A stretch of 63,856 bases of DNA, filler included, from Stramenopiles sp. TOSAG23-6 (GCA_900128565.1; 3 parts of 3 records of this genome joined end to end with filler, not necessarily neighbours in it); one strand, 5' to 3'. Positions 1-63,856 are shown, counted from the whole stretch's first letter. A program made the numbers and translations. The notes: generated from the sequence alone by a model not told the origin.

Positions 1-13
1 AATTTTAAATTTT

Positions 14-44
<31 letters not shown>

Positions 45-168
45 CGTTTTTTTCGGGAATAGTACGGATACCCGGCACCCAAGTATTTCATGATAAAATT
101 TTCATTATTGTCTTTTATTTTTTTAAATTTTTCATCAAAGACAACAATGTGCCTAAACTAAAGAGCTA

Positions 169-1200
169 TTATAACACTTGTACTGAAATATCAAGAAGTT
201 CAGGCTCAAAATATTCAGATAACTCATTCTTAGTAACCCAAGCATAGTCAACAAGTTCTTCAGAAACTGAAACATTTGGCTGTCCAGAAACGAAAATCGA
301 TCTATAAAAATAGACTTTTGCACCATAAAATTCTCCAGATTTTCTGACTTCTTTAGGGAATTCGTACGCATAATACGCAGATGGGGCATTAGATAAGAAG
401 TACACATCCAAATCATCTCCTAATTCTTCTTTTGTTTCCCTCTCTACAGTTCTTCGAAGTGTCTCATCAGTTTCTTTGAAGCCACCTTGAGGAAATTGCC
501 AACTATTGTTTTCTCTATCTTTTTTAACAATTAGGTATAAATCTTCTGCTAATGCACGATTCATCGATTTACGATCATTAGATTTATCAGCTTCTGTAAT
601 TCGAGGAGCTGGTTCAAATTCTAGTTCGAAAAGGTGCGCCCTCAACTGCTCATCGGCAATGTCAAGTGTCTCTTTTAATTGTTCTGCGGCCTCTGTATCT
701 CCCGCTGCTGCTGCTTCTTTCAATTTTGCTTTCTGATCAATGATTTTTTGAGCTTCTTGACGAGTTTCATCATAATATTCCTTTTTTGAATAAAAATCAT
801 CAGATATCCCATACTTCATGTCTTTATGACGTTCGTTCTGCATAATATTGTGCTCCACCTCCCAGTCCTCCAAGTCAGGCACTATTATCGCTGGACGAAC
901 AACAAAATTTGCAGCGACGGTGCGCCACGTTTTCCCTTCCTTTATCGCTTTAGCTTCCATCCTTTGAAGATTAGCTTCAAACTTTTTATCTTTTTCAGCA
1001 TAGAATCTTTTCCATTTACCCTTGTCAGCGCGTCGAGATTCTGTGGCCGCAGGTGGATTTTTATAGCTGGAACCTTTTTTTGGTTGACCTTTCTTCCAAC
1101 GTTTGACAGATAACATACGTAAGGATTGAAATCTATTTACAGATATAGATGTACTACTAGGACATACGCGCATTACATGCCGAGATATAACTTGAAACAT
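169..1200 (-). CDS. MRPL46: Mitochondrial ribosomal protein mL46 (Nudix-like C-terminus)
   Basis: PRITEADKSNDRKSMNRAL and WQFPQG...ETLRRTVERE match mL46; basic presequence-like N-terminus. The first ATG is at 1200 (the ORF track starts at a TTG). Confidence 0.85.
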   Translation of the reverse strand: MFQVISRHVMRVCPSSTSISVNRFQSLRMLSVKRWKKGQPKKGSSYKNPPAATESRRADKGKWKRFYAEKDKKFEANLQRMEAKAIKEGKTWRTVAANFVVRPAIIVPDLEDWEVEHNIMQNERHKDMKYGISDDFYSKKEYYDETRQEAQKIIDQKAKLKEAAAAGDTEAAEQLKETLDIADEQLRAHLFELEFEPAPRITEADKSNDRKSMNRALAEDLYLIVKKDRENNSWQFPQGGFKETDETLRRTVERETKEELGDDLDVYFLSNAPSAYYAYEFPKEVRKSGEFYGAKVYFYRSIFVSGQPNVSVSEELVDYAWVTKNELSEYFEPELLDISVQVL

Positions 1201-1470
1201 TGGATAATCAATGAATTTAGACAAGTCCCTGTAGTAATGCTACTTGTGTAGATGGTAGTAGTGAGCAATCCTTCGATGATCTGAAATTATATAAAAAGGC
1301 ACGTGTCCGTGGTCGGAAGAATTCAATTCGTACGAAAATTTCCTACTTGGTGATGTTTGATTTTTTCCTCTTTTTCTTTCCGTTGTGTAACCGTTGGCAA
1401 ACGTCTTCTTCTTGATTTCATAGATTACTACATTTATATCTATCTAGTCTAGAGGTGTCATTGACTCACC

Positions 1471-3592
1471 ATGAACCAAAGTTCTTATAGTGCTGCTGAT
1501 GATACGAGAGATAAAGTGCGTGTGGTAGTACGTGTCAGACCAGTATTACACTATGAGAGTGATCACATGGTTGTCGTTCGCGCTTCTTCAAGCGGTCAAA
1601 GTGTGAAAGTTTCTTCTACAGCCCCTTCGATGCGTGCTTCTGATAAGGGTGACGTCCGTGCGAATCGCAGAGAGTTTGCTTTTGATCGTTGCTTTGGTGG
1701 TGAATCAACCCAGGAGTACTTTTTCGATGCATGTGGAGTCAAAGATCTCTTACATGCGGGGTTGAATGGATATTGTGCAACAGTGTTTGCTTTTGGTCAG
1801 ACCGGAAGTGGAAAGACGTATACTATGACAGGTCCTCCAGAGTCAGTAGAAGAACCAAAAGTATCGAAAAAAGTATCAAAACTAACCAGTAATAATAGAA
1901 GTATGAATCACACTCCAGTCAAATTTGATGAATATTCTGGTGGTCTTGTCCCTCGTTCTATGAAGTATATTTTTACTTGTATTAATTCAATTCCAAAAAG
2001 TAATATTATCGTGCGCGCGTCGTACTGTGAGATATATAATGAAAATGTATACGACTTGTTGAATTTAACGTTAGAACCTTTGCCAGTACGATTTGATGCT
2101 GATGCGGGTTTCTATGTTCAAGGTCTATTGATAGCGACGTGTGACAACCTCAATGATGTTATGATGGTGATGAATGAAGGTTTAACAAATCGACGAACGG
2201 GATCTCACGAGCTTAATAAAGATACATCCCGATCTCACTCAATATTTACATTATATATAGAGTCGGAAGGAGTAAACTCTACAACAGGCAAGTCTTCGAC
2301 GAGATTTGGAAAATTATCTTTTATAGACTTGGCCGGAAGTGAAAAAGTGAAAAAGACCAAAGTGACTGGCGCAGGATTAATTGAAGCAACGAACGTTAAT
2401 CGTAGCCTCTTTACTTTAGGTAAAATTATATCATTACTGAGTGATCAAGCAGGTGATAGCAAACAAAGCCAAAATCGAAGTGGTTCAGCTAATGTTAAGC
2501 ATATTCCATACCGAGACTCAAAATTAACTAAACTTTTAATGGACTCCCTTGTATGTTTTCATCATGAATTTCAAATTTGTTTTTTTTTCATACGAAATTT
2601 TGTACCTAACAATTTTTTTTTGTAATTTTTTTTTTCACAATACATGTATGTTTTCATAATGAATTTTAATTTGTTTTTCTAGAAAAGTTAGTCCCTAACG
2701 AATTTTGAATTTAACATATTTTTCAACATTACATGGAGGTACTTCAAAAACGCTAATGATAGCATGTGCATCCCCGGGAGATAAATTTATATCCGAAACA
2801 TTATCAACGTTTTATTTCGCCACTCGCGCAAAAAATATTGTAAACAAGCCAATGGTTAAATTAAAACCAAAGGAACAGTTTGTCATTAGCTTACAAACTG
2901 AAGTAGTGGAATTAAGAAAAGAAAATAAATATTTGCGCAAACAATTGTCTATACCAAAACGAGAACGGAATATTCGAGAAGATTTGATGAGTCAAAATAG
3001 TGGTAGTAATAGTAATACAAATGTTTATGATAGGTATGCTGCAGGTTCAGGAGTAAATGCAATTAAATTAACAACACGAAGGAAAAACACAAAATCAAGT
3101 TCGATGCTTTTAGGAGCAAAAAGAGGAAATATAGGAAGTAGAGGAAGTGATTTTTCACGCCTTCGTCAACCTCGAATATATAGTGGGTTTATGCGTCCTA
3201 ATAGGAATACTAAATCAAGGCGTTCACAAAATAGTGAAAACATTTACACTTTTGAAAAAAGCAATAGTAACCCGTCTGTTGACAGTTTTCAGTCCAGTAA
3301 TAGTAATGGCATTTCAAGTAAATATATTCAAAATAGTAGACATAGTAGGACTAGTACAAAGGAATCATATGTACACGACCAAAACCAAACGGAAAATACT
3401 GAAATGAAAAATAAATATGAAGAAGAAGTTCGAAAAATGACTGAAGAGCGAGACGAAGCTCGCAGATTTTGTTGTACTACTTCAGCAAAGTTACACGCGA
3501 TGGAAATCGAAAATGAAAAATTACAAGATAGGCTTCGCCACGTAGAGGCTGTGTTTATAGATTCACAGATACAAGATAGAAATAATATATAA
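1471..3592 (+). CDS. Kinesin, KIF12/kinesin-16-like; exons 1471-2550 and 2735-3592
   Basis: GQTGSGKT P-loop, SRSH and DLAGSE motifs. HIPYRDSKLTKLLMDSL joins GGTSKTLMIACASP in frame once 2551-2734 is removed. Confidence 0.9.
2551..2645 (+). other. Family intron copy (GT..AT), first of a tandem pair in the kinesin
   Basis: GTATGTTTTCATCATGAATT...CATACGAAATTTTGTACCTAAC...CACAATACAT. Confidence 0.85.
2646..2734 (+). other. Family intron copy (GT..AT), second of the tandem pair with no exon in between
   Basis: GTATGTTTTCATAATGAATT...GTCCCTAACG...CATTACAT, followed by GGA GGT (GG of DSLGG). Confidence 0.85.
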
Positions 3593-3759
3593 AAAACATT
3601 GATGACATTATCCATACAGAATGTTGTATAGAGGTTTGACATTTTTCAGAATAATTTTTAGTACAAAACTGCTACAAAACTTCAAATTAGTCAAGATATG
3701 AAAATTGCGAATTGTACGCATTGCAATAGTTAAATTATACTTTATTATATTTACGCGTA

Positions 3760-4407
3760 TTAATTTAAGATAAAGGCAACTATTGATTCAACTTCATTAT
3801 TGTTTTCCAAACTGTTGACTCGTACTGTTATCGACTTTGATATTTTCTCAATAAAGAACTGAAGTTTTCGAGACTCTTCCTGCCCGATATCATTCATTAA
3901 AAACACACCTGTAACTGGAGGGTATTCAGCATATTGTTCTATCTGTTTGAAGACTCTAAGCTTGTTTACAAAACACTGCATCGCATAATTTGGGGTAGGA
4001 GATAATCGATTTAATTCTGACGACGCAAACGTTATTGCAGAACATAGTGTTTCAGATACCATTTCGGATGTAACTTTATCTCTATTTGTAACCACTGAAT
4101 CGGGACTTGAAGGTTTACTAACTGACGACACATTAGTTTTATATTTTCCCCCTCCCGTTAGTGCCACCCGAATAAAATCACGATCAGTCGATTCACACCC
4201 GTAAATAATTGTTGGTTCCACAATATCAACACTCTGATTGACCTCCTTTTTCAGCGCATTCACTGCTTTTACGTTATTACCAATTATGAGATACGAACCT
4301 GGAAGTTTACAGGTTTCCTTTTCAAGTTTTTTTTTTTGGTGTTTATTACGACGTTGTTTACGGTGCTTATGATGACTTGAACGACTTTTCTTATGTGCTT
4401 GATGCAT
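3760..4407 (-). CDS. Hypothetical protein with basic His/Lys-rich N-terminus
   Basis: 215-aa ATG ORF filling the space between flanking genes; no family recognised. Confidence 0.55.
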   Translation of the reverse strand: MHQAHKKSRSSHHKHRKQRRNKHQKKKLEKETCKLPGSYLIIGNNVKAVNALKKEVNQSVDIVEPTIIYGCESTDRDFIRVALTGGGKYKTNVSSVSKPSSPDSVVTNRDKVTSEMVSETLCSAITFASSELNRLSPTPNYAMQCFVNKLRVFKQIEQYAEYPPVTGVFLMNDIGQEESRKLQFFIEKISKSITVRVNSLENNNEVESIVAFILN

Positions 4408-4660
4408 TGTCGCAATATCCCAAGATTTTTCCTAAAGAGCTATCTAAATCTGTAGCTACAAAGTATCTTTCAGAAGAATCTAACTAACCTAGCTAATGAC
4501 CATCATGCATCAAATGTCATTGTGAAACCGTAAAAAAAAAAAATGACTTGCGTGACTTGACTTGTCGTCGTGTCAAACTGTATCTTTGAATCTCTTAGTT
4601 CTGTAATTTGAATCTGAAATCGAAATCTTTGAATATCTTACTGTAATTTCCAAAGGAAGA

Positions 4661-6294
4661 ATGTTGCGAGCATGGAAACGAAACACTGGTAAAAATTATG
4701 TACCGCCTAGAGCTTTCCAAGACCCCCTTTCACTATATACCCATGAAAATAAAGGCGAACCTAGAAAAATCAATGACAAGCAGGTGACCTTATCCTATGG
4801 AGATCGATTGGTTCCAAATTTGATAGCAAGGTTATCTGAGAATGATCCATTAGTAATTAGGCACACAATGTCTATAATCGAAGAGAGAGTAGTAAGAAAT
4901 CCAAAACACGTTTCTATTGCAGTACACTGCGGTCTCATTAATCAATTAAATGATCTTTCTATAAAATTTGCTGTAGCCAAGGATGATAATTCTTGGGACC
5001 CAGCCACTGCAGTATCAGCAGTGACTTGTCTTGGTCATCTATCGAGTACCCGGATGGCTAGAATAAAAATGATGGAGACAACTACCTTATCATGCCTCAG
5101 AAAGTGCATGAATGAAATGTCACCTCGTACTCTACAAACTTTAGCTTTTGACACTTTATTAAAATTGAGTTTTTATCGTGAAATTTGTACCAATTTACTG
5201 CTCGTTAAAAGCACTAAAAAACACGAAGAAAGGACAGGGGAAAGATATATAAATAATGGATTAATGAAGGATCTAGTATCTGTCTGTCCAAAATGGGAGA
5301 AAAAGTATTGCCGAAGAGAACTTGAGGAAATGAACCCTCAAGAAGAGGAAGAAATTGTTTTAAAAGGAAAAGGAAGAATGTGTGTTTCATTTTTTTTCAA
5401 TTTCGAATTTTTTTTTCGTACGAAATTTTGTACCTAACGAAAAACAATTTGAAATATTTTTCCAAAATACATGGCCCGAATAGAATATGAAGCTAAATTA
5501 AAAAAAAGAGAAGATGCCCAGAGGCTTCGAGCTGCAGAGCTTGCAGCATTAACACCACCAGAAATTATTGCGAAACATTTATTGCTTGTTCGAAATCTTT
5601 GTTCTTGTCAAATTGGTATTAAGCAAGCCCAAGATGAAGACGTGCGTTTTAATCCTTTTTTTTTTATTATTTATTTCGATTTAAAAAATTCAAAATGTTT
5701 TTTTACCTAACAAATATTCGTATTTGACATAGTATACCACAATTGTATGTCGTTCAAAAATGTGTTCGTCAATTACAAAATAAACATGGAAGTCTTCGAT
5801 CAGAGGCTACAAGACTTCTTCAAATTTTAACATTAAGCAAAGAAGGTGTTGATGCTGCAATATCAACAGGTCTATCAGATGTTGGGGAGGAGGCCAAATT
5901 AACAACAGGAATTCGCGCTAAAGTTATTTCAGGAGCTAGACCTGGTGCTATCAAAGCTTTAGTAGATTTATTGAAAGACCCTTTATGCATTGTTCGCCGT
6001 GCTGCGACAGGAACATTAATGTCACTTGTAGTGAATATCGAAGGGAAGAAACAATTTTTAAAGATTGAAGGAGTTCAACCACTAGTTTATTCTTTGAACC
6101 ACGAAATTGATTTATGGACAAAACAAAATGCGATACAAATCGTCGCTACGTTGGCGTGTTTGCCTGCCGCACGAATGACGTTGAGGAAGTGGAAAGTTGA
6201 AGAAGCCCTTGAAAATCTTGCAGATAATTCAAATAATACAACCATAGATGAACTTAGTAAAGTGTCACTTGAAGCTCTTCGTTGGGATCCATAA
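4661..6294 (+). CDS. RSPH14: Radial spoke head 14 (RTDR1)-like ARM-repeat protein; exons 4661-5379, 5473-5641, 5749-6294
   Basis: YGDRLVPNLIARL near the N-terminus, ARM repeats (GAIKALVDLLKD, GVQPLVYSL) and a C-terminal W-x-P. Three ORF-track pieces join in frame across two family introns. Confidence 0.7.
5380..5472 (+). other. Family intron (GT..AT) in the RSPH14-like gene
   Basis: AT|GTGTGTTT...TTTCGTACGAAATTTTGTACCTAACG...CCAAAATACAT|G; contains an in-frame stop. Confidence 0.85.
5642..5748 (+). other. Diverged family intron (GT..AT) in the RSPH14-like gene
   Basis: AC|GTGCGTTTT...TTACCTAAC...CACAATTGTAT|GTC restores the frame. An alternative in-frame end at 5730 (GACAT) is possible. Confidence 0.65.
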
Positions 6295-6671
6295 TTTTAA
6301 TGCAGTTTTAAAAAATATATTGTAATTATTTCTTTTAATTTTTATTTTATCTATCAAATTTTCATTAAAGCTGCAGGTGAAAATTAAATTAATAAATTTG
6401 AAAAATTTCAAAATTATGATAAGATTATTCAAATCTCAATCTCAAATCTAAAGAAGGTCCTAAAGAAGTTTAAACGAAGTTTAAGCAATTATTCGTTACC
6501 CGGTACAATCACGAATTATCAACTGAATAATAAGCCATATTTCGTGTGTGATCAAAATTGACATGCGAATGCGCGCTGGCTTCGAGCCTGACTCAAGATT
6601 AGTGGTGTCTCTCGGTTTCTTTTGTTTATCGTGCGCTTTTTTGAGATTTTATTCCCAACATTACAACAACT

Positions 6672-9600
6672 ATGGCCGAGTCATCGGATGTGCAAGTGAA
6701 GATGGGTGAAGTTGATGCGTTAAATTTTGGTCCGTCTTGGATGGATAAAGGATTTGCACCACCAGCTTCCCCGAAACTTGCAGGTCGTGTGGTATCCCAA
6801 CGACCTAAATACGTGTACAGTGTTCAGGAATTACGTTCGTTTCACAAACCTTCGCCTACACTTCCTTCAAAAATGATACTTATTGACGGGGTTATTGTTT
6901 CTGAGTCATTAGATCCGGTGTTTCTTACCCCAGAGGACAAAGATAAGTCCCTTAGCTTGTGGAAGCAGATCCCACAGCTGACCAAATCGAATCGTCGGGG
7001 TAGTGTACCTAACAAATCAGATTCTCGGCGTGACACTCGTGGTGTAAATGGTTTCAACTCCTCAAATCAAAGAGGAAAGCCATTTGGAGCTCCTATACAA
7101 AAGACATCTTCTACTATAAAGAGATCGATGGGAATCAATTCTGGTACTTCTGCAGTCAACTCAACAACTTCCAAAAAAGAGTCTGGACTTGCACGCTTCG
7201 AGCGTAATTTGGCTATGCGTTCGTCTCACTCAAGCAACATACCAACATCATCTCTTGCAGTACGCGACAGTAACAGACATAACCGTGGAAATATTATTGG
7301 CAATAATGGTAATGTCTCAGCATTGAAGCGTCATGATAGTTCTGACCACGGTAGTCGTAATGTCTCTAATGATAATGGTGCTTCAGATATGTGGACTCGG
7401 GGAGTGAAAGCACCAGAAAGAAAAGTAAAAAATGAACGTCCTGATAATCTAAAAAGGGATAACTTACGTGGTTTATCTTCGGATTTGTCACGGAACAACT
7501 TATCTGGAGGAGGAATGAAGGACGGTTCTTCTCGGGTATTGTCTTCTTCAAGTTCTCATGCTACTGCTAAGAACCCTAGTGTAGGCCTTGGTATGATGGC
7601 TGCTCAAACTGCTAGATTTGAAGAAATGAAAAAACAAAGACAAAAATCTTCCAGTGTGTCACAACCTTTGTCTGCTACAACTTCAAATGATAGATTAACT
7701 CAAGACATATGGAATGCTATTGGTCGTGGTGGTGAAAGTAGCACTGATAATAGTGGTACTTCAAATCCTAGTCCAAGTAAAATTTTATCTTCCCAGCAAC
7801 TCCAGATGCAGCAAATGCAAATTCGTAACGAGAAGCAACAACAACAAGAACAACAAAAGTTGCAACAACATCAGCAACAATGGTCGGCTAGTCAGCAGCA
7901 AAAAAATACACAACAACCCCAACAACCTCAATATAGTGAGCAATTTGCAGCACATGCCAGCGTCACAGCAACAGCTGCAGCTACGCCTGCACAAAAAACA
8001 CAAGCTAAAATTCAACAGTCCTCTGCATTATGGTGGTATTTAGACCCTCAAGGTAGAGAACAGGGTCCATTTAAGAATATGGATATGCGTGCCTGTACGT
8101 TTTATTTTAATGATTGAACTGCAAGTTATTTTTTTATACGAACTTTTTTTACCTAACAAAGAATTTTGAATTTTACATATTCTCTTCAATACATGGCACC
8201 AACAGGGTTTTTTTAAAAGAAATCTACCGATTCGTCTGGGAAATGGAAGCGATGGTGCAACCTTTAGTGAACTAGGTGCGATTTTTCCAAATTCAGCGGA
8301 AGCATTTTCCGTGAAGCCTCTTATTCCAAAACACGTTGAATCCCCGCCTAAATCTGCTATTTCTCCTACTCAGTTGACGAATCAACAACAGCATCAGTTA
8401 CAAGTACAACACATGATACGCCGTATGCAAGCTATACAATTACAAATGCAACAGATTGCTGCGCAATCTACCCAACATGGCACTACCCAAGCGAGAGAAA
8501 CGATGATGCAATTGCAGACACAATTGTTGCACCAACGATCTCAAATTCAAGCTCATATGCTGCAAATGTCGAATCAACAACAACAACAACAACAACAACA
8601 ACAGAGTCAACAGCATAATCAAGTTCAACAAGCTCAACTACATGCTCAGCGCCAAGCTCAATTACGTTTACAACAACAACAAGCTCAACAACAAGCTCAA
8701 CAACAAGCTCAAATTAAAGCTCAGCAACAAGCTCAAATTAAAGCTCAACAACAAGCTCAAATTAAAGCTCAACAACAAGCTCAAATTAAAGCTCAACAGC
8801 TAGCTCAAATTAAAGCTCAACAGCTAGCTCAAATTAAAGCTCAACAACAAGCTCAACAGCTAGCTCAAATCAAAGCTCAACAACAAGCTCAAATAAAAGC
8901 TCAACAACAAGCTCAACTCAAAGCTCAACAGCAACACCTCAAGCCTTGGGAAAATCCTAATAGCACATCAAAGTCTAATCCCTCGACTTCTACTGCGAAG
9001 AATTTGTCACAACATTCGCCGCGTCAGGCTAAGTCAACTGTGTTAGCTTCTTCTGATTCGTTCTTGGAGAACCAACAAAGAATTCAAATACAAAATCAGC
9101 AAAACGTTTTGAAAGACCAGAGTAGTAAGCGTTCGTCAATGTTATTGCCAAAGACTCAAGAGCAACAAAGCGAATTACTTCTTATTCAACGAGAACAAGA
9201 GAAAGAATTTCAAAAACAACAGCAAAAGCGTGCTTTAGAGAAGGAAAAAATGCAAAGGTTACAGGCGCTTCAGACTGTAAATGCTTCCGCTTGGGGTAAA
9301 AAAAGTAAAAATGTGTCTTCCATTAGTACGGGGAATGGAAAGTCTTTAAAAGAGATTCAGAAAGAAGAACAGGCAAGAGTGGCAGCACAAGAAGCAGCTG
9401 ATAAGCAAGCCGCTGCAGCTGGTGCTCGTGCCAAGGCTGGGCGGACCATGGCAGATCTCGTCGCCGGTAGTAGGAATAACGCAGCTGGTGCACAATGGGT
9501 CCGTGAACAGAGTTTATTGGCTGAATCTGAGGCTATTGCCACTGCAAAGAAACTTTCGTTGTCGGAGATACAGGCAAAGGAACAACTTGAGGTTGAGTTT

Positions 9601-10389
9601 CAGCAAAACCAATTAAAAATGAAGAATCAGCGTGCAACATCTTCTATGACCAAATCTGTGTGGGGTGGCAAAGAGTCTGGCACAAAATCGTTACTTCAAG
9701 TTCAAGCCGACGAGAGTCGACGTCTAAGCCAAATTCGTTCTCAGTCACAAACAAAATCTAATACAAAAAAACCTCTCGATCTTCGTACTATTCAAGCTCA
9801 AGAAGCTCGTGCCGCAGCTGCTGCTAGAGCGCAGAAATCTACTACTGGTAGTAGTGCCTCATCGTGGGCGGGTCGAATGGTAGGAAAATCCAATCAAAAT
9901 GTACCAGGTGTTTGGCAAACTGCTAATAACTTAACTTCAAATATTCCAGTTAGAAAGGAAAAAACAGAACCAAAGCAAAAAACGGGTGGGAGTAATCTGT
10001 TTTGGGATTTTGATGATGAAAATGCTAAATCAACACCTCAAAGACAAAAATGTTCTCAACAAAATACGCAAAATGTTGCTACGACAACTACTTCTGATTT
10101 TGGAGGTAAGTCAATGCCTAGACAAATGGTAGATTGGTGTGCGGTAGAGCTTAAAAAAATTATCGGTAACGATGATACCACTCTTGTTCAATTTTGCTTT
10201 ACTTTGGAGTCGAATGCAGATGTTCGGGAATATATGCGAAACTATCTTGGATCTACTCCTCAAGTTTCATCATTTTCGACTGAATTTATACAAAGAAAAC
10301 AGAGAGCTCTTAGCGGTGGTGTTGGGAATAATGCTGGGAACAATGTAACTGGTGCAATTACTAATCGCAGACGAAAGAAAAAACGTTAA
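6672..10389 (+). CDS. GIGYF-like GYF-domain protein; exons 6672-8094 and 8195-10389
   Basis: YVYSVQELRSF resembles the 4EHP-binding YxYxxxxL motif. The spliced GYF domain reads WWYLDPQGREQGPFKNMDMRAWHQQGFF. Q-rich middle and GIGYF-type C-terminus (VREYMRNYLG...FSTEFIQRK). Confidence 0.85.
8095..8194 (+). other. Family intron (GT..AT) splitting the conserved Trp codon of the GYF domain
   Basis: GCC T|GTACGTTT...TTACCTAAC...TCAATACAT|GG CAC. Confidence 0.88.
8670..8935 (+). repeat. Coding tandem repeat, about 24-nt unit encoding QQQAQIKA
   Basis: Repeated CAACAACAAGCTCAAATTAAAGCT units. Confidence 0.9.
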
Positions 10390-10587
10390 GTAATTTGAAC
10401 GTTTTAATTCGATTCTTCTCAGAATATTCATACATTTAGTTATTAAATGCGTATTCCCCATATAGATTTGTTTAGGGGTATTTATTACTGGATTTTGAAT
10501 GATGAATTAAACTAAAATGAGCTTCGTTTTTCTATATTTTTGTTTATTACATTTAAATTGTTGTTCTTTATTCTTGAATTATTCTTG

Positions 10588-13012
10588 TCACATTTCTGTA
10601 GTTCTTCTTGCAGCATCAGCATCGGTGTTTGAGTGAACTTCCTCAATTAAAATCTTTAATTCGCATAATTCTATTTGTAATCTTGATATTTTTTGTCTTT
10701 CTAGCTGTAGGGAGTGTTGCTTTGGATACATATTTCGTGATAAATTCATTTTCTGCATTTGTGCCTTTTGGATTGCTTCTTGGATTGATGCCAGTTCTTT
10801 GACAATTTCTTCCTCTTCTTTACTGTCTATATTATTTGAAAAATTAGAGCCCTTTATCACTTTCTGATGCAATTTTTTATTTGACCTAATTTCATTTTCA
10901 AGAGATTCTGTCAACACTAAAACTTTTTTCTTTGCTGTGTCTAAATGTTTAAATAGTCTAGCTTTATTTTTGTCGTATTCAGTACGTTTTTCTTTAACCA
11001 ACTGAATTCGTTGAATATATTTCTCTCTATCATTTTGAGTGAATTTAGTCCGAGACACTAACCAATTCTCAAGCGCAGATGTCTTTGCCTGCAAAAATTC
11101 TAGGGACGCTGTGCCGGCATTATAGATCTCACTACTAAATATAGTTCCTTTCCTGCCATTCTTGTATTTCTGTAAACGTTCTTTTGAAGTTGTGTTAAGC
11201 CTTCGAATGTTTGATGCATCTTGAACAGTCTTTACATTTATATCTCTAGTAAATGTTTTCACGTCATTTAGTGCATCGTTCACTTCATCAATTTCTACAA
11301 GTGCATTTGAGTAATCATTTTCGTAACATTGCTTACAAAAATGTAAATGCTTTTCAGCTGCAAGATGTATTTTGGAAAAATATTTCAAAAAAAAAACTTA
11401 AATTTGTTAGGTACACAATTTCGTACGAAAACAAATTTAGAATTTGAAAAAAATTAAAACATACATGTTGTTCCTCTATGAAATTAAGCTTTTTTTGAGC
11501 TTCAGAAATTTCTCTACTATGTATTGCACTTATTTCTTCAATCCAACTCCTTTGTTGAAGTATCATTTTATCGCTTAAAATTACTAATTTATCTTTACTA
11601 TTTCTAATATTGGCTAATTCACGAAACAGCGAGGAGTGCGAATCAATGGTATCCATGACTTCAATTTGTTCATCTAAATTTAAAATATCTGATTTTAGGC
11701 GACAAATTTCTAAATGTTGACGTTCTATTCTTTCCCGACAAAATTCCAGTAATTTTCGGGTCTCTTTAAAAGTACACCCATTTGCACTATTTGCAACAAC
11801 TTGCCCACCTCTGTTCTTGTAAAGTGCTTGTGACATTGATATAAAGTTCTCAAGACTCATAGTTTGAATGATGTTACCTTGTGTATTCTTTTGTGAAAGC
11901 ATATATTTTCTCAAATCTTTCAAGTTTAAATCTTCTTTTTGAGTACTTTTGTTCAATGTTTTAAGGATATTTTTAATTTCTGTCGCCTCCAGAAGACTAT
12001 CAAAGTTTATATCATATTGTGAAAATAAATGATGTAGTTCTTTAACTGTCATATGAAAATGACCTTGGCTTTGTTCGTTTAATACACGGTTAATGATTCC
12101 TAGGAAAAATTCTAAAGATATTTCATTACGTTTCTGCTGAAAATTTATAGTATTCCCAAGACCTAAACTTGCAATTTCGTATACCCTCCTTTGCATGCTT
12201 GTCGTCATCTCAAATGTAGAATGATTACGTTTACATAGTGTAAAAACTTTTAAAAGATTATCGGGAGATACAAACAATTCTTTTTGCATTTCAGTGGGTT
12301 GTATATCTTTGCTATCAACCATATTTTTTCTGACATTTGAAGTCATCTGAGCAATTTTATTGAATGATTGACTAATCTCTCTTCGCCAAATATCCGTAAT
12401 ATAATCTAGGTCTTGACTAGTGTCAATTATATTTTCGCTGTTCAATGAATTATACTCAGGTAAAGTTTGCGTTGGACTGACTACAGAAAATAAGATATGA
12501 CCAGATGCTAGTTTTTGTGGAACATTTTTAGTGGTTTTGGCCATTGATTTAACATCAATCCTTTTTAATGTATTCGATGTCGCAAATGCTGCCATTGCTT
12601 TTAAAGAACCATCACTTGTTCCATGTACTGCACCAACTGAAGCACTACTAAAATCATCTTCACCGACGAGGAATTCGTTGGGGTATTTAACATTTGTTTT
12701 TAGGTCAACAAGCTCAAAGGTTTTCGTGTTTTGTTTAAATTTTACTTTGATCTCACAGTAAAGATGAGATGCGTATTTTACAATGAACTTATATTTTGTT
12801 GAGTCAATCAATTTGTATAGTTTTACTTCCCACATCCCATTTGGGTTTGTATCATCTAAAACTTTAGCCCGTGAACCATCAGCAGATATTATTTCTAGTG
12901 CCAATTTTGCTTTATTACGTATTTTGTAAGGGCAATTAGGAAAACCAAACGCTACTGCCGCTTTGTAAACATCCGAACTTTTTGTTGGATGGAACCACTT
13001 TTTAGGCTCCAT
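10588..13012 (-). CDS. EF-hand-like/coiled-coil protein; exons 13012-11465 and 11364-10588
   Basis: ELHHLFSQYDINFDSLLEATEIKNIL is EF-hand-like and the C-terminal half is coiled-coil. Two ORFs join in phase 0 (IEEQH|LAAEK). Confidence 0.65.
11365..11464 (-). other. Family intron (GT..AT)
   Basis: Minus strand: CAT|GTATGTTTT...TTTCGTACGAAATTGTGTACCTAAC...CCAAAATACAT|CTT. Confidence 0.85.
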
Positions 13013-13214
13013 TTTGTTTGTGCTTGCAATTGTAAATGCAGGCTTTTTTGTTAGATACTACAGGACGGAAAAACAGTTTCGTTTTGTGAACAAAGCTGCT
13101 CTCGCTCTGCCATCAGAGAGATTCTTCTTTTTTTGGAGTCAGTCGTCGATCAATCTGATTGATCAAACTTAACGATTACAGCTCTTTTACCATTAAAGTT
13201 CGAGCTTTTCAAGG

Positions 13215-14102
13215 ATGGGAACTCTTGGCAAACGCCCAGCCGATGTGATCATTACCGATTTACACCAAAAGAAGAAGAAAAGCAGTTTAATAGTAGAAGG
13301 TTTGAAAAAATCTGAAATAAAACCAGTTGAAGTAGTACCTTCATCTTCCACTACTACTACTACCCGTGTCACTGAAGAGGCACCGAAAGCTACTTCTAAC
13401 TCCATAAGAGTTTCAAAGAAGAATAAACGAATAGTCTTTGGCGGTAAGCGCAGTGACGGCTTATTTCCTTGCAAGGAATTTGATACAACTGGTGAGTGTA
13501 AATTTGGCGAAAATTGTCGTTTTTCACACCTTGGTAGTGACGACCCAGGAATGCCTGTCGGGGTGAAACACGTACGCACTCGTAAGCGAAAAGCACCATG
13601 TTTTGCCTTCCAAAAAGGATCTTGTATTTACGGGAAAAAGTGTCGTTATAAACATGTATTAGTATCAGCTGATGAAGAGGCTACCGCAAAACGTATCGCA
13701 GAGATTGCAGCTGGTGGTGGTGGAATTTGTTATGATTTTCGAAAAGGCAACTGTTCCCGTGGTGAAGACTGTAAGTTTTCGCACGGAGGTGCTGTTTTTA
13801 CATCTGGATGTGATGTAAGTGAGAATGGCAATCTAGATCCACAGGCCGCAAAATTAGCACGGGTAATGGCTCTTCCAGAGAAAGAGCGCCAAATTGCTCG
13901 GGCAATATTCTTTCAAAAACAGAGAATGGGTCACCACAAACACTTGAATAGACAAGTTAAGAAGACAAGACTCAAAAAGCGAGGTCCTGATGGTAAGTTT
14001 AGCGGTGCATGCTTCGCGTTTCAGAAGGGACAGTGTACCCGTGGTGATGCTTGTATTTTTCAGCATGTTATAGATAAAACAATCAGAGAAAAAAGTGAAT
14101 AA
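13215..14102 (+). CDS. CCCH zinc-finger protein (4 fingers)
   Basis: Four C-x7/8-C-x5-C-x3-H motifs, e.g. CFAFQKGSCIYGKKCRYKH. Confidence 0.9.
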   Translation: MGTLGKRPADVIITDLHQKKKKSSLIVEGLKKSEIKPVEVVPSSSTTTTTRVTEEAPKATSNSIRVSKKNKRIVFGGKRSDGLFPCKEFDTTGECKFGENCRFSHLGSDDPGMPVGVKHVRTRKRKAPCFAFQKGSCIYGKKCRYKHVLVSADEEATAKRIAEIAAGGGGICYDFRKGNCSRGEDCKFSHGGAVFTSGCDVSENGNLDPQAAKLARVMALPEKERQIARAIFFQKQRMGHHKHLNRQVKKTRLKKRGPDGKFSGACFAFQKGQCTRGDACIFQHVIDKTIREKSE

Positions 14103-14440
14103 TAGCTTAAACAATCAGAGAAAAAAGTGAATAAATGAAATAGTTATGTATATGTTATAATAAGCTTTCTGATTAAAATATAAGCTTTGTTCTTCCAAGA
14201 AATACCATCATTTCTACCTTATTCTAAATGTCATGACAGACTTCCCAATTATAAGCATATTTTGCAGTTATTTCGTGTTTGTGATGTCACGAAACCCCAT
14301 ATATATATATTTGGAACGAAGAAAAAAAAATTAAACAAATTCAAAATTCAAAACAGCATCGTATCCAACATCGTATCCAACATTGTACATATCTACCTTT
14401 CTTTCTTTTACCACGTATCCATACTATTGCTCAACGTAAA

Positions 14441-16016
14441 ATGATGATATTCTTTTTGCTTTTGACTCTGTTTCATAACACCCAAGCAATAAATGTGACA
14501 GCCATTCAATGGTCACCGCATTGGAGGTGTTTTGTTATGTTTAAAGACACATGTGGTCCTCAAGCGCGTCGGAACTTGGAGGCGATGATGTCTGTGTATG
14601 AGCCTGACTACATCAACCTCGGGATGTGGTCCAGCAATTTCGCTCTTCCAGAGGATGTATCTGCCAATTATCATGCTGTGTCCGTAGAGTGTGGAGCTGG
14701 TGATAGACTTACCCTTCTTATCAAAACGGATTATGAAATTATCAGTCATTATTATAAGGACGAAAAAAAGGTAGAAGGAGTTTTTGATGATAATAATCAA
14801 GGCTGCATGATGTCTAACTCAAGGGGAACAGATAGAGCATATATCATTCTCAATGTTCAACACAAAGTCACCAAACTGACACGTACAGTTGCTGCATTTC
14901 ACTTTCCTCATCCAACAGGAGCTGCAGCTGGTTCAAGTGGCCATGGAATTGAAGATCAAGCAAATATCTACAATATGATGGGAAAGCTTAGGGAAAAAAT
15001 CGATAATGCTCTTAGTGATAGTCAGCTGGATGAAAAAGAACTTGTCATTCTTGGAGACTTCAACGCCGATATCAGCCATCACTTCGCTGCTGACGGGGAA
15101 AAAAAACTGAATAATGGAACACTTAGGATAGTGAACCGCCCAGAAGACTGTACGGATGTAAAGTTGTCGTCACTAGCCAGGCTAGTCGCAGACGAAGAAA
15201 TGTACCTTTTCATTATGAATTTCATTTTTTTTCATACCTAATTTTGTACCTAACAACGTTTTTTGACCAATTTCACATTTCTATGTTTTCTCACAATACA
15301 TGGCGTGTAGTGATGTCATCATGGATGCATATTTTGATGACGCATGTGATTTATCATCAAAAAGTCCAACGGACTCATGTGCATCACGAACAAAGCGAGC
15401 TTTTTGTGGGTCAGAAAGTGTTCAAACAAAAACAAGAGGTCAGCCTAAGGCAAAAAATACATTTGACGAAGAAGGTATTATTCTAACTAACGATGAAATT
15501 GTGAGTACCTTGACCGGAGAAGATGAACCGAAATATGTCGCAACAGAAGCTTACGATACATGTTGCGCTGATAATATGCGTGGAGAATATGGGGGTAAAG
15601 AAATGGGTCCTAACAATTTTATTCTCGAAGGCGAAGAAACATCAAAAGATTTTTCGGCAGCATTTTCGTTTGATCGTGCCTTTGTCGTTAGTGAAGACCT
15701 TGCCTTTTCACACAATGCAAGAACATTAAAACCTTATAATGATGAAAGGTTTTTTTCCAAACTTGGACAAACACAGAATGATGTACTGTTGAGAATTATG
15801 GTGGGTGCTGCGCACCTGCCCATTGTTTTAACAGTAAACGAAGATGTGAGAGCAGAAGTGGAAGCAGAAGTTGAAGAAGCGGAAGCAGAAGAGGAAGAAG
15901 AGGAAGAAGAAGAGGAAGAAGANGAAGCAGAAGAGGAAGAAGAGGAAGCAGAAGAGGAAGAAGATGCTTTTGGATTCTTGGAAATGATGGAAGTAAGAAA
16001 ACTTCGCCACGCATAA
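14441..16016 (+). CDS. Secreted endonuclease/exonuclease/phosphatase (EEP)-fold protein with acidic tail; exons 14441-15201 and 15302-16016
   Basis: Signal peptide; VAAFHFPH, LVILGDFNAD, FDRAFV and AHLPIV motifs; poly-Glu tail. Two ORFs join across a family intron. Confidence 0.65.
15202..15301 (+). other. Family intron (GT..AT)
   Basis: AT|GTACCTTTTCATTATGAAT...TTTTGTACCTAAC...CACAATACAT|G. Confidence 0.85.
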
Positions 16017-16425
16017 GAAAGAGAAGCAACCCACAAAAAAAATGCAGAAAGATATTTGCGCCACCTTGGAAAAAATGCAATAATTGAAACNGGAAGCAAA
16101 CTAAAAAGCAAGCAGCACTTAATGAAGAGGAGAAGAGTGAAGAAAGGCTACATTGTACCAACCATTAATTATTTGTACAATAAAACCACAGAAGATAAAA
16201 CAGATTTTAGATTTACAACATTACTATTGGCATATAATATATTTTGTATGTTATACTTCAGTTTATATATGAGTAAACAAGTACAAAGTATAAATGAACT
16301 TCTAAGTATTGTTGTTTTTTCAACTTTTAACGCGTTGTTTCTTTATTATATAACCAGGAACAACCAAATCTAAGTTTTCACCAGTAGCTACCAACATAGA
16401 GTAACACTGTTTTAGTGATGATTAG

Positions 16426-17022
16426 TTATATTGATGAGCCTTTTCTTTGTTTTTGAACAAAACATTTGTATGTTGAAGTTTTTGATACTTTAATTTTAAT
16501 TTTCGTCATTGCTGGTGTATTCGGTGAATACTTGCCTCTCCTTTTCTTGAATTCATTTTTACTACTAGTGACTACATGTCTTGTTACCTTTAATTTTTCA
16601 TTACTGTATGAATTTATAGATTCCTGTATTCTATGATTTGAAGATGATACGAAGCAGTCTTTAGTACCAATCGTGTCTCTAGACTGTCTGTCTTCAAGAG
16701 TCATTGTTCTAACTTGTACAACTTTTGCTACTTTGGAAGATGTCAANGAATTTACAGTTTCTATTGCTGTTGCAATAGCATTATCTGTAGCAGTCAAGGT
16801 GACAGATTCATTTTGTACAAGATAGTCAGCCACACAATTTGCAAAGTAACTTACAGGCTTCTTTGTTGAAACACGAATGACAAAAGCTTCTGCAGCAGTA
16901 TTGGGAGGAGTGCTCTCATCCAACGCATTTATCCCTATATCTTCTGCCGATAAAGGTGATTTCAGTTTGTCATTCATAGAGCACTTTGCGCAGTCTACTG
17001 TTGTTGATAAACCATTGACCAT
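16426..17022 (-). CDS. Alba-domain nucleic-acid-binding protein
   Basis: IRVSTKKPVSYF...VTLTATDNAIATAIETVN...KIKIKVSK matches eukaryotic Alba. The start is placed at the first ATG. Confidence 0.7.
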   Translation of the reverse strand: MVNGLSTTVDCAKCSMNDKLKSPLSAEDIGINALDESTPPNTAAEAFVIRVSTKKPVSYFANCVADYLVQNESVTLTATDNAIATAIETVNXLTSSKVAKVVQVRTMTLEDRQSRDTIGTKDCFVSSSNHRIQESINSYSNEKLKVTRHVVTSSKNEFKKRRGKYSPNTPAMTKIKIKVSKTSTYKCFVQKQRKGSSI

Positions 17023-17304
17023 TTGAACAAAAACTTGATCACATCCGGTATTTAGCTTAAAACTGCTTTGGGTCGAAAAAAGTTTCAAAAAACTCGAATT
17101 CGAAAATTGTTCCGTTTCGACTTGACTTTTGACTTCGAGTCTTCGACTTCGACTTGACCGAGATTATATAATAACGAAAAATAGTTTCTTAACTTTGTGT
17201 TACACACCACAAATAAACGCAGAATCAGGACGTTGAACATGGGTAACNTGTTTATTAATACCATACGAAAGGAGTAATACGTATTCATATTTGATTTATA
17301 AAGA

Positions 17305-18400
17305 ATGTCTCGAGGAAAATCAAAATCCTACGGTGTGGCGTTGTCACTAAATAGTTTTGACCTTAAATACTTGTCGTTGCTGGTATTAATAATAGAAAGC
17401 GCATCTCTTGTTCTACTTATTCGATATACAAGGATGTACACAAAGAAGCGATACATAGTCAGCACGTTAGTTTTTTTTTTGTGAGCTATTGAAACTTTTT
17501 TCAAGTACTAGTGTCGTCATTGCAAAACACAAATGGAGCGTTAGTGCGGCTTTTGCAGAAATCTATCATTCAGTATTTGTAAAGTGGCAGGAGACGACAA
17601 AACTTCTCTTACCTGCTATTTTATATACATTTCAGAACAACTTTTTATATCTTGCTATTTCAAATCTTCCTGCTGCCGTATATCAAACTATATATCAGTT
17701 GAAAATATTAATAACTGCTTTATTGTCTGTGATAATGTTGAATAAAGTTTTGTCGAAACAACACTGGTTTTCATTGGTCCTTCTTGCTTTTGGTGTAGCT
17801 TTGATTCAGTATAATGAAGTAATGAATGATGCCTCAAATATTATAGTATCTTCAGCAAACACAACAAATTTTTCATATAAGCAAAATCCAATTCTTGGTA
17901 TTTGTATTGTTTTACTCTGCTGTTGTACGTCATCTTTTGCAGGTGTATACTTTGAACAATTGTTAAAAAAAGGTAACTCTGACCCGAATTCTTCAACATC
18001 TTTGTGGATGAGAAATATTCAATTATCATCATGGGGAACAATTTTTGGGTTTTTGGCAATAGTTTTTCAAGATAGTTCANGAATTACACAAGATGGTTTT
18101 TTTCAAGGGTATGACAATTTAACTTGGGTCACGATATTTGTCCAAGCATTTGGTGGAATAATAGTATCACTGGTGATGAAATATGCAGATAATATAAGCA
18201 AGTGTTTTGCGACTTCAATTTCAATAATTTTGTCATCTTTATTTGCTTCTATTTATTTTGATTTTACCATCAATTTTCTATTTTTCATTGGTACTGGAAT
18301 CGTTCTGAGTTCATTATTTTTATATGGAACTTCCCCAAAGAAAAATGATAAAAAGATTTATTTACCTCTGTCGACTACTGAAAATGAGGTTAAGTCATAA
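17305..18400 (+). CDS. SLC35A-type nucleotide-sugar (UDP-Gal/UDP-GlcNAc) transporter with a +1 frameshift in a T10 run at 17471-17480
   Basis: Upstream frame LKYLSLLVL...YIVSTLVFF continues as CELLKL after removing one T; PAILYTFQNN, YQLKILITA and VMKYADNISKCFATS motifs. Confidence 0.85.
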
Positions 18401-18626
18401 TTGGATTATAGTACTTAGTAGAAAATTAATAAATGCATATTATAGCAACGTAATGGCGAATTTGAAAATTATAATTAAATCATTTTTTTTTTCTTTTTTT
18501 TGTGTGGTCAAAAAAAAAGTTTGAAAAAAACCGAAGAAAAAGAAAATGCCGATCATCTGATCAATCATCTATCTCGAAACTTTCCTTTTATTTCATTTAT
18601 CAGGAGGCAACTAATAGTTTTATGCA

Positions 18627-20270
18627 ATGAATGTCGTTCCATTTTTTTATAAAAATGATACAGGTGAAGAATTTGGACCATTTCACCCAGCTCAACTAGA
18701 TGCGTGGCTCTCTCAGGGGCATTTACAGCAATCACTTTTAGTTCGAGCTGCTGATGAACCTGAAGGTGCATTCGTTTCAATCAGCGCACGTGGTGAAGAT
18801 CCGTTCAGAATTTGTGCACTCAAGGCACAATCTTTGACTTCATCAGATATGACTGAATCCAAAGAACGTAGTAGTAGATATGCAAGCTCTGACTTGGAAG
18901 ATGTCGCTTTGAATGACTGTTTTTATGACGATGAAGACGACGCTGATGTTGTCGCTCAGACAGCTCCTCTGTCGAATAAAGATAAAACTGACAAGAGACG
19001 CATAGTAACTAGTGATGATTTATTATTAGCTAACCAACATACAAATAAAAAGGAAAAGGAAAAAAATCCTGAAAAAAATCTTTCAGTGGATGCACTTGAA
19101 GGTAGCGTTCTTAACGATGTTCGTTTATGGGTAACAAAACAAGGATGGCAAAATTTAGATACGGTTGACGAAATAATCAAGAGAGTATTTAATGCGACAA
19201 AGTATCCTCTTGAAGGTTCTCCTTTAGGTATGGGCCTTCGTGATGAACGACCTTTATCGGATAATAGTGACGATAGTAAAGGAGGGGGGAGAAATGTGTA
19301 TGGAGTTGGTGCTGCTCCAAAAAAGGGTGAGGTAGCTGCAGCAGCGGCTGCACTCTCCCTCGTAGCAATAGAAGAAGCAAAAGAAGCAGAAAAAATAAAG
19401 TTATGGGAACATCCAGATGTTCAATTATGGATGAAGCAAAATTCTATCGAAACTTTGAGTGCACAAACGATAGGCTTTTGTCGGACATATGTTTGTTTTC
19501 ATCATCAATTTTTTTTATCTAAATATTTTTTGATTGACAATTTTGTTGTACCTAACGAATTTTTGACTACAAAAAATATTTTTTTAACAATACATGAAGA
19601 CATTGAACAATTTCTCTCTTCACCTCCATCGCCACCGACACAACTTATGCCTAATTTATATATTGGTCATGAAGGAAATGCACGTGATATAGAATGGCTA
19701 ACTAAAAATGAAATTAGTGGTATAATCAATTTAGCACCAGATGATATCTCGATATCAGTACATTTATATGACTCAGTGAATTCCCCTGGAATTTTATGTA
19801 CAACTGGTAATGTTTTAAATGATATAGATATTTCAAAAGAATCAAATGAAAAATACCAAAAAAATGTTTCAAATATTGAAGTTGCTTCAGGAGGTCTTGA
19901 ATATCTGTCAATTTCATTGTCCAATGATGAAGATTTTGATATTTTACCTTATTTTAAATATGCACACAATTTTTTAGATAGACATTTACATAGAGGTCAT
20001 AGTGTGTTATTATATTGTTACGATGGAATATCTGTTACACCAACTGTAGCAATGTCATACATAATGTTAAAGTTACATAGTAATGTTTTGAGTGTTGCTG
20101 CTTACGCATGGCGAAAGAGAAAGGTAATTGAACCGAATTTGTCACAATTAGCAGCATTAATACGATATGAAAAAATTTTATCGGAAAAGCGCTTAGGACA
20201 AAACATGAAAAGTCCTAATCTAAATAGCAAGAGTAATATAGAAAAAGATACTAGTAATTCTTCTATATAG
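18627..20270 (+). CDS. GYF-like plus dual-specificity-phosphatase-like protein; exons 18627-19490 and 19596-20270
   Basis: N-terminal FYKNDTGEEFGPF...LDAWLSQGHL; DSP fold PTQLMPNLYIG...VLLYCYDGISVTPTVAMSYIM...IEPN. Confidence 0.75.
   Translation: MNVVPFFYKNDTGEEFGPFHPAQLDAWLSQGHLQQSLLVRAADEPEGAFVSISARGEDPFRICALKAQSLTSSDMTESKERSSRYASSDLEDVALNDCFYDDEDDADVVAQTAPLSNKDKTDKRRIVTSDDLLLANQHTNKKEKEKNPEKNLSVDALEGSVLNDVRLWVTKQGWQNLDTVDEIIKRVFNATKYPLEGSPLGMGLRDERPLSDNSDDSKGGGRNVYGVGAAPKKGEVAAAAAALSLVAIEEAKEAEKIKLWEHPDVQLWMKQNSIETLSAQTIGFCRTYVCFHHQFFLSKYFLIDNFVVPNEFLTTKNIFLTIHEDIEQFLSSPPSPPTQLMPNLYIGHEGNARDIEWLTKNEISGIINLAPDDISISVHLYDSVNSPGILCTTGNVLNDIDISKESNEKYQKNVSNIEVASGGLEYLSISLSNDEDFDILPYFKYAHNFLDRHLHRGHSVLLYCYDGISVTPTVAMSYIMLKLHSNVLSVAAYAWRKRKVIEPNLSQLAALIRYEKILSEKRLGQNMKSPNLNSKSNIEKDTSNSSI
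19491..19595 (+). other. Family intron (GT..AT), 105 nt, in frame and without a stop codon
   Basis: AT|GTTTGTTTTCATCATCAATT...TTGTACCTAACG...AACAATACAT|GAA; read through in the ORF track as a Phe-rich insert. Confidence 0.8.
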
Positions 20271-20454
20271 CAATTTCTACGTAATAAATTATATATATCC
20301 GTGCACAAGTTAAATAAATTCATTTATTTTTCACAGAACTTTGTATTTCTTAATTTTGTTTACTTTTTAAATTATTCTACTAGATACTGTACGTTTTCGA
20401 CATTTGTATAGAAATGAAACAACCCTAATGATATATAGGCAACTGGGTACGTAC

Positions 20455-21706
20455 CTAGTGTACATCTCTTATATTTTGTAAGTCTTCTATAAGCATGTTT
20501 GAAGCCATATTATATTCATTTTTTTGTCGTTCTTTTAATTTACTAAAAGATTCTGAAGGTACANCTAATTTTACTTTCATGANATCACAAGATTTTGAAA
20601 CTTCTGTAGTACGATTTGGAGGTAAACTTTCAAATATTACATGAATGGTATCCAGAAATGAATTCACACAAATTTGACCATTTGATTTTCTCGCATTATT
20701 TTCCCAATTTTTAATTTCAATGGAAATATACGCTTTTTGTTCTATTGGAATAATGCATTGAGATAATTTCGTTCTTATGAATTCTAAACTACTGAATTTG
20801 TATACACGTTTAATCCGTTTTGTTGTAAAGTCCTTACTTGATTTGACATTTTGAATAATGTCTAAAATAAGATTTACTTCCATATCTTTAGTATTTGAAA
20901 TGTCATAGTTTTTCTCCATAAATCTTTTACATTTTACATTATTTAAAATATTTGTTTTTATACAAATTGGGTATTGTATTACTTCAAGTTTATGTCGGAG
21001 ACCTAGAGACTTTTCAATATGTTCCATATCCATTTGATATGTATTATATGTCGATAAAAAGCATCCTCCTAGTGGAGCGAATTCATTCAATAGATGACCA
21101 ATAGCAACGTCATATTGATCATCTAATACTGATTGAACTCTAGTAACGACATTTCTAATTTGATCTTGCGATGGATCACTTATAACAACACCTAGTGTAG
21201 CCTCTAAAAGTATTATCGGGGCGACAAGAATCACTGGTGAATCTTTCATTTTACAATCTTTCAATGAATCTATATGAAGTTTTTGATGTAACGATTTTAC
21301 AATTTCATTTAAATCGTTTTCAATCTCAAAAATATCATGTTTTACACGCATTACTTTTGTATTATTTTGATATGGTGCATCTCCCTCCATCAAATTACTT
21401 GCTACCCTTCGTAAATGTACATCTTGAATATCTTGAATATCTTGAGTATACATATTCAAAAGATTATTGAAACGAGATGCTGCGATATCAAGTGTTTTTC
21501 TCATTGTTTCAAGTCGTTTTTCAGCATTAGAATTTCTGCGAATTTTACCAGATAAAAGAATATTGTCTATACGTTCCGAATGATAAGTACATTGAGCTAA
21601 ACTATTTTCAATATCTAATTTAATTTCTAGATTTTCATTCTTCGTTTTATCAATGGTACTTTCAACAAGCTTTTTCACATGACAAACGAAATATTTTTTC
21701 TTTTTT
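20455..21706 (-). CDS. Hypothetical protein, 5' end probably lost at the gap
   Basis: An ORF of more than 400 aa is open up to the N spacer; no family recognised. Confidence 0.55.
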
Positions 21707-21806
21707 NNNNNNNNNNNNNNNNNNNNNNNNNNNNNNNNNNNNNNNNNNNNTTAATTAATTAANNNNNNNNNNNNNNNNNNNNNNNNNNNNNNNNNNNNNN
21801 NNNNNN
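21707..21806. other. Artificial contig spacer
   Basis: 100 nt of N with a central TTAATTAATTAA (stops in all six frames). Confidence 0.95.
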
Positions 21807-21865
21807 TTTTGTACCAAATTTTGTACCTAACGAATTTCGAATGTAAAATAAATTTCACAATACAT
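21807..21865 (+). other. 3' half of a family intron (ends AT), truncated by the contig edge
   Basis: TTTTGTACCTAACG...TTCACAATACAT. Confidence 0.75.
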
Positions 21866-21951
21866 CAGGGAACAGTTGGGTAGGGGAGTTTGGTTCATTT
21901 TTTCGTCTTTGTAGAGCGCCTCCGAGAGCAAAGCCTAGTTATGGTGTGTAA
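21866..21951 (+). CDS. Probable terminal exon of a truncated gene (GNSWVGEFGSFFRLCRAPPRAKPSYGV*)
   Basis: GC-richer stretch immediately after the family acceptor; the longest open frame ends at TAA 21949-21951. Confidence 0.45.
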
Positions 21952-22161
21952 TACTTTACAAATTATTTTTTTTTGATTTTTGAATTTTCGTATGACTTTC
22001 ATTTTTTGTAGAGCTTCATGATTGTTTCATGATGTGGTTATAAGGTTAGGGTTAAATGCAACTATAAGTGGATTTGAGATTAACTAACTAATATTTATTT
22101 AGGAGAGATCACAAAATTAGCATAAAAAATATTGGTAATATTATCATGATATAATTTTGTA

Positions 22162-22737
22162 TTAAATTGTATCTGCGAGCCATTTGAATGCACATTCTAG
22201 CCCTTCATTCTTCAATACAGAACAAGGAAATACCCTCAATCGGAATTCTTTTTCACTGTCAGTGTGAGACACGGTTTGCTCCAAAAGTTCATCTATCTCG
22301 AGGGCTTCATATAATTCCGATATGCCAACCGCAGATTCTAAGTCAGTTTTGTTAAGCATTATCGCAATTGCTATATTATTCGTTCGTATGACATCAAGCT
22401 CTAATAAGTCCTCCAACTCGTCACGTACCTCACTAATCCGTGTTTGGTCAGCACTATCCACTACAAATATGACGGCACTAGACTGAGGAATAAACTCGCG
22501 CCATAAATGCCTGACGGCTTCATGTCCTCCAATGTCCCATGCTCGAAAAGTTACACCAGCATATATATATTCCTTTTTATACGCTCGCTCCGTCGGTGGG
22601 TACTTTGAGAACGTACCTTCAGTGAGTCGACGAAGCAACGATGTCTTTCCAGCATTATCCAAGCCAACTAAAATAACGGAAGCTTCCCGATGAAAAAAAC
22701 CTAGTTGTGAGAAAACATAAGAAAATAAATTTCCCAT
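22162..22737 (-). CDS. Sar1-like ARF-family small GTPase
   Basis: GLDNAGKT, WDIGGH (His is Sar-type), NKTD and CS motifs; the N-terminus begins MGN. Confidence 0.85.
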   Translation of the reverse strand: MGNLFSYVFSQLGFFHREASVILVGLDNAGKTSLLRRLTEGTFSKYPPTERAYKKEYIYAGVTFRAWDIGGHEAVRHLWREFIPQSSAVIFVVDSADQTRISEVRDELEDLLELDVIRTNNIAIAIMLNKTDLESAVGISELYEALEIDELLEQTVSHTDSEKEFRLRVFPCSVLKNEGLECAFKWLADTI

Positions 22738-23001
22738 AATCAGTTATACTTGCAGGAAATATGAACTACAAATGCACACTGCTTTGAATTACAACAATGG
22801 AATCCACTCCACAGTTAATACAAAAATAAGTACGTACTGGGTCTACCTGTACCCAGTGGGTACTTTTTGACAGCAACTTGCTTGGTCAGTCAAATTCAAA
22901 GATTCTATTTTTTTTCGTGTCGTTTATTTTTTCTAGTATCCAATTTGAAATTTAGGCTATACATAAAAAAGTTAGTCATAAAAAATTTAGGGCTATTTTA
23001 T

Positions 23002-26000
23002 TTAAATCATTGGATTCCCCAATAAACCGCTTTTCATTAAAAATTTAAGTTTCTTTATAGCTGGTTTTTCCCAACTAGATGTACCAGTTTTCACATTATA
23101 ATAAAATACATTTCCGTTATCATCTTCACATTCTTCTATATCTGCTTCGTCTACTGCATCTTCATCAATTGTATCATCATTTTTCGTAGTGTATTCAGAT
23201 ATACTATTCTTCCCCAGTAAACCGCTTTTCATTAAAAATTTAAGTTTCTTTATAGCTGGTTTTTCCCAACTAGATGTACCAGTTTTCACATTATAATAAA
23301 ATACATTTCCGTTATCATCTTCACATTCTTCTATATCTGCTTCGTCTACTGCATCTTCGATAATATTTTCTTCATTTTTCGTAGTGTATTCAGATATTTT
23401 ATCGGCTGATACAACTTCCTGTGTACTATTATTTCCCAATAAACCGCTTTTCATTAAAAATTTAAGTTTCTTTACAGCTGGTTTTTCCCAACTAGATGTA
23501 CCAGTTTTCACATTATAATAAAATACATTTCCGTTATCATCTTCACATTCTTCTATATCTGCTTCGTCTACTGCATCTTCATCAATTGTATCATCATTTG
23601 GTTGTATTTCATGAGATACACTTTTGAATATTCCCGCCTTCACCAAAGCCCGCATCTTAGATATTGCCGGTCGTTCCCACTGACTTCTACCAGTTTTCAT
23701 ATTATAATAAAACTTATTTCCACTATCATCTTCGTGCTCTTCAAAATCAGAATCTAAATCAAATTCATTTGAGTCTTCATTTCTTAAAATGATATTCTCC
23801 CTAGGCTGTTCTGCGATATTTTGCTCCTCTACTTTACCTTTAGCAAAATCTTCTTGATCTGCTTGAAGCTCAGCATCTGCTTTCTTAATTGCAATTTCAG
23901 CTTGTTTCTTTGTACGAACTGCTTTCTTCTGTGCCTTCTTTGCCTCTAAGTCTAACTTTAAAAGTTCAGAATTCAAATTTTGTATTGTTTTCTCTATATT
24001 AACAATTGTTGCCTTATCACCCTTTAGAGTGGCATTCTTGACTTGTGATTCAGCCTCAACTATTTTTAATCGCATCTGATTAACTGCATCTAGACTTTTC
24101 GATGCTAACTTCTCTGTATCAGAAATCTTACTTTCCCATGAATTATTTAATGTATCGGGATTTGCTTGCTTGTCCGCAACTTCCTTAATATCTGATTTAT
24201 TATTTATTTGAGGGTTTAATAGATCCCCCGGACTATTTTCAGCTACATTTAAAGATGCATTTGCTTCAAATCCAAATGCATTTCCCATCATCTGTAATCT
24301 TGCAAGTGCTTTTAAAGTTGGCTTTGGTCTGTCCCATTGTGATACACCTGTTTCTTTATTATAGTAATATTTCCCGTCTTTACCATTACTGCATTCCTCC
24401 CATATTTTTTCATCTATTGGATCTTCGTTGCTATTGTCGTTATTCTTTGCCAAATTGGCTAAAAGTCCCATATTGACAATTGCTTTCAGCGTCTTTTTAG
24501 GCTTGGTCCAAGTGGTAGTTCCTTTCATTTTGTTATGCCAATACATGCGTCCTGTATCTGGATCAATCCATTCTTCCCACGTTCCCTCGGCATCTTTAGC
24601 TGCCTTCTCTGATAACAATTTACATGTTTTCCAAGCTTGGATTTCGGCTACATACTCTTGCTTTGCTTTTTGTAGTTGCTTTTGTAGNCATGCTTTTGGT
24701 CTATTATCTTCGCCAAGTTCTATGAGTCGTCCCTCAGCCTCTTCCAACAACAGTTCTTTTTTCTGAATTATCTTCTCATATTCAAGTTGAGGTTTCGCCC
24801 GTTTTTTGCGTTTATTTTCCCGTGCAATCTCCAATTTCTTCTTCGCCGCTGCGATATTCTTCCTACATTTCGCAGCGGCTACGATTGCAGCTTGGCGCGT
24901 TTCAACTTCAACTTTTGCTCGATTCATTATCACATGAGCATCCGCAGTAGTATGCATTGCTTCTGCAACATTCTGGAGTATTTCTAGTTTTTCCTCTGCC
25001 TTTTTGACATCAATTTTTGCATTTTCAACGTTCTTTTCAGCCTTTTTAAGATATTTACGTGCTTTACTCAGAGCAGTGCCTCCAACAATTTCAGCATCAA
25101 GAAGTTCTGCAGCGAACTTCGTCACTTGAAACTCTGCGGTGGCTAGAACTACTCGCCTATCTCGAAGTATAAGTGCTGCCTTTTTTGCAGCGCGCTCATT
25201 ATCAACATATTTAAAAAAGAGTCTCTTTTTTACTAGGTACATTCTCATTGTCGCTTGTATTTTAGTGTATGCCCATGCCTTCTCCTCTAGTCTCCGAGCT
25301 TCCATATATTTGTCGATATCTTTTTTAGCAAATACTTCTTGAGCTTCGCGGAACGCTTCAAAGGCGTCCACATCACTGTGCAATATGTCATACTGAAGAT
25401 AATTGAAATTGTTGATACATCTCTGATGGAAAGGAGATCGGTGGTCGCTAACTTCTAAGGCTTTAATATAATGCTTCTTTGCTCGCACATATTTTCGACC
25501 ATATAGCATCATTAATAATGCATAATGATATTGTGAATAGAAGTTGTCTGGTGTGGTAACTAAAGAGTTTCCAAAGAAACCTGTTGCAGCCATTTGATAC
25601 GATTTCCCAGTAAGATTTGCTTCTTTGGCACGTTGCGCAAATATCATGATTTGTGCGAAATCTTCTTCCTGGGTCGCTGCGAGGAATATTGCATATGTAT
25701 ACAGTACAAATGCATTATCTGGTCCACGTTTTGTCATTCTCATCATCGCTGTTTCCAGTAAAGGCCTCGCTTTATCGTAGTCATGTTTGATTGACAATTG
25801 AAATAACATAAAATTGCACAAATGTACCAAATTTGTCGGATGTTGGAGGTATTTTTCCTCTGCAACTTTCATTATGCGAATACCGCGTACCATTAATTTA
25901 AATAAGTCCCTTTGAAGCTTCCCTCTAAATCGTGTTTGTAAAAACCTTGCTGCATTGTTCTGTTCCGTTGTATGCCCGTTTTTTCTTACTTCGGCGTCAT

Positions 26001-29000
26001 TTATCCAGTCCAATTCATCTTGTTTTTGCCATGACTTTGGCTGATCCCAAACACAATTACCATTTACCCGATTTCTATAGAAATATACATCGTTCACAAA
26101 GTTTGCAGAATATCCTGATGCAACCCACTCTTCTGAAAGCCTAAATCTTCGCCGAGGTTTCATATCTCTAGACTGTAACTTTTCTAAATAACGATCCCAT
26201 TCAGTTCGTGTCTTTGGGCCATGAATTTTTGCAAGCCCCCTTCTCCGAAGCTTTCTTGCGTAGTGACCGCGATAAGCTCTTTGTATATTCACTGAGGCCC
26301 ACTTTTCGAGTTTGTCACGGCGAAGTTTGTACATAAGACTCTGAGCTGTTCTTCTCCACATTCGTTCTTTCCATTTAGTTTGTATATAGAGTGCATATTT
26401 ATTATCACGGCGTAGGCGTATTATCATTGTCCTTGCCATAAATGCTCGAAATAACCGTGTGATACTTTTCGATGCCTTGACTTCCAAAATTGTTTGTTTA
26501 AATAGACGAACCAGTACACGCCGACGCCATTCACTTTGCATTTTAATAGCCGCCTTTTCTTCGCGCTGAGCAAGTTCCATTTCAGCATTAGCATCTTCAA
26601 AGAATTTATTATAATCTGCGGCAGAAATTTGATTTGTATTGCTCCGCTTCACTATTTTACGCTTCAATACTTTTATTCTCTCTCGAGCTTTGATAAATAG
26701 TTCTTCAGGACCAACACCTTCCATTTCAATATTTTCAGTTGCATTGTAATAGAATATTTTACCATTTGGCAGAGTCTTTCTCGTCCAATCGTTCGAGTCT
26801 TTTGTAATACGACTATCTTGTGTGTTTTCTAAACTTTCTTCGGAGAACTGTAATAGTATCATTCGTATTACTGAAGTATTTAACTGCATTCGCGCTTCTC
26901 CCAATGGTGTTCGTCCAGCATAATTACGTTTGTTTAAATCGCTATCAAAATCAATAAGCTCGCGAATGCACCATTCATGCCCATGGTATGCTGCGAGGTG
27001 AGCTGCGGTGTCACCATCTTGATTTGCAATATTTGAATGTACACCACACTGTAACAATTTCTTCGTGACTTCTGCGAAACCATTTGAACAAGCGGTGTGT
27101 AAAGCAGTATCGCCATCTTGATCTACCAAATTGACATTAATATTGCCAAGAACTAATCTTTCAATACAATCAGAATGTCCACGATTAGCTGCATGATGTA
27201 ACGCACTGAGTTTCTTTGAGTCCTGCAGATCTGTCATAGTACCAAAATCGAGCATTGTTTCTATCGCATCTGCTTGGTCACCAACAGCAGCGTACATTAA
27301 AGGTGTTCGCCCATCAGAATCACGAGAATCAATATTAGTATGAGGATGCTCCATTAACATCTCCAACACCGTTGTTGAACCGATAAATGCAGCGAGATGC
27401 ATTGGGTATACATTAGCATTATCAGCAATATTTGGATCTAGCCTATACCGCCGATCATGCAACAGCAAATCTACTATTTTGAGACGCCCTTCTTTACATG
27501 CATGGTGTAACACCGTTCGCCCTTCGAAATCTACAAGCTTTGGATCTGCACTATTCATTAGTAACATTTTCAACGTATCAACATTGCCTGCTGCGGCAGC
27601 ATCCATGAGGGGGGTTATTCCCTTTTTGTCGCGTTTATCTTCAATTGCTCCCTTAGATATCATATAATCTCCTACTTGCTCTACACCTACTGCATTTGAT
27701 GCAGCTAAGCGATGCAAAGGTGTTTTACCTGCCGTATTTGGCGTATCAATATCTATATCATATCGAAGACATAGTTTCACAATTCGTTTTGACCCGGATT
27801 TTGCAGCATAATGTAGTACCCCATCGCCATCTTTATCCTTGATCCATACACGATTATATAGAAAATGTTCTTCCATTTGATTATAATCTTTTCTAATACA
27901 AGCAGAAAATACCCATTTGATTTTAAGCGCGTGATAAAAGCTTTTACTTTTTCGACCACGAAATATGGCCTGCAGCTTTTTTGCAGCTCGCAACTCTGCA
28001 TTTTTCCAAAACGCAATTCGACGAGCTTTTCTACCACGATAAAATCTCTGTAAATTAAGAGCAGTATGTAATTGACGCATTTCTACACTCATTTTTCTTC
28101 GGCTACCTTTTCCTCGAAAAAGAGCTTGTAATTTTGTAGTTACCATTTTCTTTTCTAACTGACTCTCATTTGTAAAAGTTGCCCAAAGTTCAAAACGATA
28201 TCTCATGTCTCCCATTATTTTACGACCAAACTTACGCCTTACCTTTTGTTGACGTATTCTATGTTTATGTAGCTGGACAAAACAAGTGTATAATTGTCTA
28301 TTTTTAATCCTACGCCCCATTTTTTGTAATATTTGTTTATTTCTACGGTGCCTTGCGCGAATAACATTTACAACGTTTCTGGAGAAATGACATCGAATCC
28401 AGTTTTGTAACTTTATAGCTGCCATTAGACGCTTCAGGAATTTTTGTGTCCTACAATGACGATACCATCTTTGTATCCGCAATTGTGAATGCTGCTTAAT
28501 TTTCAATCTAGTATTCTTATAATCCCTCCACATATCAAATGTATATCCTTGCAGACCTCTCAACGTGCGCAGCATCATTCTTTTCACCGATACAGAAGTA
28601 TGCGCCAATCGATGCCACTCTGAAAGAGCAATAAAAATTAGACGTCTATCAGTGCGGCCTATCATATCACTAACTTTTTTAAGAATACCCGATCGTTTGC
28701 GTCCCTGCATTCCTCGGAATCTTGATTGGATGAGTGCACATGCCTGTTTTTCCCTTTGTGCACCAAGCCAAACAAATCTCCAGCGTAAAAATGTGTGCTT
28801 AAATGTCTCTCGGTGACGTTTTCGGGAATTGATCTTACATTGTCTAAATACCTGCCATTGTTTAAATTTTCGTAAAACACCTGAGCGCTGGTGCTTGCGG
28901 TATAATCTATCGGCTCTTTTACGTTTTGCCTTCTCTTCCAAATACGCGGTACGACGAGCTTGCTTTTTTGATTTTTCCTCAGCAATTTTTATCTGTCTCT

Positions 29001-31323
29001 GTCGTTCTTGTTCATCAAGCATGTCCTGATACGCCTGACGCCTAAGATGAGCCTCAGTAGCCTCATTAGCACGAACTTGTTTTCGTACATCAACAAAAAA
29101 TTGGGCTTCCTCTTGTGCAATTCTTGCAGCCTTTCTTGCTCGAAAGTTACGCTGCAATCTTAATGCAGACCTTTCTAGAAGTTGTTCTAACTGTTGTTTA
29201 TAACTCCTTGCAAACATACGCACAAACTCCTTTCGCTTTTCCTCCTCATTGTGAAGTTTAAGGCATTTCGCAACCCAGAGATTGAAGCGGCGAATATTGA
29301 AATTTGTTCTAGCATTGGGCCCCACAGCAACGTAAGATGGGCGACTTTCCTTCTTTGATGCTGCTTCTTTCATTTGTGCTGACGGTCCCATCGCCGCCTC
29401 CCAAACATACTCGCTTTGAGAACCCATTGATTTAAGTTTCTCGAGTTCCTCTTCGACATTCAACTTTTGAATTTTACATTTATTGTCTGCTATAAATAGT
29501 TCGACACGGAGATTTCCAGTCCGTTGGAATATTCGTTCAATATCTAATTTACTAGATTCCATCATTCGATATTTGTTCTCTTCTTTCTTTACAACTAACT
29601 TTTGAGCATCGATTGCAGCAGCTTCTTTCATATTTTCCCGAAGTTTTGTAGCCATTTGAAGTCCCTGACCTTTGTCTTCAAATCGCAAAACAGCCTTGAC
29701 TTCATCATCAGTTTGTCTAAATTCATCAACAAGTAATGTTAAAAAATTTGCAGTCGATATAGCCTCTATCCCATCCTTTGCCATTCTATCACCTCTTCCA
29801 CGCTGACCTGTTCGAACTCGTGGTTTGAAATACAGAGGACTGTCAATCATTGTCATAAAATGTGATACTAATTCTTGTTTCTTATGAAGTAGTACACGCA
29901 GTATATAAGCACATGCTTCACGAGATAGGTATACTGCAAGCGTTCCATCTCCATTTGCCATTGGATGTGGTGATAAGACAACAAAATCAGCAGAAAGAAA
30001 AACATTTGAGGACTGTGGATCTCGAAGTTTGTACTTTGAACAGAGCGATATCCCAAGAGAAGTTTGTAACACATCACGAGCTTGTAAAAAGAATACCAAA
30101 TCATCTTCGTTATACAATTCTCTCAAAAAGTTAGAGTATAACTCGAAATCGGGTTCCTTTTGTCGTGTTGTATCTAAAACTCGTAAAACTTCCCAACATG
30201 CACGTAATGAAATCATTTCAAGACCAAATTCTTTCTTGATTGCAGTTTTAGTAAATAATGGCATGAGATGAGCGTCATCCATTGTTGCATCAGTGTTATC
30301 TCCGATACCTTTACGGCATTCAAGTTCATACCTCTGATCCCATATTCTATTTAGTAGTTGAAGAGTCCAACAAACTGGACGTTTATCAATGTCTCGAGTC
30401 ATCTTTTTCGGGGGGTATTTCTTAATTTTTAGTAGACTAACAAATGTACTATATACTTTCATTATTCGTGGTATATCAATCTCAACAGGTAGACGAGCCT
30501 TCGCAGCTGCTGCGGCGGCCGCCGCTTTGATTTCATCTTGTTCTTCATCGATTGATAAAGCCACATCTTCTGCTACGCGTAAAAATATTTTTTTTTCTGG
30601 ACTTAAATCTAATCCAAATCCTAATTTCTGAACAGCATGTAGTCTCTGAGCAATTCCCCTTGCTGTGGTATCGTCATCATCATATATATCTATTGCTTCT
30701 ACATTCGACGTTGTTTTATTTGTATTTACTGTATGTTGTCTTATATTTGGAGAATGTCGAGTTTTAATTGCATAAGGAGAATCTTCCAAGTTGGCAACAG
30801 AATTCAAGTCCTCTTTCGTGTCTTCTTCACTGAGCTGAGATTCGGAATCTGTACTATCTTCTATCGCAAAACTATTACTTTGAATACCCCTACGTTGTAG
30901 TTGGACATCTATATACGATAAATCTGCAAGGAATGGTAGCAACTCTTTTTTCTTCATTAAAACTTCCGTTGTCATTGTCACTCCTGCAGAGTTTGTAGAG
31001 TCATTTGTCTTCGGAGTTGTATCTATTTGACTTATTGATTTTTTTGTATGGCCTTCACTTGAATTCATTGAAGAATCGATATGCTGGGTTTTTTTTTCAT
31101 CTAGTAAATCCTGCTGTTGCTTGTTAATCATTTTTTCATAAAAATCACCAACTTTTGAGTTCTTCTTTTTCTTGCCCATACCAGTCGAAATGACTAAACC
31201 ATTACGTGATACTTCGCGTAATTTCCGCTGATCCTCTATAGAAAGATAAGCACTTGTCATCTGTCGGCGCTTGTTTGCCCTTCTTTGAGCAAGCTTCCCC
31301 CGATATTTAAGGGGGGAGCTCAT
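23002..31323 (-). CDS. Giant intronless IQ/ankyrin/WW-repeat scaffold protein (about 2770 aa)
   Basis: Many IQ motifs (LQRFYRGRKAR), about 10 ankyrin repeats (GDTALHTAC, GRTPLMYAA) and multiple WW-like domains (FYYNVKTGTSSWEKP). First ATG at 31323. Confidence 0.85.
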   Translation of the reverse strand: MSSPLKYRGKLAQRRANKRRQMTSAYLSIEDQRKLREVSRNGLVISTGMGKKKKNSKVGDFYEKMINKQQQDLLDEKKTQHIDSSMNSSEGHTKKSISQIDTTPKTNDSTNSAGVTMTTEVLMKKKELLPFLADLSYIDVQLQRRGIQSNSFAIEDSTDSESQLSEEDTKEDLNSVANLEDSPYAIKTRHSPNIRQHTVNTNKTTSNVEAIDIYDDDDTTARGIAQRLHAVQKLGFGLDLSPEKKIFLRVAEDVALSIDEEQDEIKAAAAAAAAKARLPVEIDIPRIMKVYSTFVSLLKIKKYPPKKMTRDIDKRPVCWTLQLLNRIWDQRYELECRKGIGDNTDATMDDAHLMPLFTKTAIKKEFGLEMISLRACWEVLRVLDTTRQKEPDFELYSNFLRELYNEDDLVFFLQARDVLQTSLGISLCSKYKLRDPQSSNVFLSADFVVLSPHPMANGDGTLAVYLSREACAYILRVLLHKKQELVSHFMTMIDSPLYFKPRVRTGQRGRGDRMAKDGIEAISTANFLTLLVDEFRQTDDEVKAVLRFEDKGQGLQMATKLRENMKEAAAIDAQKLVVKKEENKYRMMESSKLDIERIFQRTGNLRVELFIADNKCKIQKLNVEEELEKLKSMGSQSEYVWEAAMGPSAQMKEAASKKESRPSYVAVGPNARTNFNIRRFNLWVAKCLKLHNEEEKRKEFVRMFARSYKQQLEQLLERSALRLQRNFRARKAARIAQEEAQFFVDVRKQVRANEATEAHLRRQAYQDMLDEQERQRQIKIAEEKSKKQARRTAYLEEKAKRKRADRLYRKHQRSGVLRKFKQWQVFRQCKINSRKRHRETFKHTFLRWRFVWLGAQREKQACALIQSRFRGMQGRKRSGILKKVSDMIGRTDRRLIFIALSEWHRLAHTSVSVKRMMLRTLRGLQGYTFDMWRDYKNTRLKIKQHSQLRIQRWYRHCRTQKFLKRLMAAIKLQNWIRCHFSRNVVNVIRARHRRNKQILQKMGRRIKNRQLYTCFVQLHKHRIRQQKVRRKFGRKIMGDMRYRFELWATFTNESQLEKKMVTTKLQALFRGKGSRRKMSVEMRQLHTALNLQRFYRGRKARRIAFWKNAELRAAKKLQAIFRGRKSKSFYHALKIKWVFSACIRKDYNQMEEHFLYNRVWIKDKDGDGVLHYAAKSGSKRIVKLCLRYDIDIDTPNTAGKTPLHRLAASNAVGVEQVGDYMISKGAIEDKRDKKGITPLMDAAAAGNVDTLKMLLMNSADPKLVDFEGRTVLHHACKEGRLKIVDLLLHDRRYRLDPNIADNANVYPMHLAAFIGSTTVLEMLMEHPHTNIDSRDSDGRTPLMYAAVGDQADAIETMLDFGTMTDLQDSKKLSALHHAANRGHSDCIERLVLGNINVNLVDQDGDTALHTACSNGFAEVTKKLLQCGVHSNIANQDGDTAAHLAAYHGHEWCIRELIDFDSDLNKRNYAGRTPLGEARMQLNTSVIRMILLQFSEESLENTQDSRITKDSNDWTRKTLPNGKIFYYNATENIEMEGVGPEELFIKARERIKVLKRKIVKRSNTNQISAADYNKFFEDANAEMELAQREEKAAIKMQSEWRRRVLVRLFKQTILEVKASKSITRLFRAFMARTMIIRLRRDNKYALYIQTKWKERMWRRTAQSLMYKLRRDKLEKWASVNIQRAYRGHYARKLRRRGLAKIHGPKTRTEWDRYLEKLQSRDMKPRRRFRLSEEWVASGYSANFVNDVYFYRNRVNGNCVWDQPKSWQKQDELDWINDAEVRKNGHTTEQNNAARFLQTRFRGKLQRDLFKLMVRGIRIMKVAEEKYLQHPTNLVHLCNFMLFQLSIKHDYDKARPLLETAMMRMTKRGPDNAFVLYTYAIFLAATQEEDFAQIMIFAQRAKEANLTGKSYQMAATGFFGNSLVTTPDNFYSQYHYALLMMLYGRKYVRAKKHYIKALEVSDHRSPFHQRCINNFNYLQYDILHSDVDAFEAFREAQEVFAKKDIDKYMEARRLEEKAWAYTKIQATMRMYLVKKRLFFKYVDNERAAKKAALILRDRRVVLATAEFQVTKFAAELLDAEIVGGTALSKARKYLKKAEKNVENAKIDVKKAEEKLEILQNVAEAMHTTADAHVIMNRAKVEVETRQAAIVAAAKCRKNIAAAKKKLEIARENKRKKRAKPQLEYEKIIQKKELLLEEAEGRLIELGEDNRPKAXLQKQLQKAKQEYVAEIQAWKTCKLLSEKAAKDAEGTWEEWIDPDTGRMYWHNKMKGTTTWTKPKKTLKAIVNMGLLANLAKNNDNSNEDPIDEKIWEECSNGKDGKYYYNKETGVSQWDRPKPTLKALARLQMMGNAFGFEANASLNVAENSPGDLLNPQINNKSDIKEVADKQANPDTLNNSWESKISDTEKLASKSLDAVNQMRLKIVEAESQVKNATLKGDKATIVNIEKTIQNLNSELLKLDLEAKKAQKKAVRTKKQAEIAIKKADAELQADQEDFAKGKVEEQNIAEQPRENIILRNEDSNEFDLDSDFEEHEDDSGNKFYYNMKTGRSQWERPAISKMRALVKAGIFKSVSHEIQPNDDTIDEDAVDEADIEECEDDNGNVFYYNVKTGTSSWEKPAVKKLKFLMKSGLLGNNSTQEVVSADKISEYTTKNEENIIEDAVDEADIEECEDDNGNVFYYNVKTGTSSWEKPAIKKLKFLMKSGLLGKNSISEYTTKNDDTIDEDAVDEADIEECEDDNGNVFYYNVKTGTSSWEKPAIKKLKFLMKSGLLGNPMI
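23005..23600 (-). repeat. Three near-identical coding repeats of a WW-like unit at the C-terminus
   Basis: EDAVDEADIEECEDDNGNVFYYNVKTGTSSWEKPA[IV]KKLKFLMKSGLLG occurs three times, nearly identical at the DNA level. Confidence 0.9.
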
Positions 31324-31582
31324 CGCGGAAGTACAGTTGCCTAAACTGTACTTCTCACTAAAATAAAAATGGGTTAATACTGCGATCTGATGATTTTGGA
31401 GCAAGTCACATTCATTGTTACAGTTACAATTAAATTATTGTAACAGTCATACGTTTTGTTTTTTTGGTTCGCAAGACAAATCTTACGTAGTACTTGGGTT
31501 TATTCTACTAATTAGTTAGACAACATTTACTAGAATCTTAGCAATAATAGCCGTTATAAAGAAGACAAATACTCTTAGATAA

Positions 31583-32260
31583 ATGACTGACGCTGCATCT
31601 TCTGAAAATATTACCCCATATATCAAAGACTACGATTATCTCTTTAAGTTACTTTTGATCGGTGACTGTGGAGTTGGCAAATCTTGCCTAATGACACGTT
31701 TTGCAGATGGAACTTTCCGTGGTTCCTATATGGCAACTGTTGGTGTTGACTTCAAAATTCGCAAGGTAAAAGTTGGAGGGAAAGTTTGCAAATTGCAGAT
31801 ATGGGATACTGCTGGCCAGGAGAGATTTCGCACTCTTACTAGTGCTTATTATCGAAATGCCCATGGATTTCTGATAACCTATGATGTCACAGATGAAAAG
31901 TCTTTCAAAAATGTTACGCACTGGCTCAAGGAAATTGATGCGAAGGCATCTGATGAGGTATGTAAGGTTTTAGTAGGAAATAAAATTGATTTGAAAGACC
32001 AGCGTAAAGTTGGGCCGAGTGAAGGACAGGAGCTTGCGGAAGACCTAGAAATGCTTTTCGTAGAAACGTCAGCGAAAGACAACACGAATGTAAACACAGC
32101 GTTCACAGCTATAGCTTATCAGATGGTTAAACGAGTTGAAACCTTAGCTGCTGCTTCAGCAAAAACTAATGCACCGCGCACAGGTGTGGGTGGAGGTGAA
32201 CGTACAATTGATTTAGATGCTTCAAACCCAGCACAAAAAGGTAAAAAGTGTGGCTGTTAA
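31583..32260 (+). CDS. RAB1: Rab1-family GTPase
   Basis: YDYLFKLLLIGDCGVGKSCL, WDTAGQERFRT and GNKID motifs; C-terminal CGC prenylation motif. Confidence 0.85.
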   Translation: MTDAASSENITPYIKDYDYLFKLLLIGDCGVGKSCLMTRFADGTFRGSYMATVGVDFKIRKVKVGGKVCKLQIWDTAGQERFRTLTSAYYRNAHGFLITYDVTDEKSFKNVTHWLKEIDAKASDEVCKVLVGNKIDLKDQRKVGPSEGQELAEDLEMLFVETSAKDNTNVNTAFTAIAYQMVKRVETLAAASAKTNAPRTGVGGGERTIDLDASNPAQKGKKCGC

Positions 32261-32382
32261 ACTGAATAGAAGTATACTATTTGAAATTGTATTTACTAGA
32301 AAATCAATGTATATAGTAAGTAAACGTGTTTATACTGTAACATTTACTTGTAGATAACGAAAAATAAAATAGTATAAGTCCC

Positions 32383-35300
32383 TTATATTTTGGGTACATC
32401 ATTTGCGGTAAGCCTTACACCATTCAATTTTAATACTATATTTTCCTTCCCTAATTTGGAGACCCGATTAAGCCAGTTGTAATATATTTCCCATTTTTCT
32501 TCGTCCCCGTCACTTTCACTATCATCAACAGCAGATGTTTTGAAAGAAATCACGCCATCTGGGGGATTTACTTTATCTAATAACATTGGTAGTAGCAGAT
32601 TCGTGCCCGGCTCTAACTTAGAAGTGGCAGAAATTCCAGGGAATCGATTGATATTTGCGTCTAGAAGTTCTTGTAAAGAAACCGATAATTTAGCTGCAAT
32701 TTCTTCTGGTGTTTCATTATCCAAAGCATCATACTCCGGACACTGAGAGTTAATCTTCGTTTCTTCTATTTGTATCATTTCCAATTTACGGATGAAATAA
32801 TTTTCCATATACTCCACATCTTCAAGAATCAAACTTCCCTCCATATTGTATTTTTTCGCATTACTAAACATTAAATCAATATCATTGGCAAATGCAGACA
32901 AACTACGATATTTCCCAGCATCGATACTTTTACTTATCATGATTAAATCTATAGGACTTTTAATAAGTTTGTAATAATCTGGATATAACTCTTTATCGGG
33001 AAGTTCGAAGAACAATTCTGCTCGTTCTCGTTCACCATCACGAGCATTTGCAATAACGGACAATATTCTTCTTTGTCTTAATTGTAATGGCGTCGCATTT
33101 TTATCGAGCACATCATTGTGACTCCATTGCTCGCCATCTTCTAATTCATGTGTATGCAAAAAAGCTTCTATATGTTTCGCATGTGTGTCATACAGTTTCT
33201 GTGTTTCATGACTTTGATCCTTTTTAGGTGGAAGTTCAAGAGTAGTACCTTCGACAAGTTTTGCGTGTCTCACAAGACCTGCGTATATAAGTTTATTCAA
33301 TGCAAGTAATTCTGAAACAGGAATCAACAACTTTTTCGCAATCATAAAAGGACTTTCATCATCATTAGCTACATACACATGTTCAGCATTAATTCGTTTC
33401 TTTAATCTCGAAAATGTATCTCCGCTCGATTGTTCTGGTGCTTCTTCAATATCAAAATCATCGCCACCACCATCATCGTAATGTTTAGTCTTTCTCGTAC
33501 GAGTTGTTGAAATGATCTCGCCCTCCGGATATGCTACCCTTTTTCGCTTTGTTGTACTTCTTCGTGAATTTGTTCTTTTTTTCTTCTTCCTCGGACCTGT
33601 CGCGCCAGAGCATTCAGGGGCATGTCGTTTACCATTTCCACCAGGACAGTGACGAGTGCCATGACAACACACGCGTACGCCTGTTTCATCAATGTATGAT
33701 TTTCTAGCTCTCTTCCCAGTACGGACAGGAGTCGGGCCACTTCTTCGTCGGCGTCTGCGAGTTCTCGTTGCTCTAGATGGTGCACTTGTCCTTTCCTTCA
33801 AATACGAATATAACGTAGATACTACTTTACTTGATCGAGGGTTATGACCCACATCGATATCACGATTATCACACTCATCCAATAAAGCATCTCTAAGACC
33901 AGTGACATAATCTTTCTTTTCGATGAGTCGTTTTAATTCACTCATCAATAAATAATCGTCGGCAAGTACTCTAGCCAATGTAAGCCCAGCTCTATCTTCG
34001 AAAACGTCATCTGAATCATTGAAGTCATCATCTGAATTATCATTGTAACCACGTTTCCGCTTTCGATCTCGTTTTCGGTTCCCGTTACGAACACTACCAC
34101 GCTTACGCAATCGACCTCCTTCTAACTCTGCTAGCCATCCCTCAGCTGTCTCACGTTGTCTCTCAGTAAATGATGTTCTCATTGTGGAAATTTGAAGTAA
34201 CAAACTACACGCAACTTCTGTTTCATGAGCTGAAGGACCTGGGGTAGCGCCTTCGTCATCTGAAGTTTGTTCTTGGGCCTTATTCCGTGCAGTAACCATT
34301 TCCGAGACAAGCTCTTCAACTTCTTCTAAAAATAAATTACGAGTTGCAGTTGGCTCAGATGCCATGCTACCATCATTAAGCCTAGCCAAGAGACCGTCAG
34401 CAGATAACATATTTGGAAGAACTTTGGACCAAAAATCAGGATCATCGACATCAACATCGTCGCCATCATCATCATGACCTTTGAATGAAACTTTGTTAAA
34501 AAGATTATTACTCATCGCTGATGTTTCGCTGCCTCCGGTTTTCACTTCATGTTCGACTGTACGAGAATGTCGGCTAAGAATGTCATCAATACTTGCATTT
34601 TGAAATGATTTAGTTTCTTTGTTGTCATTATCTCCACCCATAACAGCATATGCTCCATGACGCAATAGCTGATCCATCTCTGAAGCCTGTAAAGCTTGCA
34701 TAGAACCCTGACCACCACTGCGACGACCCATTACCGCCTGTTCCATAGCTAACTTTCTTGAAGCGACTTCAAACATGGTCGACTCATACGAATTGCGCAT
34801 GAGGAAACGATACACAGTTACTTGCTTCTTTTGTCCAATTCGATGACAACGAGCCGTAGCTTGCATATCATTTTGTGGATTCCAATCACTATCAAATATA
34901 ATTACTGTATCCGCGGCAGTAAGATTAATACCAACACCACCAGCACGAGTAGAAAGAAGAAATACGAATCGATCAGACCCTTCAGCAGTGAAACGATCTA
35001 TACTAGCCTGTCTTTTATTTCCATGTGTACTACCATCAAGCCTCTCAAATTTAATTGATCGTAAATTTAAATAATCTTGAAGAATATCAAGCATAATGAC
35101 CATTTGCGAAAATATTAAGACACGATGTCCCTCTTTCTTAAGCTTGGGCAAAAGTTTGTCTAATAAAAGCATTTTTCCACTGGACTGAATTAAAGATGTA
35201 ATTTGATCCATTGGTGGGATCGGTACAATACTAGTAGCAGGTACTGAAGAAGAATCATAATTTTTTCCTTTGCGAACTAAATGTGATGGAACATTTTCTA

Positions 35301-38300
35301 TTTTCTTTCTATCTTTTTTACATATTACATCATAAGCAGAAACATCATCATCTTGGCTAGCTAAATCGGTGGTAATATTATTTTTGTAATGAATTTTTGT
35401 TACACAACAAGCTTCCCACTTTCCCGACCATTCGCCTACATGATCTGCATCGGTGCAAGCAATTTCGTATTGATAAGCAACAGGGGTTTCTAAGAATTCT
35501 TCAAACTTTAAAACCTTTTCTTTGTATCCACGTTCTTGTTCGAGATGCTGACGATTCTCTACACCATTAATTAGAAATGGATGATTACAACACTTGCGCA
35601 ATTGCATATGCATATTATTTAAAAGTGGGTGATTTGACTTTCGTACACCTTTGTATAGAAAAGAACGATTTCGGTCATAAATAGCGCGATAGTACTGTTT
35701 CTGTAGCATTGTCAGTTCAACATCGATAATTGTTTCAACGCGTTTCAAAATACTTTTTTCTACATCTTCTTTGACCCTGCGTAAGACATAAGGCGCCATA
35801 CGTTTCTGGAGACTTTGAACTTGTTCACTGCTTGTTAGTTCGCCATATTGGTACTCAAATTCTTCAGCTGTGCCGAATCTACGAGGAGCAACAAAATCAA
35901 GTAAAGTCCACAATTCCATTAAATTATTTTGAAGGGGGGTTCCAGTAAGAAGAAGACTCCACAAGGAATCCATCTCTTCAAAGGCACCAAGAATCTTGGA
36001 CTTCATATTACGCAAGCGGTGACCTTCATCAATCACAGTCGCTTGCCATGGGATCTCTTCCAAAAACTCACGATCACTATAGAGAATTTCATATGACGTT
36101 AACAAAACATTAAACTTCATAACACCAGCAGATGGATCAAATGGCATCCCTGTGTAATACCACTCCCACTGACGTATAATGGCACGATTCGCATTACCTC
36201 TACCATTACCATCATAGTAAAAACAAACATTCATATCAGTCCATGTTTCAAATGTCCGCTTCCAATGCCCTAATGTAGATAATGGGGCTACAACAAGAAA
36301 TGGACCTCGGTTTCCAACATGTCGCTGAATGTGTTCTAATAATGCGACAACTTGAATGGTTTTACCTAAACCCATTTCATCCGCTAAAATACATGACCGA
36401 CCTTGGGAATAATTATTTGCTAACCATTTCAAGCCTGCAAGTTGATATGATCTCAAAGCATTACCACTTTTATATGTTCCAGGGGCACGCGCAAGCGGAT
36501 TCTTTTGTGGCATTGGAGGAGGTTTTGTTGCTGTTGTTGTTTCATTAGTCAAATTCTTATCAATATTCATCTCAGACGTTTGAGAGTTTGTTGACTCTTC
36601 AAGGACAGGCGAAGAAGTCCCATTCAATTTAGAATTTGTTGTATCACGTTCCTCTGAGTTCTCCTTATTTTCTTCTTTCATAGCATTTTCATTATTTTCA
36701 GGATCATTTAAAGATTGATTTTTGATCTTATTAGTTTCATCAGTAGATGCCTCTTGCTCTCGACGAAGTCTTTGGCGCTCAAGAACTTTCATTCTACTTT
36801 CTTCCATTGCTTTTTTCTGTTTCATTTTTAATATATATGGATTCTTCGATATTGCTTCAGCAGCACGATTTAATTCTTTTTGTAAATTATCTTCAGCAAC
36901 TTTCACAACATCCTCAAAAATAGCAAGATCTCTACGAAGTAATTCCAATCGACTAATATCTTTCGAGGACTTACTTACATCATTTGGGACTGTTACGTTT
37001 ACAGCACAGCGTAAAGTATCTCCTGTACTTACACCGGCTGGTACTTGTATAGTGTACTTTTTAGTACGATTATTACCATCAGGTGCCTCAAAAGACAATA
37101 AATCGCCAGTTTTCAATCCTGGAGGCACCTGTAAATCATAATAAACCTTTTTCGTTTCAGGTTCAGGTTCTTCATCACTGTCACTTCGAAGGTCGAAAGT
37201 ATAATCAATTGGTTGTTCTAATTTTTCTAATTTTTCATCAACAATCAGATTGTTCTCAGATATGTTTTTTCTTTGAGTAGCTTCTTCTTTGCGCATGTTC
37301 TTCCGCTCTTGCAATTCTTTATTCCGCTCAGCAATTTTCTCTGAATATATTTGCATTTTTTTTGAATAAACAGATTTACGTTGTAATCTTTCTTCTCTGC
37401 GCATAGTAAGACGTTGAAACTTTTCAAATTTTGCATCTTTCTCTTGTGTTTTAAATATTAACTGTTTCTTTTCAAGTTCACTTTTCTTTAGAGCGATGTC
37501 ATTTTTAGCTTTTTCTAAATAAACCTTTGTATCTATTGAACCCTGTTCCCAGGTGATAGCTTCACAAAGTTCGTCTAAACAACCACGAATTTCAAAGTCT
37601 TCCAATCTTGGTTTACAATAAGTATCATGCCACTCCCTTAACAAAGGTTGAATCTTTTTCAATGTTTTCTTACCCATATGATGCTGTCGTAAATAGTTTG
37701 AAATCTGAGAAGAAGTGACTCCACTTTGAGCAGCCATTGTTTTATACTTAATATGTAATGTCTGAGCAGCATGTCGAAGCATTTTCATCAAAGGAATATC
37801 ATACAATCCTTCAGGATCAACAATAAGCTCAGAAAAAATATTTTTTCCCTTTTGTTTCATCCTCGCATTCGATCTAACTCGTTGCATAATTTCTCGTGCA
37901 GCCAAAGGAGGTCGATTGACACGTCTAAACTGGGCAATCTTTAGATCATCGTCAACATCACATGCACGTTCCCACGTTGAAGCTTCATATGCAAGACCTC
38001 TCCATTTCACAAGGTACAACGCTTCCGTTGACGTTTCAATCTTTAGATCATCGTCATCACTACTATTATCACTAACAATATCATTATCATCTTCTATATT
38101 ATTGCCAGGATCAATATTATGAACATTTGGTCTATACGAACCAGGTGTGTACTTCCCATATTCATCATATAATTTCTGTGCAGTTTCAGTCTGCTTTGAC
38201 TTTTCTGGGAGTTGTAATTTTGTATTTTCCATTAGTTTCGATTTGATTTGCAATCCTGGTAAAACACGAGAATTTATTTTTACTAGAATGGAAGCATTGA

Positions 38301-39207
38301 TTCCCAAGAGTTCACTAATTTGAGCAGGAGTGTCATTATTCTTTGCATTATAAATGTATTCAAAATCTTGAAAATGTTTCTTTTTTTCATCACGTTTCTT
38401 TCTTCGAACTTCGCGTTGTTTTCGTCTCTCTTTACTTGCAATTAACTCTTGCTCTCTATTAGACATAATTCCTTGGTATACAGATCCATCTTCATCAAGA
38501 GACCAACCTGTAAGGAACTGTGGAGCGATACATATTCTTAAATTATCTTTCACACCTAAAATTAATTGTACGTCAGTGCATTCGTTTAAATCCGCAGTGA
38601 TAACTTCTCCAGTAGTACTTTTATTCACTTGCTCAGGCGTAAGAGACGCAACGTATCTTTTAATTTTTTGCTTCTCTCTACTTCCATGTGATATAATGTC
38701 TTCTTCTGGAACCCAGTTTGTATGCAAGTATGAGCATTTCTTGAAAGTAACCAGATATTCCCATTTCCCTTCTTTTGTCTTACTAGGGCGACGTCCAATG
38801 AGTTTATCATAATTAAAATCAGGGATATATTCCTCCTCCTTCATTACACCATCTTCTGTTTCCTCTGATGAAGATTCGGTTTCATCTTCGGATTGCCACT
38901 CTTTATAAGAACGTTGTTTTCTAACACGACCACTTCGTCGAGAAGTTACTGTTTCTTCTGTTCCAGATGTGACATCGTCAGTATTTGTCTCAGCATTTTC
39001 CACAGTCTCATCTGCATCATCAGCTTTCCCAGAATTATCTTCTCCATCGAGATCCATAGGTGTAGAAGAATCATCATTGGAATCATCTAATGGTGGTACA
39101 CTAGCATTATAAGGTTCCTCCTCGTTATGTTCAGTGTCTTCTCCCTCAGCTGCCCAATCTCCGTCTGAACCCGAGTCTACAAAGTCTGCGATATCCATGG
39201 TACTCAC
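32383..39207 (-). CDS. CHD-family chromatin remodeller (chromodomains, SNF2 ATPase, bromodomain, three LysM-like repeats)
   Basis: EYLVTFK...YLHTNWVPE and LYLVKWRGLAYEASTWE chromodomains; ILADEMGLGKT, DEGH and QATARCHRIGQ motifs; FFELPDKELYPDYYKLIKSPIDL bromodomain. Confidence 0.92.
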   Translation of the reverse strand: MSTMDIADFVDSGSDGDWAAEGEDTEHNEEEPYNASVPPLDDSNDDSSTPMDLDGEDNSGKADDADETVENAETNTDDVTSGTEETVTSRRSGRVRKQRSYKEWQSEDETESSSEETEDGVMKEEEYIPDFNYDKLIGRRPSKTKEGKWEYLVTFKKCSYLHTNWVPEEDIISHGSREKQKIKRYVASLTPEQVNKSTTGEVITADLNECTDVQLILGVKDNLRICIAPQFLTGWSLDEDGSVYQGIMSNREQELIASKERRKQREVRRKKRDEKKKHFQDFEYIYNAKNNDTPAQISELLGINASILVKINSRVLPGLQIKSKLMENTKLQLPEKSKQTETAQKLYDEYGKYTPGSYRPNVHNIDPGNNIEDDNDIVSDNSSDDDDLKIETSTEALYLVKWRGLAYEASTWERACDVDDDLKIAQFRRVNRPPLAAREIMQRVRSNARMKQKGKNIFSELIVDPEGLYDIPLMKMLRHAAQTLHIKYKTMAAQSGVTSSQISNYLRQHHMGKKTLKKIQPLLREWHDTYCKPRLEDFEIRGCLDELCEAITWEQGSIDTKVYLEKAKNDIALKKSELEKKQLIFKTQEKDAKFEKFQRLTMRREERLQRKSVYSKKMQIYSEKIAERNKELQERKNMRKEEATQRKNISENNLIVDEKLEKLEQPIDYTFDLRSDSDEEPEPETKKVYYDLQVPPGLKTGDLLSFEAPDGNNRTKKYTIQVPAGVSTGDTLRCAVNVTVPNDVSKSSKDISRLELLRRDLAIFEDVVKVAEDNLQKELNRAAEAISKNPYILKMKQKKAMEESRMKVLERQRLRREQEASTDETNKIKNQSLNDPENNENAMKEENKENSEERDTTNSKLNGTSSPVLEESTNSQTSEMNIDKNLTNETTTATKPPPMPQKNPLARAPGTYKSGNALRSYQLAGLKWLANNYSQGRSCILADEMGLGKTIQVVALLEHIQRHVGNRGPFLVVAPLSTLGHWKRTFETWTDMNVCFYYDGNGRGNANRAIIRQWEWYYTGMPFDPSAGVMKFNVLLTSYEILYSDREFLEEIPWQATVIDEGHRLRNMKSKILGAFEEMDSLWSLLLTGTPLQNNLMELWTLLDFVAPRRFGTAEEFEYQYGELTSSEQVQSLQKRMAPYVLRRVKEDVEKSILKRVETIIDVELTMLQKQYYRAIYDRNRSFLYKGVRKSNHPLLNNMHMQLRKCCNHPFLINGVENRQHLEQERGYKEKVLKFEEFLETPVAYQYEIACTDADHVGEWSGKWEACCVTKIHYKNNITTDLASQDDDVSAYDVICKKDRKKIENVPSHLVRKGKNYDSSSVPATSIVPIPPMDQITSLIQSSGKMLLLDKLLPKLKKEGHRVLIFSQMVIMLDILQDYLNLRSIKFERLDGSTHGNKRQASIDRFTAEGSDRFVFLLSTRAGGVGINLTAADTVIIFDSDWNPQNDMQATARCHRIGQKKQVTVYRFLMRNSYESTMFEVASRKLAMEQAVMGRRSGGQGSMQALQASEMDQLLRHGAYAVMGGDNDNKETKSFQNASIDDILSRHSRTVEHEVKTGGSETSAMSNNLFNKVSFKGHDDDGDDVDVDDPDFWSKVLPNMLSADGLLARLNDGSMASEPTATRNLFLEEVEELVSEMVTARNKAQEQTSDDEGATPGPSAHETEVACSLLLQISTMRTSFTERQRETAEGWLAELEGGRLRKRGSVRNGNRKRDRKRKRGYNDNSDDDFNDSDDVFEDRAGLTLARVLADDYLLMSELKRLIEKKDYVTGLRDALLDECDNRDIDVGHNPRSSKVVSTLYSYLKERTSAPSRATRTRRRRRRSGPTPVRTGKRARKSYIDETGVRVCCHGTRHCPGGNGKRHAPECSGATGPRKKKKRTNSRRSTTKRKRVAYPEGEIISTTRTRKTKHYDDGGGDDFDIEEAPEQSSGDTFSRLKKRINAEHVYVANDDESPFMIAKKLLIPVSELLALNKLIYAGLVRHAKLVEGTTLELPPKKDQSHETQKLYDTHAKHIEAFLHTHELEDGEQWSHNDVLDKNATPLQLRQRRILSVIANARDGERERAELFFELPDKELYPDYYKLIKSPIDLIMISKSIDAGKYRSLSAFANDIDLMFSNAKKYNMEGSLILEDVEYMENYFIRKLEMIQIEETKINSQCPEYDALDNETPEEIAAKLSVSLQELLDANINRFPGISATSKLEPGTNLLLPMLLDKVNPPDGVISFKTSAVDDSESDGDEEKWEIYYNWLNRVSKLGKENIVLKLNGVRLTANDVPKI

Positions 39208-39534
39208 ACAAGGAGTAGCACAAATTCACACAACCTTTGATGGTGTGATGAGTGTATTTATAATGTCCCAGTTATGGTTAATAATGCCAATGAGATTTAC
39301 ACAGAGGAAAATTACGGTTCAAAAATACTTTTATCTCTCAAAAAAGATGGACGCGTTCGAGAACGACTATATTTTACGCGCGCAGGTAAAATTTTGATGC
39401 TAACCCTAACCCTACTATAACTAGCACAATTTTTTTTGAAGTCAGCGCGACGGTGTTGAGTGACCCAAAGCGTAGTTAGTAGTCGAGAAGCCATTATTAG
39501 CCAATAATAATTGTCGATTTTTTCCCACAAAAAT

Positions 39535-41361
39535 ATGAGTGTCAACACATTTAGAGATCTAACTCATAAGGACTATATATGGGCACAAAGTGCAGAATTT
39601 ATCACTGTCACTATCACTATTCCTATTCCAGATGCATCTCTAGTTCAAAATCTCTCTAAAGATCAAATCGACATAGTTTTTCATCCAAAAGGTTTTTCAT
39701 TGAGATTATTGGGTACTGAACCCGCCCCATTACGGTTTGTTACAAATTGTTTATACCATTCGATTAGTCCTAAGAAATGTGAGTTGCTACAACCATCGGA
39801 TCAAGTTATAATTTTAAAGTTATCTAAAGTTGAGCCAACAATAGAATGGACGGCACTACTGAATGAGGAACTACTGCAGGAAGATAGCCAAGCAAAAATA
39901 AACAAAGGGCCTTCTGCTGATATGATTTCAACAATGATAGAACAACATCGACAAAAGAATACACAGAAGAGTAAACTAGCAACTAATTCAGCTGCTAGCT
40001 TTTGGGGTAGACGTAATGTAGGTATAGACGATATAGTGTCTAAAGTAAAACGGAATGATTCCCGAGTGGAAAGCATTTTTATCCTTCCCCAACGAAAATT
40101 TGATACGGATGCTGCTGTGAAGCTTGCATCAGCATTGGCTAGTAACACTACATTAAAAACATTTTACGCTTCTGGTCATGATATTGGTGATATTGGGGCA
40201 AAGGCATTTGGATGTGCTCTGAAACAGAATGAAACTCTCACAAAGTTATGCATTGGTTCAACTAAATTTGGAGATAGTGGATTAATTGCTTTGTGTGAGG
40301 GTTTATGCAGTAACAAAACACTGAGAACACTTGATGTAGACAACAAAGGAATATCTGTAGAAGGTGCTTCAGCGTTAGCTGATGCAATTGTTGCTCAAAT
40401 GGCATTAAATAAGAATGATGTTCATTCTGACGAGATCACAGGTTTGAAAGAGCTCCTTATGTCACGGAATCGTCTCTGTGATGCTGGTATCACAATATTC
40501 TGTGATAAACTTACTAAAGCTTTAACAGAATCATCCGAGAATATACTGTTTTTATCTCATTTAGATATTTCAAGGAATACGATTGGGCCTATGGGTGCAT
40601 TGGCGTTAGGAAAATTATTAAAGTCTGGTTGTGGTATTGGACATTTAAATCTTGCCGGAAACCCAGATTTATGCCGAGGCGAAGACGTAGCATCTTTTGC
40701 TACAGTTTTAAAATCGTGTCCTACTATATATAAGCTTGATTTATCTGATTGTGGTATTCGTGATGTCGGTATGAGTGAATTATTCAAAAATTTTGGTCTG
40801 CAACATATTTTTGATCTAAATATTTCTAATAATGGAATTACATCATCTGGATTATTAGCAATCGTTGATGCAAGTATTAGTCAAAATTTAAATCGTTTTC
40901 GCAAACTTACAATGTCTGAGAATGATTTTTCTAATGGTGATATTATGCAAAACTTTGTTGATGTCATATCACATGTAGAGTTTTTAGATGTGAGTAAGTG
41001 TAGTTTAACAATTAATGGTGCATGTGCGCTTTCATGTGCAGCAAGTATCACAGAATTACGTCTTACACAGAATGCTTTAGGTGATACATTTATTGAAAAA
41101 TTAGTGTCAATGTGGTCGTCGTCAGAAAAGAGCAAATCAAATTTACAAAGACTGGATCTTGCAAACAACGGAATCACCGCTGAAGGTGCAAAACATATTT
41201 GCACTGCTTTGATGGATACTTCAATACTTCCAAGTCTCAATCTTCTTGTTCTTGGTGGCAACTCTATAGGTAGCTCTGGCGAGGCAAGTGCTATATTATT
41301 GATGGAAGTGCGTCCAGACTTAAATGTAATGTATGGAGAGAATAATGAGCAAAGTGGATAA
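39535..41361 (+). CDS. CS (p23-like) domain plus RNI-like leucine-rich-repeat protein
   Basis: YIWAQSAEFITVTI...ILKLSK..W CS domain, followed by LxxLxLxxNxI repeats. Confidence 0.8.
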   Translation: MSVNTFRDLTHKDYIWAQSAEFITVTITIPIPDASLVQNLSKDQIDIVFHPKGFSLRLLGTEPAPLRFVTNCLYHSISPKKCELLQPSDQVIILKLSKVEPTIEWTALLNEELLQEDSQAKINKGPSADMISTMIEQHRQKNTQKSKLATNSAASFWGRRNVGIDDIVSKVKRNDSRVESIFILPQRKFDTDAAVKLASALASNTTLKTFYASGHDIGDIGAKAFGCALKQNETLTKLCIGSTKFGDSGLIALCEGLCSNKTLRTLDVDNKGISVEGASALADAIVAQMALNKNDVHSDEITGLKELLMSRNRLCDAGITIFCDKLTKALTESSENILFLSHLDISRNTIGPMGALALGKLLKSGCGIGHLNLAGNPDLCRGEDVASFATVLKSCPTIYKLDLSDCGIRDVGMSELFKNFGLQHIFDLNISNNGITSSGLLAIVDASISQNLNRFRKLTMSENDFSNGDIMQNFVDVISHVEFLDVSKCSLTINGACALSCAASITELRLTQNALGDTFIEKLVSMWSSSEKSKSNLQRLDLANNGITAEGAKHICTALMDTSILPSLNLLVLGGNSIGSSGEASAILLMEVRPDLNVMYGENNEQSG

Positions 41362-41483
41362 TTAATATGATATTTTTTATACTAAATAAAAAACTTGTCT
41401 CGTATTTTTATATACTAACTTATTTCATCGAAATACAATTTTTAAATTTGATTTATTTGAATGAATAATTAAGGTTTTATAAT

Positions 41484-43490
41484 TCATTTTTCTTCAGAGT
41501 TTTCTTCTAAACTTCTAGCATCATTTGTTTCCGTATCACTAATGTGTTTTCGGGATGTAGGACTTGGACTTCTATCTATCACTAGAATATTTGAGCCACG
41601 CTTCAATTGTGTTCGTGAAAGGCATTGTATTTCATGTTCTCTTGGTATTGAGAGAAATGAAATCTCTGCTTCCTCCAGAGTTATTCCTTTGGACATGGCT
41701 CTTCGATGCAGTCTACTAGACATTTTTTTATTGTGAATGGTTTCGTCAACATTTCCCTGCATCGGATTGTTTAAATCAGTCTTACCTTCTTTGTCATTAT
41801 CATTTGCTTCATATTTTTGTGTGCTTTCAGTATTTTCACTATAGCTACTTTCGTCACTACTGCTAAAATCAGCTGTAGCATTGTGCTTTAATGGGATATT
41901 ATGTATTACGTCACGAGAATGTTTGAATTCTAAACCCATTCGAGAACGAACACGCACATTCTTTGAGCTAGCTTCAACAAGAGCATCTGACATTCCATAC
42001 ATTGGATGATCTCCTTCCAATTCATCGTCAATACTTCTCGTTTGCTCACTTTCAACATTTTCTACATTTTCTAAATATTTTGGATTTTCTTGACTTTTCA
42101 AAGATCCTTCACCAATAAAAAATACTCGTTTTGGGGATTTTGATCTTTTCCGCTTGCGCTTAGGACTGAATAAATCTGGTCTGATTCCACTCACAGTAAA
42201 AAGACTAGGATCCATTACACGGAGGTAATGCTGGGGGCCGTCGATAACAATCTGTTTAAGCTGAGCTGCACGAGAACTGATAAATGCAAATTGACGAGTA
42301 GCAACGTTTATCTTCATTTGCCTTTCAAGTTCTTGTTGCTTTTTTATTTCTTTCTCCTTCTGAAGTTTAAGCTCCTTTGCAAAGTTTCGATCTTGTCTGC
42401 CTCTCTGCAACGCTTGCAATTTGGTTGCTGCTTTGTGTTCTTCAGTGTTCTTCTCTTCCTCTTCTGTGGCTTTTTTATCGCCGTCGCGTTTAGAACGACG
42501 CATTGTCTTCCTTCTTGATGGACGACTCAGACGATTTGCATTCGAAATTTGTTTTTGTGATTCGGTTTCTGATATTTGTGCGGCGACACGCGGGTTAACT
42601 AATCGTAGGACAGCTGATATTGCTTCAGCCTCAATTGAACTACTTGATGTTACCGGTATTACAGTATTTATACCAGCTATCTTTCGACCATCATGTATTA
42701 ATCGACGAAGAGCTTTCAAAGATTCAGCTTTTAGCGGAGCATCCAATCTTTGTTTTCTTGAAGGGCTCCCAGGTGTTAACGGGGAAAAACTTGACGAGCT
42801 TGAATTGGAATCTAGATTTAAAGATAAGCTTCTTCGAAACGATGATCTACGTGGAAGATTTTGCTTTAATGATACTGGAGTTGTGCATAGTTTTGCCCTT
42901 TTTCTCGTTACATCAGATGGTGATGGACTTCCGCGTGAAAATTCTGATGACTTTAGCGTGATAACTGCACATGCTTTGGCTGCATCTGTTATTGTAGTTC
43001 CTAATGTACCAAAAGGTACTTTATTTACTAAATGCGCAACACTTTCTCGGGTTCTCCAAACTTCCATGAATTGCCTTGGCACACCATATTGAGCGAGTTC
43101 TTCACACAAATTTGCCAAAATAATACAACTCTGACTCTGTGCTATTTTCGATGCACGCAATCTCGAGAGGTATCTTGATGCTACTGCTTTTGCTCCTACT
43201 TTGTCCTTTGCTAGACTATCTATTATACTTCTAGAAACATCACGTTGATCTTTATTGTGTTCGAATCTATCACATTCTAGTTTTTCTTTGATGTCATTAC
43301 GCTTTACTTTTAATATATTCAGATGTCTCTCAAAACCACGATTTCTCGAATCAATGTGTTCCATTAGTTTATCCCGGTTCAAATATTCGTTAATTATATC
43401 ACCTTCCTCGGATAACCCAGTCACGAGCTGTATTTTCCTCAAACCCTCTTCATGTGAATGATTGTGTCGAACAACCCTCACAAGCTTATT
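41484..43490 (-). CDS. Coiled-coil/IQ-motif protein, 5' truncated
   Basis: Long ORF running to the gap; AATKLQALQRGRQDR is an IQ motif. LRKIQLVTGLSEEGDIINEYL weakly resembles ODA docking-complex proteins. Confidence 0.6.
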   Translation of the reverse strand, partial: NKLVRVVRHNHSHEEGLRKIQLVTGLSEEGDIINEYLNRDKLMEHIDSRNRGFERHLNILKVKRNDIKEKLECDRFEHNKDQRDVSRSIIDSLAKDKVGAKAVASRYLSRLRASKIAQSQSCIILANLCEELAQYGVPRQFMEVWRTRESVAHLVNKVPFGTLGTTITDAAKACAVITLKSSEFSRGSPSPSDVTRKRAKLCTTPVSLKQNLPRRSSFRRSLSLNLDSNSSSSSFSPLTPGSPSRKQRLDAPLKAESLKALRRLIHDGRKIAGINTVIPVTSSSSIEAEAISAVLRLVNPRVAAQISETESQKQISNANRLSRPSRRKTMRRSKRDGDKKATEEEEKNTEEHKAATKLQALQRGRQDRNFAKELKLQKEKEIKKQQELERQMKINVATRQFAFISSRAAQLKQIVIDGPQHYLRVMDPSLFTVSGIRPDLFSPKRKRKRSKSPKRVFFIGEGSLKSQENPKYLENVENVESEQTRSIDDELEGDHPMYGMSDALVEASSKNVRVRSRMGLEFKHSRDVIHNIPLKHNATADFSSSDESSYSENTESTQKYEANDNDKEGKTDLNNPMQGNVDETIHNKKMSSRLHRRAMSKGITLEEAEISFLSIPREHEIQCLSRTQLKRGSNILVIDRSPSPTSRKHISDTETNDARSLEENSEEK

Positions 43491-43590
43491 NNNNNNNNNN
43501 NNNNNNNNNNNNNNNNNNNNNNNNNNNNNNNNNNTTAATTAATTAANNNNNNNNNNNNNNNNNNNNNNNNNNNNNNNNNNNNNNNNNNNN
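43491..43590. other. Artificial contig spacer
   Basis: 100 nt of N with a central TTAATTAATTAA. Confidence 0.95.
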
Positions 43591-43676
43591 AAAATATTTT
43601 TTTTTGTAAAATTTGTTAGGTACAAAATTTCGTACGAAAAAAAAACTAAATTCGAAATTCAAAACATAAAACATAC
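43591..43676 (-). other. Family intron, 3' end truncated by the contig edge
   Basis: Minus strand: CAT|GTATGTTTT...TTTCGTACGAAATTTTGTACCTAAC. Confidence 0.85.
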
Positions 43677-44366
43677 ATGAGGTATGTTTGATAATCTAAC
43701 TTCAACTGTCAAAGACTCATATGGATCAGGAATCGTAGGTGTCCTAGAAATATGTGTAGCTGTAGGAGGGTCATATTGGAACGAAACACCTGTCCTGCCG
43801 ACGACAGTTGCAGCCTTCATATTTCCATCTTTCCAATTTCCTCGTAGTTCTACTAAATTATCTGAATAAATGAATGCTGCAGTACCAGATAATACACCAT
43901 TCATCCATTCACCTTTTAACTGACCATCTAAAACAACACTATTACTATTTGAACAAAACGTATGTTCTTCTATAGGAGACCAAAGAAATAAAGTTCCTTG
44001 TCCGTGTCGTTCGCCTTCTTTATTATAATTACCAGAATAGATAATACGTTTTCCCATACGTTCTACCCCAAAACTACCATCAATACATTCACCAAGAGCA
44101 TATTTATTTTCACGCACTGTTCCATCTGATGATATATATTCAGCATTGCCTTCTAAGGCATCATTTATCCATCGTCCTGATAACATAGAACCGTCCTCGA
44201 AGGTGAAGATGCCACGTCCATGTTTTTCACCACTTTGAAATCGTCCCGTGAAAGACACTCCAGCGTTATATGAAATGGTACCACGACCATGAGGCAAACC
44301 ACTTTCATCTACTGAACCACTGTATTCCAGTTCGTCTTCATCATTACTATCAACATTGTCGATCAT
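43677..44366 (-). CDS. SETD7 (SET7/9)-like lysine methyltransferase, MORN-repeat exon 1; the SET domain lies beyond the gap
   Basis: MORN repeats (GLPHGRGTI, EKHGRGIFTF) followed by ISRTPTIPDPYESLTVEVRLSNI, matching the SETD7 pre-SET segment. Confidence 0.75.
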
Positions 44367-44597
44367 TATACACTAATTTCATATAAAGTAGATAAAAAAT
44401 TGTATTAATGTGAAGGAAAAGAACTCGAACTGACTAAGTCCACTGGATTTCGTGTTTTAAAGAAGAAAAAACTTGTCTTTCATGTGTCCGTTACTTTTTC
44501 TAGAAAATACTACCTTTCTATTCGGTGTCATTCGTGTTGTAACTACTAAGATTTGCTTTCTACATAGTATATTGTGCGTTCACTGGGAGCTTTTATC

Positions 44598-45518
44598 ATG
44601 AAAATGAATGCAAATATACTCTTGTCAATGTATATAGTAGGATTATTTGTCTCAATAAAATCTATAAGCGTGAAAACTAATATTAGAAATACAAAACAAG
44701 TTATGTTGTATCAAAATGAGGATAATTCTGTAAACAGTATCCAACCTACTTATATTATACAGCTACAACAATGTAAGGATAATTCTGATTGGAAACCAGT
44801 GGGTTTTCGACATACTACACTCCAATATTGTTCACTTGGTTCTCTGGGATTAACGACGCTTTCTAATCTTGAACATGAACTGAAAATGCAGTGGCTATCT
44901 TGCGACGACAAATCTGTTATAGGTGACAATGACTTTAACACACAACTGAAGAACATTCAAGGCCAGTGTCCCAACTTGACTGACTTTCGCTTTCCAAAAG
45001 ACAAAATTAGTATATCCAATCGTTTCAAAAGTATTTGTAAAGAGCTACACAAAAAGGAAAAACTACGAAAAGCAAGAGTGTGTACTCTACATCTTGACGA
45101 AAACTTTAAAACAATTGACTTTTTGAACGATCCAGTTAACAACGTCAATAGAAAGAAAATAGTAAAGACTATTACCAATATTTGTGCTGATATGTCAATT
45201 GCGCCACTTCATGGATGTACTTGTGGAAATGTACAATGTAATCAGTATGAATTTTGTCATCTCCAAAAAGAAACTTGTTTTAAAATTCGCGAGGTTGAAA
45301 ATTTTTTTACTGATGAAAATGGCTGTAGAAAATTAACACACGTTTGGTGCGAGGTTAAACAGCGTTGCTTACGTCCATGGGTAGAATCATGCCCAATATC
45401 TAAAGTGCCCCACACATGGTGGTTCACAGTCAAGAAGTATATTTCTCAGGTATATAAAAAGATAAAAAAATCTTTTGTTGCCGTCTTTTCCAATGACAGT
45501 GTTTTTGATTTACGGTAG
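44598..45518 (+). CDS. Putative secreted cysteine-rich protein
   Basis: Hydrophobic N-terminus; Cys-rich; DENGC...WCEVKQRCLRPW motif. Confidence 0.6.
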   Translation: MKMNANILLSMYIVGLFVSIKSISVKTNIRNTKQVMLYQNEDNSVNSIQPTYIIQLQQCKDNSDWKPVGFRHTTLQYCSLGSLGLTTLSNLEHELKMQWLSCDDKSVIGDNDFNTQLKNIQGQCPNLTDFRFPKDKISISNRFKSICKELHKKEKLRKARVCTLHLDENFKTIDFLNDPVNNVNRKKIVKTITNICADMSIAPLHGCTCGNVQCNQYEFCHLQKETCFKIREVENFFTDENGCRKLTHVWCEVKQRCLRPWVESCPISKVPHTWWFTVKKYISQVYKKIKKSFVAVFSNDSVFDLR

Positions 45519-45929
45519 TGGTATGAAAAATTGAAAGAAAATTATTTATATATGATTATAGAAAATATAATAAAAATCTTGACATTTAAAATCAATATAG
45601 AGTCAATAAAAACAATTATTTGTTTCCTATTTCCAGTGATAAGGTTGATCAACCAACTATGGGCTGTATTTTCAAAACTGACACGGATTTATGTGTGATG
45701 TACCAAATTTGACATTTATTAACCCAAATGTGTTTGTAGTTTTGCTTTACTCCACTTTCAGAAGAAAACAGGATTGTAATGGTACACACAAGTATGTAGT
45801 TTATTTCATACATTATAGTAAACAGGAAAACAAGTACAAATGAAAAATTAGATTTTTATTGATTGGTGTACTATAGCTATAGTTAAGACTATGTATAGTA
45901 ATTAATTAGATTTGTTCGAATTTACGTTT

Positions 45930-47297
45930 CTAAATCTCAGAATCTGAAGAAGTGTAATATTCACTTTCAGAATCTATATAATTCTCATAACCTGGAGCTT
46001 TTACATCAATTAACCATTGTTGAAGATCCTCGTCAGTATATTCGTCACCATTAAATGCATACTCACATGTAGTTTCATCCCATGGGCAAGGTGGATTTTG
46101 ACTTCTTAACCATTGTAATGTTTTTAAATAACCATGTCTAGCTGCTTCACTACACGTTTCTTCATCCCAAGGACAAGGTGGATTTTGACTTCTTAACCAT
46201 TGTAATACTTCCATGGCACCACATCTAGCTGCATCTTCACATGCAGCTTTATCCCATGGACAAGGTGGATCTTGACTTCTTAGCCATTTTAATACATGTA
46301 ATTGAACCCCACCAGCTGCTCCAGAACATGTAAATTCACTCCACGGACAAGGTGGATTTTGACTTCGTACCCATTTTAATATGTCTAAGTGACCACGGAT
46401 AGCTGCCCACATACATGTAAATTTATCCCAAGGACAAGGTGGATTTTGACTTCTTAACCACTTCAATACTTCCAACTTACCATGATCAGCTGTTGCACGA
46501 CACATTCCTTTAATGAAAGGTGTATTTTGACTGATTAGCCACTTCAATACGTTTAAGTGACCATTTTTAACTGCTTTAGTAGACACTGAGCTATCCCAAG
46601 GACAAGGTGGATTTTGACTTCGTACCCATTTTAATACTTCCAAGTGACCATTTTCAGCTGCATTACCACAAACAGAACCGAAGTATCCAACAACAATAGA
46701 TCTACCAGTTTCTAATTCAATTCCTAACTCATCCCATGGACAAGGTGGATTTTGACTTCTTACCCATTTCAATACTTCTAAGTGACCATATTCAGCTGCT
46801 CCACGACATGTAAATCTATCCCATGGACAAGGTGGATTTTGACTTCTTGCCCATTTCAATACTTCCAAGTGACCATTTCGAGCTAGAGCACAACACGTTC
46901 CTCTATCCCAAGGACAAGGTGGATTTTGACTTCTTAGCCATTTCAATATTTTCAAGTGACCATTTTCAGCTGCATCACGACACGTTTTTTCATTCCACGG
47001 ACAAGGCGGTTTTCTACTTCTTAACCAATTTAAAAATTCAAAATCACCATGCCTCACTGTCTCTGTACATGTAGCTTCACCCCAATCCACACCAACCATC
47101 CAAGGTCTGGACTTATCATTTGACACAGCTCTCCCAGAAAGTCTCTCTTTAAGGTTTAGGTGGTTTACAATTAAAAGTGAAGGACCTATTCCCCCGAGGA
47201 CTTTTTGGAACAGTTCTCGAGTTCTCCTAAGTTTGTGGGTTCTCCTTTGTCTTTCTTGCTCTCGCTTTATTCGTTTCTGTGCAGTCATTAGCATCAT
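45930..47297 (-). CDS. Ankyrin-like 'CPW' repeat protein (about 11 repeats of 29 aa)
   Basis: Repeated AA..GHLEVLKW.RSQNPPCPWD, an 87-nt DNA repeat unit. Confidence 0.85.
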   Translation of the reverse strand: MMLMTAQKRIKREQERQRRTHKLRRTRELFQKVLGGIGPSLLIVNHLNLKERLSGRAVSNDKSRPWMVGVDWGEATCTETVRHGDFEFLNWLRSRKPPCPWNEKTCRDAAENGHLKILKWLRSQNPPCPWDRGTCCALARNGHLEVLKWARSQNPPCPWDRFTCRGAAEYGHLEVLKWVRSQNPPCPWDELGIELETGRSIVVGYFGSVCGNAAENGHLEVLKWVRSQNPPCPWDSSVSTKAVKNGHLNVLKWLISQNTPFIKGMCRATADHGKLEVLKWLRSQNPPCPWDKFTCMWAAIRGHLDILKWVRSQNPPCPWSEFTCSGAAGGVQLHVLKWLRSQDPPCPWDKAACEDAARCGAMEVLQWLRSQNPPCPWDEETCSEAARHGYLKTLQWLRSQNPPCPWDETTCEYAFNGDEYTDEDLQQWLIDVKAPGYENYIDSESEYYTSSDSEI

Positions 47298-47610
47298 TAG
47301 CCTGACTCTAGCTAGACTAGACTCTAGAGAGAGAGACACTATTATTCCTATATTTTTCACTCTAGCTAGGACCTATGTCTGACAGACACAGTTGACGTTT
47401 GACTTCACAGGACAGGCTGGTATCGGCCAAATTTGCTTTAAAACCCTAACCCTAGCTAGAACCGTTACTTGTCGTTAATTCTCTATGACCTTATTACTTT
47501 ATGTTCAATAGAAAAGTTCATACGTAATCCATGTTGGTATCACACTTTTAATGATTCATTATAAAAGAGATAATAATAATAATATAGCTTTGTATATTGA
47601 AAAGAGATAA

Positions 47611-49383
47611 ATGGCAACACCAAAAAGAAACAGTCCCAAAATAATTGCGACAGATACAACTAATGAAATAATCAACGATACAACGAATGAAATAAATGAT
47701 ACAACTAATGATACAACTAATGATACAACTACTTTACTACAGTCTACAGCGTTTGATTTCTTAAATAACGACACGTTGACTGATGACAAATTCCTATATA
47801 GCAATTTTGATAGAAAGGAAAAGAAAAGTAGTATAAGCCAACAACAACGCGAGAAATTCATAAAAGTGTTTTCGTCGAAATCGAAATCGGACAGCACTGT
47901 TGAAAAGTACAAATATCCAACACCACATGTACCACAAACATTTTTTGTTGCACTTTTGAAAGAGTGTGGTCTTGTTCAATGTACTAGAAAAAATATATCT
48001 AAATTTGTAAACATTTTGAGTGATAGACATGGCAATATTTCAATGAATGATTGTCTTCATTTAATTGAAAATGAAATGACAGTTGAAATGACTCATCGCC
48101 TTTTCTGTGAGGCAAACACGAATAAAACTAATGAACTTGTCAACTTCTTTCTTGATATTGACGAGCTGTATGGTCTATCTAACCGTGTAGGGGTGAAAAT
48201 TTCAAAGGATTCCATTATTGAAGAAGTTCAACAGTTAGATCGTGATTTTGATGGAAGAATCGATTGGGAAGAATTTCTAACAGTATCACAGAAAATTTTA
48301 GATTTCAGAATTTGTTTAGATGATTCTGATAAACAACAAAAAAAGAAGAATATACTAAATACATCAACACATGGATATGGTAGTACAAGAATGATAGTCA
48401 AGTCGCATTTGGAACAATTGCAAAAGACTTCAGTATACATATCCCATTTATTACACAAAATTAATAAGAAAAAAAAAATGATCCAAAAAAAAATCTCAAA
48501 TAAAAGGCTTGAAGATGTACGAAATACATTAAAGAAAAGTTGGACAGAAAAAGATGAATTAGAAACGTCTATTCTCACACTTGCAACTGCACATTTCGAA
48601 GAGCTTAAAGATTTGCTTATTCAATTTGATATAGAAAAATCGGAAGCAAGTAACCGATATATTGAAAAACAAAATATATATGAAAAAACTAGAGTATTAT
48701 CTGAACAGATTCGACAAAATTTCAAGAAATCTTTGTCACAACTCACTGAATTTTCAGAGATAAAGGCATCGATACATGAAATCCAGAGTATGCTCAAGGA
48801 TGCTATATTATCATTACAATTTGCAGAAAAATCGGGAGAAAAAGTTCAAACTTGCTGGAATTCTTGTTCAGCACAACACAAACCACCAAATATATCAAAG
48901 TCTACATCTTCCATAGATCTCTTGCGTATTCAAACCAACAATATTCATGAAATACGGAGCAAAATGAAAACTATGCAAGATGAGCGTGAAAAGTATGAGA
49001 ATAAAATACAAAATGCATTACATGAGAACAAGTTTAAGAGAATACAATGTGTTAATGTAAATATGCAAATTACAAAGGCAGAAACGACACTACTTGCAAT
49101 ACAGTCTAAAATTGAATCACTTAATATTGAAAATCGTATCTTATTGAAACAAGTTATGTTAAAAGAAAAAGACACTGACGGACCTGAAGTAAAACAAATG
49201 TTATCAATTATTGAAGAGTTTAAAAACGAACGTGAAACACTAAAAATAGGAATTCAAGCAGTGCAACAAAAAATCAAAAGTGTGGACCAAGATTTAGTTC
49301 ATGCGACAAACAAAAGCAGAACATTAGAAATTCAGTTGGGTGAAGTAAAACTTGGTATTGAACAAATTCAGCAGATTGAATAG
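47611..49383 (+). CDS. EF-hand plus coiled-coil protein
   Basis: LDRDFDGRIDWEEF EF-hand and a long heptad-rich C-terminus. Confidence 0.75.
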   Translation: MATPKRNSPKIIATDTTNEIINDTTNEINDTTNDTTNDTTTLLQSTAFDFLNNDTLTDDKFLYSNFDRKEKKSSISQQQREKFIKVFSSKSKSDSTVEKYKYPTPHVPQTFFVALLKECGLVQCTRKNISKFVNILSDRHGNISMNDCLHLIENEMTVEMTHRLFCEANTNKTNELVNFFLDIDELYGLSNRVGVKISKDSIIEEVQQLDRDFDGRIDWEEFLTVSQKILDFRICLDDSDKQQKKKNILNTSTHGYGSTRMIVKSHLEQLQKTSVYISHLLHKINKKKKMIQKKISNKRLEDVRNTLKKSWTEKDELETSILTLATAHFEELKDLLIQFDIEKSEASNRYIEKQNIYEKTRVLSEQIRQNFKKSLSQLTEFSEIKASIHEIQSMLKDAILSLQFAEKSGEKVQTCWNSCSAQHKPPNISKSTSSIDLLRIQTNNIHEIRSKMKTMQDEREKYENKIQNALHENKFKRIQCVNVNMQITKAETTLLAIQSKIESLNIENRILLKQVMLKEKDTDGPEVKQMLSIIEEFKNERETLKIGIQAVQQKIKSVDQDLVHATNKSRTLEIQLGEVKLGIEQIQQIE

Positions 49384-49628
49384 ATTAAAAAGAGGTTGAA
49401 GCCAAAATAAAATGAAAAAGTAAATTATATAATTCAGATTTTTTTTATACAAAAATTAAACATTAAAAACACCCCAAGTGAATTGCCAATTGTGTAAAAG
49501 CACAAACATTCTAACACTCATTGACATTCCAAAAACAAAAACTTTATATTTTACATTTTCTCACAACTCAATAATAGACCTTACAATAGTACTCATGAAA
49601 GGAAATATCATACTACATCTTGGACATC

Positions 49629-50758
49629 TCACAACTCAATAATAGACCTGACAGGAGTTCCATTAAATGAAATATCATAAATCTTGGAAAATAGGGGAAA
49701 TTCATGAGTTGATTTAGTACGCTTCAACACTTCGTATACTTCTTTCGCAGTAAGAGTGCCTTGGAGTTTTTGCCCATTCAACAACTCTCTCTCAATATCT
49801 TCCCAACATTTTTTACCATTCGATGCCGCAAATGCTTCGGCACATTTTCTATTCCGACCACCATAACATGTAGTTATTAGATCAGCTACACCACAACTTT
49901 CAAAAAATGTACTATCAGAGACTCCACTGTAAAATTTCTGAGCAAATTTTTTCATTTCCAATAATCCAATTCTCATGTATTTTTGTAAAATATGTTTTTT
50001 TTTAGTAAAAAAAAATTGTTAGGTACAAAATATCGTACGAAAAAAGAAATAAAATTTATGATGGAAACGTACATAATTGCGGCTTTCGTATTTCCACCCA
50101 ACTTTAAGCCGTCAATAAAACCTGCACCAATTGCAACAATGTTTTTCAAAGCGCCACAAAGCTCCACTCCAGCAACATCATTCGTTAAATCAACGCGGAA
50201 GTAATCTGTATGGAAAAGAGCTTTGAAGATTTCTCCATTTTGAGGAATCGAACTCCCAATTGTTGTTTCACAGAATTGTTCTTTTGCAACTTCTTTAGCA
50301 ACATTTGCACCCATTAGTACACTAACATTTATATCAAGTCCTTTGCGGATTAAATCGGATATCAGAACAAGGCCTTTATCATCAAAATCAATTCCTTTGA
50401 TTAGAGAAATTGCTTTAGCGTCAGCCTTCATATGTTCTTTAATTGTAGGGATGAGTCGAGGTATAAACTGATGAGGAACCACAAATATCAAAATTGAGCA
50501 ATCACGCACAGCCTCACCAAGATCTGTTACAGCGACAACATTTGAAGGAAGTTTCACTCCTGGTAAATACTTTACATTTTCATGAGTGGTGTTGATAATT
50601 TCGGAAAGATTCTCACCGTTGACTTTTTCCTCATAAACGTACATTTTCACTGTTTCATCAAACGTTGGTAATTGCTTAGCATTCTTGCCAACTATTCGAG
50701 CTATTGCAGATCCCCAATTGCCAGAACCGACAATGCAAATTTTCTCTGGTGTGCTCAT
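49629..50758 (-). CDS. GPD1: NAD-dependent glycerol-3-phosphate dehydrogenase; exons 50758-50073 and 49974-49629
   Basis: IVGSGNWGSAIA, GALKNIVA, spliced TKAAIMRIGLLEM and ESCGVADLITTCYGGRN. Confidence 0.95.
49975..50072 (-). other. Family intron (GT..AT) in GPD1
   Basis: Minus strand: AT|GTACGTTTCCATCAT...TTTCGTACGATATTTTGTACCTAAC...AAAAATACAT|G AGA. Confidence 0.9.
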
Positions 50759-50906
50759 TTTTACTTTAGCTTCCAAGGTTGAAGGACAAGGATACTACCG
50801 GTTGTAGTAGTAGAGCACATGCTCGGCATCGTCCAAAACAACAAAAAGATCGAACAGGTCAGGTCAATTTTTGACACGTGTTTTTTAAATCGATTTTTTT
50901 TTCACA

Positions 50907-51989
50907 ATGTCATATAAATTGCTGGCACCACTAAAATTACTTACATCTTTCAAGACACAAAAGATTTCTCCAATGCTTGATTCTCTTAATAAAGCAGCAA
51001 CTGCTTTTTTTTCGCTCTCTGTAGTGTCCATTGCGTATCGTTCTCTTAGACGTCTTAGTTTTATTCGAATTCAGCGTTTAGTTTATGGTAGTGAGTCAAC
51101 TGAACAATATGTTAGAATACATCGACCTTTGATTCGCTCGTCTAAGCCAGTTCCTATAATTATTATCATTCATGGTGGATTTTGGAAGAAAAAGTGGACA
51201 GTTTTTAATGCGGCACATGAAACGTTAGCTCCTGATATTGTAGCTGCTGGTTGTATTGCCGTAGAATTGGAATACCGTCGAAGAGAACACCCTGGTGGAG
51301 GTTTTCCAGGTAGCATGGAAGACGTTTTCTGTGGTTATACTAAAAGTATTGAAAGCTTGGTCTCCACTGACAATGTTGACTTGTCCAAGATTGTTATCAT
51401 TGGGCATTCCGCTGGAGGACAGCTTGCTTTATGGCTCGCAAAACAATGCTCCATACTCAACAAATCGAGGAAAAAAATTTCGAGTCACTCATTATCACGG
51501 CTATTATCAGCATGTAACAATATAAAAACTCCACTTCCTTGTCTAGTTGTAGGTATTGCTCCCTGTGCAGATATGATTGAAGGTGTGCGACGCCAGCTAA
51601 GCGATGAAGGTGATGCATGTCAACTATTTATGAAATGTCTCCCAGAAGGAAAAGAAAATATTGAAAAATACTATCAAGCATCACCACGGCACTTGCTACC
51701 TCTGGGCGTTCCTCAACTAATTGTCAGTGGCAGCGTTGACGTAGACGTACCTGCAGATTATATCGCAAAATACGTAAAAAAAGCAAGAGACATTTTAAAT
51801 GCTATTACATTTCGTGAACATTCTTCTACTGATATACAACCACATGATACCATCAAGTTATTAGAAAATAAGGGTGCTGATCATTATGATTTGACAAGTG
51901 CCAAGCACCCAGCGTGGTTACAAACAAAAAATGAAATCTTCAAGCGAATTCAATTTTCCCCGAAAGATTCGTTGGATTCGGTGTTGTAG
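50907..51989 (+). CDS. Alpha/beta hydrolase (HSL-like esterase)
   Basis: IHGGFW, GHSAGG nucleophile elbow, D-V-P and H (GADHYD) motifs. Confidence 0.85.
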   Translation: MSYKLLAPLKLLTSFKTQKISPMLDSLNKAATAFFSLSVVSIAYRSLRRLSFIRIQRLVYGSESTEQYVRIHRPLIRSSKPVPIIIIIHGGFWKKKWTVFNAAHETLAPDIVAAGCIAVELEYRRREHPGGGFPGSMEDVFCGYTKSIESLVSTDNVDLSKIVIIGHSAGGQLALWLAKQCSILNKSRKKISSHSLSRLLSACNNIKTPLPCLVVGIAPCADMIEGVRRQLSDEGDACQLFMKCLPEGKENIEKYYQASPRHLLPLGVPQLIVSGSVDVDVPADYIAKYVKKARDILNAITFREHSSTDIQPHDTIKLLENKGADHYDLTSAKHPAWLQTKNEIFKRIQFSPKDSLDSVL

Positions 51990-52141
51990 TAGAGACATTG
52001 ACATTGAAATCGAGAGTGTAGTATCTAAATTATCAGGTTAAAAATTAAAAATTATCAAAAAGAGTTAAAAAAATATTCATAAATTATCTAAATTATCAGG
52101 TATAAAAATTAATTTTGTGCACAACGATTGTGTTCAAATAT

Positions 52142-52955
52142 CTACAAAACTCGGAGATTCAATACTTCAACTGCTCCAAAGTAGAAAGCTTTGATCTCAG
52201 CATGTCCAATTCCGTCAACTTCAAAACTCCATTCCCATTTTTTTCGTCCATCTTTCAGTTCTTTCATTGAAATATTATCGCCACCATCATCGTTTTCATC
52301 TCTCTCGAGGATTGAGATGTTGGATCTGAGTTCCGATAACTTTTTTTTAGCAGCTGCATTGGCCTTGTAAAGAGTGCTGTATGCTACGTCAGAAAAATAT
52401 TGTGTGAAATATGTAAAAAATAAATAAAGAGTAAATAGTTATGATTTCATAAGAGTTTCTTTGGGGTTGTAGCAGTGAAACAACTAAAAAATACAAACCT
52501 TCAATATTAGCTGAGTCCGCCTCCACGTCGTATTGATCTTTGTGTATTTTTCCAGGGTAGTCGTTGGTTCCGTATTCTATGACCTCACCTCGATGGTGCC
52601 ACTTGATTATATACACTGATTTGTTAGATTCCATCTTTTGTTTTTTATTTTGGTCAGTCTTTGACGAAGTAACAGCCTTGCGTTTCGTCGTTTTAGTTTG
52701 AGAAGATCGTTTTTCTTCCACTAAAGATGATTCAGCTATTTTCGTTACTGTTGAAGAGTCGGTTTCGTCATCAAACAATCCAGTTCGAGGCCTAATTCTT
52801 GTTCGCATTTCTTTCTTATACAGCTGTTCCTCACTTCCATCGACCAAATATGAAACTAATGGAACACTTCGATAGTTCTTTTTTACAACTGCAGCATACC
52901 ACTTTCCCTCATAGAGAACTTCCACCTTTGCACCTTTACGATATACTTTGGTCAT
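52142..52955 (-). CDS. Tudor/Agenet-like N-terminal domain protein; exons 52955-52499 and 52383-52142
   Basis: KGAKVEVLYEGKWYAAVV...VSYLVDGSEEQL. A second exon (YSTLYKANAAAKKK...LRVL*) joins in frame through a GT-AG intron. Confidence 0.6.
52384..52498 (-). other. Canonical GT-AG intron, not a family member
   Basis: Minus strand: AAG|GTTTGT...CTGACGTAG|CA; lacks the palindrome, TACCTAAC and AATACA. Confidence 0.6.
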
Positions 52956-53307
52956 GTTGCCGAAATTATAGAGAAATTATAGATGTAATACCTTGTAATA
53001 CGAACGAAGTAGTACAAAATGAGCACAAAATGGCAAATACACTACTACACACAGTACACAGACAATTATTGTCGAGAAAAAATCATTCGTGTCTTCGAAC
53101 GACTTCGACTTCGACTTCATTTTTTTCGTACGAAAATTCGTATATAAAAAAAATCAATTCAAATTGATGCCACAACTTGATGTTTTTGACGTTTTGACCA
53201 ATAATTGATCGTTCGAGCTTCAAACTCTCTCTCTCTCTCTCTCTCGTACTCTCGAGTACCTAGCTAAAAGGACTTTTTCTCTTTGATTGGCTGAAAAACA
53301 CTTCATC

Positions 53308-56258
<2,951 letters not shown>

Positions 56259-56528
56259 AATGAAAAAGCTGATTCAACCAAATTCGAGCTTCTGTTATAA
56301 GATCTTTTTATAAAGTGATATTCAATGGATATGTATTGGGTGTGGGATATTTTATTCAATTGTGACACTCATAAAAAATGTCTTTATATTCAATTTTGCC
56401 AACAACACGAAATCCATCTTTTTTCTTTTTTAGCGGTCAATTTCGTCGAATTCTTTGTTGTTGTTATGACTTCCTACAAAAACACACATTCGTGTAAGAC
56501 GAGTACTAATAATTTATATTAGCTCCCA

Positions 56529-58550
56529 ATGCTCTCTCGCTTTGTTCAAATATCTAAGAATTTTCGGCAGGGTGTGCGACAATGTTCTTCTTCTTGCAAA
56601 GGTACATGGTCAACAATAAATGCCTTGCAAATTTCGGAGCTTGCGTCATTTAAAAGTGCTTCCCACGTGTTTGTTGATGAAGACAACTGTAATGAACTCC
56701 CAAGTTCAGCGACTCGTGTTTCATATCTGAATAAGCTTACGGGTGATGATGCTACGACTGTTCTTGAAAATGCAGATTGTACTGTCACCTATATTTTTCA
56801 GGACGATAAGGGTATACTTGTTGACAAATATGGCGTCTGTGTTGAGGCTGTCGAAGATATTTTTGCTAAAGGTGGAAATACGACATATTTGCATTATTCA
56901 AAGTTGGAAACCAATCCAAAACGTCGTCTTTTTGTTCTTGTGGGGGAATCTGCAAAAGCTGATGCGCCCGCACTCCGTAGTGCGACAAATGCTGCCATAT
57001 CATGTCTTCGGAAGATTGCATCTGTCGAAAATATTATCATGGAACTCCCTAATTTAGATCGTTTGCCAATGTTACACAAGGCTGCTGCTGCTGGTTCAGC
57101 TGGAAATGAAAATGTCGCATTTGACGGTGATGTGGTGAGTTTAATTACTCGAAGTGCGTGTCTATCTAATTATTCATTTTCGCGTTTTAAAAATGAATCA
57201 ACAGAGCCTTTGTTGAAAAACATTGTATTTGCTAGTCAAGCACCTTCGTCTACTATAAGTTCAACTGACCCAAGTACAAGTGAAATTCCACCAGATTCTC
57301 CTCCATCTGTGGAAGATGTTGCAAAAGTACATATGTCTATTTTAGCACCTGCACGTGTAGAAGTTAGTACCGTGCTGGCAGATGCGACAATTTTTGCTCG
57401 TGATTTAGGTAATTTAAGAGCAGATATTGCCAATCCTGCGTTTATTGAAAGTCTTGCTAGACAAGTTGGAGAAACTCATGGTGATAACTTGAGTGTAAAA
57501 GTCTTACAACAACCACAACTTCATGAGTTAGGAATGAATCTTCTTGCTGCTGTTGGACAAGGTGCTGCTGGTGGTCCTGGATGTGGTCGAGATAGCTCAG
57601 CGCCGCGTTTAATTACATTGGAATATTTCGGTGATCCTGAAAATACTACGAATGATTTCGCTTTAGTAGGTAAAGGTGTCACATTTGACACTGGAGGACT
57701 GAACTTAAAACCGACGGGTTCAATTGAGGGAATGCATTTAGATATGTGTGGTGCTGCATCTGTACTTGCTGCAATTGATGCAATTGCAAAGCTAAAAGTA
57801 CCTCGTAATGTTATCGCAGTTTTAGCTGTTGCTGAGAATGCTATTGATGCAGCAAGCTTTTACCCAATGCAAATTGTGAAAGGGTTAGACGGACGCTCAG
57901 TTGAAGTTGGAAATACAGACGCAGAAGGGAGACTTTGTCTTGCTGATGCATGTTCGTTATTCTCTTACATTTCATTTTTTTGTTTTGTAAAAACACGTTT
58001 GTATCTAACATTTTTTTTTTAAACAAAACAAAAACAAAAATAATATATTTTTCACAATACAGTAACATATACTCAGAGAGAGTATAATCCAAAACGAATC
58101 ATTGATATGGCTACTTTAACAGGTGCGTGTGTGGTAGCATTAGGTGAATATGCAGCTGGGTTGTTTACAAATGATAATGTAACACACAATGGTGTTGAAC
58201 CTAAATTTGGTAAGAATAGTGATATGACAACTGACCTTACAATTGCAGGTTCTCGTATATTTGAGAGAGTTCATAAATTACCTATATTACCAGAGCATAG
58301 AGATGAAATTTTAGAAAAAGGAGAAGCCAACCACGCTGACTTGAAAAGTATTGGAGATGGTCGCCCATATGGTGGTTCATGTACCGCAGCAGCATATCTA
58401 GAATCTTATATTGATGATGGGAGACAGTGGGCGCATATTGATATAGCAGGACCAGCAATGTATAGCAAGGCACGTGGTGAGATGCCTGCTGGAGCTACTG
58501 GCTTTGGTGCTGCCCTTCTTGTTAGAACTATTCTGGGACATAAAGCATAA
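56529..58550 (+). CDS. M17 leucyl aminopeptidase, probably mitochondrion-targeted; exons 56529-57951 and 58063-58550
   Basis: VGKGVTFDTGGLNLK, DMCGAA, NTDAEGRLCLADAL and IDMATLTGA; presequence-like N-terminus. Confidence 0.93.
57952..58062 (+). other. Family intron ending in canonical AG (GT..AG)
   Basis: GCA T|GTTCGTT...TTTGTATCTAAC...CACAATACAG|TA ACA gives ADALTY. Confidence 0.88.
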
Positions 58551-58835
58551 TGTTTTTTTTAATAGAAAAATAAAATTTATTGAATAAAAAAAAATCTTAA
58601 ATGGGTGTGTAAATGGGTGACAATTTTTCAAATATAAAATTTGTAAAAATTTTAAATTAGAAAAGAGAAATTAGTGGAACAAAACTGTTTTCACCATCAC
58701 ACGTCTGTTATATTACGGCGCATCTCTGCGCAATACGTAGTTCCTGCGCGAGGCGGCGTCTTTTGGTAAATACCTTTATTATAACCCGTACGATAACGCA
58801 ATCTAATACTATACAGGAATAACAGTGAATCAAAG

Positions 58836-60920
58836 ATGGCACTACATATTATAATGACCTTCATGCTTGCTTGTTTTATGTGTATTTCAAGAGTTGAGGG
58901 TGCTGACAATGCTCTTACACCTCTTTACTTAAGAAGTATTCGACTTGCTGCTTCACTAGACCCAGGGTTTGCAGATAAATACGGTGAACATTTACCAGAG
59001 GGAATGCGACGAAAAACTCTTCATGAAATTCTTTTTAACTCTGATGTTTTAACAGAATTAGAGAAGCGCGAACATCTAGAATCAATCTTTTCGGATGGAG
59101 GAGAAGAGAAAGTACGTGAAGCACTCAAGAATAAAGTCAATTTACAAGAAGTTGTTGTTGGGGACGCTGTTGAATGTCCGAATCATACAATTTGTAGAGG
59201 TATTCAAAATGATGGTGATAGTTGTTGGTTATCTTCAGCACTTCAACTGACATTGCACATTGATCAGTTAAATGTTTTTTTAACTGATGGAGGTAATGCC
59301 GGTAATGAAGAAAAACAACATGATGTTGGAGAAGCGAAAGCAGCGCTGGCTGAGCAGGTGTCGAACTCTGCGGCCACTTCGAAGGAGCCACCGCATTTCG
59401 GGCTGAGCTACAGGAAGCTGCAAGACGTAATGAAGCACTCGCCTTTTGTGGCTGTTGTGTCAGGGCCGACTTTCAATGCGGCTGTTGTGCCAGGGCCGAC
59501 CCTCAATGCAGCAGCCGTGGAGTTTGCAGCCCCGAAAGGAATCAACCTGGCTGATTTCAAAAGAACTTATGAAGCACATAATGGCTATGCCCTACCCAAA
59601 ACAGTAATTGCTCAAGTAAGACAAAGGATATTTGGAGAAGGATATATAGGACAGCAAGAATCCGATGCATTCTTTACCAGGATGTGGGAGCAAAATATCG
59701 ACCACTATCCTTCGGATTTCGTTTCTGAAGTGGGTGATGAGATACGCTCATTTTATATTGAGACACCCGAGCAAGATTTAACATGTACGTTTTTAAAATT
59801 GAATTTATTAATTTTTTTTCATACGAAATTCCGTACCTAACTATTTTTTTTCATTTAAAAAAAAATCACAATACATGTGAGCAGCTTCCGAGCAAAAACG
59901 TGGTGGAGTGTGTCAAACTTGAAAATCGAATGTTCAAGATTTCTCTTCGTGCAAAAACTCGTTCAAAAACAATTGTAGTTCCTTGGAATGCTGGGGATGG
60001 TGACTCTGTTTCGTTGAGTGCTGCTCACCAAGACTTTTGTGATCATCCAGAAAATTACGTTTCTTCGGTAATTGCCTATGTATGTTTTAATTTTTTTTCA
60101 AAATCGTTTTTTTTTCGTACGAAATTTTTTACCTAACGATTTTTTTTGAAATATTTTTCCAAAACACATGATGAATTTCTTCATTCTGGATTGAACTTGG
60201 AAAACCCAGTGATTATGACTAATGTGGAAGATCAAGAAGAAGTTCATATTAGTCCTCGTTTGTTTTATTTTTTTTTACCAATTTCGACTTTTTTTTTTTT
60301 TTTCAAAAAGCAATTTCATACCTAACGAATTTTTTTTTGTAAAATTCGTGTTTTTTTCACAATACATCATTAACTTGTAGTTTTGCTCGCTATCTTTTAT
60401 CCGCTCGTAGAAGAGGTAATGCAAAGTTTGATCTTACATTTGATGGTGATTTACACGTATGTTTTAATTTTTTTCAATTTCGAATTTATTTTTCGTACGA
60501 AATTTTGTACCTAACGATTATTTTTTGAAATATTTTTCCAAAATACACACTGCTTCTTTTCAAGTAGGGAGTTTCTTCAGAATTGATGGGGAAAAACACG
60601 AAGGGCTTGGAATATACCATGTACGTTTTTTTTCATCATGAATTTTTTACCTACATTTTCATAAGAAATTTCGTACCTAACATTTTTTTTTACGATTTCG
60701 TTTTTTTTTTTTCACAATACATGTGAAAGGGTTTGTGCAGTTTATGGCTGGTAAATCTATTGGCAGTGGTGGGTTTTCGAGTGGTCATTATGTATCTGCT
60801 GTTTTGTTTGATGGTAAATGGATTTTATTTAATGACGAATCTGTTAAATATTTAACTCTTGAAGATGCAATGAAAAGAATGAGTGAGGCTACAGTTCTTT
60901 ATAGTGAAAGGGTGAATTAA
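58836..60920 (+). CDS. Ubiquitin-specific protease (C19)-like protein with signal peptide; exons 58836-59784, 59877-60079, 60170-60257, 60368-60456, 60549-60620, 60723-60920 (532 aa)
   Basis: Cys box GIQNDGDSCWLSSALQ, QQES, and His box SGHYVSAV...WILFNDESV. All six exons stay in frame when the five family introns are removed. Confidence 0.8.
59785..59876 (+). other. Family intron (GT..AT), USP intron 1
   Basis: ACAT|GTACGT...CGTACCTAAC...CACAATACAT|GT. Confidence 0.85.
60080..60169 (+). other. Family intron (GT..AT), USP intron 2
   Basis: TAT|GTATGT...TTTCGTACGAAATTTTTTACCTAACG...CCAAAACACAT|GAT. Confidence 0.85.
60258..60367 (+). other. Family intron (GT..AT), USP intron 3
   Basis: CTC|GTTTGT...CATACCTAACG...CACAATACAT|CA. 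Confidence 0.8.
60457..60548 (+). other. Family intron (GT..AC), USP intron 4
   Basis: CAC|GTATGT...TTTCGTACGAAATTTTGTACCTAACG...CCAAAATACAC|ACT. Confidence 0.85.
60621..60722 (+). other. Family intron (GT..AT), USP intron 5
   Basis: CAT|GTACGT...CATCATGAAT...CGTACCTAAC...CACAATACAT|GTG. Confidence 0.85.
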
Positions 60921-61227
60921 CTCTTGAAGATGCAATGAAAAGAATGAGTCAGGCTACAGTTCTCTATAGTGAAAAGGTGATTCAAAAATATATTTATTAT
61001 CACATTACTCGATTATGAGAGGGTGTCCCATAAAAAATTGTAAAAATATTTTTTTCAATTTTTAATAATGTGATTGCAAAATATGGTTATTGTATTGCAA
61101 ACGAATCTGCTTTAGTGCTTTTTGATTTCTCTTTTATTTCAAGAATAAATACATATAAGGTTGTTATAGCAAATGAAACCTCCACTTTTCAGGTAGATGT
61201 CTGTGTCACAAACTATTTCAGGAAATT

Positions 61228-61989
61228 TCATCCCCGATCTTGCTTTTGTTCATTCAAAATCTTTTGATCCTTTGCTTTTTGCTTGAAAGGATCTGCTTCA
61301 TCCCACATCCTTTCCCACTTTTCTGTTTCTATCAAATAGTGCTTTGGATCGAATTGGAGAGGAGCGTGCTTACGTGGGTCTGCCGCTGGATTATTCATTT
61401 GTTGTAGTGCCATATTGAGAGAATTCGTCTTTGTGAACGCTTGTAGAGGTACATGTTTGACATGTTTACGTACCATTTTGTAAACCATCGGTGCAATTTC
61501 TTCTTCATACGCTACTGGAAACGATTGATACTTTTCGTTAATTTCCCCAACTTGATTGCCTTCAAGGTCTACGGCTATAAGAGGGTTGAAGCACTTGTTA
61601 AATCTCAGTTGGAATAAATCGGCCTTGCTCATCTTATATTCTTCCAAAAACGCTTTGTCATTAAATTTGTTTGCAGCAGCAAGAAACTCTGCATAGTACA
61701 GTTGACAATTTTTTTCACGATGTAAATGATATGCAAGTTTGCTTCCCTCGACCCAATTTCTGAGGCCTTCCTTTTCCGTAGTGGGAGCCAAATTCGGATC
61801 TTCAAAACCTTGCTCGTCACCTGCGTCATCTTTAAAACCTTGCTCGTCACTTGCGTGATCTCTTTGTCTCGAAATAATCGCTTTCTCTTCTTGGCTGACG
61901 TTGGGTTGCAATTGTCCTTCTTCCATAGCATGTACAACTCTTGTGTTATAAAGTATAACCAAAAGAAAGATTACACATGATGTTTTCAT
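61228..61989 (-). CDS. Hypothetical secreted protein
   Basis: 253-aa ORF with signal-peptide-like MKTSCVIFLLVILYNTRVVHA; short DEQGF repeat. Confidence 0.65.
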   Translation of the reverse strand: MKTSCVIFLLVILYNTRVVHAMEEGQLQPNVSQEEKAIISRQRDHASDEQGFKDDAGDEQGFEDPNLAPTTEKEGLRNWVEGSKLAYHLHREKNCQLYYAEFLAAANKFNDKAFLEEYKMSKADLFQLRFNKCFNPLIAVDLEGNQVGEINEKYQSFPVAYEEEIAPMVYKMVRKHVKHVPLQAFTKTNSLNMALQQMNNPAADPRKHAPLQFDPKHYLIETEKWERMWDEADPFKQKAKDQKILNEQKQDRG

Positions 61990-62300
61990 TGTTATATGCG
62001 TTGTTGTTGCTTTTGCGCTGTTTCTTGTATAGTAGTATACTTTTACTTTTATAGTAAAGTTGTTTGAAAGAATCTCAACTGCTTTAGTTCCTCGTTGGTC
62101 ATTTTTGCTACCATTAAGTGGACAAAACTGTTTTCACCATCACACGTCGGTTTCAATTCGTAGTTTTACTATCTTTGCACTTTAAATTGAGTAAATTCAG
62201 ATTTAGATTCTTTTATAGATTCGACAATGATACGTTCAGTCCTTCCTGTCGTATATAAATAACTAACTTTGTTGAGACAATTTCAAAAATACAATCAACT

Positions 62301-63791
62301 ATGCCAAATTCATTGGCACATCCATCGTGGGGATATTGGTGTGGCCAACTATTTGTATCTAAAGACAATGAAGTACTTCCTGGTAAAGTTGAAATGTTAG
62401 CAGACCGCAAATTTCTCAATTCCGACGGCATAGAGTATTCTTATAGACTTGTTGATGAACGTGGAACAAAGACGTTTATTTCCTCAATGGAGAAGCTTTT
62501 AAAGAACATTAAGTTCACATTTCGGGCGACTATCCTTGCAAACAGTGCTTCAGACGATGAGAATGATGAAAATGCTGTCGCAGTCTCATGCGACAATATT
62601 TCTGTCAGCCAAACACGTCGTGAAGGGAAAAAAAACACTATTATGAACCTACATATTGATGTGGGTGCAGCGTTATATGTTGGCTGGAAGCTTTGTCCCG
62701 ATGCTATCATCATTTTCTCTAGCCTTCATGCATATACTTCTATAGATGCTATGACTAATATATCTGTAAGTAAAACGAGACGAACAAAGTGTTTGCGAGA
62801 CGTTTATGCTAATATAAAGCCTGCTAATAGGAAACGAGGGTCTACCCCTAAAATGAGTGAAGAACTTGACTCATACTACAGTTCAAACAACATGACATGT
62901 GTAAATGGTAACTCATACAAGCGTAATCTCGCGAATTTACCGATAGAAATGATACGAACAATTTTAAGTTATCTAACTGCGAAGAATATTTCCTATTTGT
63001 CAGTTGTAAACAAATACACATTCTTCTCTTTTGCTAGTGATCCATTTACACCGGGTTTAGGATTATCACTATTTCCTCATCAAAAAAATTCTCTTGGATG
63101 GATGGAAGCACGTGAACGAGGTGATGGTATGCTGAACAATTATACATCAAAATCTGTGTCAAAAAAGGGAAATAAAAATGGTACTAATTGTGTAGATACG
63201 CTTGAGTTGATCCCTGGAATGACGGTGAACTTTCGAAGAAAGGAATACAATGCTGTAAATGATCCTAACCCTAAACCTAATAAAACTAATAAAACTAATA
63301 GTGATAATGAAACAATTAGGGTCAGGGTAGCTAAATATACTTGGAGGGAAGGCGATCTAGTGCAACGGTATGAAAATGGATGGAAAATTAGGGTAGTAAA
63401 GACAGTTAGAAATAGAAAAAATAGTATTAACCCTAACCCTAACCCAAATAGAAAAAATAGTATTTGTAAAACGATAATTTATACTGCAAATGAATGTGAT
63501 ATATTTCGTCAAGAATACGAAGAGAAAATTGTTCCTGATCATAATAACAATAGTACAAATAAGCCGTTGTCTTATTTTGTAAATGTAAAAACAGGTTTAT
63601 GTACAAAGAATGTACCACCATCAGCTCTTCTGAGAAGACACCCATCACGTGTCATAACAGAAACACACCCACATTGTCCAATGATGCAACAATTAGATGC
63701 AACATATTGTGATGAAGATGTTACAATATTATGGTTGTGGAATCATCATACTAATCCTAGTACACCTAGAAGTAAAAGCCAATGTAAAAAT
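62301..63791 (+). CDS. F-box plus SNF2-type helicase gene, exon 1 (3' truncated; missing from the ORF track)
   Basis: Manual translation from ATG 62301 is open to the window end: LANLPIEMIRTILSYLTAKNISYLSVVNKY (F-box), then PGLGLSLFPHQKNSLGWMEARE (SNF2 Q-motif region). Confidence 0.7.
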
Positions 63792-63856
63792 GCACGTTTT
63801 CATTTTTTTTCAAATTCGATTTTTTTTTCGTACGAAATTTTGTACCTAACGATTTT
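63792..63856 (+). other. Family intron with GC donor, truncated at the window end
   Basis: AAT|GCACGTTTT...TTTCGTACGAAATTTTGTACCTAACG. Confidence 0.8.

Follow-up and report, generated by a model that had tools for sequence, protein, structure and literature searches.

An AT-acceptor introner family, spliced by the U2 spliceosome in a MAST-3-like stramenopile, is the likely overall explanation of the related elements that interrupt genes in a 63,856-nucleotide stretch of joined genomic records (the window; Table 1). On the evidence of reading frames and motifs, the elements are very probably removed by RNA splicing, and, if they are spliced as proposed, this implies that the host machinery has relaxed a highly conserved rule of gene expression, a 3' AG being nearly universal in U2 introns.

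The element family in the window

When the window is searched with a profile derived from the 18 complete elements, counting matches at E<=1.3e-4, exactly the 21 related AT-rich copies of the first-pass annotation are recovered, the three incomplete ones being broken by scaffold gaps or the window end; complete elements measure 89-140 nt, as first described. The 20 visible donors (GTATGT 7, GTACGT 5, GTTTGT 2, GTTCGT 2, and GTGTGT, GTGCGT, GTACCT and GCACGT 1 each) are U2-like, with GT or GC in 20/20, G at +5 in 19/20 and T at +6 in 20/20. At the 3' side, the 19 visible ends comprise 16 AT, 2 AC and 1 AG, so that the YAG of U2-type introns occurs in 1/19 and YAY in 18/19. Both A(-2) and Y(-3) are kept in 19/19; the accompanying idea that position -1 is free fails, since a pyrimidine stands there in 18/19 and A in 0/19.

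The branch motif TACCTAAC occurs 19 times in the window against 1.08 expected, a count reached in 0/100 shuffles. Eighteen of these occurrences lie inside elements; the remaining one, at 7006, was rejected as a family member because it falls within coding sequence and the other motifs are absent. The three other elements carry CCCTAAC, CCTGAC and TCTAAC, a YTRAC motif thus preceding the 3' end in 21/21, and 33-54 nt separate the branch A from the end, in agreement with the earlier estimate of about 30-55 nt.

Table 1. Predicted introns and related elements in the window
Position	Strand	Feature	Basis
2551..2645	+	family intron k1, GT..AT, kinesin; head-to-tail pair with k2, no exon between	
2646..2734	+	family intron k2, GT..AT, kinesin; starts at the base following k1's terminal AT	
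5380..5472	+	family intron, GT..AT, young subfamily, ARM-repeat gene	
5642..5748	+	most diverged family member, ends TAT; frame fixes 3' end only modulo 3	
8095..8194	+	family intron, GT..AT, within GYF domain of GIGYF-like gene	
11365..11464	-	family intron, GT..AT, young subfamily; host gene of no Pfam family	
15202..15301	+	family intron, donor GTACCT, AT end	
19491..19595	+	family intron, GT..AT, 105 nt, in frame, stop-free; GYF/dual-specificity phosphatase gene	
21807..21865	+	family element, 3' half only, branch site through AT; 5' half missing at scaffold gap	
43591..43676	-	family element, 5' part, MORN-repeat gene; 3' end lost in scaffold gap	
49975..50072	-	family intron, GT..AT, GPD1, junction KAAIM/RIG	
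52384..52498	-	only apparent non-family intron: GT-AG, branch-like CTGAC abutting AG	reading-frame continuity
54391..54481	+	MCM6 intron 1, GT..AT, young subfamily	
54998..55137	+	MCM6 intron 2, GT..AC, junction ANPIY/GRYD	
55830..55933	+	MCM6 intron 3, GT..AT; GTAC donor mirrored by GTAC before terminal AT	
57952..58062	+	AG-ending family member (canonical GT-AG), M17 leucine aminopeptidase; register anchor of family	
59785..59876	+	USP intron 1, GT..AT	
60080..60169	+	USP intron 2, GT..AT, young subfamily	
60258..60367	+	USP intron 3, GT..AT; preceding exon ends TC	
60457..60548	+	USP intron 4, GT..AC; exon end also AC, the sole candidate site-specific duplication	
60621..60722	+	USP intron 5, GT..AT; UCH C-terminal box on last exon	
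63792..63856	+	young-subfamily element, 5' part, GC donor; runs off window	

Beyond what was first noted, the predicted introns form one introner-like family, up to 95% identical: five complete young copies in four unrelated genes are 89-95% identical, and the end-to-end similarity of introns in unrelated genes by which introners are recognized is present. After removal of the splice motifs, 17/18 elements have a partner at z>4 and the ordinary intron scores 1.9, the z values coming from mononucleotide shuffles and being overstated for T runs. Wherever a host ORF can be assigned, the element is in sense orientation (20/20), and no clear intergenic copy was found in the window (P about 0.008-0.08, model-dependent); the fragment at 21807-21865 was rejected as an antisense or intergenic copy because it borders a scaffold gap and no gene orientation can be assigned. 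No transposase was found among the ORFs scanned in the window, which, like the lack of a clear intergenic copy, weighs against the introner explanation. The single apparently ordinary intron, inferred solely from reading-frame continuity, lies in a gene for which the ESM Atlas gives Tudor/Agenet leads, all below 0.9.

Searches for further copies gave chance matches. A 25-nt family core motif had 0 matches in metagenome contigs and 0 in genome contigs, and the 7 viral and 10 metagenome matches to three-part family patterns have no meaningful family-profile score and look like ordinary coding DNA. The lone AT-rich pattern match falls within a long ORF, on a contig that is densely packed with genes and looks bacterial, and was likewise attributed to chance.

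Reading frame and intron register

Removal of the elements restores the junction motifs first reported (kinesin DSL/GG, MCM6 ANPIY/GRYD, GPD1 KAAIM/RIG and GYF RA/W/HQQGFF, slashes marking junctions), and GT..AH splicing yields full-length proteins of 645 aa (kinesin), 871 aa (MCM6), 343 aa (GPD1) and 636 aa (aminopeptidase), together with a USP of 532 aa that retains its C-terminal UCH box after removal of five introns. In the kinesin, DSL/GG appears when both k1 and k2 are removed, and a stop when only one is. Retention truncates the protein in 17/18 cases, the exception being 19491..19595. The earlier statement that the next AG is wrong for the gene is also borne out: the first downstream AG frameshifts 13/16 non-AG junctions and deletes 3-21 nt at the other 3. 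With HMMs of homologs, the GT..AH register ranks top among 218-252 in-frame alternatives at 4/5 junctions and the best GY..AG alternative falls 5.9-36 bits below it at 5/5; at MCM6 intron 3 it ranks fifth of 162, 2.5 bits under the best. The claim of U2-like introns with non-AG ends in this register is upheld at the protein level; the first-pass interpretation as a whole is partly supported.

A register with a non-GT donor, either AT..AC or TG..CA, appears quite improbable. All three registers yield identical mRNA at 11/17 junctions, and an A-C pair is a known substitute for the terminal G-G pair (10.1101/212811). Against this, a 2-nt shift would turn the kinesin junction into DSHGG, which occurs in 0/150 homologs (DSLGG in 93/150), and would give an AT start at only 14/19 sites. 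The AG-ending member sits in the same register as its AT- and AC-ending relatives and is canonical in the GT register only. Furthermore, GTAYGT is a textbook donor. Protein evidence opposes a 1-nt shift weakly, the shift replacing Leu by Val in the aminopeptidase at a residue which we take to be conserved.

A reading in which the elements are unspliced, being gene-inactivating insertions, assembly artefacts or sequences excised at the DNA level, is very improbable. In its favour, no transcript-derived protein crossing a junction was found among the best 120 matches each for MCM6 exon 2 and GPD1 exon 1 or the best 150 for kinesin exon 1, and an exact look-up of 19 window ORFs gave no transcript-derived copy, the single match being an intronless Arf. 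Additionally, the assembly has gaps and isolated Ns, at least one frameshift, near 17470, is probably a homopolymer error, and AT-bounded inverted ends resemble ciliate IESs. Nevertheless, the three copies in MCM6 separate stop-free exons 75-87% identical to homologs, DNA excision would give no reason for a strand-specific branch motif or for copies that are strictly in sense, and random base errors cannot account for sixteen independent AT ends in one common motif.

Equally improbable is a non-spliceosomal, structure-guided excision like that of euglenid nonconventional introns. Although the junctions pair in the minimum-energy fold of 8/10 elements folded, only 1/10 folds beats shuffles (z below -2; range -3.1 to +0.3), and the donor and branch motifs are strictly kept. 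On the same grounds, a stable RNA hairpin, or an intron of the euglenid-Amoebophrya hairpin type, was rejected.

Origin of the AT acceptor

The exon before the donor ends in AT at 14/19 sites (background 0.094, or 9%; p=3e-11), an addition to the first-pass annotation, which offered no origin for the acceptor. Because the elements form one introner-like family and the upstream exons end in AT, the acceptor would most readily have arisen as a 2-bp target-site duplication, an origin that we regard as reasonably probable. A non-autonomous element of about 90 nt, GTAYGT...TACCTAAC...ATAC, would have inserted into coding exons, mainly at (C)AT^G sites, and would have supplied a U2-type donor and a branch site of its own. 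The duplicated target dinucleotide, AT or rarely AC, would form the final two bases of the intron, so that excision from GT through AY would leave the original mRNA unchanged.

Exon-end and intron-end dinucleotides match over 2 nt at 11/17 junctions, with a non-AT match at only one. Of the six junctions with unlike dinucleotides, three have a silent difference and one owes it to the change to AG in the intron; USP intron 3 would require a non-silent change, and the kinesin exon ends in TT, where AT would replace a conserved Leu by His, in conflict with a 2-bp AT duplication. Where introners would have a terminal inverted repeat of 6 nt or more, GTAT/ATAC spans only 4 bp, or 6 bp with flanking AT, and a single one of the 6 complete copies with a GTAC donor shows compensation; the shortness of the repeat weighs against the explanation.

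The same splicing could have another, rather unlikely origin, in which the element owns its terminal AT and spreads without duplication, either by lariat reverse splicing into AT^G of mRNA, as has been proposed for fungal introner-like elements, or by a TG...CA insertion between A and T. The exclusively genic and sense placement of the 20 assignable copies would fit, as would the kinesin and GYF sites, which need no change under the TG...CA model, and a shared dinucleotide is ambiguous between duplication and target preference (Gozashti 2022, PMC9860276). What speaks against it is that the site with AC at both ends would need two parallel changes, that a purine stands at exon position -1 in 0/19, and that the target looks palindromic, with C at -3 in 9/19 (p=0.0015) and G opening the next exon in 13/18 (p=6e-6). 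U1 favours AG at the exon end, and we know of no spliceosomal contact that favours AT there.

A 2-bp AT target-site duplication, as proposed here, is known from ISL2EU DNA transposons, which are described with A|AT|T targets, GG termini and, in that survey, animal hosts only (PMC4482050). Membership was rejected, since the flanks here favour C and G (C-AT-G) and the termini are GT.

Splicing machinery, known systems and implications

From its motifs, the family is in all likelihood spliced by the U2 rather than a transformed U12 machinery. The major spliceosome would accept an AT or AC end because Y(-3) and A(-2), read by Prp8 and the branch adenosine, are kept, the single altered contact being G(+1)-G(-1), replaced by G-U or G-C (10.1101/212811 describes how G(-1), A(-2) and Y(-3) are contacted in the P complex). 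A minor spliceosome tolerant of GT-AT ends, as in Physarum, is an improbable agent. U12-type GT-AT introns with strong branch motifs are indeed known, with 7 in human and mouse (PMC1557818) and 17% of non-canonical U12 introns in Physarum (10.1101/2020.10.12.336362); the branch site here is unusually conserved, TACCTAAC is similar to TCCTTAAC, and one donor is GTACCT. However, the mammalian and Physarum cases are rare exceptions with an RTATCCTT donor and a close branch site, both absent here: RTATCCTT occurs in 0/20 donors, and the branch lies 33-54 nt from the end versus 10-12 nt in Physarum (10.1101/2020.10.12.336362). The motif also differs from TTCCTTRAC within about 45 nt of the end, though the measured distances overlap that limit, and the ordinary GT-AG intron has the same GTTTGT donor as two family members. 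Rfam gave no match, snRNAs included, in bases 1-57900 at its gathering scores.

The suggestion that branch site and distance define the acceptor did not survive: the spread of distances and a skipped YAY between branch and end in 18/18 complete introns rule out both a fixed distance and first-YAY scanning. Tentatively, the correct end may be chosen among YAY decoys by an extended ATACAY motif and/or the 6-bp junction complementarity; a changed U2AF1 or step-2 factor is presumed, as in Fritillaria, duplicated and divergent U2AF subunits being a mark of the Fritillaria type.

AT-ending introns as the commonest class have already been published for Fritillaria, the closest known case. Non-canonical U2 introns of F. 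borealis and F. pellucida are, as proposed here, transposon-derived and U2-spliced, with a YAY 3' end and often YAY before the donor, and AT, at 44% in F. pellucida and 34% in F. borealis, is more frequent than any other end (PMC13326754, PMC11282704). In the window the triplet before the donor is YAY in 10/19 and NAY in 16/19. In F. borealis the donor of the main classes is AG (AG/AC 18%, AG/AT 16%, with very diverse ends), whereas an AG 5' end occurs in 0/20 here; this donor contrast rests on the F. borealis classes, as F. pellucida may hold a GT/AT class. Since donors are GT or GC and the branch site is yeast-like, only G(-1) would change here, unlike in Fritillaria, and the host being a stramenopile, the origin would be independent.

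Introners of Micromonas, Aureococcus and Chrysochromulina are likewise short and multi-copy, with their own 5' site and a 3' site co-opted from the target duplication, but their co-opted acceptor is AG (PMC9860276, PMC12130899, PMC11282704). The 2025 introner survey, based on annotated introns, describes only AG and AC as 3' sites, and the main text of neither introner survey mentions MAST or stramenopiles; our literature search found no report of AT-ending introns in stramenopiles. Amoebophrya is also a marine protist, and its introns are mostly non-canonical and repeated; it is described as lacking a dominant dinucleotide pair and as having ends of hairpin type and duplications of 3-5 nt, unlike the one fixed motif set here (PMC7789003).

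That the AT-ending class is dominant holds in this one 64-kb window; the original genome-wide wording is an extrapolation. We lean slightly towards a scenario set in a free-living marine stramenopile, where nearly all introns would stem from a single introner invasion. The invasion would have shifted the major-spliceosome acceptor genome-wide, from YAG to YAY, with no connection to the tunicate case; donor and branch site would have stayed canonical, and U2AF1, Prp8 or U2 would carry a co-evolved change. If true, this would be a natural single-variable experiment in which the G(+1)-G(-1) pair is dispensable, and the co-evolved change should be findable by sequence. A second, unrelated lineage converging on YAY with a normal GT donor and strong branch site would isolate the changed contact, making the question of why AG is used testable by comparing U2AF1, Prp8, Prp18/Slu7 and U2/U6 with AG-using relatives. 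Furthermore, a transposon could turn into a harmless intron without AG in its target, GT-AG gene finders would mis-model such a genome, and the family would escape introner surveys based on annotated introns.

A MAST-3 stramenopile is suggested as host by the matches of two window proteins to EukProt 'GSMAST32' models. Both public gene models checked have different, AG-type boundaries, a point against the proposed splicing; on that proposal their junctions are wrong, and they additionally excise false introns from open coding sequence. Among the listed sequencing runs, 8/9, from 4 studies, share words with 46200-56100; the shares, which are not counted as evidence, are 0.96-0.97 for two DNA runs that may be the source, 0.34-0.59 for three of seawater DNA and 0.06-0.21 for three of RNA. 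MAST-3 assemblies have been reported to score 37-53% in BUSCO, to yield few complete protein matches and few hydrolases and to contain apparent dynein pseudogenes (PMC5778133), remarks that merit re-checking if they concern the same lineage.

Element family and evidence from the encoded proteins

The window is eukaryotic, with a GC content of 36%, and gene-dense, ~88% of it being genic across 29 inferred gene spans. Within it, a motif scan combined with a profile search recovers 21 related AT-rich elements, of which 18 are complete (89-140 nt) and 3 are truncated at a gap or at the end of the window. Each of the 20 visible donors is GT or GC, 19 of them have G at +5, and the 19 visible 3' ends read CAT (15), CAC (2), TAT (1) and CAG (1). 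The branch motif TACCTAAC appears 19 times (1.08 expected), 18 of these inside elements; its branch A lies 33-54 nt from the intron end, and AG is depleted between the two (4 observed vs 11.4 expected). These counts bear out the GT/GC donors, branch motif and mostly AT ends described in the first-pass annotation.

By their effect on the encoded proteins, the elements behave like introns with non-AG ends. Removing them from the donor G through the last base of ATACAN yields kinesin (645 aa), MCM6 (871 aa), GPD1 (343 aa), an aminopeptidase (636 aa), a GIGYF-like protein (1205 aa) and USP (532 aa), whose C-terminal UCH box is reachable only via five correct junctions. Where an element interrupts a Pfam domain, the match picks up again at the adjoining profile position (kinesin 293/293, MCM P-loop 177/174, M17 178/176), and for 17 of 18 elements retention by itself cuts the protein short. 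The remaining one, of 105 nt (19491-19595), is the sole in-frame and stop-free element, and could stay in as a 35-residue insert.

The earlier claim that the nearest downstream AG damages the genes is likewise upheld: at the 16 non-AG junctions its use causes 13 frameshifts, while the other three lose 3, 9 or 21 nt. In GPD1 the 3-nt loss removes an Arg conserved in at least 101 of 119 homologs, and in MCM6 the 21-nt loss deletes GRYD, which all of the 8 commonest motif classes contain (at least 68 of 120 homologs). At 5 of 17 junctions, all in-frame variants shifting the donor by up to ±12 and the acceptor by up to ±24 were scored against HMMs built from homolog subsets. The proposed register ranked first at four (among 252, 229, 224 and 218 variants) and fifth among 162 at MCM6 intron 3, where conservation is poor. 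At the five junctions the top GY..AG variant trailed the proposed register by 10.5, 13.4, 36.0, 9.1 and 5.9 bits.

At 11 of 17 junctions the upstream exon and the intron finish with the same two bases, so the registers AT..AC, TG..CA and GT..AT give identical mRNA there. The 2-nt shift fails at kinesin, where it would give DSHGG, found in 0 of 150 homologs vs 93 with DSLGG (32 have no motif match). Against the 1-nt shift stand the canonical donor hexamer and the M17 aminopeptidase member, an ordinary GT-AG intron in the proposed register; the protein evidence, a Leu to Val change, is weak. The two kinesin elements stand head to tail with zero exon between them, and DSLGG is restored only when both are removed, which could occur through recursive splicing or through use of the first element's donor together with the branch and acceptor of the second.

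Coordinates of features along the joined sequence
Feature	Position	Strand	Remark
TTTCGTACGAAA copy upstream of kinesin	1326-1337		divergent promoter
First kinesin element	2551-2645	+	
Second kinesin element	2646-2734	+	
Divergent promoter region	17060-17160		short repeats, GA runs
T run, nucleotide-sugar transporter gene	17465-17480		frame shifted by one base
Gap	21707-21806		100 nt
AT-rich stretch after orphan 3' half-element	21944-22010	+	
Ankyrin/WW/IQ gene	23002-31323		2773 aa, element-free
CHD-type helicase, bromodomain and weak LysM match	32383-39198	-	2271 aa, element-free
Gap	43491-43590		100 nt
Divergent promoter region	47300-47350		short repeats, GA runs
GPD1 intron	49975-50072	-	
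Non-family GT-AG intron	52384-52498	-	
Divergent promoter region	53090-53260		short repeats, GA runs
TTTCGTACGAAA copy upstream of MCM6	53106-53166		divergent promoter; weak family-profile match, E=0.023
MCM6 intron 2	54998-55137	+	
MCM6 intron 3	55830-55933	+	
M17 aminopeptidase intron	57952-58062	+	
USP intron 3	60258-60367	+	

Public gene models and the ordinary intron

Named matches to MCM6 are mostly diatoms, oomycetes and other stramenopiles (~80-84%), and GPD1 and kinesin are nearly identical (nearly all aligned positions, gaps aside) to the EukProt models GSMAST32.ASY1.ANO1.155.1 and.1258.1, a label which we take to denote MAST-3. The GPD1 model lacks the Arg, as predicted for next-AG use, and the kinesin model extends into the first element by ten codons. 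Both miss the proposed junctions and also drop several open, conserved coding stretches as false introns; because coding sequence was cut in this way, they are no evidence on splicing either way.

Only one GT-AG intron appears unrelated to the family, in agreement with the single ordinary intron counted previously, a figure from which short UTR introns may be missing. Its branch-like CTGAC directly abuts the AG, 5 nt from the end vs 33-54 nt in the family, and in places it bears a faint resemblance to the family tail that is not significant (z 1.9). Ten other GT-AG-like pattern matches were rejected as introns, being located within open ORFs or intergenic. The stretch following the orphan 3' half-element, with its GTGTGT start, TATGAC and T-rich TAG end, is possibly a second GT-AG intron or simply 3' UTR.

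Acceptor choice and relation to known systems

In the yeast P complex, according to the accessible text of 10.1101/212811, G(-1) and G(+1) form a pair, as do A(-2) and the branch A, and Y(-3) touches Prp8 Gln1594. Y(-3) and A(-2) are retained at all 19 ends; G(-1) alone changes, to U or C but never to A, which would require the major spliceosome to tolerate G-U or G-C at the G(+1)/-1 contact. Furthermore, a YAY at least 10 nt past the branch is skipped in 18 of 18 complete introns, and a CAY in 10, so that the acceptor rule of branch plus distance put forward in the first-pass annotation is insufficient. The remaining candidates would be an extended ATACAY motif or pairing between the two junctions; the junctions pair in 8 of 10 predicted folds, and only 1 of 10 beats shuffles at z<-2.

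The elements depart from the YAG ending of ordinary U2 introns, and they are very probably U2-like introns that are mobile and form one family ending in GT-AT. The accessible parts of the Fritillaria reports give 3' AT shares of 44% of introns in F. pellucida and 34% in F. borealis (PMC13326754), with YAY at the intron end and before the donor, a duplicated U2AF, and AG/AC and AG/AT as the main F. borealis classes (PMC13326754; PMC11282704). The present elements work alike at the 3' end, but they carry a GT donor in a host from another supergroup and are not a member of that system. From the literature available in part, non-canonical introners make up over 60% in Amoebophrya, with no dominant dinucleotide pair, and GT-AT is a rare exception in mammals and Physarum. 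The feature is real; dominance of AT endings is already published for Fritillaria.

Literature searches, with most subscription journals outside their reach, returned no report linking MAST-3 to non-canonical introns, and the phrase GT-AT introns retrieved only unrelated work. A term search found no splice-site statements in the accessible text of MAST-related papers, and 'MAST' is absent from the accessible main text of the introner surveys PMC9860276 and PMC12130899. Novelty was judged on running text; the per-genome introner tables of these two surveys and the figure of intron classes in PMC13326754 may be relevant to it.

Origin and distribution of the family

Five complete copies in four unrelated genes share 84-95% pairwise identity (best pairs 89-95%), the remaining copies show ~64-86% identity to their best partner, and for 17 of 18 the likeness reaches past the splice motifs, by a shuffle control that takes no account of T runs. 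On this pattern the copies are regarded as an introner-like family in which both young and old members occur. Just ahead of the donor, the exon finishes in AT at 14 of 19 junctions and in AC at 2 (AT background 0.094; p=3e-11), C occupies exon position -3 in 9 of 19 (p=0.0015) and G opens the next exon in 13 of 18 (p=6e-6), the insertion target being a roughly palindromic C-AT-G. The second kinesin element begins where the terminal AT of the first stops, which fits insertion at an AT^G site.

The terminal dinucleotide would likely stem from target duplication. Exon and intron ends differ at six junctions, three by silent codon differences and one by the intron's own AG; at kinesin and USP intron 3 the mismatch requires non-silent changes. 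Target-site duplication calls for site-specific matches in the accessible text of PMC9860276, and since one site (AC...AC) provides such a match, duplication is likely but unproven.

The element ends, GTAT...ATAC, form a short inverted repeat. Spread by DNA transposition is disfavored by the placement of the copies: all 20 assignable ones are genic and sense, and no clear intergenic copy was found in the window (P 0.078 under uniform insertion, falling to 0.008 when purging of antisense genic copies is assumed). The palindromic core TTTCGTACGAAA has 12 matches vs 0.25 expected, 10 of them within elements; the two divergent-promoter copies could be either decayed elements or a protein-binding site that the element brings along.

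Insertions look clustered, with none in 15 kb of two long genes and five in the 2-kb USP gene. Both gaps, which hold the TTAATTAATTAA linker, fall inside family elements, and the repeat family therefore fragments the assembly. The frame break in the transporter gene is probably a homopolymer assembly error. In addition, TTCGAC/TCGAG short repeats and GA runs mark three divergent promoter regions.

Follow-up and report, generated by a model that had tools for sequence, protein, structure and literature searches.

Two full-length copies of a non-AG intron family abut within a kinesin gene with no exon between them

A kinesin gene in the DNA studied here is interrupted by 184 nucleotides that open with a conventional donor and end in AT, which raises the question of what this insert is, how it came to lie there and by which route it leaves the transcript. 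The locus belongs to a 63.9-kb window, the whole stretch of DNA that was analysed. Two N44-TTAATTAATTAA-N44 linkers occur in it, and the window thus represents at least three joined contigs. It is compact (genes follow at intervals of about 1.8 kb) and rich in AT, with a GC content of about 0.28–0.41. Pfam searches revealed ordinary eukaryotic genes, namely those for the kinesin, an MCM protein, Rab and Arf GTPases and an M17 aminopeptidase, as well as for glycerol-3-phosphate dehydrogenase, a SNF2/bromodomain protein and ankyrin proteins; transposase was absent among the Pfam matches of the window. Neither Rfam nor a tRNA scan gave a match in the window, so that no snRNA was found with which its odd splice signals could be compared. 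Seawater metagenomes and metatranscriptomes contain the stretch. The nearest named relatives of the kinesin come from one labyrinthulomycete and from oomycetes (44–46% identity), and this protein similarity suggests that the host of the intron family may be a stramenopile.

The insert splits the KIF12-like kinesin exactly at DSL|GG. The Pfam Kinesin profile breaks off in exon 1 and resumes in exon 2 at the very next position (Table 1), and the oomycete kinesin P0005 behaved likewise in BLASTP, matching exon 1 through residue 417 (..LMDSL) and exon 2 from residue 418 (GG..). The start ATG at 1471 was taken from the mapping of the public model P0121. Excision of 2551–2734 (184 nt) joins two open frames of 362 and 285 codons in phase 0. 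In order to look for this joint in transcripts, contigs of four sequencing runs were placed on window positions 1–20000. A joint 2549>2734 with a skip of 184 was present in one contig of run X5, presumed to be RNA, and in one contig of X7, a polyA metatranscriptome, the two runs coming from different studies. The X5 contig carried 172 and 310 letters on either side of the joint with one mismatch per piece, while the X7 contig had a side of 63. The joint is free to slide by 2, and the position 2550|2735 fits. No such joint was found in the contigs of DNA run X2. The X5 and X7 joints thus represent mRNA that lacks the whole insert and reads DSLGG.

Inspection of the insert showed that it consists of two members of one intron family, here called copy A and copy B. 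A family profile built from 11 window copies spanned both of them end to end in nhmmer. Copy A has its donor GTATGT at 2551–2556 and the branch motif GTACCTAAC at 2602–2610 (branch A at 2609), and its 3' end reads CACAATACAT with ATACAT at 2640–2645. Copy B begins with the base directly after A; its donor GTATGT occupies 2646–2651, the branch motif GTCCCTAAC lies at 2691–2699 (branch A at 2698), and its 3' end is CAACATTACAT with TTACAT at 2729–2734, followed by GGAGGT from 2735. A distance of 36 nt separates the branch A from the 3' end in both copies, and 67 of 89 aligned positions are identical between them. At 2645|2646 an acceptor-type end thus adjoins a donor (..CACAATACAT|GTATGTTTT..), both sides being family consensus. 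The inner signals of the pair, i.e. GTACCTAAC and ATACAT of A and GTATGTTTT of B, are perfect consensus, and B's branch motif is changed; all six signals of A and B are intact and none is interrupted. Removing A alone (95 nt) or B alone (89 nt) leaves the long open frames unconnected; the partly spliced form without A would run into a stop after 7 codons, that without B after 24 codons. These results bear out a preliminary description of the locus as two back-to-back family introns with a zero-length exon, whose coordinates, GTATGT start of copy B and separate branch sites match sequence and profile; its further claim that DSLGG needs removal of the full 184 nt, single removal shifting the frame, agrees with both the frame test and the RNA joint. 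The tandem of two full-length family introns is hereby confirmed, and both copies are cut out of the mRNA.

Table 1 Positions of the kinesin exons and of the family introns in the window
Feature	Position	Strand	Details and basis
Kinesin (KIF12-like) exon 1, end ...LMDSL	1471..2550	+	Pfam Kinesin profile 1–292; BLASTP to P0005
Copy A	2551..2645	+	95 nt; nhmmer model 1–99, E 5e-16, 54 bits
A/B junction ..ATACAT/GTATGT.., zero-length exon	2645..2646	+	Sequence
Copy B	2646..2734	+	89 nt; nhmmer model 1–99, E 4e-12, 42 bits
Kinesin exon 2, begins GGTSKTLMIAC, stop TAA 3590–3592	2735..3592	+	Pfam Kinesin 293–327; BLASTP P0005
Family intron GTGTGT..ATACAT, phase 2	5380..5472	+	nhmmer, frame
Degenerate family intron GTGCGT..TGACAT	5642..5730	+	Weak nhmmer match; frame by eye
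Family intron GTACGT..ATACAT, phase 1	8095..8194	+	nhmmer, frame
Family intron GTATGT..ATACAT, phase 0	11365..11464	-	nhmmer, frame
Family intron GTACCT..ATACAT, phase 2	15202..15301	+	nhmmer, frame
Family intron GTTTGT..ATACAT, 105 nt, without in-frame stop	19491..19595	+	nhmmer, frame
3' part of family copy, cut by artificial linker	21807..21864	+	nhmmer
5' part of family copy, cut by artificial linker	43591..43676	-	nhmmer
Family intron in glycerol-3-phosphate dehydrogenase gene, phase 2	49975..50072	-	Pfam, nhmmer, frame
Family intron in MCM gene, phase 0	54391..54481	+	Pfam, nhmmer, frame
Family intron in MCM, GTTCGT..ATACAC, 140 nt	54998..55137	+	Frame and motif
Family intron in MCM, GTACGT..GTACAT	55830..55933	+	nhmmer, frame
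Family intron in M17 aminopeptidase, GTTCGT..ATACAG, sole AG-ending copy	57952..58062	+	nhmmer, frame
Five family introns in one gene: 59785–59876, 60080–60169, 60258–60367, 60457–60548, 60621–60722	59785..60722	+	
5' part of family copy (GCACGT..), cut by window end	63792..63856	+	nhmmer

The family follows the pattern GTAYGT...GTACCTAAC...ATACAT and is represented in the 63.9 kb by 21 copies at 20 sites, 18 of them complete and three cut by a linker or the window end. An nhmmer search yielded 20 matches with E ≤ 0.02; one of these is an intergenic fragment, the other 19 are intron copies. The degenerate copies 54998–55137 and 5642–5730 were added by inspection of frame and motifs. The host genes are unrelated (kinesin, MCM, M17 peptidase, GPDH and others), every copy is oriented in the sense direction of its gene, and no introns outside the family were found in the window. 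Where five copies share one gene, the exons between them measure 203, 88, 89 and 72 nt. Donors are mostly GTATGT or GTACGT, with some variants, and the branch motif GTACCTAAC shows few changes. The distance from donor to branch A amounts to 52–69 nt in 17 of the 18 complete copies and to 104 nt in one, that from branch A to the 3' end to 33–54 nt in 17 and to 20 nt in one. With borders set by the rule GT..ACAN, the frame was kept in all 16 single copies, which exceeds the chance expectation of 1/3 each; RNA joint evidence refers to the A+B site, and the other copies were assigned by frame continuity.

Several copies of type II are near-identical over their full length, demonstrating a true repeat family beyond the mere recurrence of strong splice signals. 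In DNA run X2, bins with family sequence reached summed depths of 3,000–11,500 compared with about 6–10 in the flanks, a figure summed over loci and organisms and thus not usable as a copy number, and 103 X2 contigs piled up at position 2579. The seawater community thus harbours a very large repeat family. Searches with a 22-nt family core gave no exact matches in the metagenome_contigs, viral_contigs and genome_contigs collections, nor did a tandem-specific pattern in metagenome_contigs. The family ends GTAT..ATAC are inverted, and self-symmetry exceeded z = 2 in 10 of 17 copies. RNAalifold found no consensus pairs among the family copies, and single folds scored z values between -2.7 and 0; given these results, a structure-based model of splicing was dropped.

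The most unusual trait of the family is its 3' border. The last dinucleotide of the 18 complete copies is AT in 15 cases, AC in two and AG in one, so that a single copy has canonical GT-AG or GC-AG borders. At the kinesin locus, the RNA joint permits only GT..AT, TG..CA or TA..TG as borders, and hence no ending in AG at the A+B site. Shifting the borders by one base to the left (TG..CA) is an equally valid notation in all copies but 57952, where this reading would swap the conserved Leu of LADAL for Val. A TA-bounded excision of 2552..2730 was considered for the pair as well and rejected, since it would place Val-His into DSLGG. The last one or two bases of the element usually repeat the upstream exon bases, mostly AT, and the acceptor is therefore not AG.

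The flanks of the copies indicated where such elements tend to sit. AT immediately precedes the intron at 12 of 17 exon sites, against a background of 9.3% (p 1.6e-9), and also both truncated copies with a visible 5' flank. G follows the intron directly at 12 of 17 exon sites, and each of the four copies in phase 2 interrupts an ATG codon as AT|G. A direct repeat of at least 2 nt, in which the intron end equals the upstream flank, is present in 12 of 18 copies (range 0–5 nt); it occurs in 11 of 12 copies scoring at least 33 bits and in one of six degenerate ones (Fisher p 0.004, with a cut-off chosen post hoc). Copy 60457, with AC upstream and AC at its end, is the single informative case of covariation; in copies 54998, 57952, 5642 and 60258, the final intron base does not match the base preceding the intron. 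The pattern of repeats would fit a short target-site duplication or, at insertion, a strong preference for the target, with later decay, and does not seem to fit a splicing requirement, though the window alone cannot separate the three. Within the pair, TACAT forms a repeat of 5 nt between B and the end of A, and A shares 1 nt (T) with its own flank. A lacks an upstream AT, and the target rule is thus not absolute. An order in which A came first and B entered its end calls for one off-rule insertion, while the reverse order, with A placed at the 5' border of B, calls for two. Taken naively, the higher profile score of A (54 versus 42 bits) would make it the younger copy, contrary to the proposed order, yet most of the copies used for the profile were A-like or type II, and the comparison is biased accordingly. 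Given about 1,200–1,280 ATG sites per strand and 20 insertions, an exact abutment would arise once with a probability of about 0.3 under insertion at AT|G and of about 0.006 under insertion at any position.

From these data we infer the two insertions, their order, the logic of the target site and a stepwise removal. A short (about 90–110 nt) introner-like element would have spread through the genes of a marine eukaryote, bringing its own donor (GTAYGT) and branch site (GTACCTAAC), and its removal would end just after ..ATACA+N. The ..ACAT end of a resident copy, mostly followed by G, would recreate the preferred landing site of the family at the 3' border. Copy A would have entered the kinesin at CTT|GGA, and copy B would later have landed in A's terminal TACAT, leaving two complete introns in direct contact, to be removed by two ordinary splicing events, one per copy and in either order. 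That the pair arose by two independent insertions, B into the end of A, and leaves by two ordinary splicing events is in our view probable, if far from certain. The proposal in the preliminary description that one element had inserted at the AT end of the other, its preferred target, gains indirect support from the AT at 12 of 17 sites, the TACAT repeat and the finding that A and B both have closer relatives in the family than each other. If the reading is true, each copy recreates its own landing site, and the family would therefore stack onto itself.

Other origins of the pair have to be weighed against this. A single resident intron might have been duplicated in tandem, its halves then diverging, and the two copies indeed agree at 21 of their first 24 positions, including 12 of 12 at the start. 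However, the 5' motif CATCATGAATTT is common to other copies (60621, 54998, 19491), and the 3' halves represent different variants, that of A resembling 59785 and 60621 and that of B 50072 and 19491. Identity between A and B in the family alignment is 73%, compared with a mean of 70% over all family pairs; B ranks 12 of 16 for A, eleven copies being nearer, and the nearest copies are c15202 (83%) for A and c19491 (75%) for B. Since A and B are no closer than the family average, two insertions are favoured over local duplication, which we regard as improbable. It is also conceivable that two alleles or strains with one intron each were stitched together in assembly. The window consists of joined contigs that break at family copies, the best-matching DNA run X1 may be the assembly's own source, and none of the independent X2 contigs listed bridges 2645|2646. 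Such an artefact would, on the other hand, need reads spanning ..CACAATACAT|GTATGTTTTCATAATG.., and A and B are too divergent for repeat collapse or expansion. Furthermore, one X2 contig runs from exon 1 into A (863–2583), two cover B at 2690, marked by an A>C difference, at least 95 letters from the contig end, and no X2 joint skips A alone or B alone among the joints listed. Misassembly of A and B is thus unlikely, and we give the stitching of two alleles only a slim chance. Excision from DNA, in the manner of ciliate internal eliminated sequences, would accord with ends that form short inverted repeats (GTAT..ATAC) and with the possible TG..CA borders. It is at odds with the occurrence of the joined form in RNA runs and its absence from DNA run X2, where the elements are very deep, with the conserved donor and branch motifs and uniform sense orientation of the copies, and with the fit of standard stop codons to long open frames; its probability appears negligible.

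The remaining alternative concerns the route of removal rather than the origin. The 184 nt could be one intron that uses the donor of A together with the branch site and acceptor of B, the inner signals being relics of fused elements, and such one-step removal gives an mRNA identical to that from two steps. Among the joints listed, complete removal of 184 nt is the only RNA form, and the 140-nt family intron at 54998–55137 demonstrates that length is not strictly fixed. Skips of 95 or 89 nt were not seen among the 15 of 82 joints listed; assembled contigs drop rare forms, and the absence of partial skips therefore says nothing about intermediates. Several points speak against a single step, none of them decisive: the inner signals are perfect consensus and it is B's own branch motif that is changed; the donor of A lies 148 nt from the branch site of B, compared with a maximum of 104 nt in the 18 copies; and the full signal set of A is transcribed first. 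Splicing in two ordinary events would be compatible with either order. After removal of A, CTT|GTATGT rebuilds the same donor hexamer, and after removal of B, ATACAT|GG rebuilds a typical acceptor context of the family. The CAT|GT junction, proposed in the preliminary description as a natural recursive splice site, is a plausible candidate for this role. Because the inner signals are consensus, the 148-nt span is out of range and A's signals are transcribed first, two events appear somewhat more likely than one, and removal as a single 184-nt intron is possible but, in our estimate, rather unlikely.

To place the family among known intron types, we compared it with several systems. U12-type introns include non-AG acceptors (AT-AC) and have a ..CCTTAAC-like branch motif, a donor [AG]TATCCTT and a branch site about 10–26 nt from the 3' end. 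The window family resembles AT-AC introns of this type in its non-AG acceptor and ..CCTTAAC-like branch motif, but differs in its GTAYGT-like donors and in the position of the branch A, which in 17 of 18 copies lies 33–54 nt away from the end. At the pair itself, an AT-AC (U12-like) reading was ruled out by the RNA joint and DSLGG. Closer parallels exist with introners, which the available passages of PMC11282704 describe as short DNA-transposon-like repeats that create introns in Micromonas pusilla (IE1), Aureococcus and others; in the model for Micromonas IE1, the donor comes from the element and the acceptor from the duplicated target. The window family shares with these elements the many similar short introns in unrelated genes, the donor supplied by the element, an acceptor that would lie within a short target repeat and inverted ends as candidate terminal inverted repeats (PMC11282704, in the parts available). 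Unlike the introners described there, which end in AG, it has AT (sometimes AC, once AG) as acceptor, and its repeat, a candidate target-site duplication, comprises only 1–5 nt. Odd borders are likewise on record in these sources: passages of PMC11282704 and PMC7789003 report AG-AC and AG-AT introns in Fritillaria borealis and introns without clear dinucleotides in Amoebophrya, mostly lacking a GT donor. Common to them and the window family are non-GT-AG ends that are set by an inserted element and a short exon/intron direct repeat, and the failure of standard predictors; as far as the same passages go, the window family stands apart in keeping a yeast-like donor and branch site, only the acceptor being odd.

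Zero-length exons have precedents as well. According to the parts of the reports available, 196 zero-nucleotide exons serve as ratchet points in Drosophila (bioRxiv 10.1101/006163), and two cases occur in S. pombe (10.1101/226894), a species in which SPNCRNA.445 exemplifies such splicing. As at those sites, an acceptor lies against a donor within the removed stretch of the kinesin, and piecewise removal rebuilds a splice site (10.1101/006163, 10.1101/226894 and PMC8605326, in the passages available). The Drosophila and S. pombe sites are, by these accounts, AG|GT with stepwise use demonstrated, whereas the kinesin pair has CAT|GT and is known from its sequence and end product; the fly ratchet points subdivide very long introns, while the halves of the kinesin pair are complete 90-nt repeat copies. 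Stwintrons of the Hypoxylaceae, in the portions of PMC8469720 and PMC9024468 available, are complex intervening sequences of related, proliferating short introns, partly symmetrical and with the central palindrome TTTCTAGAAA, that are spliced consecutively. Comparable sequences in the window family are TTTTCTAGAAAA in copy B and TTTCGTACGAAA in most other copies. The inner intron of a stwintron interrupts the donor, branch site or acceptor of the outer one, so that the order of splicing is forced (PMC8469720, same portions). In the kinesin pair, by contrast, A ends before the first base of B and no signal is interrupted, so either order or a single step works. The fungal stwintrons are, in those portions, GT-AG introns without flanking repeats, unlike the non-AG window family with its repeats. 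No description of a GT..AT family or of abutting introners was met in the portions of the literature searched; abutting copies go unmentioned in passages of PMC9860276 and PMC12130899, and neither subject appears in passages of PMC5269757, PMC5778133 and bioRxiv 10.64898/2026.04.17.719054.

We therefore put forward a broader interpretation on a tentative footing: the family may be transposon-like and comprise perhaps thousands of copies, with an acceptor composed of the element end and the duplicated target and a capacity to stack on itself, and the kinesin pair may act as a non-AG ratchet with a zero-length exon, removed in two rounds. This would suggest a simple route of intron growth in which introners stack on their own regenerated target and, if true, would make the kinesin pair a snapshot of short introns lengthening by introner fusion. 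The pair offers a natural test of acceptor choice without AG and of the recursive removal of short introns, and its two possible intermediates carry bases that are diagnostic with respect to the unspliced and fully spliced forms.

The public annotation of the locus illustrates the practical consequence of such borders. The public protein P0121 maps letter for letter on the kinesin locus, retains VCFHHEFQIC (the first 28–30 nt of copy A) and resumes at TSKTLMIAC, which implies a forced intron from GT (~2579) to AG (2738) that removes the conserved GG from DSLGG. This junction is contradicted by the RNA contigs. Gene prediction restricted to canonical borders fails at the kinesin pair, and many genes may be affected in the predicted proteomes of such uncultured protists. 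P0121 also omits seven in-frame stretches of an otherwise continuous, conserved open frame.

All introns found in the window (20 sites, among them those at positions 5380-63856) were members of a single introner-like family; instead of AG, the 3′ end was AT or AC in 17 of its 18 complete copies in the window. The two longest genes (see table) contained no such introns. Five copies lay inside 940 nt of one uncharacterised gene (59785-60722), where the intervening exons measured only 203, 88, 89 and 72 nt; this region is a local insertion hot spot for the family. The family intron at 19491-19595 (105 nt) carried no in-frame stop and lay within one continuous 550-codon frame; its retention would add 35 residues without breaking the protein.

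Longest genes and artificial linkers in the window
Feature	Position	Strand	Size or composition	Remark
Longest gene	23005-31434	minus	2810 codons	0 family introns
Second-longest gene	32386-39225	minus	2280 codons	0 family introns
Artificial linker	21707-21806		44 N + TTAATTAATTAA + 44 N	joins separate contigs
Artificial linker	43491-43590		44 N + TTAATTAATTAA + 44 N	joins separate contigs

P0121, the public protein model that maps onto the kinesin locus (1471-3589), mis-spliced the site of the two abutting family copies by means of a forced GT-AG intron. The model also cut seven in-frame stretches (45, 30, 33, 96, 45, 51 and 270 nt) out of an open frame that runs on without interruption. Some of these stretches, if not all, were conserved in homologues. 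An RNA contig from sequencing run X6 (depth 8.5, n = 1), exhibited a joint 5437 > 2550, in which a family branch-site region was followed by 34 T-rich letters ending in ..GCCA and then by the TGTATGT.. of another family copy. The contig may represent a second abutting pair that stems from a different locus and is still unspliced.

The central palindrome of the family, TTCGTACGAA, occurred two further times outside introns (1327-1336 and 53125-53134), compared with an arithmetic chance expectation of about 0.06 for such a 10-mer. Both sites lay between genes, one ahead of the kinesin reading frame and one ahead of that of MCM, at distances of roughly 140-160 nt; they could be a promoter motif or relics of family copies.

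Long in-gene tandem repeats were observed at 46056-47027, in a minus-strand ankyrin gene, and at 23015-23397, with units of 87/174 nt and 195 nt; they bore no relation to the intron family. At each of the two linker breaks, at least one side fell within a family copy. Breaks inside family copies are the pattern expected if the repeat disrupts assemblies.
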